Shown one piece after another: positions 1 to 35,621 of a stretch of 35,621 bases of DNA. The stretch comes from a virus. Numbering within the stretch: the first letter of the stretch is position 1; every line of letters starts with the position of its first letter. The stretch lies in the UHGV virus genome UHGV-0043842, one strand, 5' to 3'. Position numbers and translations under genes: made by a program. The notes beneath the pieces are model-generated. The model searched no databases and was not told the origin of the DNA. It worked only from the letters and a program-made list of their open reading frames with translations.

Positions 1-242
1 GCCGGCCCCAGGGCATCATCGACCGGCTCCAGATTGGTGGCGGCCAGCACCAGGGTCTCGTCTCCCAGGGCGGTCTTGACGGCCAGCGCCGGTCTGGAGC
101 CGGAGGGAGTCACCGGAGCGCCCTCATCCAGCAGCGTGACGCGCAGGGGAATCTTGTCGCCGCGCACCAGGGACAAGTCGGTGGCCGGGATGCCGCCGGG
201 GAACATGACGGCCATGGTGGCCAGGTCAATCAGCAGTTGCAT
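1..242 (-). CDS. Phage tail-region protein, 5' portion only. ATG is the reverse complement of 240..242 and the gene continues past the window's left edge.
   Basis: Open frame on the minus strand from 242 to 1, translating MQLLIDLATMAVMFPGG...LVLAATNLEPVDDALGP. Paralog of the partial gene at 35380..35621. The last 53 nt are nucleotide-identical to the reverse complement of 35569..35621. Confidence 0.45.
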   Translation of the reverse strand, partial: MQLLIDLATMAVMFPGGIPATDLSLVRGDKIPLRVTLLDEGAPVTPSGSRPALAVKTALGDETLVLAATNLEPVDDALGP

Positions 243-273
243 AACAGGTATCAGTGATTAGGCGTTAGAGGTG

Positions 274-309
274 TTTCCCCGCGGCGGTATGGACGCCGCC
301 GCGGGGAAA
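274..309 (-). other. Perfect 14-bp stem hairpin (tttccccgcggcgg / ccgccgcggggaaa) between the putative tail tube gene and the next gene. No U-tract follows it.
   Basis: Inverted repeat read directly from the sequence. It sits 8 nt downstream of the minus-strand stop at 317..319. It could be an RNA stability or attenuator element. Confidence 0.3.
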
Positions 310-316
310 GACGGGA

Positions 317-898
317 TTATGCTCCCGCGTAGTCCTCGTCAGGGGTCAGCTTGCAGAGCGGATTGTAGATGACGCTGAGCTCGAATTCTGCCAGGGACGG
401 ATCGGAGGCAGCCTTGGCCGGGTTGACCAGGCGCAGGCGGCCCTGCATGCAGGCGCTCATGATTCTGGCCCCGTCGCGGTAGGCGTCCGTCCACTCGGTA
501 TAGACATAGACGTCGATCTGCGGAGAGCCGGAGCCAAAGACCACCTGCTCCGTGCCCCAGTCCTGGGCAAGGCCAAAGGAGAGCTGCAGGAATTCCGGGG
601 TGATGTAGTTGCTGGCAAACAGGAATTTGCGCTTGGTGGTCAGCTGCAGCTCCTCGGTTTCGTAAGTGCCGCCGTCGTTGGCGCCCTCAATCTCGCCCGT
701 CTTGGTCTCAATCTGAGGATTGCTGGTGCGTATCCTGCCCATATAGAGCCAGGGGCCGGGGGCTTCCGCTGTCGGGGGGACGGGCAGCCAGTCCGCGGAC
801 ACGGTCTTGGACGGTTCGTCGCTGCCGATGACGGCTCCGAATTTGGCGATGCTGACCTTGGAGCCGATGATCAGGCCGGGGATAATAAATCTGGACAT
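317..898 (-). CDS. Putative major tail (tube) protein.
   Basis: 193-aa ORF. Clear paralog of 34726..35313 (shared motifs PGPWL..G.I.T, NPLCKL/NSPLA). Sits downstream of the head genes in the late operon. Confidence 0.35.
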   Translation of the reverse strand: MSRFIIPGLIIGSKVSIAKFGAVIGSDEPSKTVSADWLPVPPTAEAPGPWLYMGRIRTSNPQIETKTGEIEGANDGGTYETEELQLTTKRKFLFASNYITPEFLQLSFGLAQDWGTEQVVFGSGSPQIDVYVYTEWTDAYRDGARIMSACMQGRLRLVNPAKAASDPSLAEFELSVIYNPLCKLTPDEDYAGA

Positions 899-931
899 AT
901 CAGTGATTGGTGATGGGTTGATGGTTGGCAG

Positions 932-1144
932 TTACACGCCGACGATGACGGCCAGCCCGGCCGCCTCCAGAGACCTGGCCTGGGAGGCTGTCACTCTGGC
1001 GGTAGCGCCGGCACGCCCGTAAGCGCCGTTGATGAGCGTGCCCGTCTTGGTCACGCGGACTAACACCAGCGTCTCCTCCTGGGCGGGAGCCTGCGGAGTC
1101 GTGCCGGTCGTATCGGTATTGTTGGTTGTATTGGTCTTAGCCAT
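932..1144 (-). CDS. Small conserved phage protein (70 aa).
   Basis: Paralog of 34453..34668 (motif VKVRVT.TGT). Confidence 0.35.
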   Translation of the reverse strand: MAKTNTTNNTDTTGTTPQAPAQEETLVLVRVTKTGTLINGAYGRAGATARVTASQARSLEAAGLAVIVGV

Positions 1145-1176
1145 GGTTGTGTGTTGTAGGTGAGGATGGGAAAAAA

Positions 1177-1641
1177 TTAAAAGTTGACGGGAGCGTAGAG
1201 GATGACGGCCCGGCCCCGGAAGCCGGTCAGCCTGCTTTTAGTCATGTCGTAGTCCTCGACGGAGGCTACGGAGGGAGTGTCGTAGCAGACGCGGTCGACA
1301 ACCGGATCCCAGAGGCGGACGGCATGCAGAGTCCGCCCCACCATGCCGGACAGGCAACGGAGGGGAGGAACGCCGCCCGGCATTCCGGCATCCCGCGCAA
1401 AACAGCTCACGGCCAGCACGGCGTGCATGCGCACCATCGGAGCATTGACGCCCATCTCTAAGAGAGGGACGTAGCCTGCCGGAGTGACGGCGACGCTGCC
1501 GGGCCTGCCCATGGCCGCGCGGTTGATGGCGTCGATCTGCTCCTGCTCGTCCCACACGGTAGGGCACACCATCGGAGCCAGGACGTCGTCCTGCTGCAGG
1601 TGGGCGATGAGATGCTCGGCGAGTTTGTAGTCTTTATCCAT
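1177..1641 (-). CDS. Conserved phage virion/late protein (154 aa).
   Basis: Positional equivalent of 33957..34445 with weak similarity. Confidence 0.3.
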   Translation of the reverse strand: MDKDYKLAEHLIAHLQQDDVLAPMVCPTVWDEQEQIDAINRAAMGRPGSVAVTPAGYVPLLEMGVNAPMVRMHAVLAVSCFARDAGMPGGVPPLRCLSGMVGRTLHAVRLWDPVVDRVCYDTPSVASVEDYDMTKSRLTGFRGRAVILYAPVNF

Positions 1642-1659
1642 TGTATGGGGATTAGTGAG

Positions 1660-2298
1660 TTAAGAGTGGAGAGTGGAGTTGCCGTCGGCCTGGGCCAGGA
1701 GGCGGTTGAGCGCCAGCGTGGCGGCGCGCACGGCATACTCGCGCATCTGTTCGCGGGAGGGCATCACCTCCGGATGGGCCGGGATGGTGGCGGACTTGAC
1801 CAGGGCTCCCAGCGGGGTGACGTCCTGGTAATGGCCGTCCCTGTTGCGGCGCTTGCGCTGCCTGACGCGGGCCAGGATGGCGTTGCCGGTATCGACGTCG
1901 CCCAGGACCATGACCTCCTCCTCCGGGAGGTGGAGGCTGGCCAGGGAGCGCCGGCGCAGGGGTGAATCCTTAAACGGGATGAGCAGGCTCCTGATGGGAC
2001 GGCCGGTCACCTCCGACCTGCGGCCGGTGGGTCTGACGGTGCCTCCCAGCCATTGCAGGCGTACGCCTGTGTGGGTGATGTCGATGGTGGCCTTGTTGTC
2101 CCGGATGACGGGAGGGTTGACGCTCTGCTTGGCCTTGCCCCAGAATCCCTGGGACTGGGTGCGGTCGATCATGGCCTGCAAGCTGTCCCTCACCGCCTGG
2201 CGGGCGGCCCTGGCCACATCGGCCACCATCTCCGCGCGGATAGCGGGAGCCAGAGGGAGCCGTTGGAGGCCAATCACATCGACGTGTAACCTGATCAT
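1660..2298 (-). CDS. Phage virion morphogenesis-like protein (212 aa); the start was moved to the internal ATG.
   Basis: Homolog of 33331..33960 (THTGVRLQWLGGTVRPTGR vs THTGVRLHLLGGTVRATGR). The paralog starts MISLQV, which supports the MIRLHV start at 2298 rather than 2436. Confidence 0.4.
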   Translation of the reverse strand: MIRLHVDVIGLQRLPLAPAIRAEMVADVARAARQAVRDSLQAMIDRTQSQGFWGKAKQSVNPPVIRDNKATIDITHTGVRLQWLGGTVRPTGRRSEVTGRPIRSLLIPFKDSPLRRRSLASLHLPEEEVMVLGDVDTGNAILARVRQRKRRNRDGHYQDVTPLGALVKSATIPAHPEVMPSREQMREYAVRAATLALNRLLAQADGNSTLHS

Positions 2299-2336
2299 GA
2301 GTTGACAAGGGTTGAGGGTTGGGGCATAAGGGGGAC

Positions 2337-2585
2337 ATGAGCGGAATGGACGGCAAGATCGGCAAGCGCGAGATGGCGCTGTGGCTGCAGTACCTGCGCG
2401 CTCCCGGCCGATCTGGAGAGCAGGATTCTCCCGCACCGCGCAAGCTGCGATGGACAGAGCTGACGCAGTATCAGCGCCGGGCTGTTGAGCGCGGCGAGCA
2501 TGTGCCCTGCTGGTGCGGTACGGACCGGCCGGCTAATGGTCATGGCAACGGCCGCCAGAACCGGCGCAAGTGCCGCAAGGGCTGA
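2337..2585 (+). CDS. Orphan small ORF (82 aa from the ATG; the track starts it at TTG 2319). It converges on the toxin-like MuF gene and is a candidate immunity/accessory gene, or a spurious ORF.
   Basis: It fills a 294-bp gap that module B lacks. An AAGGGGGA Shine-Dalgarno-like sequence precedes the ATG. The composition is basic and GC-rich, so this could be chance. Confidence 0.25.
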   Translation: MSGMDGKIGKREMALWLQYLRAPGRSGEQDSPAPRKLRWTELTQYQRRAVERGEHVPCWCGTDRPANGHGNGRQNRRKCRKG

Positions 2586-2592
2586 TCTGTTA

Positions 2593-3987
2593 TTACTGCT
2601 CGCTGACATAGACGTAAGTGGGTGTGCCGTCCCTCCCCCGGACGATTTTGTTGACCTGGTGGCGCGCGGCCTGCAGGAACAAGACTTCCGACTCATTGGT
2701 GTGGGGATGTTTGTCGGTCTTGTTGACAAGACGCCTTTGCTCCTGGAGGGCGCGGACGACGGCGTCGATGCGGTGGCCGGACCGGTAGTCCTCGTTGACC
2801 AGGATGACCCGCTCGTTGCCCGGTTTGCCGCCACCCGCAAACCGCTGCGCCGTCTCCTCCGCGCGCGACCAGCTGTCCACCATCTTGGTGGGGAGCGCCT
2901 GGTAGCCGTCGCGCCTGATGCGGGACAGGAACCTGTCAACATCATTGGGGGGGATCGACATGCCGCGATAGAGCGTGCCGCTCTCCTTGACGTCGGTGGG
3001 CTGGATCCGGGTGACCGCGTTGTACAGGGCGTCCCACTCTTCCTGGGTGGCATAGCCCTGGACGCCTCGCTGCGCCCGGTCAAACTGGCGCTGATCCTCA
3101 ACGAATTTAACCATCGCTCTGGCCTGGGTGTCCGGGATGACGGGAGGACGCTGCCCGCAGATAACCTTGCCCGCCTCGCTCCAATGCACCGGACGGGTGC
3201 CGTTGGGGTCGGTGTAGTAGACGCGGTCTCCTTCCACCTCCACGCAGTCTTCCAGCGCATTGACAAATGCCTGCTGCAGGTCGCCGTCCATCCTGGCAAT
3301 GGACGCCTCCAGGCTGGCGTTGAGCGACTCGCCGTCAGCTCCCTCCAGCGTCGCCTCCGGAATCGTGAGGCCGTGGCGTCGAGCTTCCTCGTAGTCGACC
3401 GGATCCACCCCCATGCCGCTGTTAAAATCAAAGGGAGGGTAATCCAGATCAAACCGGCTGAGCTTGCGCCAGATGGGCGAGGTCAGCAGCGCGATGTGGG
3501 AGCCGTCGGTAGCCACGCCCTCGTAGTTGACGGCGGCCGCCGCCTCCCTCCAGCGGGCGTCCCAGTCCCTGGGCTGGCGGCTGTAGCGGATACGCACCAG
3601 GCGCTGGGCGGGATAGGCCAGCGACCCCAGCATGGAGTCCCGGTAGGCCCGTTCCCGGACCATGGCGACGTTGGTGTCCAGGATGAGACGCTGGCGGGCG
3701 TCGGAGTTGAGGTCCTGGATAGTACCCTCCGTGCCCGGCTCCGGCTGGTAGCCGGTGGCGCGCAGCATCGCGCGGACCTCGCGCAGAGCGTCCGCCTCGG
3801 ACAGGTTGCCGTCCACAATCCCCTGGCAGCGGTCGCGGAATCCCTGCACGCGGGCATAGCATCCCTCCCTGGCCGTCCAATAGGAGCGCTCCCGGATGTC
3901 CGGATCCACGCCGTCCCAGTCCGCCGACGACATGCCGGCAGCAGGAACCGTGATTTTGGCTCGCATGTAATCCGAGGGAGAGGGCAT
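2593..3987 (-). CDS. MuF-like (Mu gp30 / SPP1 gp7 family) head morphogenesis protein with a ~210-aa C-terminal extension resembling an ADP-ribosyltransferase toxin domain.
   Basis: The N-terminal ~250 aa are homologous to 32570..33334 (DYPPFDFNSGMGV vs GYPPFDFNSGMGV). The C-terminal region is unique to this copy and contains YRG, SWS and ESEVLF motifs in that order. Confidence 0.45.
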   Translation of the reverse strand: MPSPSDYMRAKITVPAAGMSSADWDGVDPDIRERSYWTAREGCYARVQGFRDRCQGIVDGNLSEADALREVRAMLRATGYQPEPGTEGTIQDLNSDARQRLILDTNVAMVRERAYRDSMLGSLAYPAQRLVRIRYSRQPRDWDARWREAAAAVNYEGVATDGSHIALLTSPIWRKLSRFDLDYPPFDFNSGMGVDPVDYEEARRHGLTIPEATLEGADGESLNASLEASIARMDGDLQQAFVNALEDCVEVEGDRVYYTDPNGTRPVHWSEAGKVICGQRPPVIPDTQARAMVKFVEDQRQFDRAQRGVQGYATQEEWDALYNAVTRIQPTDVKESGTLYRGMSIPPNDVDRFLSRIRRDGYQALPTKMVDSWSRAEETAQRFAGGGKPGNERVILVNEDYRSGHRIDAVVRALQEQRRLVNKTDKHPHTNESEVLFLQAARHQVNKIVRGRDGTPTYVYVSEQ

Positions 3988-4014
3988 TGCTGAGTGGGAA
4001 AGGCTGAGTTACTG

Positions 4015-4482
4015 TTACCTCCTCCGCCGGGGGGAAGGAAATAATCCGGGCGCTCCGGAACCGTAGGCGGGACGCGGTCCCTGGACATAAGGACGCTTGC
4101 CGGGAGGCACGGGCATGCGGCCGTCCGGACCGATCACCCGGTGGGTGCCGGCCCGGACCGCCTCCAGACGCTCGCGGGCGGAAGTCGCGGCCTTGTCGCG
4201 GGACTCACTGACTGCCACGGCAAACCGCTTGAGCAGCCGCCAGGCAATCATGTCCAGAGCCTCCGGCCTGAGGGTGCGGGGGATGGTGTCCCTCGTGAGG
4301 TCCATCACATTGGCGGGGTTGGCAGCGATAGCCTCGCGCACGGAGGCCGTCACGTCCTGGATGATGCCGTCAACAACAGAACCGTCCGTATCGGCGGCCG
4401 TGATGGCATCCAGCTCGGCTTGGTCGATAACCTCCAGGAGCATATCCGCCGTCAAGGTGATCCAGTGATTCATGGCAGGCAA
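4015..4482 (-). CDS. DUF1320 / Mu gp36-like protein.
   Basis: Homolog of 32093..32521. Size and position match Mu-like head modules. Confidence 0.35.
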   Translation of the reverse strand: MPAMNHWITLTADMLLEVIDQAELDAITAADTDGSVVDGIIQDVTASVREAIAANPANVMDLTRDTIPRTLRPEALDMIAWRLLKRFAVAVSESRDKAATSARERLEAVRAGTHRVIGPDGRMPVPPGKRPYVQGPRPAYGSGAPGLFPSPRRRR

Positions 4483-4492
4483 CGGTTAATAG

Positions 4493-5122
4493 TCAGGAGA
4501 CGGATTGCTCGTCCGGGACCTCCGGGGCGGCATCGTCCAGGTGCAGGATCATCTCGACGATGGCGTCGCACATGCCGATGGCCTCGGCCGCCTTGCGCAG
4601 GTCGAGCATCTCGTAGGGTTTGGTCCGGGCCAGGATGCCGCTGATCACGCCTCCGGCGATGATGGATGTGATGTGCTGTCTGGGCGACAGGCCGAGCCGC
4701 TTGGCGGTCAGGATGGCGAGGGGAGGCTGCTCTCCGGAGACGCTGTCGTCATGGACGTTGGAGGTCAGACCATGCAGGTCATCGTACTCGTGACTGGTCA
4801 TGTTGGGGCCGGGATCGTCCCCTGCCTCCCCGGAGTCGCTGTCGTCATGGATGTTGGAGGTCAGACCATGCAGGTCATCGTACTCGTGACTGGTCATGTT
4901 GGGGCTGGGATCGTCTCCTGCCTCCCCGGAGTCGCTGTCGCCCATGGGGCAGTCAGTGGCGGGCTCTACGGCTGGTTGATTGGCGGGATTGGCTGCAGGC
5001 TCCGATGCGGATGCCTCGGCAGCGGTGTCCTCCACGGTCGGCGTGGCCTTGTCCTGATCAGGAGTGGTGGTGTCCATCTCCTGGGCAGGTTTGTTGGTCT
5101 TGGTTGATTTCTTGGCTGTCAT
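4493..5122 (-). CDS. Highly acidic protein with 32-aa tandem repeats (209 aa). It is present only in module A.
   Basis: The ORF contains two near-identical 96-bp units encoding DSDSGEAGDDP.PNMTSHEYDDLHGLTSNIHD. Module B has no counterpart between its capsid and gp36-like genes. Confidence 0.45.
   Translation of the reverse strand: MTAKKSTKTNKPAQEMDTTTPDQDKATPTVEDTAAEASASEPAANPANQPAVEPATDCPMGDSDSGEAGDDPSPNMTSHEYDDLHGLTSNIHDDSDSGEAGDDPGPNMTSHEYDDLHGLTSNVHDDSVSGEQPPLAILTAKRLGLSPRQHITSIIAGGVISGILARTKPYEMLDLRKAAEAIGMCDAIVEMILHLDDAAPEVPDEQSVS
4736..4949. repeat. 96-bp tandem direct repeat, about 2.2 copies (units 4736..4831 and 4832..4927, ~96% identical, plus a partial third).
   Basis: Read directly from the sequence. 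The two full units differ at 4 of 96 positions. Confidence 0.9.
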
Positions 5123-5216
5123 CTTGATGAAAAATTGAGTGTTAAGAGTGGAGAGTTGAGAGGGAGCATGGAGGCGGGAGCATCACAACTCCCGGCTCTC
5201 CACACTCCATCCTGCA

Positions 5217-6185
5217 TCAGGCGATCTGCATGCGCATCATGGCCGAGGGAGCGGCGAACACGACCTTGTGATGGCCGCGCACGCGCAGCCATTCCGTGGA
5301 AATGTCTTCATCTCGATAGGTTTCCACCGTGCTGTACATGTCGTCGCCGGCGAGGTTGAGCGTCTTGAGCGCGGATATGTCGTCCAGGGACGGATTGTCG
5401 TCGGCGTAAAACAGATAGATGTTGCTGCCCACGATATTGACGTTGTCCACTTCCGCGCCTCCCGTGCCTCCGGGATTGTAGGAGGCAATGGTGCGCATGA
5501 CCCTGACCGGCGGGATGTCGTCGCCCTGCAGGCCGATGAGCTCCAGCAGCGTCTCCGGCGTGAGGACCTTGCGGCCCATCTCGCCCATCATGGTCTGGAC
5601 TTCCGTGTTGGCCTGGATGTCCGCCCAGACGTCGCGCGTGGTCAGGATGCGGTTGGGATAGACGCCGTTGTTGACGGCGAATTTGTTGATGAGGCTGGTC
5701 AGGATGCTGACCACGGGCTTGGTGCGGTCGCTCCATTTGTTGGCCTCCGTGATGCCGTCCACCGACGTGATGCCGGGGATGACGGAGTTGGCGTAGTCAA
5801 ACACCTCCTTATTGTGGGAGATGAGCATGCGGCGGGCCAGCGCGCGGGTTTTGGCCTGGCGCAGGCTGGTGCGGTAAACTTCCGCGTCAACCGCTCCGAG
5901 CAGCTCGCGGTCGTCAATGCCGATCTTGAGGGCGTGTTCCTCCAGCATCACCGGGACGTCCTCGCCGCGGATGTCGATAGTGCGGGGGGAGTCGTACATG
6001 GGCCTGCGGGTGTCCGAGGCGGCAAAAGCGTCCTGGCGCAGATAGCGCTTGTAGGTGGTCAGCAGGCCGGGGGCCTTGACGCCGGGAGCCAGGAAGCGTG
6101 CCGGGTCGTGGGTCTGGGTGCCGTACCAGCCGATGATGTAGTTGGTCAGCGGCAGGTTGACGGCGTAGGTTGTGGATGTACTCAT
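5217..6185 (-). CDS. Major capsid protein (Mu gpT-like).
   Basis: 322-aa ORF homologous to 31105..32016. It follows the protease/scaffold and decoration-like genes. Confidence 0.45.
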   Translation of the reverse strand: MSTSTTYAVNLPLTNYIIGWYGTQTHDPARFLAPGVKAPGLLTTYKRYLRQDAFAASDTRRPMYDSPRTIDIRGEDVPVMLEEHALKIGIDDRELLGAVDAEVYRTSLRQAKTRALARRMLISHNKEVFDYANSVIPGITSVDGITEANKWSDRTKPVVSILTSLINKFAVNNGVYPNRILTTRDVWADIQANTEVQTMMGEMGRKVLTPETLLELIGLQGDDIPPVRVMRTIASYNPGGTGGAEVDNVNIVGSNIYLFYADDNPSLDDISALKTLNLAGDDMYSTVETYRDEDISTEWLRVRGHHKVVFAAPSAMMRMQIA

Positions 6186-6218
6186 GCTATGTAGTCGTTA
6201 AGAGGTAAGAGTTAATGG

Positions 6219-6665
6219 TCAGGAATTGTCGGAAGCGGCTTCCGGAGTGGCTGCCGGCCTGGCGACGAGGATGGCGTCATGGAGGCAGCCTCCCTGGCCG
6301 CTGGTGTTGGGGGCTACGGATTTGGCCACGACGACCTCGCCGGCCGCGCCGGTGGCCGCCTTGACGGTAGCGTCGGCGCAGGCCACCAGGTCGGTGCCGT
6401 CCTCGATGGTGCCGGGAGTGTCGTTGAGGCGGACCTGGACAATGCCCGGATGGCTCATACGGACCAGATCGCCGCCGTTGCCGTCGGCTCCGTCGCGCCC
6501 GTCAGGGTTGCTGACAACGCCGTCCGGGATATCCGAGGCGGAGGTCAGCAGAGACATGGTTTTGCCGTCGGCGGATGCCTTGACCAGCTTGCCCTCGCTC
6601 TTGTCGGTGCCGATGGCGCCCGACGCCCAGAGACGGCGTTCTACGGGTGTTTGCTTGATAATCAT
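6219..6665 (-). CDS. Head decoration-like protein (DUF2190-like).
   Basis: Homolog of 30667..31062 (DIPDGVV / HPGIVQVRL). Confidence 0.35.
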   Translation of the reverse strand: MIIKQTPVERRLWASGAIGTDKSEGKLVKASADGKTMSLLTSASDIPDGVVSNPDGRDGADGNGGDLVRMSHPGIVQVRLNDTPGTIEDGTDLVACADATVKAATGAAGEVVVAKSVAPNTSGQGGCLHDAILVARPAATPEAASDNS

Positions 6666-6695
6666 TTTAATTAGAGTTAGGTGTTGAGATTGGAG

Positions 6696-7937
6696 TTACT
6701 TGCGGCGCGCGGAGGCGAATTCCTCCGCTGCCCGTGACCAGGCGCGGTCGTACTCGCCAGGGGTGAGCTGGCGGCCGTGTCTGACGATCTCGGCGTCCAC
6801 GGCCTGGCGGCAGTGGGTCACCAGGTCGACGTCGGATTGCGGCACCTTGACGGCCTTGCCCTCCGGCGTGCGGTGGATGACCACCCCGGCGGGAGTGACG
6901 TCGCGGTCCATGCGCCGGCCTCCCCGGTTGCTGTGCAGCTGGCGCGTGAGGGGAGCCCTGCTGTGGGCCTGGGTGCCTCCGTTGGACTCTGCTGCCTGCT
7001 GCTTGAGGAGGTCAAAGTCGGTCTTGAGGTCGGTGACGTACTTGAGGATGTCGTCTCCGGTGGCCGTGTCGGGCAGGCCGCACACCCCGGCTATTTTGTT
7101 GACGAGGCCCAGCCAGCCCTCGTCATCCGAGTTGCAGCTGGTTTCGTCCTTTTGGTCGGTGTCGTTGTTGGCGCTGGTTTCGTCTTTCTTTTCCTCTTCT
7201 GTGGTGGCAGGAGGGGGATTGTCGTTGTTGGCGTTGATTTCTTGCTGCTTCTTTTCCTCATCTTCGGGGGCGGGATTGCCCTCGGAGTGCAGGATCCGTT
7301 GTGTTGCTGTTTGTGTACTCATGGTTGTGGATTGGAGGATGGAGGCGCTGCGGCTGTGGACGACCACGTCGCCCGCGGCGGATTGGAGGATGATGCCCGG
7401 CTGGGCCTCATGGTCCGGGTTGTTGGTGACGGCCAGACCGGACAGGCGCGTGGGGCTGTAGCCGTTGTGGTAGACGCGTTTGTAGTCGGCCAGCTTGTAC
7501 TCGGTGCTGAATGCCCAGTACTTGCCCTGGTTGAGGTCGTGGTGGGCATCCTTGACCCAGGAGATGTAGGCGGCCTGGTAGAGGCGGCCGCCGACCCATC
7601 CGTAGTCCAGCGCCCTGCACCAGCCCAGGGCCGGGTTGTCGCCGGTGGTGCGCAGATGCAGGTGGTCGTTGTTGACCTGGATGCCGTTGCCGCCGTTGAT
7701 AGCCGGGTCGTAGGCCTCGCAGATGGCCTGCAGCGCCGCCTTGTCGATGACCTCGTCCACGTCCCAGCGCTTGGCAGGCGGGATGGAGGTGTCAGGCACC
7801 GGGACAGTGTAGGTGCCGGCCGGCTCAATGAGGAACCAGCCTGATTGCGGGACCTGTCCAATGGGGTATGGAGCGCAGGCGTCCGGGTCGAATTCCGGGA
7901 TGCCGCGGGCGATGTATCTGTCTCGGTAGTTGCTCAT
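6696..7937 (-). CDS. Mu gpI-like prohead protease/scaffold.
   Basis: Homolog of 29629..30630 (LAVTNNPDH vs LALTNQPNNPG). Contains an acidic, low-complexity insertion. Confidence 0.45.
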   Translation of the reverse strand: MSNYRDRYIARGIPEFDPDACAPYPIGQVPQSGWFLIEPAGTYTVPVPDTSIPPAKRWDVDEVIDKAALQAICEAYDPAINGGNGIQVNNDHLHLRTTGDNPALGWCRALDYGWVGGRLYQAAYISWVKDAHHDLNQGKYWAFSTEYKLADYKRVYHNGYSPTRLSGLAVTNNPDHEAQPGIILQSAAGDVVVHSRSASILQSTTMSTQTATQRILHSEGNPAPEDEEKKQQEINANNDNPPPATTEEEKKDETSANNDTDQKDETSCNSDDEGWLGLVNKIAGVCGLPDTATGDDILKYVTDLKTDFDLLKQQAAESNGGTQAHSRAPLTRQLHSNRGGRRMDRDVTPAGVVIHRTPEGKAVKVPQSDVDLVTHCRQAVDAEIVRHGRQLTPGEYDRAWSRAAEEFASARRK

Positions 7938-9673
7938 GCGTGGGATGGGGCTGAATTTGCGCCGTGCAGGGGTCGTGCAGGGCCGAATGTGGCCAGAGAC
8001 GGGTCAACGGCCGCCGCGCGGCGTTTCCCCTCGTCACGGGCCTCCTGGAGGCGTCGGGCAATCTGGAGGGCGGTGGAGACGATCTCCTCCTCTCCGGGGA
8101 CCTGCAGCGCATCCTTGAGACGGGCCTGCTCATCCGGGGAGAGGGGAAGCAGCTCCAGCGTGACCCGTTCCAGGCGCTCGTCGATATCTTGCAGGCGGTG
8201 GGCGACCACCTCCTCCAGGCGGCGGCGCGCCGGCTCCCAGAGCGTGGTGCCGCGGTGGAGGGCCAGTGTCGTGATGGCGTCGCGGCGGCGGGAGTTAAGC
8301 GTGTAGGGCGTCTCCTGGGAGCGTTTGCCGCCATTCTCCATGGCCCGCTGCTCCGGCGCGTAGCCGGCGGTCCTGATGGCGTAGAGCTCGGAGGAGGAGA
8401 CTCCGGCGGTCACCTGCCAGCCGGTGCGCTCGCTGACCTCGGCGTCGTCGATGTCGTAGCCGGCGGCGCGCAGAGCGGCGGCGTTGGCGATTTCTTTCTC
8501 CGGCGTGGTCTTGTCTACGCAGGAGAGCGTAAAATTCACCAGGTGAGGCTGGCCGGGGTGGTACTCGTCGAGCACCCGGTTGACCAGCTGGGCCGTCAGC
8601 ACGGAGGCAATATGGTCGGCTTCGCCGGCCGCCCAGGCCTTAAAGCCGTCAGCCTGGGCGTTGCCGGCCAGGGTGCCGGAGCCGGACTCGGTCATGACTG
8701 TGAGCTTGCCGGCGGTGGTCAGCATGGCGATCTCCTCGGTGGCTACCTTGTAACGGCGGTCAAACAGGTCGACGCTCGTCTGGGATATCGGGATGGACTT
8801 GATATCGGAGTCGTGGTCGATGACGCCGGTGGCCGCCGAGTAGCACATGGCCGACATCTTGATGTACTCCTGACGCAGCTCCTCGGAGCAGTCAGGAGGA
8901 AGCACAAAAAATGCCGGCGGCGTACCCAGCCTCTCCAAGAACACGTCCCACTGGGCCAGCGTCGTGCTACGGTTAAGCACCAGCATCTGGGCGGGCATGT
9001 CGATGGGCCGGGGATGCAGACGCAGGATGAGGTCCTCCAGAGGCACGGGCAACGGCTCCCCCCGGTAGCGGCTAAACTGGGCATTCGGGTTGTATCCCCA
9101 GGGTCCACGGTAACCGTCGCGGCACATCAGCCAGTTGTCGACGGGCAGCAGATGCAGGCCATCGCCGTCGGCGTAGGGCTGCAGGAATTTGTAATGGCGG
9201 CGGGACGCCTGGGACAGGGCGGTGATGGCCTCGTCCATGTTGACGATGGCGTTGCACAGGTCGGTAATGGTGCGCTGCTGGGCCTCGGCCAGCAGGCTGT
9301 CCCTGTCGTCCAGGTCCGGCTTGACCGTGACGGACCAGTCGTACTTGCTCAGCGCGTCGTCCCGCTTGGTAATGCAGGTCATCAGCATGGGATCGTACTG
9401 CTCCATCTGCTCCCAGATCCACTGCTGCTCGGCATAGGCCCCCAGCTGGCAGTCCTGCAGGCAGCGCCGTATGGTATCCACGCTCAGGTAGTCCAGCGGG
9501 CACACGCGCTCAATCTGGCGGCGGCGTACCTTGTCCAGCTCGGCCAGGGCGAGTGCGGCAAACATGGCCGGCTTGCTGTCCTGGGATGCCTTGTCCGGCG
9601 CGGTAAGCGCCCGCTGCACGCCCTCTGCATGGAGCCTGCGGTGGAGGATGTAGTTGTAAAGTCGCTTGATCAT
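7934..9673 (-). CDS. Portal protein (Mu gp29 / DUF935-like).
   Basis: 579-aa ORF directly downstream of the terminase. Homologous to 27460..29520 (ESGSGTLAGNA shared). Confidence 0.55.
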   Translation of the reverse strand: MIKRLYNYILHRRLHAEGVQRALTAPDKASQDSKPAMFAALALAELDKVRRRQIERVCPLDYLSVDTIRRCLQDCQLGAYAEQQWIWEQMEQYDPMLMTCITKRDDALSKYDWSVTVKPDLDDRDSLLAEAQQRTITDLCNAIVNMDEAITALSQASRRHYKFLQPYADGDGLHLLPVDNWLMCRDGYRGPWGYNPNAQFSRYRGEPLPVPLEDLILRLHPRPIDMPAQMLVLNRSTTLAQWDVFLERLGTPPAFFVLPPDCSEELRQEYIKMSAMCYSAATGVIDHDSDIKSIPISQTSVDLFDRRYKVATEEIAMLTTAGKLTVMTESGSGTLAGNAQADGFKAWAAGEADHIASVLTAQLVNRVLDEYHPGQPHLVNFTLSCVDKTTPEKEIANAAALRAAGYDIDDAEVSERTGWQVTAGVSSSELYAIRTAGYAPEQRAMENGGKRSQETPYTLNSRRRDAITTLALHRGTTLWEPARRRLEEVVAHRLQDIDERLERVTLELLPLSPDEQARLKDALQVPGEEEIVSTALQIARRLQEARDEGKRRAAAVDPSLATFGPARPLHGANSAPSHA

Positions 9674-9676
9674 GAG

Positions 9677-11131
9677 TTACGCTGCTGACGGTAGATGGTT
9701 GAGGGAGGGGCGGCCTCCGAACAGGGAGCCGTGGGAGCGGCCGCCAAACAGTCCAGCGCCGGTGATGATGCGTCCGCTGCCTGGCGCCGGGAGATGGTGC
9801 TGCACGTGGCCGTCGGCCGCGCGCAGGGCCAGAGCCAGGGCCGTACACCGGTCGGAGTGTCCTTCCCTGGTGTGCGGGGCCTCGTAGGTATAGTCCGTGC
9901 CTCTGAATATCTGCTGCATGGCGTGCAGGTCCTCGCGAATCTCCACGTCAATCGGGATGCGCACACGGGTCGGAGCCTCAAAGGCCTGGCGGAGGCGTGG
10001 GAAGATGAGACGCTTAAAGGCCGGCGTAAAGGTGCAGAGCTCGATCCGGCCAAACTCGTGACCCTCCGGATGCCAGCGCTTGAATTCCTTGACCAGGACA
10101 TCGCCCATACCGATGCCTACGCCCGTGTAGTCGTAGCACACCCGGCGCGCCGCCTTGATGCGGTGGCGCAGCACCTCCATCTGGTCCGGCACGGACATGT
10201 TGCGCAGCACCAGCACCTCGCGGGTGACCAGCACGTCACCCACCCGCTCCAATGTCCAGCAGACCGTCGGGTCGTTGGAGCGGCCAAAGTCGATGCCCAG
10301 GCGCAGGTCCAGCTTGCCTCCCAGGTAAATGGCCGGGTCGCAGGAGACCGTGGCGCTGGCGGACTCCGCCGTGGCGATCAGGTCGTAGGGCAGCAGCACG
10401 TTGGAGGAATCCAGGAATTCGCACATGTACTCCTGCGCCCAGCCGATGGGGTCGTCCAGGGATTCTCTTAACTCGTCAATGTCGATGGGCAGTCCGTCCT
10501 CCACGGCCTTGGCAATCGTCACCACATGGCAGGACCAGTGCTGCTTGCGGCCCTCCACAGGTTGGAGCAAATTGTCGGAGATGATCTTGTATGTCCTGGC
10601 GCCGCGGCCCGTCTTGCCGTTGGGCGTGGTGATAAGCCGGACTTTTTTCTCGCCGCCCCGGAGGGGATTAGTGATGGAGGGCAACACGGCTCTCCAGGTG
10701 GCGTCAGGATCCTCGAAAAACGCGAATTCCGTCAGGACGAGATTGGCGCTAAAGCCTCGCACGGTATCGGGCCTGCCGGGCACGGCCAAAATGCGGGAGC
10801 CGTTGGCAAATGTGATGGAGCCGGACTTGAGCAGGGTGTTGGGGCCGTCCTGTCGTTCGATTTCCTCGGCAGCCAGGGCAAGGGAAAAAGCCTCGGCCCA
10901 CTCCTTACACTTGGCCAGCGATTCCATGGCCTGGCGCTCGGACGGGGCCGCGATCATCCAGGTGGTCTTGGCCCGCAGCATCGCATCCCTCACCGCCTCC
11001 GCCGCCGTGGAAAAATCCTTGCCGGACTGGCGGGACCAGATGCCGACCTTAAAGCGGCTCTCGTCCGCCACCCACCGTGCCTGGTAAGGCAGCAGCAGCT
11101 CCAGCGGCGTTGTGATCAGGGAGGACATCAT
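9677..11131 (-). CDS. Terminase large subunit (Mu gp28-like), in a single ORF.
   Basis: 484 aa. Walker A-like WSRQSGKD, then a nuclease-like LGIDFGRSNDPT segment. Homolog of the split pair 25825..26757 + 26754..27455. Confidence 0.55.
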   Translation of the reverse strand: MMSSLITTPLELLLPYQARWVADESRFKVGIWSRQSGKDFSTAAEAVRDAMLRAKTTWMIAAPSERQAMESLAKCKEWAEAFSLALAAEEIERQDGPNTLLKSGSITFANGSRILAVPGRPDTVRGFSANLVLTEFAFFEDPDATWRAVLPSITNPLRGGEKKVRLITTPNGKTGRGARTYKIISDNLLQPVEGRKQHWSCHVVTIAKAVEDGLPIDIDELRESLDDPIGWAQEYMCEFLDSSNVLLPYDLIATAESASATVSCDPAIYLGGKLDLRLGIDFGRSNDPTVCWTLERVGDVLVTREVLVLRNMSVPDQMEVLRHRIKAARRVCYDYTGVGIGMGDVLVKEFKRWHPEGHEFGRIELCTFTPAFKRLIFPRLRQAFEAPTRVRIPIDVEIREDLHAMQQIFRGTDYTYEAPHTREGHSDRCTALALALRAADGHVQHHLPAPGSGRIITGAGLFGGRSHGSLFGGRPSLNHLPSAA

Positions 11132-11152
11132 GGGGAGTGGGTGAGTTACTGT

Positions 11153-11650
11153 CTAACAGCCGAAGATGCTGCGCATCCTGGCGTCGCGCTCCTCCGGGGT
11201 GAGGGTTGATTGCGTGACCTGTCTGGCGGCGTCTGCCTGGGCGGCCTTGGCCTCCAGCATCTTGAGGCGGCGCTTGTCCTGCTCCAGCTGCTCTGCCTTA
11301 AGGATGAGGTTGACCAGGATGCTCAGCGCCTTGGGATCGCAGGACGGGGAGGCGGCCAGGTCCAGGGCGGCGGAGCGAATGGCCCTCATGGTGGCCTCGT
11401 CCACTCCGTCCACGGAGATCTTGTTGAGTTCCTCGGCCGTCTTGTTTTGCCGGGCCAGACGCGCCGGCAGGATCTGGGAGTGGTAGTAGCGGCGGATGGC
11501 CTCCTGGCTCAGTTTGATTCCATCCTCGGCCAGACGCTCCTGGACATCTTTGTAAGACGCGCCGGAAAACAACATGGCGTCCACGTCGTCCTTGATGATG
11601 GGGGGCAACTGGGAGCCGATCACACTGTCTGGTCTGGGTTTGCGGAGCAT
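11153..11650 (-). CDS. DUF3486 / Mu gp27-like protein (putative small terminase or DNA-binding packaging protein).
   Basis: Starts MLRKPRPDS..LP, typical of the DUF3486 family. Homolog of 25269..25841. Confidence 0.5.
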   Translation of the reverse strand: MLRKPRPDSVIGSQLPPIIKDDVDAMLFSGASYKDVQERLAEDGIKLSQEAIRRYYHSQILPARLARQNKTAEELNKISVDGVDEATMRAIRSAALDLAASPSCDPKALSILVNLILKAEQLEQDKRRLKMLEAKAAQADAARQVTQSTLTPEERDARMRSIFGC

Positions 11651-11675
11651 GGCGTTAATACTGTTAGCTGTTACC

Positions 11676-11933
11676 TCATATCTGGGTAAGCTGGACGCGG
11701 CCGGCGTCGGTGATGGCGTACTTGCGCTCGCCGGTGATCAGGCAGGTGGTGGACGTGATCAGGCGCAGGGCCTCCAGTTCCCGGATGGCCAGGTCGATAT
11801 CGGCAGTTCCTGGGCTCGGAGACATGTCCAGGGAGACCTCGGCCCGGAGAGCAGACACGCGCTGGGTATAGGCAGCGGGCAGTCGGTCGAGGACCTGCAG
11901 GATGGTGATCTTGATGTTGGCGCGGGTGGTCAT
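11676..11933 (-). CDS. Conserved small phage protein (85 aa).
   Basis: Homolog of 24998..25255 (LRLITS/LRLITG, ITDAG). Confidence 0.35.
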   Translation of the reverse strand: MTTRANIKITILQVLDRLPAAYTQRVSALRAEVSLDMSPSPGTADIDLAIRELEALRLITSTTCLITGERKYAITDAGRVQLTQI

Positions 11934-12253
11934 AAGGACTTGCGGGTTTTGAGGATGTCAATCATAAGTTTAAGGGTGCCGGACATCTCGTTGAGCTTGA
12001 TGGTGATACTGTTGAGGCGCTTGTGCATGTCGTCGGTGGTCTTGGCGTGGAGGGCCTTGAGCTCCGCCACCTCCTCACGGGTCGCGTACTTGTCCTCCAT
12101 CAAGAAGCGCTGGGGATCGTCGGATTGCTGCGGAGCCTTGCGGCCCTTGACCACCCACCATGTCCCGGACGAGCCGAGAGCAACGCCGAGGATGGTGCCT
12201 ACTGCCTCCGGTGAGATGCCTGCGGCGGCGTCTGCTATCAGGTTGAGCATCAT
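11930..12253 (-). CDS. i-spanin-like protein (N-terminal TM helix plus a coiled-coil domain); the start was moved to the internal Met-Met.
   Basis: Homolog of 24663..25001. Its ATG overlaps the endolysin stop in an ATGA arrangement, as in module B. Confidence 0.4.
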   Translation of the reverse strand: MMLNLIADAAAGISPEAVGTILGVALGSSGTWWVVKGRKAPQQSDDPQRFLMEDKYATREEVAELKALHAKTTDDMHKRLNSITIKLNEMSGTLKLMIDILKTRKSL

Positions 12254-12858
12254 GACTGGAGCAGTTGGGCCAGCGTGGCGGACCCGGTGGTGTAGGCGTG
12301 ATGGAGGGTGGCCGTGGACAGCTCGCCCAGCTGGACGTGTCCAGGATCGTAAATGGACTTGAAATCCCCTCCCCATACCAGCCCCAGCTTATGGGCCAGG
12401 GCCGCCACGGGCTTGTAGATGGAATTCGCTCCCTCGCTGGGCGTCCATACGTCCTTGCCGTCGACAAACAGGCAGACGTCACCCGCAATTCCGAAGTTGT
12501 GCATGCTCTGCCCTCCTTTGGCTCTGGTTACTCTGGGCCTCTTGCCGTAGAGTCTGTCCTGCTCCTCATACGTGCGGATGCCGCAGATGAGCTTCCAGTC
12601 GGCCAGGCCTCGCAGGGCCGTCATCATCTGGCGCACCTTGAGCGCGGCCAGGGGCTGGAGGGTAAGCAGGTTGTCCTCCGTGCGCTTGTCCAGCCGGCCG
12701 TAGCGGGTCTGGAGCTGTTGATGGCTCTCGCGCCACAGGGCCGCCGCCTTGCGGGTCAGCGGGCCTGTCAGGCCGTCAAGCCGACCCCGATAAAAACCGG
12801 CGAATTTCAGGGAGCGCTGCCAGGACAGCGTGTCGGATTGTAATGCTGCGTAAATCAT
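12250..12858 (-). CDS. Endolysin: peptidoglycan-binding domain plus peptidase M15 (VanY / L-Ala-D-Glu peptidase-like).
   Basis: N-terminal PG_binding-like LKFAGFYRG.LDG. C-terminal motifs SMHNFGIAGD and DPGHVQL. Paralog of 24061..24666. Confidence 0.65.
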   Translation of the reverse strand: MIYAALQSDTLSWQRSLKFAGFYRGRLDGLTGPLTRKAAALWRESHQQLQTRYGRLDKRTEDNLLTLQPLAALKVRQMMTALRGLADWKLICGIRTYEEQDRLYGKRPRVTRAKGGQSMHNFGIAGDVCLFVDGKDVWTPSEGANSIYKPVAALAHKLGLVWGGDFKSIYDPGHVQLGELSTATLHHAYTTGSATLAQLLQS

Positions 12859-12881
12859 GATAGCTGACAGTTAAGAGTTGC

Positions 12882-13535
12882 TCACTTGGAGGTGGCTTGT
12901 ACTACCGGAGCCACAACTGCCTCCGGGGCGGCCTGTGACCAGAGCAGCTTGTGCTCCGTGCGGTCCACTACCAGAGAGGTGCCTCCACGGATGACTATCA
13001 CCTGCCCGTCGCTCAGGCTGACGCTGGCGGCCACAGGGTCTGCGTCCGTACTGCAGGATCCGCCCAGCAGGAGCATCAAGGCTCCCAGGACGACCATCAG
13101 GCGGGAGGTCCCGGATAAGGGTGAGGAGGAGCCGGAGCTGGGGGGGATGGACGACGGATCCTGATCAGGATCCTGACTCCGGTCCTCCACGGGGGATGTG
13201 GCGTCCTCCCCGGTAACAGGCGATGGAGAGAGGACGCCGGCCGGCACTGCGGACTGGCCGCTCTGGCCATCCTCTCCGGCAAGCTGGTATTTGCCGCCGC
13301 TTATAAACTGCAGCAGAATGTTGACCGCGCCAAGGGCGCTGAAAAATTCAATGGGGTTACTGTCCAGCCAGGCCCGTACATCGGGGATAATCAGAGCCAG
13401 CAAGGCTGCCAGGTTGGTCCAAAAGTATTTGGACAGATAAAAAGGCGTTTTTCCGGTGACGGTATTCCCGGCTCCACCCGGAGCCGGGATCTCGTCATGC
13501 GCACCAGTATTATCAGGAAGCGGGTTGTTGTTCAT
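12882..13535 (-). CDS. Lysis-cassette membrane protein (holin candidate) with two or more TM segments and a conserved LLGGSCS motif.
   Basis: 217 aa. Hydrophobic helices. Paralog of 23357..24028. It is the first gene after the late promoter region. Confidence 0.4.
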   Translation of the reverse strand: MNNNPLPDNTGAHDEIPAPGGAGNTVTGKTPFYLSKYFWTNLAALLALIIPDVRAWLDSNPIEFFSALGAVNILLQFISGGKYQLAGEDGQSGQSAVPAGVLSPSPVTGEDATSPVEDRSQDPDQDPSSIPPSSGSSSPLSGTSRLMVVLGALMLLLGGSCSTDADPVAASVSLSDGQVIVIRGGTSLVVDRTEHKLLWSQAAPEAVVAPVVQATSK

Positions 13536-13571
13536 GAGGGCACCTTAGCCCATTTCCGGCAACCCTCTGTT

Positions 13572-13607
13572 GCGTTTGGCGCGTTTGGCGCATTTGTTGC
13601 ATTTGGC
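13572..13607. promoter_or_regulatory. Four tandem 9-bp repeats (gcgtttggc gcgtttggc gcatttgtt gcatttggc) between the Mor/C-like gene stop and the lysis gene start.
   Basis: Read from the sequence. The analogous array GCCACAAAC/GCCACATTT/GCCACAAAT/GCCACATAA lies in the same position in module B. Confidence 0.5.
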
Positions 13608-13862
13608 TTAAAAAAAATCGAATGTATCCTGCATCAGGCGGGCCTGCCGGATGGCACGGCTCTGGCTATGCGCCGCCAAATCCTCCACCTGACGGCGGTA
13701 GAGCAGCCTCTTTTGGCCCGCCGGATTGGGACGCCACGCGATGAGATGGCCATGCAGCACCATGCGCCGGACTGTCTGCGAGGATACTCCCAGCAGGGCC
13801 GCTGCCTGGGCAATGGTACAGAGCGGCCCGGAGGCCCAGCGTTTGAGCGTCTTGTCGTCCAT
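13608..13862 (-). CDS. Mor/C-family late transcription activator (HTH).
   Basis: 84 aa with a C-terminal HTH (VSSQTVRRMVLHG). Homolog of 23032..23283. Located immediately upstream of the lysis genes. Confidence 0.5.
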   Translation of the reverse strand: MDDKTLKRWASGPLCTIAQAAALLGVSSQTVRRMVLHGHLIAWRPNPAGQKRLLYRRQVEDLAAHSQSRAIRQARLMQDTFDFF

Positions 13863-13906
13863 GCCTCGACCTTACCACAATGTTGAGCCCCTCTCTAACG
13901 GCTGGC

Positions 13907-13940
13907 AAAAAAAGCCCCCTGCAGGGATGCTGCAGGGGGC
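13907..13940 (-). terminator. Rho-independent terminator on the minus strand (stem gccccctgcag / ctgcagggggc followed by T7 on the minus strand).
   Basis: Perfect 11-bp stem with a 5-nt loop and an A7 run on the plus strand, which is a U7 run on the minus-strand transcript. It lies between the MTase and the Mor/C-like gene. Confidence 0.6.
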
Positions 13941-13950
13941 GTGCGGGAAG

Positions 13951-14673
13951 TCAGGACGGCAGAACCAGACCGAGACGGTCGGTGGCGATACGGTGGTAGT
14001 CGGACGACAGCTCAATGCCCACGGCCGTGTGTCCCTTGTTGCGGGCCGCCACCAGCGTGGTGCCGCTGCCGGCAAACGGGTCCAAAATGCGCGAGCCGGA
14101 CGGCAGGATGGTCATGAGGTGCTCCATCAGAGGGACCGGCTTGCCCGTCAGGTGGAGCTTATCCCTGGGGCGGATCGGCTCGCGCACCACTCCCGGAGGA
14201 CAAAGCCTGACGGATTTGTCGTATCCTCCGTGCGTGGCGGTCAGGACGTACTCGGCCTGGTTGCGGTACAGCCCCAGCTGGGGTCGGCAGCTTTCCGTTT
14301 TGTCCCAGGGGATGATGCCTCTCCACGTCCAGCCGGCAATCTGCAGGGCGTCCGAGGTCAGGGGCAGTTGACGCCAGTCCGTAAATACCATCAGCCAGCC
14401 GCCGGGGCGCGTCAGGCGCAGGGCCTGCTCCATCCACCGCACGGACCACATCAGGTGGGTACGCTGGTCGCGGTTGTCATTGGCAAATGTCGGGTAATAT
14501 TTACGGGTTCCGGACAGCTGGTACCTGACGCGCGGGTCTCGATCCCTGGCGGCCGTAGAGAGGCCTCCGCTGGCGTAGGGCGGATCAGTAATCACGGCAT
14601 CGTAGGATGCCTCCGGCATGGTCGACATCAGGGACATGCAGTCCCCGTGCAGCATGGTATATGTGTTGGTCAT
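13951..14673 (-). CDS. Orphan DNA methyltransferase (N6-adenine/N4-cytosine, beta-class; DPPY motif followed by a C-terminal FxGxG motif).
   Basis: VITDPPYASGG motif IV precedes the ILDPFAGSGTT motif I. No restriction endonuclease lies adjacent. The track starts it at TTG 14697; ATGs at 14673 or 14655 are more likely. Confidence 0.7.
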   Translation of the reverse strand: MTNTYTMLHGDCMSLMSTMPEASYDAVITDPPYASGGLSTAARDRDPRVRYQLSGTRKYYPTFANDNRDQRTHLMWSVRWMEQALRLTRPGGWLMVFTDWRQLPLTSDALQIAGWTWRGIIPWDKTESCRPQLGLYRNQAEYVLTATHGGYDKSVRLCPPGVVREPIRPRDKLHLTGKPVPLMEHLMTILPSGSRILDPFAGSGTTLVAARNKGHTAVGIELSSDYHRIATDRLGLVLPS

Positions 14674-14717
14674 CGGACGCGAGCATAGCTCGCTCAAATG
14701 CCTCTCTCTAACGCCAC

Positions 14718-14740
14718 AACAAATTTATTATAAATTTGTT
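14718..14740. promoter_or_regulatory. 23-bp perfect palindrome AACAAATTTAT-T-ATAAATTTGTT upstream of the MTase gene; a candidate operator.
   Basis: Inverted repeat verified base by base. AT-rich, located in an intergenic region. Confidence 0.4.
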
Positions 14741-14786
14741 ATGTTTGTTAGAGATATGAAATTTATGATCAGTGTGTTGCGCTGTG

Positions 14787-15137
14787 TCATACGTCGATAA
14801 CACGTTTTTTGACAAGTACAATAATTTTGTTTTCCGACGATACCAAAGTTCCAACATACTCCCATCCATTGAGATCAACCCTTCTAATTTCTTCCCATGC
14901 TTTCTTTTCCCAATTAGCAGTTCCTCTTTTTTTGTGGGACTCTATTATAAGGCTTTTGCTTAAGTCGCCGAAATGTAATGTTGGTATTTCTCGCCACTCA
15001 TACACATAATGAGTCTCCTGCTTGTGGATGGAGCAAATATCAGCCGATAAGTTATGCAGATAATACACAGCTACACCTGCCATCACGACAAGGGTAATCC
15101 CTATGACAACTAGGATAATACGGAGAGCGTTATTCAT
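14787..15137 (-). CDS. Small membrane-anchored protein (116 aa) in the AT-rich island downstream of the repressor; candidate superinfection-exclusion or abortive-infection moron.
   Basis: N-terminal TM helix (ILVVIGITLVVMAGVAVYY). GC content is far below the window average. Co-oriented with, and just downstream of, the repressor gene. Confidence 0.4.
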   Translation of the reverse strand: MNNALRIILVVIGITLVVMAGVAVYYLHNLSADICSIHKQETHYVYEWREIPTLHFGDLSKSLIIESHKKRGTANWEKKAWEEIRRVDLNGWEYVGTLVSSENKIIVLVKKRVIDV

Positions 15138-15269
15138 AACTATTTAATCTTTAATTATTTAAGTTAATAAAGAAACTATTTTGGTTAAATTGCGGAGACC
15201 TAGTTTGAAGGATGCTAATTTTGCTTCGGCGGTAGCTGCTCGTTGTTGCCACTTAGTATCATTAAATGC

Positions 15270-15605
15270 TTATTTTGTTTTCGTTAAAACACCTTGCAAA
15301 GCCTCTCTTACGATAGATAATTTAGCTTCGGCCAACTTACACCTTTCCCGCCAAGAATCTGGCGATGCCTGAATCATGGGATCCTTGCCAGTCAACAGCC
15401 ATTCCATCGTTACGCCAAAAAATTTAGCAATGCGTAATAGTTCCCATGCTTTGGGTATACGGTCGCGTTTGTAGTTGATAATAGCTCCCTCTGTTAATCC
15501 TAGCTTAACGGCCACTTGACGTTGTGAGTATTCACAGTTGTTTAGCAAGTCGGCAAAACGGCTACAAAAACTCACATCTGTATCATTTTTTTCTTGCATG
15601 GTCAC
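15270..15605 (-). CDS. XRE/Cro-C1-type HTH repressor (prophage c-like repressor).
   Basis: HTH QRQVAVKLGLTEGAIINYKRDR. Divergent from the early operon. GTG start at 15605 or ATG at 15599. Confidence 0.6.
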   Translation of the reverse strand: MTMQEKNDTDVSFCSRFADLLNNCEYSQRQVAVKLGLTEGAIINYKRDRIPKAWELLRIAKFFGVTMEWLLTGKDPMIQASPDSWRERCKLAEAKLSIVREALQGVLTKTK

Positions 15606-15673
15606 ACCTGTTAATGTATCTCACATTTATGAGACCGCCCCATAAAGGCGGCCATAAGGCAGACTTAACACAA

Positions 15674-15883
15674 ATGACAATGACCACGCAAGAAAAGATC
15701 ATCAACATTCAATGGTTACTGGGTCATGGATACACTCCGACCGAAGCCGCCGAAGTATTAGGAGTGACAGCCAGTCATCTCCGCCGCGTCCTCAAAGGAG
15801 CGCCAGACCGGGGCAACGCCCTGAAAGCCCGCATCCGGAGGTTGCCGCGCAAAAAACTGACGTCATTAAGGAGGAGCAGGTAA
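15674..15883 (+). CDS. Small Cro/Ner-like DNA-binding protein (69 aa).
   Basis: HTH-like TPTEAAEVLGVTASHLRRVL. First gene of the rightward early operon, divergent from the repressor. Not obviously similar to Mu Ner itself. Confidence 0.4.
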   Translation: MTMTTQEKIINIQWLLGHGYTPTEAAEVLGVTASHLRRVLKGAPDRGNALKARIRRLPRKKLTSLRRSR

Positions 15884-15885
15884 CG

Positions 15886-16077
15886 ATGCTGAGGAGCGCC
15901 GTCAATCTTATTGCCGCCATAGCAGTCATGGGCCTGGCCTTCCTGGGAATGGTCAAGGTGGGAGGCTGGTATCTGGATACGGAGGAGCGGCAGGTGCGCG
16001 ACGGCATCAAGGACCCGCGCACGGCCATCCTGCCGGTCATAGAAAGACCGCACGATGATGAACGACACGCCCGTTGA
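15886..16077 (+). CDS. Small single-TM membrane protein (63 aa).
   Basis: AAGGAGGAG Shine-Dalgarno sequence ~10 nt upstream of the ATG. Hydrophobic helix LIAAIAVMGLAFLGMV. Confidence 0.35.
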   Translation: MLRSAVNLIAAIAVMGLAFLGMVKVGGWYLDTEERQVRDGIKDPRTAILPVIERPHDDERHAR

Positions 16078-16330
16078 TATGAACGCGCCTATGACGGCCG
16101 AAGAATGGGCCATCTGGGGTGCCCTGTGGAACATCCCGGAGGTGCGTCGCCATTACCGGGTGGCACACGACGGCCCGCTCACCTGCCCGGAACTGGCCCA
16201 TTACCTGGGATTGTCCGACAAGGCTGTCTGGGAGCTGCAGGACAAAGCCCTGGTCAAGCTGAGGGTGGCCCTCAACCGTTACATCCTGCAGCAGGAGATC
16301 AATCGTCAACAACATTTCGACAACCAATGA
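16055..16330 (+). CDS. Small HTH protein resembling sigma-70 region 4 (91 aa).
   Basis: LTCPELAHYLGLSDKAVWELQDKALVKLR segment. Confidence 0.35.
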   Translation: MMNDTPVDMNAPMTAEEWAIWGALWNIPEVRRHYRVAHDGPLTCPELAHYLGLSDKAVWELQDKALVKLRVALNRYILQQEINRQQHFDNQ

Positions 16331-17124
16331 AACACGAGCTTATGATAACCGCGGAAACGCGGGTGGCGCTGGGCGTCAGCGAGGCCAACCGCCTGCACCG
16401 GTATGCCCAGGCCCAGGCCGAGATGGCGGCATGCGCCGGGCGCAATGCCGTGACGGCAGGACTCAAACTGGGCAAGCTGCTGGTAGATCTTAAGGCCGCG
16501 ACGGATCATGGAGAGTGGGGAGAGTTATTCAAGGCCGCATCAAATTCGACACATGTGTCGAATTTGGATTTCGATCAAAGGACAGCCAACCGCTACATGC
16601 GCTGTTATAAAGCGGCTAAGGCCAGGCTCTCTGCCACCGAATCCGCCCAACTGGACGCCACTCTGAATGACCGGACGGCTCCATCCCCCCCTCCGGAACT
16701 GGTAGCCAAGGCCACCGACGGAGCCGAGACACCCCGGCAAATGATGCTCAACCTGGGCGTGATTGCCACCCGCAAGCGGACAACGCACGACCGGGTCAAG
16801 CCCCTGGGCTTTACCGGCTCCGGCAACCCTGACGGGGCGCAGGCCCTCACCCCGATGGATAAGCTGGCCAATGACCTGGCCGCCCTCAACCTCCCCCCGG
16901 AAGAACTGGAGCGCCGCCGGCACCAGGCCGAGCAAGACGCTGCCTGCCTCCTCAAACAGCTGGGAACCTTTGTCGACCAGGGCTACGTCCACCTGCTGCG
17001 CCTCCAGGAGCGTGAGCTGTTTGCCGATTCCCTGGCCGCTTACGCCCGCAAGGTATCCGATGCCGACGTGCAGAGCGTCAGGGCCACGATGGATGGAATA
17101 GCCAACGGTACAACAACACTTTAA
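16327..17124 (+). CDS. Hypothetical early protein (265 aa).
   Basis: ATG at 16327 overlaps the upstream stop (ATGA). Coding-like composition. Function unknown. Confidence 0.4.
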   Translation: MKHELMITAETRVALGVSEANRLHRYAQAQAEMAACAGRNAVTAGLKLGKLLVDLKAATDHGEWGELFKAASNSTHVSNLDFDQRTANRYMRCYKAAKARLSATESAQLDATLNDRTAPSPPPELVAKATDGAETPRQMMLNLGVIATRKRTTHDRVKPLGFTGSGNPDGAQALTPMDKLANDLAALNLPPEELERRRHQAEQDAACLLKQLGTFVDQGYVHLLRLQERELFADSLAAYARKVSDADVQSVRATMDGIANGTTTL

Positions 17125-17128
17125 GATA

Positions 17129-19159
17129 ATGGACTTTAATATCACCATGGACGATCTGCCGCTGGTGGAGCGGGACAGAGTGCTGGCCCTCTATGCGGCC
17201 TGCAAGCGCATCAGGGAGGCCAGCGCCTGCTATGGCGGGCAGCAGGATGCCATCCGGGATGCCGCCGCCCTCTGCGGTATCTCCCCGGTGACTATGCGCC
17301 GCTGGTACGACATCTGGCGCAACAACGGCGACAATCCCCTCTCCCTGGTGGACCGCCGCTACCGTAAAATACAGGCGCGCAGCCGGGTCACCCTCAGCAA
17401 ATTCCTTGCCTACTGGCATGGCCTCTGCACCCGGTGCCAGCGCAACGGAGGCATCCCCACGGCCCGCCAGCTCCTGCTCAAGACCTGGACGGAGAGGCGC
17501 GACACCATCCCCGGCTATGAGGACTGGCCGGGCTGGCCGCGCGTCCCCTCCGGCTGGAGCCTGCGCAACCTGCAGAGGCTCGCTCCCCAATCTCTGGAGA
17601 CGGTGGCGCTCAAGCAGGGCATCCGGGCCGCCGCGCCCCAGCTGGCGCAGGTACTGGCCACCCGCGAGGGGCTCTGGCTGGGAAGTCATTTCCTCTTTGA
17701 CGACGTCTGGCTTGACTTGATGGTGCTTTCCGGGCGGGACAAAGGGCAGCCCCTGCAGCTGGGCGTGCTGGAGTACCTTACGGGCAAGCGTGTGGCGTGG
17801 GGGCAAAAGATACGCCGCCGCGATGAGGAGACGGGCAAGATGATCCACCTTAACCAGCGGGACATGCGCAGCATCCTGGCCCTGTGGGGAGCTACCGTCG
17901 GGTACTCGCCCAAGGGGACGACGCTCGTCGTCGAAAACGGAACGGCGGCTATCAGCAAGGAGCTGGAAGAACTGCTCTACCATGCCAGCGGCGGCCTGAT
18001 CAAGGTGGACCGCTCCGGCATCGGAGGCGTGCGCCAGACGCTCAAGCAGGGCCACAGCGGCCGGGGCGTGGGCAACCCGCGCCACAAGGCGGCGCTGGAA
18101 AGCTACCACAACCTGCAGCACAACCGTATCAGCCATCTGCCGGGAGCCACCGGCCACGACCGCACGCCCCCGGAAACCCTGCACGGGCTGGTACGCGCCG
18201 AGGAGCAGCTCATCAAGGCGATGGACAAGCTGCCCGCGAATAAAGCCGGTCAACTCAAGCACTACATGCTGACCATGGACGAGCTGAGCCGCGAGTTGAC
18301 CAAGATAGTCAGCGACATCAACACGCGCACCGACCACAGGTTGGAGGGCTGGGAGCGATGCGGGTTCATGGTCGAGGAGCTGCGCCTCTCGGCTTCCGCC
18401 TCCTGGACACCGTCCTCCGAGGTGGAGCCGTCCATGGCCGCCCAGATCATCCGCACCGCCTGCGAAACCGGGGCCGACCTGGTGCGCCGGCGCCGGATGA
18501 GCCCCTCCGAGGCATGGGCCTGCGAGGAGGCCAAACCGGGCAACAGGCTCATCAAGCTGCCCCCCTGGTGCATCTGCCAGATCCTGGGCACGGACATGGC
18601 CCGCCCCATCAAGGTGGCCAGCGCCTACATCCGGATGCGCGACAAAACCATCCGTGATGAAGACCTGATTTACGAGGCCCGCGTGGCGACTCCTGACGGA
18701 GCCGTCCGGGTTCTGCCCCACGGCACGTACCAGGGTTACGTCAATCCCTACGATGACAATCAGCTCTTTGTGTGCGGGCAGGACGGGCGCGTCATCGGCA
18801 CGGCCTCCCTCGTGCAGAGGGTATGCACGGCGGATACGCACGCCGTGGAGCAGGCCATGGGCAAGGCGGCCGGGTATCGGGAGCAGCAGCTGGAATATGC
18901 CCGCATCATCGGAGCCAATACCGAGGCGGACATCGTCCGCAAGCGCGAGCACAACAGGCGCCTGATGGAGGGCAAGCCGGTGACGGCCGCCGAGTATGCC
19001 CAGGCATACTCCCTCACCCCCACTCCCGCCGATAAGCGGACCGTGACCAGGGCAGCTACGGCGGCGGCCGAGTCCATGCCGGACATCAGCCTCATCCCCG
19101 CCAGCGGCAGCAATGACGACGAGCTGCCCCACGACCTGCCCGATGTAAGATTTTTATAA
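17129..19159 (+). CDS. Mu A-like DDE transposase (676 aa).
   Basis: Size and position upstream of an AAA+ B-like ATPase. N-terminal DNA-binding-like region. Acidic residues consistent with a DDE core. Confidence 0.5.
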   Translation: MDFNITMDDLPLVERDRVLALYAACKRIREASACYGGQQDAIRDAAALCGISPVTMRRWYDIWRNNGDNPLSLVDRRYRKIQARSRVTLSKFLAYWHGLCTRCQRNGGIPTARQLLLKTWTERRDTIPGYEDWPGWPRVPSGWSLRNLQRLAPQSLETVALKQGIRAAAPQLAQVLATREGLWLGSHFLFDDVWLDLMVLSGRDKGQPLQLGVLEYLTGKRVAWGQKIRRRDEETGKMIHLNQRDMRSILALWGATVGYSPKGTTLVVENGTAAISKELEELLYHASGGLIKVDRSGIGGVRQTLKQGHSGRGVGNPRHKAALESYHNLQHNRISHLPGATGHDRTPPETLHGLVRAEEQLIKAMDKLPANKAGQLKHYMLTMDELSRELTKIVSDINTRTDHRLEGWERCGFMVEELRLSASASWTPSSEVEPSMAAQIIRTACETGADLVRRRRMSPSEAWACEEAKPGNRLIKLPPWCICQILGTDMARPIKVASAYIRMRDKTIRDEDLIYEARVATPDGAVRVLPHGTYQGYVNPYDDNQLFVCGQDGRVIGTASLVQRVCTADTHAVEQAMGKAAGYREQQLEYARIIGANTEADIVRKREHNRRLMEGKPVTAAEYAQAYSLTPTPADKRTVTRAATAAAESMPDISLIPASGSNDDELPHDLPDVRFL

Positions 19160-19183
19160 CATAACAGACACAATAATAACAAT

Positions 19184-20224
19184 ATGGACGATATTACAAA
19201 AATCAACAACAATGCCAACCTGAGCAGGTATCTGGACCGCATTCAGGATACGCCGTACAAACCGGCTCACAAGAAGATGCTCACCGACCTGATCAACTAC
19301 GCAGTAGACCATGACTGGACGCTGCGCACGCTGGCCGACAAGCTGCCGGTGAGCACGACGGTCATGCACCGCCTGCTGATTGGCGCTTACCAGGCCCCGA
19401 CCGGCCCTCATCTTTCCAAGCTTGATGACCTGTGCGGTCTGCTGGCCCTGCGCCAGCAATCAGCGTCTGACGGGCCGTTTATCGAGACGGCTCTGGCACG
19501 CTACGTGATGCAGATTGCCGAGCTGACCCACGTCAACCAATACGCCTCCATGCTGGTGGGCAAGACGCAGTGGGGCAAGACCTGGGCGCTCAAGGAGTAC
19601 GCCCGCCGCCATCCCGGTACGGTTATCATGGTGCGCTGCCCGGTGGTCACCAGTCCGGGACGGCTGCTCTACCGCATTGCCGCCCAATTAGGCCTGTCGG
19701 TCAAGGGGAACACCGAGTTCCAGATTGCCAAGATTGTCAACCGCCTGACTCCGGAGCACCTGCTCATTGTCGACGAGATCCACCACGCGCTGGACAGCGA
19801 CAAGACCGGACGCAAGGGCATTGAACAGCTGCGGGAGATCTACGACGAGACCCAGTGCGGCATGCTCCTGGTGGGCACGCCCGTCCTGGCCGAGTACGTC
19901 GAAAAAAATGACAAGTGGAAAGGCATCCTGGAGCAAACCTCCAAGCGAGGGGCGGCCAATATCTACCGCCTCCCGGACCATATCGAGACCCGCGACCTGG
20001 AAACCCTGTGGACTTATTACGGCTATCCGTCCCCCAGCCGGGCCATGCTGGCCACCCTCAAGCAGCAGGCCAATTTGTACGGATTCGGCAAGACCACCAA
20101 GCGCCTGCGCAAAGGGGTGGAGGCCGCCAACAATGCCGGGGTGGACCTTACATGGGACTACTACCTGGCCGCCGTCCGAAAACTTGAAGAAATGGAAGCC
20201 GGCAAGATGCCGGAATACGTATAA
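19184..20224 (+). CDS. Mu B-like AAA+ transposition ATPase.
   Basis: Walker A GKTQWGKT and Walker B LLIVDEIHH. Located immediately downstream of the transposase. Confidence 0.55.
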   Translation: MDDITKINNNANLSRYLDRIQDTPYKPAHKKMLTDLINYAVDHDWTLRTLADKLPVSTTVMHRLLIGAYQAPTGPHLSKLDDLCGLLALRQQSASDGPFIETALARYVMQIAELTHVNQYASMLVGKTQWGKTWALKEYARRHPGTVIMVRCPVVTSPGRLLYRIAAQLGLSVKGNTEFQIAKIVNRLTPEHLLIVDEIHHALDSDKTGRKGIEQLREIYDETQCGMLLVGTPVLAEYVEKNDKWKGILEQTSKRGAANIYRLPDHIETRDLETLWTYYGYPSPSRAMLATLKQQANLYGFGKTTKRLRKGVEAANNAGVDLTWDYYLAAVRKLEEMEAGKMPEYV

Positions 20225-20244
20225 CCCCCCCCCTCAAAAAAATC

Positions 20245-20601
20245 ATGCGCAAGAAGACCATTAAATACACCATCGTTGACCTGGGAGGAACCCGATATGT
20301 GGTCCTCCGCCTGGCTGACCTCGACGCCCTCATCACCACGCATCACAGCCTTTCTCTGGAACTTATCCCGGTATTGAGCGAGGCGCAGTGGGAACGGCAC
20401 CGTCAGCTGCTTTACATCACCCAGCATATCCATGTTGATCGGGTCAGCCATTGCAAGGTGGCCCTCCTGACCAAGACGGACTATGACTCCCTCAATCTGG
20501 CCATATCCCATCTGCACGCCCTGCTGGGCAATATCCGCCTGGCCAGTATCACCGTCGGCCCCACTGAGGCCGACCAGCCTGACTCAACTTCCAACCAATA
20601 A
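20245..20601 (+). CDS. Hypothetical early (semi-essential region) protein, 118 aa.
   Basis: ORF in operon context. Confidence 0.35.
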   Translation: MRKKTIKYTIVDLGGTRYVVLRLADLDALITTHHSLSLELIPVLSEAQWERHRQLLYITQHIHVDRVSHCKVALLTKTDYDSLNLAISHLHALLGNIRLASITVGPTEADQPDSTSNQ

Positions 20602-20802
20602 CACCACCATCATGTACAGCACCAACACTAACAATCAACAGGACAGGGGGCGGCAAGCCCCCAATGTCAAACCGGCTCCCAAGGGAGGCCAAACAATGAA
20701 AGATATGTTTACCGCCACACCTGCGGAGCTGAGATCATCGAGCGCATCGCCAAGCGGGCTGTCGCCCTTTACCGTAAATACGGCAATACCGACGTCGATG
20801 AG

Positions 20803-21006
20803 ATGGATATCCAGATGGACCTGGAAGCATGTCATTGCAACGGGTGCCCACTGCGGCTTGCTGACATGGAGCAGGCTGATGCTTTTAACCTGATGCACGA
20901 TGTCACAGGCATCAACATGCACCTTAATCGCAACACGGGAGAACTGAGTAAGCGTTTCCTGCCTCGCTTTTTTGATGCTTCCAAAGAGGGCCGCCGCCAT
21001 GAATGA
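20803..21006 (+). CDS. Small ORF (67 aa). Its frame is protein-like for ~30 codons upstream of its first ATG, while a different frame has a strong RBS+ATG at 20696.
   Basis: Frame-1 translation from 20707 reads YRHTCGAEIIERIAKRAVALYRKYGNTDVDEM... without a start codon. Frame 2 has GGGAGG then ATG at 20696, giving a W/S-rich 65-aa product. Confidence 0.25.
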   Translation: MDIQMDLEACHCNGCPLRLADMEQADAFNLMHDVTGINMHLNRNTGELSKRFLPRFFDASKEGRRHE

Positions 21007-21244
21007 GGACATCTACTGCTATTACCACCGGCACGCACGCCTGGAGATCATCCAGCGCCATGGGCAGACCTATGCGGTCTGCCCGGAGTGCCGAAGAATC
21101 ATGACCGAGGGTATCCGCTCAGAGCTGAACCGCGCCAATCACGGCAATCATCTTTCCTCTGATGACCTGGTACACAAGCTGATCAACAGAGCCGAGCCTG
21201 TTAATCCCATCCCTCCCGTCTACATCTACATTGACCAGCCATGA
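20999..21244 (+). CDS. Small zinc-ribbon-like protein (81 aa; CYYHRH...CPEC).
   Basis: Cys/His pairs. ATG overlaps the upstream stop. Confidence 0.35.
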   Translation: MNEDIYCYYHRHARLEIIQRHGQTYAVCPECRRIMTEGIRSELNRANHGNHLSSDDLVHKLINRAEPVNPIPPVYIYIDQP

Positions 21245-21516
21245 CCTACGATCCCAATACACTGGCCTATCTCATCGGCCTGCAACTCTCCCGCTTCCCC
21301 GGAGCCTGTGACCACTGGGAAGTCTGCGACCCCCGCTGGCCGGGCATGATCGCCATCCGGCTGGAGCAGCTCGGACAGTACTACGTCCCTGTAGATGGAG
21401 AGCGATTTCTGGAGTGGCTCAGCGCCACGCCAGACCTTACCTGGCAGCATGTCGTAAACATGCTGGCCAAAAAGAGAAAACAACTCAACAAACAACACAC
21501 ACGCAACAATGGGTAA
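21241..21516 (+). CDS. Hypothetical protein (91 aa).
   Basis: ATGA overlap with the upstream gene. Confidence 0.35.
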   Translation: MTYDPNTLAYLIGLQLSRFPGACDHWEVCDPRWPGMIAIRLEQLGQYYVPVDGERFLEWLSATPDLTWQHVVNMLAKKRKQLNKQHTRNNG

Positions 21517-22030
21517 AATACGCACAACCACTAAAGCAACCGACCAGCAGGTTATTAAGGACAAGGCTGAATTTTGTCAGACCCTGGACGACATCGCCCG
21601 CAAGGGTGTTGAACTGGACACCTTGCAGGCCGCCAAGGAGGCCGCCATGCAGCAAGTGCTCACGGATCACGACCCCAAAATCAGCGAGCTGACCAGGGAG
21701 ATTGACCGGCTCACCAAACTGGCCGAGCAATGGGCATCCCCCCGCAGGGACGAGCTGTTTGCCAGGGGCCGTAAATCCGGCACCACCGCCCTGACTACCT
21801 ACGGTTACCGTCTGGGGCAGCCCACCCTCAAGCCCACCAAGGGCTGGACGTGGGACAAGATTGTCGCCCTGCTCAAGACTACGCGCCGCAAGGCGTACCT
21901 GGTCACCAAGGTGACTCCTGACAAGGATGCGATCCGCCTGCATGTCAAGCCCCACAAGCTCGCCAAGCTGGGGTTGGAGATCAGACAGGTGGAGACTTTT
22001 TATGTAGAGAGGAGCACCAGGGATGACTAA
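21509..22030 (+). CDS. gam: Gam-like host-nuclease inhibitor (Mu Gam family).
   Basis: 173 aa. Alignable to Mu Gam from memory (WASPRRDEL vs WCEANRDEL, followed by a similar G.K.T.NL.TG pattern). Confidence 0.5.
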   Translation: MGKIRTTTKATDQQVIKDKAEFCQTLDDIARKGVELDTLQAAKEAAMQQVLTDHDPKISELTREIDRLTKLAEQWASPRRDELFARGRKSGTTALTTYGYRLGQPTLKPTKGWTWDKIVALLKTTRRKAYLVTKVTPDKDAIRLHVKPHKLAKLGLEIRQVETFYVERSTRDD

Positions 22031-22193
22031 GATTGAGGTTAAAGACTATGGATTCCAGACCCTGCTGGCTATCTGGACGGGCACTGATAGAGGAGGAGCA
22101 ACAGCCACTCTTGTCTATCTGACGCCCAAGCAGCGGCAACAACTGATCAAGGCTCTACAAAATCCCGAACAACAATCTGATAATGAGCAATAA
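22023..22193 (+). CDS. Small ORF (56 aa), translationally coupled.
   Basis: GAGAGGAG Shine-Dalgarno sequence ~8 nt upstream. ATG overlaps the Gam-like stop and its own stop overlaps the next start. Confidence 0.3.
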   Translation: MTKIEVKDYGFQTLLAIWTGTDRGGATATLVYLTPKQRQQLIKALQNPEQQSDNEQ

Positions 22194-22812
22194 GCCACTC
22201 ACTAAACGCCAAAAGGCCGTTTTGGCCCAGCTGGCCGTCCGAGCTTACAAACAGCTGCAAGCATACGGCTGCCCGGTGCCGTCCCTGGAAGAATGGCGGC
22301 ACGACGAGACCTGGAAAGCCACCGGACACACGGATTCTTTCACCTGCGCAACACAAAAGGATTATACGCTGATTTACAATCGTTTTGCCGCTTATCTGGG
22401 GAAAGCAGCTATCAGGGACAACACCTACACGGAAATGGACAAGGAATTGCACCTGCTCCGGGACAGCATGCAACGGTTTGAAACCGGGCCGGACTATCTG
22501 GCGGAAGTGGTGAGGGACCAGCTGCATCTGCCCTGCACGGGAAAGAATGTCTATGACCAGCTACAGAGACATGCCAAGCCTGAACACATCCGCCATCTGA
22601 ATTATACGGTGATCAACCGGGGCCGGGCCGCCGCCCGAAAGCTGGCGGAAGAAACAGGATTGGAAACCTATGAACCGCACGCAATCCCGGGGACGATTCC
22701 CCCGGGAGGGCTGGCGGATCATGTGGGAGCCGTCCCGGTATCCAGGCCCATCCAGGCCACCGCCCGAAGGGTTGTCACCCCGGAACCCGAACCGAAGACG
22801 GCCAGGGGATGA
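22183..22812 (+). CDS. Mu gp16 (DUF1018)-like middle-region protein (209 aa).
   Basis: N-terminus LTKRQKAVLAQLA... resembles gp16-family N-termini. Located just before the Mor/C-like gene, as in Mu. Confidence 0.3.
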   Translation: MSNKPLTKRQKAVLAQLAVRAYKQLQAYGCPVPSLEEWRHDETWKATGHTDSFTCATQKDYTLIYNRFAAYLGKAAIRDNTYTEMDKELHLLRDSMQRFETGPDYLAEVVRDQLHLPCTGKNVYDQLQRHAKPEHIRHLNYTVINRGRAAARKLAEETGLETYEPHAIPGTIPPGGLADHVGAVPVSRPIQATARRVVTPEPEPKTARG

Positions 22813-22950
22813 AGTGACACGGTATCATTTGAAGACGAATTCCCCCTGTAACTTTTCGCATCCCTGCGGATGCGCGGATTGAAACCAAACCGAAGCGGAA
22901 CAACTGGTCAGACGGTCCAAAAGGCTTGCAGTATCAGACTTTCCCGGCAA

Positions 22951-22983
22951 AGCCCCATGCTGAAAATCCAGCATGGGGCTTTT
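22951..22983 (+). terminator. Rho-independent terminator (gccccatgctg-aaaatc-cagcatggggc-ttttt).
   Basis: 11-bp perfect stem, 6-nt loop and a T5 run, after the early/middle operon. Confidence 0.65.
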
Positions 22984-23031
22984 TGCGTCCCTGCTCCTGA
23001 AAAACCGTTAAGCGTGTGGTAATATGGACAC

Positions 23032-23283
23032 ATGGACGAAAATTTGCGCCGCTGGGCTAATGGGCCGGAATGTAGCGTTGCCGAAGCTGCCCGCATATTA
23101 AAGGTAAGCCGGGAAACAGTGCGGCGCATGATATTGAGGGGGGACTTGTACGCCTGGCCTGCCGTGCCCGGAGGCGTAAAAAAGCTATTGTGGGAGGGGC
23201 AAGTGCGGGATATGGCGGCGGCAGCGCGGGCAGAAGCCATCCAGCGCGGGAAGATGATGCAATCCACCTTCAACTTTTTTTAG
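23032..23283 (+). CDS. Mor/C-family late transcription activator (HTH).
   Basis: 83 aa with HTH VSRETVRRMILRG. Paralog of 13608..13862. A TAATAT -10-like element lies upstream. Confidence 0.5.
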   Translation: MDENLRRWANGPECSVAEAARILKVSRETVRRMILRGDLYAWPAVPGGVKKLLWEGQVRDMAAAARAEAIQRGKMMQSTFNFF

Positions 23284-23290
23284 CACATTT

Positions 23291-23326
23291 GCCACAAACG
23301 CCACATTTGCCACAAATGCCACATAA
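23291..23326. promoter_or_regulatory. Four tandem 9-bp repeats GCCACAAAC GCCACATTT GCCACAAAT GCCACATAA right after the Mor/C-like stop and upstream of the lysis genes.
   Basis: Read from the sequence. Mirrors the array at 13572..13607. Confidence 0.5.
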
Positions 23327-23356
23327 AGAATGCGGAGCCTGGGCTAGAGTGCCCGC

Positions 23357-24028
23357 ATGACTAACAAGCAAGATTTTGGCGGAACAAAAAACGGAGATGA
23401 ACTGAATCGTGGTAATCATGGGAATGAAGCCCTCGCGTCGGGAGACGCCGGGGCAACTACGCCCCAGCAAACGAAAAAGACGACCACGCCCTGGTACTTG
23501 TCCCGGACGTTTTGGATCAACCTTGCCGCCCTCCTGTCCCTGCTCCTGCCGTCCGTCCGCGAGTGGCTGGAAAACAACCCTGTGGACTTTGTGACCGCCC
23601 TGGGCGGCGTGAATGTCCTGCTGCGGTTTGTAACTTACGGGAAGCATCAAATTTCATCCGACAGCGATGATAGCGATACCGCCTCCGGCGATGGAGGCGG
23701 AAATGAATTGGAGTTCCGGCCCCTGGTGCCAGGCGAGAACGACCTGGCAAATTCGTCCATAGCCGGGGCCGGGACATCCAATCCGGCCAAGCCCGGAACC
23801 ATCAAGCGCAACGTGCTGCTGACCATCGGCGCGCTGATGGTGCTGCTGGGCGGCTCCTGTAGCAGCGAGGCCCCCGCATCCACCAGCGTGAGCCTGTCCG
23901 AAGGGCAGGCGGTGATTGTCCGCGGCGGTTCCTCCCTGGTGATTGACCGGGGGGAAAGAAAGCTGCTGTGGAATCAGAGCGTGCCGGAAGTGGTGATCGC
24001 CCCGCCCGTGGTGCAGAAAGGAAAATAG
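23357..24028 (+). CDS. Lysis-cassette membrane protein (holin candidate), 223 aa, with an internal LLGGSCS motif.
   Basis: TM helices. Paralog of 12882..13535. Confidence 0.4.
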   Translation: MTNKQDFGGTKNGDELNRGNHGNEALASGDAGATTPQQTKKTTTPWYLSRTFWINLAALLSLLLPSVREWLENNPVDFVTALGGVNVLLRFVTYGKHQISSDSDDSDTASGDGGGNELEFRPLVPGENDLANSSIAGAGTSNPAKPGTIKRNVLLTIGALMVLLGGSCSSEAPASTSVSLSEGQAVIVRGGSSLVIDRGERKLLWNQSVPEVVIAPPVVQKGK

Positions 24029-24060
24029 TTAATAAGTAACAGTGAAGAAAGGAAAGCATC

Positions 24061-24666
24061 ATGAAGTACGCCGAATTGAAAATGAACACGCTGTCCTGGC
24101 AGCGAGCACTGAAGTTTGCCGGGTTTTACCGTGGGGCCTTAGATGGTATGACTGGCCCGTTGACCCGTGAAGCCGCTACGCAGTGGGAAACCAGCCACAG
24201 CCAGCTGCAAGCCAGATACGGCCAGGTGGACAGCCGCTCCGAGTCTTACCTATGGACCTTGCAGCCACTGGCCGCCATGCGGGTGCGCCAGGTGATCGTA
24301 GCCATGCGGCAGCAGGCCGATTGGAAAATCATTTGCGGCGTCCGGACCTACGACGAACAGGACGCGCTATATAACAAGCGCCCCCGCGTCACCCGGGCCA
24401 GGGGCGGCCAGAGCATGCACAATTTTGGACTGGCCGCGGACTTTTGCCTGTTTGAAGACGGACAGGACATCTGGTCCCCCAGCGAAGGCCCAAAATCCAT
24501 TTACGCGCCGCTTGCCGAAGCGACCCGCCAGGCGGGCCTGGTATGGGGCGGAGACTTCCGCACCATCTACGACCCCGGCCATATCCAGCTGGGAGAAATC
24601 GCCACAACCGCCCTGCATCGTGCCTATACCCAGGGCACGTCCACCCTTGCCGAATTATTGAAATGA
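24061..24666 (+). CDS. Endolysin: PG-binding domain plus peptidase M15.
   Basis: SMHNFGLAADF and DPGHIQL motifs. N-terminal LKFAGFYRGALDG. Confidence 0.65.
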   Translation: MKYAELKMNTLSWQRALKFAGFYRGALDGMTGPLTREAATQWETSHSQLQARYGQVDSRSESYLWTLQPLAAMRVRQVIVAMRQQADWKIICGVRTYDEQDALYNKRPRVTRARGGQSMHNFGLAADFCLFEDGQDIWSPSEGPKSIYAPLAEATRQAGLVWGGDFRTIYDPGHIQLGEIATTALHRAYTQGTSTLAELLK

Positions 24667-25001
24667 TGATGCAGCTATTGGCGGAAGCGAGCACGATAGA
24701 TGCCGGAGCGGTTGGCCAGATAATAAGCACCCTTGTGGGGGCTGGCGCTATTGGCGGGGGTGGCTACGTGATGGGTAAGGCTCGCAAAATATCCTTGTCC
24801 AATGATCCCCTCAATGTCCGCAAGGCCAACGAATACGCCACCAAAGAGGATATTGCCCGGCTGGAACGAGAAATCCGAGACATAAAAAATGACCGGAAAG
24901 AAGACCTGGGAGACATATATGACCGCCTCAACGAACAAGGCAGAGACCTGCATGAAATCATCGGCATGCTGAAAACCCTGACCCCACCGAACAAGAAATG
25001 A
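24663..25001 (+). CDS. i-spanin-like protein (TM plus coiled coil).
   Basis: ATGATGATG start overlapping the endolysin stop. The GAVGQIISTLVGAGAIGGG helix is followed by a charged coiled-coil segment. Confidence 0.4.
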   Translation: MMMQLLAEASTIDAGAVGQIISTLVGAGAIGGGGYVMGKARKISLSNDPLNVRKANEYATKEDIARLEREIRDIKNDRKEDLGDIYDRLNEQGRDLHEIIGMLKTLTPPNKK

Positions 25002-25255
25002 ACCGAACCGCCGAAATCAGACTGGCCATCCTGCGGGACCTGGCCCATGTCCCCGCCGGACTGCTGCGCCGTGAAGATGACATACGCTGCCGGGTGCAGC
25101 TGCAAGTGGTGCCGTCCCCGTCCCGCGCGGAAATTGAAACCGAACTGAAGGAACTGGACGCGCTGCGCCTGATCACGGGCATCTCCAACAAGATCACGGG
25201 AGAAATGCGCTGGCGCATTACGGATGCCGGACAAGCTGAACTTAGCAACCAGTAA
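24998..25255 (+). CDS. Conserved small phage protein (85 aa).
   Basis: Paralog of 11676..11933. Confidence 0.35.
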   Translation: MNRTAEIRLAILRDLAHVPAGLLRREDDIRCRVQLQVVPSPSRAEIETELKELDALRLITGISNKITGEMRWRITDAGQAELSNQ

Positions 25256-25268
25256 CCCCCCTACACCC

Positions 25269-25841
25269 ATGCGCAAGCCCAGGCCGGACAGCACTATCCA
25301 CAACTTGCCGGAGGAATTGCGGCAAGCCGTGGACGACGCCCTTGCCGCCAACGCCACCCTGAAGGATGTACAGGCCATTCTGGCGGAGGGAGGCGTGCGG
25401 CTGTCCCTGCAAAGCATCAGCGAGTACTACAAGCTGCACCTGCTGCCCCGGATATGGGCGGCGGAAGACCACAATGCCGCCCAGCTTGCCAAAATCAAGC
25501 GGGGCAACGTCACGAAGGCCACCCATGCCGCCGTACTGCAAACCTGCTACGAAGTCATTACGCGCCCGGGCAAAAAATCCGCCGCGGATTTGCAACGCCT
25601 TTACGGCATGGTGCTGGCCGGACAAAAGGCCCAAATGGAAGCCCAGCGGCTGAAACTGGACATTGACAAATGGCAAATGCTGGCCGCCCAGGCGCTGCTG
25701 GACAAGGCCACCAGTCCGGAAGTCCAGGCGATTGTCGGCAGCAACGAAACCAACGAAAGCAAACTGGCCAGGCTGCGCGCCCTGCTGTTTGGCCAGCGGA
25801 AAACAGTCACCCCCGAATTTGTAGATGCCCCATCATCCTGA
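25269..25841 (+). CDS. DUF3486 / Mu gp27-like protein.
   Basis: MRKPRPDSTIHNLPEELR. The track offers 25224 as the start, but comparison with module A favours the ATG at 25269. Confidence 0.45.
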   Translation: MRKPRPDSTIHNLPEELRQAVDDALAANATLKDVQAILAEGGVRLSLQSISEYYKLHLLPRIWAAEDHNAAQLAKIKRGNVTKATHAAVLQTCYEVITRPGKKSAADLQRLYGMVLAGQKAQMEAQRLKLDIDKWQMLAAQALLDKATSPEVQAIVGSNETNESKLARLRALLFGQRKTVTPEFVDAPSS

Positions 25842-26757
25842 CAATTTCCGGGCAGTCAACCTGCTGGCCTTTCAGGACGCCGCGTTCTGCGTGGCTTTCC
25901 GCATCTGCTTTTTCATGTGGCGGCGGCAGGGCGGCAAGTCCTACACGATTGCCAGCAAGGCCATCGACCGCATGATTGAAAAGCCCTGGCGGAATTGCTT
26001 TTTTGTGAGCGCATCCATTGCGACCGGAAAGGAAATCGTGGAGAAGGAGGCAACCATCTGGCACGACGCCCTGGGCGCCCTGAAGGCTTGCCAGGACAGG
26101 CTGGGCAAGCAGCTGGGCGGCAACGTCATCGACACGGGCACCAAAGAACTCTTGAATGTGGATGATCTGGCGGAACTGATGGACAAGCAGGCGGCCCAGG
26201 TCAGGATTTACCACACGCGGACGGCGTACAGCCGCACGAAGATCCTCGCTCCCAATCCCGACACGGCCCGGGGCTGGACGGGTGACGTGTTCGGAGATGA
26301 AATCGGCTTCTGGCCGGACTTCAAAGGCGTATGGGACGCGGTGGAACCGATCATCTCACGCAACCCGGAATTCCTGTTCTGGCTGTTCAGCACGCCGCCC
26401 GCGGACGATACGCATTACACCTACGACCTGCTGAACCCGGGCCTGCGGACATTTGAACCGAACGCCGCCGGGAACTGGTACAAGACGGAACAGGGCTACC
26501 CGGTCCACCGTGTGGACGCTCTGGACGCCGAACTGGCCGGGCTGCCGCTCTATGATCCGCTGTCCGGCAAGGTGGTGCCCTACGAAGAATTCAGGGCGCA
26601 CAGCCTGGACCGCGCGTCGGTGGATCGCAACTATGGCCTGAAGTTTATTCAGGGCGGCACGGCAGCCATCCCGCTGGGCTGGCTGAACCGGGCGCAAAAC
26701 ATGGGCCTGGGCCATTGCACGGGCCTGGACCTGGCCGGGGAGGAGGTGTGCGCATGA
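25825..26757 (+). CDS. Terminase large subunit, N-terminal ATPase portion (310 aa).
   Basis: Walker A-like WRRQGGKS and Walker B-like GDVFGDEIGF. Ends at a TGA that overlaps the next ATG. Confidence 0.5.
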   Translation: MPHHPDNFRAVNLLAFQDAAFCVAFRICFFMWRRQGGKSYTIASKAIDRMIEKPWRNCFFVSASIATGKEIVEKEATIWHDALGALKACQDRLGKQLGGNVIDTGTKELLNVDDLAELMDKQAAQVRIYHTRTAYSRTKILAPNPDTARGWTGDVFGDEIGFWPDFKGVWDAVEPIISRNPEFLFWLFSTPPADDTHYTYDLLNPGLRTFEPNAAGNWYKTEQGYPVHRVDALDAELAGLPLYDPLSGKVVPYEEFRAHSLDRASVDRNYGLKFIQGGTAAIPLGWLNRAQNMGLGHCTGLDLAGEEVCA

Positions 26758-27455
26758 TCGCGATCCGTGAAGCCATCTCCCCGAACTGGGCGGAATCCCT
26801 GTGCGCCGGAAAAGTGTGTTTCGGGCTGGACGTAGCCAGCACGGAGGGCAAGAAGTCCAACCCGTCCAGCCTGACGGCCACGGAATACTGGGACCGCATA
26901 TATTGGCAGCGGCTGGTGGTCAGGTGGAAGACGGAGCACTACGCCGTCATGCTGGGCATCCTGGAACTGGTCATTGGGGCCGTGCCTCGCGAGCAGCGTG
27001 GCGTGCTGGTGGTGGACACCAGCAATGAAAAATTCCTGGCGCGGGAACTGGCTAAAGACCTGTCCGGCCTAGTCCGGGTGGTGGGGTTTTACGGGCAGCA
27101 GGTTGTCCGCTACTGCGGCGAAAAATCCGACGCCAAGACGGCAATGGGGGCCGCGTATTGCTCCGCCCTGGAAGACGCTCTCATTGCCATGCCTCCGGGC
27201 AAATGGCTGGAAACGGACCACCGCCTGGTGACGCGCAACGGCGCACGGTTCGAGGCCGATGTGGACGCGCAGGGCAACCACGCGGACACATTTGACAGCG
27301 GCAAGCTTTCCTACTGGGGCCACGTCGGGACCGGGCTGGAATCATGCAGCCCGTCATCCTGGCGGCACAAGTCCCGCCAGGGCAAGAGCAGGAAGAGCAG
27401 TAACCGGGCCTCCGGCACCCGCCGCTGGGGCGGCATCAGGACCAGGAGATTTTAA
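26754..27455 (+). CDS. Terminase large subunit, C-terminal nuclease portion (233 aa), as a separate frame.
   Basis: GGAGGAGG Shine-Dalgarno sequence 7 nt upstream of ATG 26754. FGLDVASTEGK corresponds to LGIDFGRSNDPT in the module-A terminase. Confidence 0.45.
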   Translation: MIAIREAISPNWAESLCAGKVCFGLDVASTEGKKSNPSSLTATEYWDRIYWQRLVVRWKTEHYAVMLGILELVIGAVPREQRGVLVVDTSNEKFLARELAKDLSGLVRVVGFYGQQVVRYCGEKSDAKTAMGAAYCSALEDALIAMPPGKWLETDHRLVTRNGARFEADVDAQGNHADTFDSGKLSYWGHVGTGLESCSPSSWRHKSRQGKSRKSSNRASGTRRWGGIRTRRF

Positions 27456-27459
27456 CACG

Positions 27460-29520
27460 ATGAACATTTTACCGCAATTTGTGAACAGGATGATTGGCAG
27501 GCCAGGGAATTTCCGGACTGGCATGATCAGGCTGATCGGCTTTTTGTCCCGACGCTCTCAAAAGGAAGGCCGGAACCCGCTGCCATTCCTGACGCCGCAG
27601 GAAGCCCGCGCCCTCTATGAATTGTACCGGAAAGGCCAGTATGCCGACGTGATGCTGTGCTGGGCCGCCCTGGAAGAAACGGACGACATGCTGGGCACGG
27701 TCCTGGACCGCCGCGCCTCCGCCCTGGCGGAAATGACTGACGACGTGAAGGTGGATGCCAAAGCCATCGGCAACAACCCGGACTTGCAAACGCTGGCCGA
27801 CGAGCAGCAGCAATGCCTGGCGGAATATTACGGCAAGATCGACAACTTGAGGGATGCGGTGCGGTTCATGGGATCGGCTACCTTCCGCGGGTACGCGCAC
27901 CTGGAACCCGTGGCCGGAGGCGGCAGAATCAGGATGGAACCCGTGGACCAGTGGCTGATGGCCCGGCCTGTCAAGGGCGGGGCCTGGTATTACAACGAAT
28001 CCGCCGACAGGTCATGCGCCAAGCTGGAAGCCGTGGATGAAAGCCGCCTGATCATCCGTGAATGCCTCCGGCCCGTGGACCTGCCCGCCATGTTCGCCAT
28101 CTGCGCCAAGGCCCATGCCCTGGACGGGTGGGACGGATTCATTGACGTGTTCGGCAACCCGGCCATCTTCTTCAAATACCCGCCAAACACTTCTGACGAA
28201 CAGGCACGGGAATATGACCGCATCGCCGAAGAGATGATCGGGGACGGGCGCGGCGGCTACCCGGACGGAGGGGACATCAAGACTGTGGAAACGACGGCCC
28301 GCGGAGGGGACACCTTCAAACAGCGCTGCGAGTGGTGCGACAAGCAGATTGTGCGCCGCGGCACGGGCGGCGAGCTGACCGTGCTGGCGGAATCCGGCAG
28401 CGGGACGCTGGCGGGCAACGCCCACCAGGAAACATTCCGCATGTTGGCGGCGGGCGAAGGCGCGGAAATCTCCGAAAGCTTCAACCGCCAAATGAGCCGC
28501 CGCCTGCTGGACCGCCATTTCCCGGGAAGGCCGCATCTGGCCTACTGGACGCTGGAATACGAAGAAGCCGAAGACGTAGGCAAGCAGGTGGACAACATCA
28601 CGAAATTGGCCGCCGCGGGATATATTGCCGACGAGGAAGAAGTAAGCGAGGCGTCCGGCTATACGGTCACGTACCGGGCGCCGCAGCCGTCCCAGGAACA
28701 ACCCTCCTTCCCCCTGCTGGCCAACAGCCGCGGAAACTGGCAACACATCCCCGCACAGATTGAGCAGACCAGGAACAACGCCCCCCTGACGGCCCAGGAA
28801 CTTGCCCTGCTGGAAAAGCTGCTCAACGCACAGCCGAACCCGGCCATGATCCGGAATGATGCCCGGAAGCTGGAAACGGCCATGAAACGCGCCGCAGGGC
28901 TGGAAGTGGGCAATGACCCGGAAAAGCAGGAAAGCACCCCGGCAGCCCCCCGGCAAAACGCAAATACGCCCCAAAACGAAGACCAGGGAAACCTGCTGGC
29001 CAACTACGGCACCAGCGAAGGGGCCAAGAAGGGCTGGGACAAGCGGGGGCGCGGGCAGCATGAGGCCATCGGCCAAACCGGAACGGCCAAAAGCCTGGGA
29101 CTGGAAAAATTGTCCGCCCTGACCCCCGACCCGGCCAGCAGCCACAGCCACCCGGGAAGAGCGCGGAAAGCCCTGACGCGTGGATTTATGGCCCGGTCCA
29201 TCGACGGGCAGGACGTGCATTTCAGCAAGGGCGTCCTGGATCACTGGGAAAGCACCCAGCCCCCCAAAACGCCCGAGGAACAGAACCGGAGATTGCGGCG
29301 TTTATCTGAAGCTGTCCGGGCCGTGAAAAACCCGCACGAAGTGTGGGAATCCCACAACGGCCAGAAGACCTACCTGCGCGTGTACAAGGATGACGCCGGG
29401 AAATTTGCCATGAGCGGATTTATCACGGGCAAGGATGGCCAGGTGAGAAGCTTTTTCCACAGCCGCCGACTGAATGGAGCCGAAAAGATGAGAAAGGGAA
29501 CCCTGAAATACAAGAGATAA
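27460..29520 (+). CDS. Portal protein (Mu gp29 / DUF935-like) with a unique basic C-terminal extension.
   Basis: ATG at 27460 preceded by AGGAG; the track's 27259 start is rejected. 686 aa versus 579 aa in module A. Confidence 0.55.
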   Translation: MNILPQFVNRMIGRPGNFRTGMIRLIGFLSRRSQKEGRNPLPFLTPQEARALYELYRKGQYADVMLCWAALEETDDMLGTVLDRRASALAEMTDDVKVDAKAIGNNPDLQTLADEQQQCLAEYYGKIDNLRDAVRFMGSATFRGYAHLEPVAGGGRIRMEPVDQWLMARPVKGGAWYYNESADRSCAKLEAVDESRLIIRECLRPVDLPAMFAICAKAHALDGWDGFIDVFGNPAIFFKYPPNTSDEQAREYDRIAEEMIGDGRGGYPDGGDIKTVETTARGGDTFKQRCEWCDKQIVRRGTGGELTVLAESGSGTLAGNAHQETFRMLAAGEGAEISESFNRQMSRRLLDRHFPGRPHLAYWTLEYEEAEDVGKQVDNITKLAAAGYIADEEEVSEASGYTVTYRAPQPSQEQPSFPLLANSRGNWQHIPAQIEQTRNNAPLTAQELALLEKLLNAQPNPAMIRNDARKLETAMKRAAGLEVGNDPEKQESTPAAPRQNANTPQNEDQGNLLANYGTSEGAKKGWDKRGRGQHEAIGQTGTAKSLGLEKLSALTPDPASSHSHPGRARKALTRGFMARSIDGQDVHFSKGVLDHWESTQPPKTPEEQNRRLRRLSEAVRAVKNPHEVWESHNGQKTYLRVYKDDAGKFAMSGFITGKDGQVRSFFHSRRLNGAEKMRKGTLKYKR

Positions 29521-29628
29521 AAGAAGTACGGACGGGAGGGCCATCTCCCCGCACGGGCTAACGCGGCCTTAACGGATGGCCCCCAGGCCGCGCATCACCG
29601 TAACAACACCATAACCAACGCACGCAGA

Positions 29629-30630
29629 ATGTCAACAAAGATGAAGACCATTACCTTAGAGGATTTGCAGCCCTGGGAAAACCCGGGGGACGGCTGGTAC
29701 AACATCGAACGCTGGGGGGAACATCCCCAGCAGACAGCGGACGGGAAAAAATATATCCAGGTCATCGACGATGAGGCCGTGCGGGCCATCGTGGAAGCAG
29801 GCGTCCCGGAAGAAGGGCTGCTGACCGACGTGGAACATGTGTCCGTTGCCGTCACCGGGCCGCGGGATAGCCGGGCTTACGGCTGGGTGCGCGAGCTTGC
29901 CGCCCTGCCAACGGCGGAAGGGCTGCAACTGTGCGCCCGTATCGAATGGACGCCGCTGGGCCTCCCCCTGGTCCGGGACCGCATCTACAAACATTTTTCG
30001 ACCGTGTACAGCGTGGAGCTGTGCGCGGACCTGGGCGGCGGACGCCTCCGCCCCCTGCAACTCGTCGGGCTGGCCCTAACCAACCAGCCCAACAACCCCG
30101 GCCAGCGCCCGATCACCAACAGTCAGGCCGCGCCGCTCAACGACAACACAAACCAACAAGACAACAACATGGAAGAATTGAAAAAAATCGCCGCCAAGCT
30201 GGGACTGCCGGAAGACGCCGGGCTGGACCAGATACTGGCAACACTCGACGCCCTGATGGCCGCCGAACAGGAAGCCGCGGAAGCGGAAACGCTGCTCAAC
30301 AGCGAAGAACTGAAGGACCTGCCCGATGAGGCACGGAAAGACCTGAAGGACGAACTGCTGACCAATCGCGACCTGGGTATTAAGATGATCAATCTGCTGA
30401 TCAACCGCAAGGGCGGCGGTGCACCTCCCGCCACTGCTCCGAGATATGCCCGCCCCGGATTCCGTCCGGCGACGAAGGCTACCAAGGGAACCGTGAGCAT
30501 GGATGCGGAACGCGGCAGGTTGCTGACCAACACGGCTAAAGAAATCCAGGCACAGGAACGCAACGCCGGGCGCACCTGCTCGTTTTGGAAGGCGAAAAAC
30601 ATGGCTAAATCCCGCCTGAGGCAGAAGTAA
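29629..30630 (+). CDS. Mu gpI-like prohead protease/scaffold.
   Basis: Paralog of 6696..7937. Confidence 0.45.
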   Translation: MSTKMKTITLEDLQPWENPGDGWYNIERWGEHPQQTADGKKYIQVIDDEAVRAIVEAGVPEEGLLTDVEHVSVAVTGPRDSRAYGWVRELAALPTAEGLQLCARIEWTPLGLPLVRDRIYKHFSTVYSVELCADLGGGRLRPLQLVGLALTNQPNNPGQRPITNSQAAPLNDNTNQQDNNMEELKKIAAKLGLPEDAGLDQILATLDALMAAEQEAAEAETLLNSEELKDLPDEARKDLKDELLTNRDLGIKMINLLINRKGGGAPPATAPRYARPGFRPATKATKGTVSMDAERGRLLTNTAKEIQAQERNAGRTCSFWKAKNMAKSRLRQK

Positions 30631-30666
30631 GCCGCACCAGCTATTAACTTTTAACCAGTAAACAAC

Positions 30667-31062
30667 ATGGCAATTATCCATCAACAAGCCGTCATGAGGG
30701 CGGAAAGCGGCGTGGACCTCCGCAAATGCGAAGGCTGCTTCGTGAAGAAAGACACATCGGGCAAGTTGGTCTTGTGCGATAAATCCGACATCCCCCTGGG
30801 CGTGGTCCACGTCGGCGGAGACGAAGGAGAAGACACGGATTACCTCCTGCCCGCCCATCAGGGGATCGTGGGGGTGCGGTTGAGCGAATCCCCCGGCAGC
30901 GTGGAAGAGGGAACCAGGCTTGTCCTGGACGACGGAGGCACCGCCAAGGCCGGAGATACCGGAACCCTGGTGGCCGTGGCCTGCGAGCCGGGAACCGGGG
31001 GGCAGCTCCTGGAATCCTACTTGACCCTCCCGACCGTGCTGGCGTCTTCTGCCGGGGACTGA
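30667..31062 (+). CDS. Head decoration-like protein.
   Basis: Paralog of 6219..6665. Confidence 0.35.
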   Translation: MAIIHQQAVMRAESGVDLRKCEGCFVKKDTSGKLVLCDKSDIPLGVVHVGGDEGEDTDYLLPAHQGIVGVRLSESPGSVEEGTRLVLDDGGTAKAGDTGTLVAVACEPGTGGQLLESYLTLPTVLASSAGD

Positions 31063-31104
31063 CGCACTCAACAACCAACAATAAGCAATAGATACTAACA
31101 TTAT

Positions 31105-32016
31105 ATGTTTCAGAACGCTGCAAGCTACAACGGTTATTTGACCGAGCTGTGCCAGGCCGCTTATGCGGACGAGGCGGACAGCATCAGCCGCAAATTGTTC
31201 CCAACCGTGGGGGTGAAAACCGCCGTGGGGAGTTACAAGAAGCGGGACATCGACAACGCGTTCCGCGTTTATAAAACGGCCCTGTCCAGGGGGAATTCTC
31301 CTACGCGGATAGACACCAACGCCACGGACGATTTTTACAACTGCAAGCCCCACGCATTGGAGGTCGGCAGTTGGAAATTCGACATGGAACAGGACGGCGG
31401 AGGGGATGATGAACGGGAAAGCAACCTTCAGGATTTGATCAGCTCCCAGCTGGTCACGAGGGAAGTTGAAGCCGTCACCATCTGGAAAGCCGGGGTGCCA
31501 GTCACGGCTGGAAGCGGCAACTGGACGAGTACCGCCGGGCAGAAAGCCAACATCATCCAGGAACTGGATAACCTGGCCCTGACGATCCAGGCGGCCATCG
31601 GGCGCAAGCCGACGCATTTGATCCTGGGGCTGAAAGCCTGGGTGGTCATGAAGAATCATCCGTTCTTCCTTAATCGCCTTCAGGGGTTGGAACTGACTGC
31701 CAGCCTGGACACCCTGAAGAACATGCTGGTGTTCCCGGACATTGACGTGTCCCTGGCATCCATGCCCTACCAGCCCGCAGCACGCGGGAAGTCCGGCAAG
31801 ATGCAGGGCATTATGGGATCGGACATTTTCATGTTCTACTCCCAGGACGCGCCGACGCGCAACGACATGTCAGCAGCCAAGGATTTCACGCTGGAACCTT
31901 CCGGCCCGGAAATCCTGTCCGAAGAACGGACGCTGGAAGTGGTGGACATGATGTACTGGTCCACTCACCGGAAAGTGACCAATCCGGCAGCCGCCGCACG
32001 CATCGAAGTATCGTAA
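31105..32016 (+). CDS. Major capsid protein.
   Basis: Paralog of 5217..6185. A hairpin lies downstream at ~32040..32068. Confidence 0.45.
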   Translation: MFQNAASYNGYLTELCQAAYADEADSISRKLFPTVGVKTAVGSYKKRDIDNAFRVYKTALSRGNSPTRIDTNATDDFYNCKPHALEVGSWKFDMEQDGGGDDERESNLQDLISSQLVTREVEAVTIWKAGVPVTAGSGNWTSTAGQKANIIQELDNLALTIQAAIGRKPTHLILGLKAWVVMKNHPFFLNRLQGLELTASLDTLKNMLVFPDIDVSLASMPYQPAARGKSGKMQGIMGSDIFMFYSQDAPTRNDMSAAKDFTLEPSGPEILSEERTLEVVDMMYWSTHRKVTNPAAAARIEVS

Positions 32017-32092
32017 CCAGGAATGACCGATTGACGAGGACTGTTCCGGGGGCGCAACGCCGCCCCCGGAACTTACAACCAGAAGAAAAACC

Positions 32093-32521
32093 ATGTGGAC
32101 GCCCCTAACTGAAACCATCCTGAACCAGGTACTGAACGCCGGGGAACTGGCCAGCGTAACGCGCGACCGCGCCCAGGTGCAGCCCGATCCCATTCCCGGC
32201 ATCCTGGCCGAGACGGCGGCCACCATCCGCAGCCGCATTGCCTCCGGAGGCCGCACCAGGTTACAGGGAAGCCCTGACTGCATCCCCGCGGAACTGATGG
32301 CGGAAGCCGGGGCCATTGTCCGTTACCGCGTCCTGGTCCGGTTTGCCCTGGCCATGACGGACGAGCGGAAAGCGGAGTGGCAGCACGCCAATGACGTGCT
32401 GAAGGAATTATCCTCCGGCAGCTACGTGATCACCGATGACGCCAGCGACAAGACCCCCAGCCCGCACTATTCCGGAAGGCCGATCCGGTGGGGCATGAGC
32501 CGCCACGGCGGGGTGATGTAA
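32093..32521 (+). CDS. DUF1320 / Mu gp36-like protein.
   Basis: Paralog of 4015..4482. Confidence 0.35.
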   Translation: MWTPLTETILNQVLNAGELASVTRDRAQVQPDPIPGILAETAATIRSRIASGGRTRLQGSPDCIPAELMAEAGAIVRYRVLVRFALAMTDERKAEWQHANDVLKELSSGSYVITDDASDKTPSPHYSGRPIRWGMSRHGGVM

Positions 32522-32569
32522 GGCCCGCGCATGCGGGCAGTGAACAGTTAAAAGCGAATAGTTAATAGG

Positions 32570-33334
32570 ATGCCAAGCGCCGAAGAAATACTGATGGGAA
32601 AGCGGCTGATGCCGACCAACTTGAATTCCGCCCAGCTGGAACAAATGGGCCGGGAATTCACGCAGCGTGCTGTTTTTTCGGCTGGCTGCAACCATCTTCA
32701 GACGGTTCAGGCAATCCGGGACGGATCCCGGAAAATTTTGAACGGCGAATGGCTGAATGCTTCCGCCCGCGAGTTTTTGCAGGCGGTACTTAAATTTTAC
32801 AATTATGAGGCCCCGGAGGATGCTGAGGGGACGATCCGGGACATGACGACACCCGGACGCCAGAATTTGATTTTTGACCAGACAGTGGCCCAGGCGCGGA
32901 ACTATGCCTGGAAAGAAAACCTGCTGGCCGACGACAGGCCCCACGCCTGGCAGCTGGTCCGGGTGGGAACCAGGAAAGAACCGCGGGACTGGGACACGCG
33001 CTGGAAAGATGCGTATGCGCAGCTTTCCCCCGCGGAACGGCTGGGCGTGGATGCCGAAGGAAAGCGCGCCCTGGTGAATAGCCGGATTTGGCAGCTGCTG
33101 TCCCGGTGGGGGACGGGCTACCCGCCTTTTGACTTTAATAGCGGGATGGGTGTGAAGTCCGTATCGGCGGACGGGTTGCAGGATGCGGCGGCAGCCGGGC
33201 AGGAAGATTTCAGCAGCGCCGAAGCGAGCATGAAAGGAGTGGATCAGGATTTGCGCGACTGGATCAGCCGCAACCTGGATGTGCAAGTGAGCATCCGCGG
33301 GGACAAGGCAATCATGGAAGGAGGCCGGGCATGA
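32570..33334 (+). CDS. MuF-like head morphogenesis protein, short form (254 aa, no toxin-like extension).
   Basis: Homologous to the N-terminal half of 2593..3987. Its stop overlaps the next start, so there is no inserted gap. Confidence 0.45.
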   Translation: MPSAEEILMGKRLMPTNLNSAQLEQMGREFTQRAVFSAGCNHLQTVQAIRDGSRKILNGEWLNASAREFLQAVLKFYNYEAPEDAEGTIRDMTTPGRQNLIFDQTVAQARNYAWKENLLADDRPHAWQLVRVGTRKEPRDWDTRWKDAYAQLSPAERLGVDAEGKRALVNSRIWQLLSRWGTGYPPFDFNSGMGVKSVSADGLQDAAAAGQEDFSSAEASMKGVDQDLRDWISRNLDVQVSIRGDKAIMEGGRA

Positions 33335-33960
33335 TTAGTCTGCAAGTGAACCTGGATATGTCCGTTGCCCTGGCCAGGATGGTCACGCCGGAGGATTTGC
33401 AGGCCATGACCCGGCACGCCGGGGACGATTTGCGCGACCTGCTGAAGAATCATTTTATCGACCGATCCCAGCAGACCGGATCGCGGAACTACTGGGCCGG
33501 GGCGGCGGAAGCCACGGAAAGCCACATGGAGGGCCGCACGGCCCGCGTGACGGTAAGCCATACGGGGGTGCGCCTGCACCTGCTGGGCGGCACGGTCCGG
33601 GCGACTGGCCGCATCTCCCCCGTGACGGGCCGCCCCACCAAAAGCCTGCTTGTCCCAGGGCCGGATTCCCCTTTGCGCAAGCGGCGGATCACGCTGGCCG
33701 AGGCCGGAATTCCCCAGGAGGAAATCATGGTCTTGTACAACGTCAAAAGCCGCATGCCCTACCTGGCCCGCGTCCAGGAACGCAAGCGCATGTACAAGGG
33801 CTGGAAGCAGAAAATAACGCCGCTGGGGCTGCTCCTTAAATCCGTGACGCACGACCCCGACCGCACCGTTCTGCCGTCGGATCAGGAACTGACCGACACC
33901 GTGAAATCCTCCGCCGTGGACACCCTGGCAACTAGAATTTCCAACCGAACGAAACGATGA
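33331..33960 (+). CDS. Phage virion morphogenesis-like protein.
   Basis: Paralog of 1660..2298. Confidence 0.4.
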   Translation: MISLQVNLDMSVALARMVTPEDLQAMTRHAGDDLRDLLKNHFIDRSQQTGSRNYWAGAAEATESHMEGRTARVTVSHTGVRLHLLGGTVRATGRISPVTGRPTKSLLVPGPDSPLRKRRITLAEAGIPQEEIMVLYNVKSRMPYLARVQERKRMYKGWKQKITPLGLLLKSVTHDPDRTVLPSDQELTDTVKSSAVDTLATRISNRTKR

Positions 33961-34445
33961 ACAACGAACTACCGGACGGCCCCGAATACGTGTTTGCCCA
34001 GGCGGTGATCGACCGCCTGGCCGGAAAAAAAGAACTGGCCAATTACGTGATGCCCGCCCCGTTTGACGCCAGCGACCAAGTGAACAACCTTGCCCTGGCC
34101 GTGGCGCAGTATGATGCGGCCATCGCGGTCATGCCCCAGGCACCCCAGCCGCCGCCCTGGAAGGGTGTGGACATGCCGGACCCCGGCGTGATTGTCGCCA
34201 CGGCAGCCATCCTGGTCATGACGACCGGGCAAGTGGGGGCTGACCCCACGATCCGCCGCTTGTCCGCCCTGACCGCCGCCGTGCTGCGGCGGCTGCGCAA
34301 ATGGTCCCCGCACAACGACGAGCTGGCCGGGACAGCCCCCTGGGTGGCGGAAATTACAGAACTAAGCACGGAACAAGTGCCGGACCTGAAGAACGTGGAC
34401 GGCAGAGTGATTTTCCTCTCGATCCGAGAAACCCTGAACCCATAG
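33957..34445 (+). CDS. Conserved phage late protein (162 aa).
   Basis: Positional equivalent of 1177..1641. Confidence 0.3.
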   Translation: MNNELPDGPEYVFAQAVIDRLAGKKELANYVMPAPFDASDQVNNLALAVAQYDAAIAVMPQAPQPPPWKGVDMPDPGVIVATAAILVMTTGQVGADPTIRRLSALTAAVLRRLRKWSPHNDELAGTAPWVAEITELSTEQVPDLKNVDGRVIFLSIRETLNP

Positions 34446-34452
34446 CAACAAC

Positions 34453-34668
34453 ATGGCAAAGACAGAAAAAGAACAGACGGCCCCGGCATCCGCCGCGGGG
34501 GAAGCAGGCGTCAGCAGCCAGGCCAAGCCGCAACTGGTGAAAGTGCGCGTGACCAGGACGGGCACCAACATCAGCGGCATGACCTACCTGGCCGGAGTGG
34601 TGGTGAACGTCACGCCCGACCAGGCTGCGGCGCTCGAACAGGCAAAAGCCGGCTGCCGGGTATTTTAA
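34453..34668 (+). CDS. Small conserved phage protein (71 aa).
   Basis: Paralog of 932..1144. Confidence 0.35.
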   Translation: MAKTEKEQTAPASAAGEAGVSSQAKPQLVKVRVTRTGTNISGMTYLAGVVVNVTPDQAAALEQAKAGCRVF

Positions 34669-34725
34669 CGGACCGGAGCCGGAACGACGAACCATTAACA
34701 ATTAACTATTAACCAAACCAAGCAC

Positions 34726-35313
34726 ATGGCATACGAAAAAAGATTTGTCGATAATTTGATCGGAGGCATGATCATCCGCATTGCAAAATTCGGGGAAACC
34801 GTCACCGCAGGAAACACGGTGGGAGAAGGGGCCAAGCCCGACGCTCCCACCCCGGAAAAGCCCGGACCGTGGCTGACCCTGGGTAAGATCAAGACGGCTA
34901 CCAGCGAACGCCAGAAGAAGACGGCGACGGTGGAAGGCGTGAACGACGCGGGATTTTATGAAATGCGCGATTTGTCGATCGCCCAGCAGTCCAAGCTGAA
35001 GTTCACGACGCAGGAGGTGACGCCTGAAGCGATCCAGCTGGCGTTCGGCGTGGCGGGCTGCCTGGAAGATGACCAGGAAGCCGCGCCGTTTTCATCCTCC
35101 GGCAACATCCGTTGCTGGGTGTATGGAGAACTGCGCAACTCCGGCAATAACGCCGAAAAGCTGGCCCATTTCTGCGTGATGGGGGATTTATCCCTCACCA
35201 ACAGCCCGAATTTCGCGTCCGATCCGGTGACGTGCGAGTTTGAGCTATCCATCAAGAATTCCCCCCTGGCTACGTTCACGAGCCTGGCGCTGGCCAAGCT
35301 GGCGGCGGATTAA
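34726..35313 (+). CDS. Putative major tail (tube) protein.
   Basis: Paralog of 317..898. Confidence 0.35.
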   Translation: MAYEKRFVDNLIGGMIIRIAKFGETVTAGNTVGEGAKPDAPTPEKPGPWLTLGKIKTATSERQKKTATVEGVNDAGFYEMRDLSIAQQSKLKFTTQEVTPEAIQLAFGVAGCLEDDQEAAPFSSSGNIRCWVYGELRNSGNNAEKLAHFCVMGDLSLTNSPNFASDPVTCEFELSIKNSPLATFTSLALAKLAAD

Positions 35314-35379
35314 CCCTGCGCCCATCCAGGAGCCGTCCGGCTGGGGCGGCTCCGCTTTCCCCCTTCCATCTTTCCAATC

Positions 35380-35621
35380 ATGATTATATACATAGATGCT
35401 AACACGCTGGCCCTGACGACGGCGGGCCAGGTGCCGCTGACTGACATGGCCCTGGTGCGGGGCGACAAGATGCCGCTGCGCATCGTCCTGACGGACGGCC
35501 CCGGCAACCCCTCGAATTCTGACGAGGTGCCCGTGCTGGCCGTGAAAAAATCCCTGGGGGACGATTCCCTGGTGCTGGCCGCCACCAATCTGGAGCCGGT
35601 CGATGATGCCCTGGGGCCGGC
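35380..35621 (+). CDS. Phage tail-region protein, 5' portion; the gene continues past the right edge.
   Basis: Paralog of 1..242, also 242 nt within the window. Its final 53 nt are identical to the reverse complement of 1..53. Confidence 0.45.
   Translation, partial: MIIYIDANTLALTTAGQVPLTDMALVRGDKMPLRIVLTDGPGNPSNSDEVPVLAVKKSLGDDSLVLAATNLEPVDDALGP

Follow-up and report, generated by a model that had tools for sequence, protein, structure and literature searches.

The window analyzed here, the whole 35,621-nt stretch of virus genome UHGV-0043842, is well supported as a single short-read contig composed of segments from two very common Mu-like prophage lineages of Akkermansia muciniphila, referred to here as lineage A (1 to ~22,050) and lineage B (~22,016 to 35,621). 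Overall the picture is mostly one of ordinary phage mosaicism combined with an assembly edge effect. Apart from the few differences listed below, each part of the window matches clonal representatives of its lineage at every base.

Two homologous late-gene modules from distinct lineages

The window contains two collinear late-gene modules in mutually inverted orientation, one on the minus strand (3–13862) and one on the plus strand (23032–35619). Blastp comparison yielded 16 collinear homologous gene pairs with 23–67% amino acid identity, and the large terminase forms a 17th, very distant pair (23% identity, E = 2e-7), which bears out the homology and inversion of the modules stated in the original prediction. 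According to PHROG and Pfam both modules encode an HTH_17 regulator, an M15 endolysin, a small and a large terminase, a Mu-type portal, a Mu-like protease and a major head protein. Among the Mu-type genes Pfam recognized Portal_Mu, Mu-like_Pro_N, Phage_Mu_Gp36 (weak) and Phage_Mu_Gam, and Phage_Mu_Gp27 in a sister lineage. The late regulators had been labeled Mor/C; the genes at the Mor position match HTH_17 and not the Pfam Mor family. As predicted, gene annotation recovered only one set of transposase, MuB and repressor genes in the window. The suggestion that the modules are two copies within one element, one of them a remnant, did not hold up, since they represent distinct lineages, each known by itself from many genomes as a complete transposable prophage. 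Head genes are present in duplicate in the window and tail genes are absent.

A megablast search of the phage collection gave no match of deposited phages to either half of the window, and an exact 55-mer scan of the species-representative genomes gave 0 matches. When these genomes were scanned with the transposase protein, only mis-binned MAG contigs and a 39% match in Akkermansia glycaniphila were returned. The literature searched for described Akkermansia Mu-like phages held nothing specific.

Lineage A

Lineage A is complete in itself and includes the central transposase and repressor genes, which are not part of module B. Late genes, a Mor-like gene, a methylase and the repressor lie on one strand, and the transposase/MuB/Gam operon lies on the opposite strand and points toward the nearby phage end. 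At the left edge the first 80 codons of a tail-fibre-like gene (3–242, minus strand; 696–739 aa in relatives) run off the window, with 60% amino acid identity to 35380–35619. The late module proper (317–13862, minus strand) was annotated by blastp, PHROG and Pfam and comprises the HTH_17 regulator (13608–13862), a 217-aa gene (12882–13535), the M15 endolysin (12250–12858), a TerS-like gene (11153–11650), TerL (9677–11131), the Mu portal (7934–9673), a protease/scaffold gene (6696–7937), the major head gene (5217–6185) and a gp36-like gene (4015–4482). Further head-tail genes are present in this module besides the named ones. The lysogeny-side genes (13951–15605, minus strand) are an N6/N4 DNA methylase (13951–14697), an AT-rich 116-aa gene (14787–15137) and an HTH repressor (15270–15605).

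The early or transposition operon (15712–22030, plus strand) is read away from the late genes. It includes the transposase (17129–19159; PHROG 310, E = 6.6e-12), for which Pfam gave HTH domains only and no rve match, a MuB-like ATPase (19184–20224; AAA_22/TniB) and Mu Gam (21509–22030; Pfam PF07352). Small genes accompany these three. By its strand the transposase/repressor set would suggest module B; the early arm of lineage A is inverted.

Positions 1–10898 are identical to two related loci (L102, L104) except at position 6173, and 7129–22053 are identical to three others (L070, L087, L098) except at 21682 and 21697. The order Mor-like gene, methylase, repressor, early operon is shared by 21 IMG/VR contigs and every A-side look-up; these 21 contigs are collinear with the window from 22733 down to 4400, and none reaches the HTH_17 regulator of module B. 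Exact A-side window proteins were found in 121 long contigs, all with the canonical A layout and with different host flanks. The same layout is present in the complete genomes CP072037.1, CP029700.1, CP117954.1 and CP025824.1, and in CP117954.1 both ends of one lineage A copy were found, 32.9 kb apart.

Lineage B

The lineage B part is the late half of a phage with ordinary Mu gene order. A 56-aa ORF (22023–22193) and a 209-aa gene (22183–22812), both on the plus strand and of the B2 sublineage type, are the last early genes; the exact B2-type proteins were found only in canonical B-type prophages. The late module (23032–35619, plus strand; blastp, PHROG and Pfam) comprises the HTH_17 regulator (23032–23283), a 223-aa gene (23357–24028), the M15 endolysin (24061–24666), a TerS-like gene (25269–25841), TerL in two ORFs (25825–26757 and 26754–27455), the Mu portal with PBECR2 (27523–29520), the Mu-like protease (29629–30630), the major head gene (31105–32016) and the first 80 codons of a 739-aa tail-fibre-like gene (35380–35619; PHROG 2636, tail fibre). 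This module, too, holds head-tail genes besides those named.

Positions 22016–32812 are identical to one related locus (L054) with 0 mismatches, and 24732–35621 differ from L073/L074 (CP114598.1) only by a 6-nt indel at 30277. Thirteen IMG/VR contigs are collinear with the window from 21478 to 34000 and have an early region of their own, with a transposase only 38% identical to that of the window. All 71 contigs with exact B-side window proteins are canonical B prophages. Neither half of the window is decayed; each is intact and matches active-looking clones.

The inverted repeat at the window edges

The exact terminal inverted repeat measures 55 nt, positions 1–55 being the reverse complement of 35567–35621; its presence at both edges had been predicted correctly, its length as 53. 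The only other exact inverted repeat of at least 25 nt in the window is a palindrome at 16541–16566. Beyond the 55 nt the ungapped identity of the two ends falls to 59% and then to background. The left arm (1–55) is the first 55 nt of a shared segment, R2, in the 5' part of the lineage A tail-fibre-like gene, and A-type contigs (L001, L003, L004) run straight on past position 1. At the right arm (35567–35621) the B2 sublineage of lineage B changes to A-type sequence: in ordinary B-type contigs 11 of the last 36 window nucleotides are different, and the B2 prophages L073–L076 carry the arm and share a 283-nt exact run with A-type sequence. Extension in clonal relatives of both halves gave 283 nt of exact identity, a stretch inside the ~739-aa tail-fibre-like gene, followed by ~0.9 kb at ~89%. 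This confirmed that the identical repeat continues past the window and that the edges lie in homologous tail-region genes running off it (60% amino acid identity, 3–242 versus 35380–35619).

The biological reading of these edges has to be revised. Recent gene conversion in this genome had been proposed; the 55-mer and the 283-nt stretch are a fixed mosaic boundary of B2, found in at least five independent contigs including the complete genome CP114598.1. The position of the repeat exactly at both edges is an assembly effect with k = 55. SPAdes uses default k values of 21/33/55(/77), and its contigs overlap neighboring graph edges by k. Repeat lengths of 55 in the window and 77 in a related contig are typical assembler k-mer sizes: the B-type contig 3300029855_000257 stops exactly 77 nt into R2, an A-type contig from the same sample passes through, and other contigs break off inside the same tail gene.

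An exact inverted repeat at both ends of a contig of 35.6 kb, a length within the phage range, could also suggest a complete linear phage genome with its true ends. However, both arms lie inside an ORF that nine other contigs extend ~2 kb past the window, in relatives another six tail genes follow, with the real phage ends, ~9 kb beyond the window edge, and the window doubles its head genes while lacking those of the tail; this reading has practically no probability left. An invertible segment of the Mu G/Gin type was considered and rejected, the repeat arms being parts of the fibre genes of two separate phages. No recombinase or resolvase Pfam was found in the gene tables of either lineage (the scan covered part of the small window ORFs).

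Phage ends, target sites and co-resident prophages

Relatives of both lineages have 5'-TG...CA-3' ends with repeated subterminal motifs, which are putative transposase-binding sites. The ends read TGAGGAATGACAGGATAGTTGATAT... and ...GGCGCGTTACA for lineage A and TGAAAAGGGACAGTATAGTTGAAATAGGG... and ...GCGCCGTTACA for lineage B. The early-side end of lineage A (...CCTCA) adjoins many host genes, with more than 15 different flanks, and the lineage B left end has 10. In B-type relatives this left end (TGAAAAGGGACAG...) lies beside differing host genes with a 4-bp target duplication. Two B-type prophages with both ends had perfect 4-bp duplications (CAGA and ACGG), and 5 bp can be read only by assigning the conserved T of TG to the target; in the one A-type prophage with both ends located (CP117954.1) there was no target duplication. 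Inverted contig matches beyond the early end of lineage A had raised the possibility of an invertible segment; they are explained by the phage end and the adjoining host DNA, part of it CRISPR repeats.

Two Mu-like prophages each were found in CP117954.1 and in ERZ28751584 contig_12177. In CP117954.1 the flank at the tail end of one prophage (TTGG) recurs at the early end of the second, which is inverted, and each carries the usual end subtype of the other. From these swapped flanks and end subtypes, a prophage-mediated inversion or arm exchange between the two co-resident prophages seems to have taken place.

Origin of the A/B junction

The passage from A to B lies in a second shared segment, R1 (21478–22199, plus strand), which comprises Gam and the 56-aa ORF, is ~95–100% identical between lineage A and B2, and is where the lineages overlap. 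A switch at the gene boundary at ~22200 was dropped when B2-type prophages showed 21478–22199 to be shared. The last A allele is at 22015 and the first B2 allele at 22054, leaving a 38-nt crossover interval (22016–22053, plus strand). Relative to the closest parents the alleles in R1 alternate A, B2 (21682, 21697), A, B2. The 16 window 55-mers starting at 22000–22015 are absent from all 104 related loci; at k = 33 every 33-mer across the junction is parental. The last exact run of at least 54 nt common to both parental clones ends at ~21930, and two A-type contigs (L012, L020) end at the right border of R1.

That recombination between relatives is involved is supported. The original prediction had pictured one phage transposed into a resident relative, and a Mu-like phage that had inserted into or next to such a relative, or a decayed remnant, with gene conversion later homogenizing the tail genes, would agree with the single transposase/repressor set between two late modules and with the many insertion sites of these phages. 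Both lineages have well-defined ends, yet the window contains no phage-end motif of either. The junction falls in homologous sequence of Gam, a gene at the same place in both lineages, neither half is decayed, and the tail stretch in common is lineage-wide and not local conversion. We therefore regard this scenario as very improbable.

We prefer the explanation that the hybrid arose during assembly. At the well-supported core of this explanation, the window is one de Bruijn-graph contig with a final k of 55 from the two prophage lineages. The two short stretches common to A and B are R1 (Gam, 0.7 kb) and R2 (tail-fibre-like gene, 283 nt exact), and a path from late A through early A and R1 to late B meets R2 in opposite orientations at its two ends because the early arm of lineage A is inverted. 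The assembler halted at R2, and the 55-nt k-mer overlap remained as an apparent inverted terminal repeat. With less certainty, the passage through R1 would be a product of the assembler as well, by collapsed strain bubbles or a mis-phased repeat, perhaps helped by a real small gene-conversion tract. A and B would then be separate co-resident or co-occurring prophages and the 35.6-kb hybrid a composite rather than a physical molecule, which on the sequences at hand we consider an even bet. The repeat length of exactly 55, the contig stop at 77 nt, the contigs ending at the R1 border and the parental 33-mers support it, as does the alternating allele pattern, which has the look of a bubble-collapsed consensus of a mixture. 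However, since the shared runs of at least 54 nt end at ~21930, a plain path switch at k = 55 between the parental clones cannot yield the window haplotype; either reads came from a real recombinant junction or the link stems from a lower-k stage.

Homologous recombination at 22016–22053 between an A-type and a B2-type prophage residing in one Akkermansia chromosome is an alternative that we rate somewhat short of even; with direct R1 copies it would cause a deletion, with inverted copies an inversion. It would fuse A late genes and the A transposition arm to B late genes, and the two R2 copies, ~35.5 kb from each other, would make up a genuine 283-bp inverted repeat with the potential to invert the segment, with the contig end at R2 still due to the assembler only. 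The junction-specific 55-mers are not derivable from parental clones, 38 nt within 95%-identical DNA are adequate for a RecA-type crossover, and several Mu-like prophages can share a genome, where the apparent inversion in CP117954.1 makes recombination within the family less far-fetched. Moreover, the contig is unbroken over the 0.7-kb R1 yet halted at the shorter R2, which is easier to explain if R1 was single-copy in the sample and favors a real hybrid. On the other side, no hybrid appeared in ~190 contig look-ups including roughly ten complete or near-complete genomes, although the exact-protein look-ups (42 to 5429 blocks per protein) merged similar places and could not have exposed a hidden hybrid, and the count is biased against a real one because its inverted-repeat flanks would keep it out of long short-read contigs. 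The junction 78-mer (21996–22073) had 0 matches in IMG/VR and the 104-mer (21969–22072) 0 in 241 million JGI metagenome contigs, both weak negatives, as the patterns are haplotype-specific. The allele alternation in R1 would need patchy repair or an unseen A haplotype, and a product without the early-side (transposase-proximal) phage end of either parent would be a phage dead end. A chromosomal locus in which a single transposition arm and both complete late modules lie between the copies of a 283-bp inverted repeat able to flip 35.5 kb may exist, at a little under an even chance.

Relation to known systems and significance

None of these findings represents a new kind of system. As in Mu and saltoviruses, the transposase is directly followed by a MuB-like AAA+ ATPase in the same orientation, and Gam, the Mu-type portal, the Mu-like protease and the gp27-like and gp36-like genes are shared with Mu. 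The TG...CA ends, subterminal repeats and many insertion sites of the relatives are Mu-like as well, and the gene order of lineage B is that of Mu. A short target duplication may also be shared; it is 5 bp in Mu and was 4 bp here in the two measurable cases. The phages further differ from Mu in their host (Akkermansia, Verrucomicrobiota), in a size of only ~31–33 kb, in a late regulator with HTH_17 and MerR/excisionase-like PHROGs instead of the Mor/C family, and in that no sheath, tube or baseplate signatures and no G segment or Gin were detected. The inverted transposition/regulation arm of lineage A with its divergent layout resembles the KS10/BcepMu type; in Burkholderia phage KS10 the first ~17 kb “appears to be inverted” relative to Mu (PMC2628397). 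Unlike in KS10, both layouts coexist in Akkermansia in sister lineages that still share near-identical segments, and the window has no detectable nucleotide similarity to deposited phages.

The edges resemble k-mer-length terminal repeats that lead to false ITR or DTR calls, in that the length is a standard k, and the repeat begins a sequence that occurs at two places in the graph and is traversed by other contigs. In contrast to plain k-mer artefacts, the underlying repeat is a real mosaic boundary of two phage lineages and not an error. The junction also resembles prophage-mediated rearrangement, with a crossover in a short identical stretch of a homologous gene, two otherwise intact prophages and a likely example in CP117954.1, whereas the window hybrid on one molecule is only putative. 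Checks that call a viral genome complete from its ITR would accept this 35.6-kb contig, whose terminal repeat is perfect, yet the sequence is incomplete and drawn from more than one phage. Warning signs are a repeat of k-mer length and a head module that occurs twice.

A. muciniphila, a species of therapeutic interest, carries Mu-like transposable prophages of at least two very common families, and a genome often has several. Between families A and B the whole early arm is inverted, yet near-identical segments (Gam, tail fibre) have been exchanged. These shared segments break short-read assemblies and may also mediate real chromosomal rearrangements. If the hybrid locus is real, it would, together with the arm swap in CP117954.1, make recombination between prophages a recurrent driver of chromosome rearrangement in A. 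muciniphila and a route by which inverted-arm and Mu-order architectures interconvert.

Gene content of the two late modules

An all-against-all blastp of the window ORFs yielded 16 collinear homologous gene pairs between the minus strand (3–13862, module A) and the plus strand (23032–35619, module B), with amino acid identities of 23–67%. The large terminases (TerL) form a 17th, very distant pair with 23% identity. According to PHROG and Pfam matches both modules encode an HTH_17 regulator, an M15 endolysin, a TerS-like protein, TerL, a Mu-type portal, a Mu-like protease and a major head protein. The original prediction of two homologous late modules in inverted orientation was thus a correct description. 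The G+C content is ~64% in module A vs ~60% in module B. Between the modules a DNA methylase, an AT-rich gene and an HTH repressor are encoded on the minus strand, followed by an early operon with transposase, MuB-like ATPase and Gam on the plus strand.

The AT-rich gene between repressor and methylase (14787–15137, minus strand, 116 aa) has no family match and looks like a moron: the surrounding 1-kb windows have a G+C content of 0.56 and 0.46 vs ~0.62–0.65 elsewhere in the phage. Sister lineages carry a GYF_2-domain gene in place of the neighboring methylase cassette. Within the early gene at 16105–17124 we noticed a perfect 28-nt palindrome (TCAAATTCGACACATGTGTCGAATTTGA, 16540–16567), located in the sole patch of the early region with nucleotide similarity between the two lineages (~69%). 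This palindrome may serve as an operator or as an enhancer of transposition. Directly after each Mor-like gene there are four 9-bp-periodic repeats, at 13566–13604 on the minus strand in A (units GCCAAATGC AACAAATGC GCCAAACGC GCCAAACGC) and at 23284–23324 on the plus strand in B (units CACATTTGC CACAAACGC CACATTTGC CACAAATGC). They are followed in both lineages by GGGCTARRGTGCCC and the ATG of the next gene, and are candidate activator sites of a late promoter. In one related locus (L055) one 18-nt unit is absent.

In lineage B TerL consists of two overlapping plus-strand ORFs, 25825–26757 (310 aa, ATPase, Terminase_6N) and 26754–27455 (233 aa), and the same arrangement is found in every B-type contig; the lineage A enzyme is a single ORF of 484 aa, only 23% identical to it. 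Either two separate proteins or a programmed frameshift could account for the split. Finally, a 209-aa head-region gene (4493–5122, minus strand) contains a 96-bp in-frame tandem repeat of 2.2 copies with 95% identity (4730–4940), and BLAST matches of related contigs L003–L009 are shifted or broken at this position.

The modules belong to two phage lineages

Probing IMG/VR with the methylase recovered 21 contigs collinear with the window from 22733 down to 4400. They share the early operon on the plus strand together with repressor, methylase and Mor-like gene, as well as the late genes on the minus strand, and none of the 21 reaches the gene in the Mor position of module B. A module-B protein probe recovered 13 other contigs, collinear with the window from ~21478 to 34000, which possess their own early region in the ordinary Mu order, with a transposase 38% and a MuB-like protein 47% identical to those of the window. 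Exact-protein look-ups in a larger collection, whose counts do not all represent distinct contigs, gave the same picture. The A-side proteins (91-aa protein, transposase, Gam, MuB-like protein and 193-aa tail protein) always occur in one layout: after Gam follow a gene of 50–59 aa, a gene of 213 or 214 aa, two or three small genes and finally the phage end ...CCTGTCAYWCCTCA, which adjoins many different host genes; several complete genomes of 2.8–3.0 Mb are among the carriers. The B-side proteins are always found in canonical B prophages, with a left end TGAAAAGGGACAGTATAGTTGAAATAG... just beyond the methylase and beside varied host genes. The modules therefore belong to two different phage lineages and not to one. 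From the collinear contigs and the look-ups it also follows that the single transposase and repressor set is that of the minus-strand module A. The early arm of lineage A is inverted relative to Mu, and the early arm of lineage B is missing from the window.

Among the carriers, GCA_004015265.1 is the genome of Akkermansia muciniphila EB-AMDK-8, and a transposase relative with 39% identity is present in A. glycaniphila. Three near-identical lineage A fragments (L077, L078, L080) were assigned to MAGs with the labels Collinsella sp. and Oscillospiraceae; as the host is Akkermansia, this almost certainly reflects contamination during binning. Several lineage A prophages (L068, L058, L084, L097) directly adjoin a CRISPR array with the repeat GTTTCAATTCACGCACCCGTGTGGGTGCGAC, located beyond the early-side end and upstream of a TPP-enzyme gene, and one B prophage (L053) adjoins type I-C cas genes.

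Junction between the lineages

Members of a sublineage of B, termed B2, among them the contigs L053–L057 and the complete genome CP114598.1, match the window at 21478–32800 with 99.5–99.7% identity, while A-type contigs match it to about 22195. The matches overlap, so that 21478–22199, comprising Gam and a 56-aa ORF, is a segment near-identical in both lineages (R1). The right border of R1 coincides exactly with the ends of two A-type contigs. At base level three A-type loci (L070, L087, L098) are identical to the window at 7129–22053 except for positions 21682 and 21697, and two further ones (L102, L104) at 1–10898 except for position 6173. On the other side the B2 locus L054 is identical at 22016–32812, all 30 mismatches being located within 21498–22015, and L073 and L074 (B2) are identical at 24732–35621 apart from a 6-nt indel. 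This confines the crossover to 22016–22053 (38 nt). These comparisons show a clean splice of two clones, with a region of ERZ28618823 scaffold_9 as the parental reference for A and CP114598.1 at 2,007,267–2,038,200 as that for B2. Phage-end motifs are absent from the entire window, and the junction is of the homologous-recombination type and not a transposition junction.

Inverted repeat at the window edges

An exact inverted repeat had been predicted at both edges and is present, with a length of 55 nt (1–55 and 35567–35621) and not 53 nt. Apart from the palindrome (16541–16566) the window contains no other exact inverted repeat of at least 25 nt. The repeat is located within a tail-fibre-like gene of 696–739 aa (PHROG 2636); ~9 kb further outward lie another five or six tail genes as well as the actual ends of the phage. 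In IMG/VR the exact 55-mer occurs in four contigs: three A-type contigs, which continue straight past window position 1, and one B-type contig, which shares its sample of origin with one of the A-type carriers and ends exactly 22 nt past the 55-mer (77 shared nt). The agreement of ordinary B-type contigs with the right end of the window ceases ~19 nt into the 55-mer, and 11 of the following 36 positions differ. The full 55-mer is present in the B2 prophages (long contigs and CP114598.1). Counted from its first base, B2 and A-type sequences are identical over 283 nt and ~89% identical over the next 0.9 kb before the tails diverge. A longer identical repeat outside the window was thus rightly anticipated. 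The proposed recent local gene conversion did not hold, as the repeat marks a mosaic boundary found throughout the lineage, in the B2 contigs including CP114598.1.

Both 55 and 77 are standard k values of SPAdes, whose contigs overlap neighboring graph edges by k. An assembler working at k = 55, a value inferred from the repeat length, would halt at a sequence occurring twice in its graph, which explains the location of the repeat exactly at both edges. Because the early arm of lineage A is inverted, this shared tail-fibre stretch (R2) is met in opposite orientations at the two ends of a path through late A, early A, R1 and late B. The finding of two modules with an inverted terminal repeat is accounted for by phage mosaicism together with an edge effect of the assembly.

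Physical hybrid or assembly composite

We give about an even chance to the linkage of A and B being an assembly composite, which could possibly include a small stretch of genuine gene conversion within R1. That both halves are physically joined in a real hybrid is a serious possibility, if one falling short of an even chance. Speaking against a real hybrid, none was encountered in ~190 contig look-ups; a 78-mer across the junction is absent from IMG/VR and a 104-mer from JGI metagenome contigs. However, the sampled long contigs are biased against a structure flanked by inverted repeats. Relative to the closest parents the R1 alleles alternate A, B2, A, B2, as is typical of collapsed strain bubbles, and all junction k-mers at k = 33 occur in the parents, which also speaks for a composite. 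At k = 55 the evidence favors a real hybrid: the 16 window 55-mers starting at 22000–22015 occur in 0 of 104 related loci. The final exact run of at least 54 nt common to both parental clones stops near 21930, so that a plain path switch at this k cannot yield A alleles at 21931–22015 and B2 from 22054. Also in favor of a hybrid, the contig passes the 0.7-kb R1 yet halts at the shorter R2, and a real arm exchange between two inverted prophages seems to have taken place in CP117954.1.

This genome contains two oppositely oriented lineage-A-type prophages, at ~2,651,961–2,684,875 and ~414,476 (loci L103, L069/L096 and L064/L086). The former has no target duplication, with TTGG at its tail flank and CCGG at its early flank; TTGG is the early flank of the latter. 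Each carries the end subtype normally tied to the other's late module. The arms seem to have been swapped between the prophages, a pattern that suggests a prophage-mediated chromosomal inversion.

Relation to known phages

Three other readings, namely a genome with true ITR termini, one phage nested in another by transposition and an invertible segment of the Gin type, were also considered, and each failed its defining test. Both lineages, as measured in their relatives, resemble Mu in most respects: they combine a transposase and a MuB-like ATPase with Gam and head genes of the Mu type, have TG...CA ends and are inserted at many sites. In contrast to Mu the regulator is HTH_17 and not Mor/C. 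The target duplication of Mu is 5 bp; here it is apparently 4 bp in the two measurable cases, both from lineage B, in which perfect duplications flank TG...CA ends (CAGA for L055+L073, ERZ28568571 scaffold_5; ACGG for L056+L074, CP114598.1). The left ends all retain the T of TG (10 of 10), which makes a 5-bp reading unlikely. The inverted-arm layout of lineage A is of the type of Burkholderia phage KS10, whose early arm has already been described as inverted relative to Mu (PMC2628397). Deposited phages gave no nucleotide match to the window, and literature searches retrieved no description of these Akkermansia phages. Both lineages probably represent undescribed phages of a known kind.

Follow-up and report, generated by a model that had tools for sequence, protein, structure and literature searches.

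We find that the 464-aa product of a late head gene in the viral genome UHGV-0043842 (analysed over its full 35,621 nucleotides, hereafter the window) is, as predicted from its sequence and gene context, a minor head protein, encoded by a Mu-like (pro)phage of Akkermansia/Verrucomicrobiota, in which a divergent MuF domain is fused to an ADP-ribosyltransferase (ART) domain. We consider it probable that this protein is a virion-delivered ART effector of the MuF polymorphic-toxin class, and that it is accompanied by a linked candidate immunity gene. The class itself is already known; what is added here is a MuF-ART example that was previously unrecognisable.

The MuF-ART fusion gene occupies positions 2593..3987 of the minus strand, where the ORF listing gives a 464-aa protein followed by a double stop (TAATAA). 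Along this strand the gene can be divided into (i) residues 1-~219 (3331..3987), which form the divergent MuF domain (of the Mu gp30 / SPP1 gp7 type) of a minor head protein; (ii) residues ~220-335 (2983..3330), comprising a linker, a hairpin and the helical section with which the ART domain begins; and (iii) the predicted ART catalytic core (residues 336-464; 2596..2982). Sixty-seven homologs of the protein were found, one of which is named as Akkermansia sp., and no Pfam domain was detected in any of them; the loci that contain relatives of the gene are mainly from Verrucomicrobiota. The gene sits in a Mu-type head module with the minus-strand order TerL, Portal_Mu, protease, a 148-aa ORF, major head protein, a 209-aa ORF, a gp36-like gene and the MuF-ART gene, and the same order is retained in most relatives. 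It is thus located five genes from the portal gene and not in the portal-adjacent position that is canonical for muf genes (PMC5576092). The next late gene downstream (1660..2298, minus strand) encodes a 212-aa protein, putatively of neck/head-completion type, and tblastn places this gene downstream of the MuF-ART homologs in most loci.

The window also encodes a short paralog, a 254-aa protein with a MuF-like domain but without ART (32570..33334, plus strand), in a second Mu-like module (module B). The first-pass annotation had described the two proteins as co-linear, with an extension present only in the longer one, and this description holds: residues 1-256 align with the paralog (34% identity, E 2e-38), and the ~208 residues beyond the aligned part are absent from it. 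Across the family, the constant N-terminus is joined to an ART domain in most copies and to a degenerate ART in L021, L026 and P0054; the same N-terminus also occurs with unrelated C-termini (P0045-51, P0048-50, P0055/56) and without any C-terminal domain (module B, P0052-67). The second phage module in the window carries, in addition, a portal-PBECR2 fusion.

On the evidence of profile, PHROG and fold matches, residues 1-~220 are a predicted divergent MuF / Mu gp30 domain, in agreement with the initial reading of this N-terminus as MuF-like. Mu gp30 is the founding MuF protein, and a profile of 20 N-terminal homologs aligned to it in hhalign with 95.3% probability (E 2.3e-8, 186 columns), pairing the segment YPPFDFNSGMG with gp30 HYPPNGWNCRCRV. 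Fourteen of the 20 homolog N-termini matched phrog_220 (best E 1.5e-13), which is matched by Mu gp30 itself at 1e-119. The AF2 model of the MuF domain has a pLDDT of 86.9, and almost all of its BFVD matches are 'head morphogenesis / MuF-like minor capsid' proteins. The thresholds of PF04233 and PF06152 were not reached, neither the window protein nor the 20 N-terminal homologs having a Pfam match at E<=1, and the N-terminal profile gave no match to PDB sequences.

The C-terminal ~200 residues are predicted, from motifs, profiles and a structural model, to be a mono-ADP-ribosyltransferase of the R-S-E type, in which the catalytic set Y-R / S-x-S / E-x-E is complete. The three motifs stand in the order that had been claimed for them, TLYRGMS (R341), DSWSR (S372/S374) and NESEVLF (E432/E434), with spacings of 31 and 62 residues; the catalytic codons are at 2965-2967 (R341), 2872-2874 (S372), 2866-2868 (S374), 2692-2694 (E432) and 2686-2688 (E434). 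Among 13 homologs, down to 29% identity, R341 is invariant and both S372 and E434 are at least 90% conserved, and T259, D260, N262, G263 and T264 are invariant within a conserved hairpin, (Y/F)TDPNGT(R/K)P. Modelling of the C-terminal extension, which had been proposed as a check, yielded a predicted ART fold: helices H23-30, H41-51 and H69-80 of the model fall in residues ~220-335, while Y340-R341, S372-W-S374 and E432-S-E434 lie on model strands 93-99, 124-128 and 188-192, the catalytic triad being placed on the expected strands beta1, beta2 and beta5.

The family profile gave 258 hits and recovered P0175, P0176, P0179 and P0219 (E 3e-13 to 9e-8) over stretches that correspond to Pfam ADPrib_exo_Tox/ART, and the ART-annotated proteins recovered in this way include portal-ART and MuF-ART fusions. 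PHROG matches in the family are to 'minor head protein' and, for one member, to 'RNA polymerase ADP-ribosylase' (the Alt/Mod PHROG), and a weak PDB profile match to XopAI (E 0.034) falls at the ExE motif. In direct scans the window protein did not reach the Pfam ART threshold, and Pfam and PHROG scans of the window protein and of its two halves returned nothing except a weak PHROG 'minor head protein' match on the ART part. A match to myoferlin in a single-sequence PDB search was dismissed as spurious. The triad placement and the profile matches to ART stretches together sustain the R-S-E reading of the extension; because the extension has a predicted ART fold, it is not simply the ancestral remainder of a MuF protein.

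Downstream of the MuF-ART gene, and before the start of the next gene at 2298, is a 294-bp gap (2299..2592). As first described, this gap is absent from module B, where the equivalent genes overlap (33331 vs 33334), and in copies without ART the 212-aa-type gene likewise overlaps or directly abuts the MuF-like gene. The opposite-strand ORF reported in the gap is present at 2337..2585 (plus strand), with 82 codons from an ATG or 88 from a TTG at 2319. It would encode a basic, 82-aa protein with an Arg/Lys-rich C-terminus, and we treat it as a candidate ART-neutralising (immunity) gene. Base composition leads us to estimate that ~10% of frames would be open over this length by chance at 64% GC, so that the ORF in the window alone is weak evidence, and its support comes from comparison with relatives. 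It is intact in 21 of 21 close loci, as three alleles of 82, 83 and 70-71 aa, and has been called as a gene in public assemblies. The gaps in these loci measure 294, 297, 258 or 261 bp, each a multiple of 3, and indels between the alleles keep the frame. From one lineage to another, the small ORFs show no detectable homology (BLASTP E 2.8; hhalign 0.2% probability), and they make up four or more unrelated sequence families; neither Pfam nor PHROG gave a match to the small ORF. An apparent 'conserved C-terminus' of the family-2 small ORFs, SSTVK, was discarded as the antisense shadow of the conserved LTVEE end of the ART gene.

Signals that could serve the small ORF lie on both sides of it. A sigma-70-like promoter candidate on the plus strand (2302..2330) consists of TTGACA (2302-2307), a 17-nt spacer and CATAAG (2325-2330), and ends 6 nt before the ATG, which implies a leaderless or near-leaderless mRNA. 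This candidate was read from the sequence; it was not called by the scan, because its -10 hexamer lacks the final T. In 13 of 19 diverse loci, TTGAC precedes the convergent start by 36-42 nt. On the same strand, 42 nt past the stop of the small ORF and within the final ART codons, is a terminator-like hairpin with a T-run (2628..2654). Terminator scans found a similar site in L001 and none in L010 or L016, and the terminator evidence is weak for this reason.

The convergent ORF occurs together with an intact ART. A gap of 150-470 bp containing such an ORF was found in ~19 of 19 loci with an intact triad (loci that are not phylogenetically independent), and in none of the five copies in which the ART is degenerate or absent (module B, L021, L026, L027, L028); in L021 and L026 the long protein is kept, and the triad and the ORF are both lost. 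Furthermore, in phages that are otherwise 99-100% identical, divergence is concentrated in a local island made up of the ART core and the small ORF. Outside the ART core and the gap, and apart from one island specific to L034, the phages L033 and L034 are 99-100% identical to the window phage; nucleotide identity is 82-91% in the ART core and ~52% in the gap. The L034 protein agrees with that of the window at every one of the 335 residues that precede the ART core, and the L033 protein at 334 of them, while residues 345-452 contain 13-18 substitutions that cluster in the helix 345-358. In one recombinant exception, L035, the ART helix is of type C and the small ORF of type B, and the co-variation of ART and small ORF is therefore partly plain linkage. 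The suggestion that the convergent ORF is an accessory or immunity gene gains ground as a candidate assignment from the conserved slot, the coding-type selection in relatives, the promoter-like site and the restriction to loci with an intact triad.

That the convergent ORF is not translated at all seems to us improbable. The gap would then be either a regulatory module, in which an antisense promoter directed into the 3' end of the ART gene silences a leaky toxin in lysogens (through antisense RNA or transcriptional interference), or the site of a real coding frame in the co-directional sense, translationally coupled to the ART gene on one side and to the next gene on the other. The co-directional frame is indeed open in all loci, gene callers have called it in two relatives, and in 12 of 19 loci its ATG overlaps the TGA of the ART gene; moreover, only 1 codon creating an antisense stop was observed where ~18 were expected. 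Among the Akkermansia alleles, the substitutions in the small ORF are near phase-neutral ([29,21,26] and [28,23,36]), so that the case for coding there is made chiefly by GC3, by indels that keep the frame and by analogy to relatives, and in the L019/L020/L024 group neither frame wins in the substitution comparison. Where the loci are informative, however, the convergent frame has 2-3 times more synonymous than antisense-synonymous changes (27 v 8 in L006/L010, 22 v 7 in L011/L012 and 26 v 12 in L016/L017), and amino-acid identity is much higher in the convergent than in the co-directional frame, whichever of the two is aligned. In the positional counterparts from distant loci, it is the convergent frame, and not its antisense shadow, that is under purifying selection, and GC3 in this frame (0.76-0.86; 0.76-0.82 in the close loci) favours it in every high-GC locus. 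A co-directional gene was also rejected for the window itself: the ART gene ends there in GTAA, without an ATGA overlap, and as the expected number of TTA/CTA/TCA codons is zero, the open co-directional frame is fully explained as a shadow.

If the small gene is translated, it need not be an antidote. We regard it as possible, if rather unlikely, that the MuF-ART protein is a host-takeover enzyme like T4 Alt, without an antidote, and that the small gene is an independent moron (e.g., a superinfection-exclusion, anti-defence or regulatory gene) that occupies a permissive, recombination-prone site where the ART gene has its 3' end. An ART that is packaged for host takeover, as T4 Alt is, can do without an immunity protein, and the Alt/Mod PHROG match of one family member fits such an enzyme; promoter-like and terminator-like signals of its own are what a moron would carry, the small ORFs are of unrelated families, and L035 demonstrates that ART-core and small-ORF alleles can shuffle. 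Against this stands the perfect correspondence between the ORF and the intact triad, including the loss of both in L021 and L026, which is hard to explain if the two were functionally unrelated. It is highly improbable, in our judgement, that the C-terminal domain is a catalytically dead ART fold with a structural role, the long form being ancestral and the paralog a truncation. Although L021, L026 and P0054 keep the long form with a degenerate triad, and no Pfam ART model reaches threshold, the R, S-x-S and E-x-E motifs are intact in the window protein and in most relatives down to ~25% identity, and the ART core is a diversity hot spot, unlike a conserved structural piece.

For a virion-delivered ART effector with a linked immunity gene, the reading that we prefer, a course of events can be proposed by analogy with known MuF proteins and T4 Alt. 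The MuF-ART protein would be made with the late head genes, built into the capsid via its MuF domain, and carried into the next host cell with the DNA, where the ART would modify a host protein with ADP-ribose from NAD+, possibly on an arginine, to judge from the E-x-E motif. With its own promoter-like site and terminator-like hairpin, the small gene could be switched on without the late operon, for instance in the prophage. As the slot exists only beside an intact ART, and the two share a hypervariable cassette, we infer, from association only, that the small protein is most likely an immunity protein that neutralises the ART; it would thereby shield the producing or lysogenic cell.

The convergent orientation is unusual for an immunity gene. 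A further-reaching interpretation, which we consider doubtful, would be an undescribed verrucomicrobial layout composed of an ART tip, an antisense, leaderless immunity gene with its own promoter, and a coupled co-directional bridge frame. In such a layout, the antisense gene, expressed from the prophage, would make lysogens immune to the effector injected by kin phages, this immunity acting at the level of the effector rather than of the repressor. The late mRNA would cross the antisense gene through the co-directional 'bridge' frame, which would be kept open and start/stop-coupled to both neighbours, resulting in a stretch that codes on both strands.

MuF toxins are a recognised class that, to our knowledge, has been little tested by experiment. 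Since both domains of the fusion described here are Pfam-negative, standard domain libraries appear to miss whole phylum-level branches of this class. By the present assignment, prophages of Akkermansia carry a predicted ADP-ribosylating effector that would travel in the capsid; Akkermansia is a medically interesting gut commensal, and very little is known about its phages. Public viral contigs include near-isogenic phages whose differences are almost confined to the ART core and the small ORF (alleles A, B and C; the IMG/VR contigs L029, L034 and L046 are sources of such ART-core alleles), and these provide a natural series for work on cognate immunity conferred by the small protein, on injection of the ART and on its target. 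The link between an intact triad and a neighbouring ORF also offers a simple annotation rule for finding such pairs.

The MuF polymorphic toxins carried by temperate phages can be followed by immunity ORFs, and ARTs make up 14% of these toxins (Jamet et al. 2017, PMC5576092), the 'EFV toxin' of Enterococcus faecalis V583 being a MuF-ART example; immunity to a MuF toxin has been validated experimentally for Apk2/IapK (PMC12226406). The system in the window resembles the toxins of PMC5576092 in joining an N-terminal MuF domain to a variable C-terminal toxin domain, in having ART among these domains, in the existence of short, toxin-less MuF paralogs, in a small ORF that follows the toxin-bearing but not the short forms, and in belonging to a temperate phage, here a Mu-like one. 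It differs from them in that (i) its MuF domain is too divergent for PF04233/PF06152, with 'NSGMG' in place of the gp30 'NCRC'; (ii) the gene follows a gp36-like connector gene rather than the portal gene; (iii) the host phylum, Verrucomicrobiota, is unmentioned in PMC5576092; and (iv) the companion ORF lies on the other strand and has a promoter-like site to itself.

T4 Alt is packaged in the head, injected with the DNA, and modifies host proteins on arginine (PMC5512222). Like the window protein, Alt, ModA and ModB are R-S-E-type ARTs, and the Alt/Mod PHROG is where one member of the window family finds its match; direct sequence similarity between the window protein and Alt, ModA or ModB was not detected, and Alt differs in having no MuF fusion and no immunity partner and in belonging to a virulent phage. 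Serratia Tre1-Tri1 (6drh) and Listeria Lmo0066 with its ARH-type immunity protein (8za7) depend on T6SS or T7SS-type delivery and not on a capsid, and their immunity proteins are larger and ARH-like, whereas the candidate described here is an 82-aa basic protein without detectable homology. Mu gp30 and the portal/MuF-PBECR fusions (Iyer et al. 2017, PMC5512222) share with the window protein a homologous N-terminus and the placement of an effector on a portal-associated head protein; Mu gp30, however, carries an inactive C-terminal PBECR domain instead of an ART, and its gene directly follows the portal gene.

The gene at 2593..3987 (minus strand, 464 aa) encodes a MuF domain fused to an ADP-ribosyltransferase (ART) fold, its catalytic triad intact and conserved, inside a Mu-like head operon. 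The minus-strand genes of module A to its right make up a head module of the Mu type, with genes for the large terminase (9677..11131), Portal_Mu (7934..9673), a protease/scaffold (6696..7937) and the major head protein (5217..6185); a Mu gp36-like connector (4015..4482) comes directly before the target. Canonical muf genes adjoin the portal gene (PMC5576092), whereas the target comes after the gp36-like gene. Consistent with the co-linearity claimed in the first-pass annotation, residues 1-256 align with the 254-aa product of 32570..33334 (plus strand; 34% identity, E 2e-38), and ~208 additional residues follow.

This paralog belongs to a second Mu-like phage, module B, which occupies the plus strand from 16.1 to 35.6 kb and matches module A in gene order. 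At its left end, module B carries an HTH protein (17129..19159, plus strand) and a TniB/MuB-like AAA ATPase (19184..20224, plus strand). The modules lie head to head (minus-strand genes 1..~14700, plus-strand genes 16105..35621), and GC dips to 0.46 between them (15001-16000). Module A reaches only ~3 kb past its terminase, through an M15 peptidase (12250..12858, minus strand) and a DNA methylase (13951..14697, minus strand), and no module A transposase was found within the window. This arrangement may reflect insertion of one phage into the other or a chimeric contig.

The N-terminal domain is a divergent MuF domain. Although a Pfam scan of the window protein and 20 diverse N-terminal homologs returned no match, a profile of these 20 homologs matched Mu gp30, the founding MuF protein, over 186 columns (95.3% probability, E 2.3e-8), with the family-invariant YPPFDFNSGMG pairing with gp30 HYPPNGWNCRCRV. 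Fourteen of the 20 also matched phrog_220, as does Mu gp30 itself (1e-119). Nearly all matches of the AF2 model (pLDDT 86.9) to predicted viral structures were head-morphogenesis or MuF-like minor capsid proteins (best E 2.7e-4, TM 0.54); comparison with solved structures gave no match. The MuF-like identity proposed earlier is therefore upheld.

The R-S-E motifs of the C-terminal extension likewise occur in the proposed order and spacing (Y340-R341, S372-W-S374, E432-S-E434), and the predicted core strands 1, 2 and 5 carry R341, S372 and E434, respectively. Among homologs, R341 never varies, and conservation of S372 and of E434 is at least 90%. A family profile reached 258 representatives at E<=1e-3, including large portal-ART and MuF-ART proteins in which the matched stretch is exactly that assigned to Pfam ADPrib_exo_Tox/ART, in agreement with the ART-like C-terminus first proposed. 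Since the E-x-E form is linked to arginine modification in this ART clade, it suggests arginine as the target residue.

The next minus-strand gene begins at 2298, leaving a 294-bp gap (2299..2592), while the equivalent genes of module B overlap; both the gap and its opposite-strand ORF (2337..2585, already among public gene calls) are as initially described. Nearly all ART-bearing relatives have an opposite-strand ORF in a 150-470 bp gap after the ART gene. The co-directional frame is likewise open across the gap, a consequence of the frames being antisense partners in codon register, and we therefore judged the strand by coding-type evolution. Whichever frame was used to align, synonymous changes were more numerous in the convergent frame (27 v 8 for loci L006/L010, 22 v 7 for L011/L012, 26 v 12 for L016/L017), and its amino-acid identity was higher (45 v 26 of 85 for L006/L010); in the L019/L020/L024 group this comparison favoured neither frame. 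GC3 of the convergent frame (L020, 0.86; L024, 0.81; Akkermansia alleles, 0.76-0.82) is typical of a gene, with 0.84-0.87 in flanking genes.

The co-directional frame, which could be a translated 'bridge' across the antisense gene, is open throughout in L004, L006, L010, L013, L015-L017, L020, L022-L025 and the window (2299..2592), and the convergent gene contains one antisense-stop codon (TTA/CTA/TCA) where ~18 are expected. The ATG of the co-directional frame overlaps the ART gene's TGA (ATGA) in 12 of 19 loci and its end often overlaps the start of the next gene; its amino-acid sequence is poorly conserved. Two database proteins, P0027 and P0036, are frameshifted read-throughs from the ART gene into this frame.

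In 21 close loci the convergent ORF occurs as three alleles (82, 83 and 70-71 aa), intact in every copy, and gap lengths vary by multiples of three. Substitution phases within the three Akkermansia alleles are nearly even, and the small gene is therefore either very fast-evolving or under weak constraint. In 13 of 19 loci, a TTGAC element precedes the start of the convergent ORF by 36-42 nt; in the window, a promoter-like site reads TTGACA (2302-2307), 17 nt, CATAAG (2325-2330), 6 nt, ATG on the plus strand, a layout that implies a leaderless transcript. A terminator-like hairpin (2628-2654) lies downstream.

The opposite-strand gene slot is conserved and tied to triad integrity: gap and ORF occur in every locus with an intact triad, and in the five copies without one (module B, L027 and L028, which have no ART; L021 and L026, long forms with the triad lost) the next gene overlaps or abuts. 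Variation is cassette-like. Identity of L033 and L034 to the window is 99-100% elsewhere, falling to 82-91% across the ART core and ~52% across the gap before recovering to 99%; their first 335 residues show 334 and 335 identities, respectively, and residues 345-452 carry 13-18 changes, clustered in helix 345-358. Conversely, L036 has a divergent N-terminus with ART core and ORF both of allele A. The coupling is not absolute, as L035 is a recombinant combining a C-like helix with a B-type ORF. By converted bin coordinates (bins 13-15), the sole other divergence island among the near-identical phages appears to be 4493..5122 (minus strand), between the major head and gp36-like genes, which encodes an acidic 209-aa protein with a tandem ~32-aa repeat (DSDSGEAGDDP.PNMTSHEYDDLHGLTSN.HDD x2).

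A search of 5.8 billion proteins found only 67 homologs of the target, one named Akkermansia sp. and none with a Pfam domain; close copies lie on 21 IMG/VR viral contigs. Nineteen of 22 genome loci lie in Verrucomicrobiota MAGs, and the other three (L007, L008, L009), copies with 95-100% identity to the present Akkermansia-type phage that are filed under Oscillospiraceae and Collinsella MAGs, probably reflect binning contamination rather than another host. P0035 (263 aa, 18 contigs) is a stand-alone C-terminal half that runs from linker through ART and lacks the MuF domain; a split gene or a miscalled start site may account for it. In L006 (the P0039 contig), the MuF-ART gene, convergent ORF and usual downstream gene lie ~4.7 kb past the gp36-like gene, with 699-aa and 177-aa genes intervening, and thus the three appear to travel as one unit.

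The module B portal protein (27259..29520, plus strand, 753 aa) has a C-terminal PBECR2 domain (residues 647-752, E 1.7e-7, exceeding the Pfam cut-off), a Barnase/EndoU/ColicinE5-D/RelE-like nuclease. Each phage thus has its own, different candidate capsid-delivered effector: ART on MuF in module A, nuclease on portal in module B. Fusions of PBECR domains to portal or MuF proteins are on record (PMC5512222).

Of the phage-delivered effector with immunity or accessory ORF first envisaged, the fusion and its triad are borne out and the small-gene slot proves linked to the triad, and we infer enzymatic activity of the ART domain and an immunity role for the small protein. The fusion protein would be packaged in the capsid and then injected, as the analogous SPP1 gp7, Mu gp30 and T4 Alt suggest (PMC5576092, PMC5512222). 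No homology was detected between small ORFs of separate lineages, which fits diverse immunity proteins and unrelated morons equally well. ARTs are already known among MuF polymorphic toxins, as are small ORFs located downstream (PMC5576092); the target shares both. Immunity to a MuF toxin has been demonstrated for Apk2/IapK (PMC12226406). Unlike known MuF toxins, the target is sequence-divergent, its gene is relocated, and its companion gene is, unusually, convergent, with its own promoter-like site; the class is already known, and what is new is a divergent member from a new phylum.
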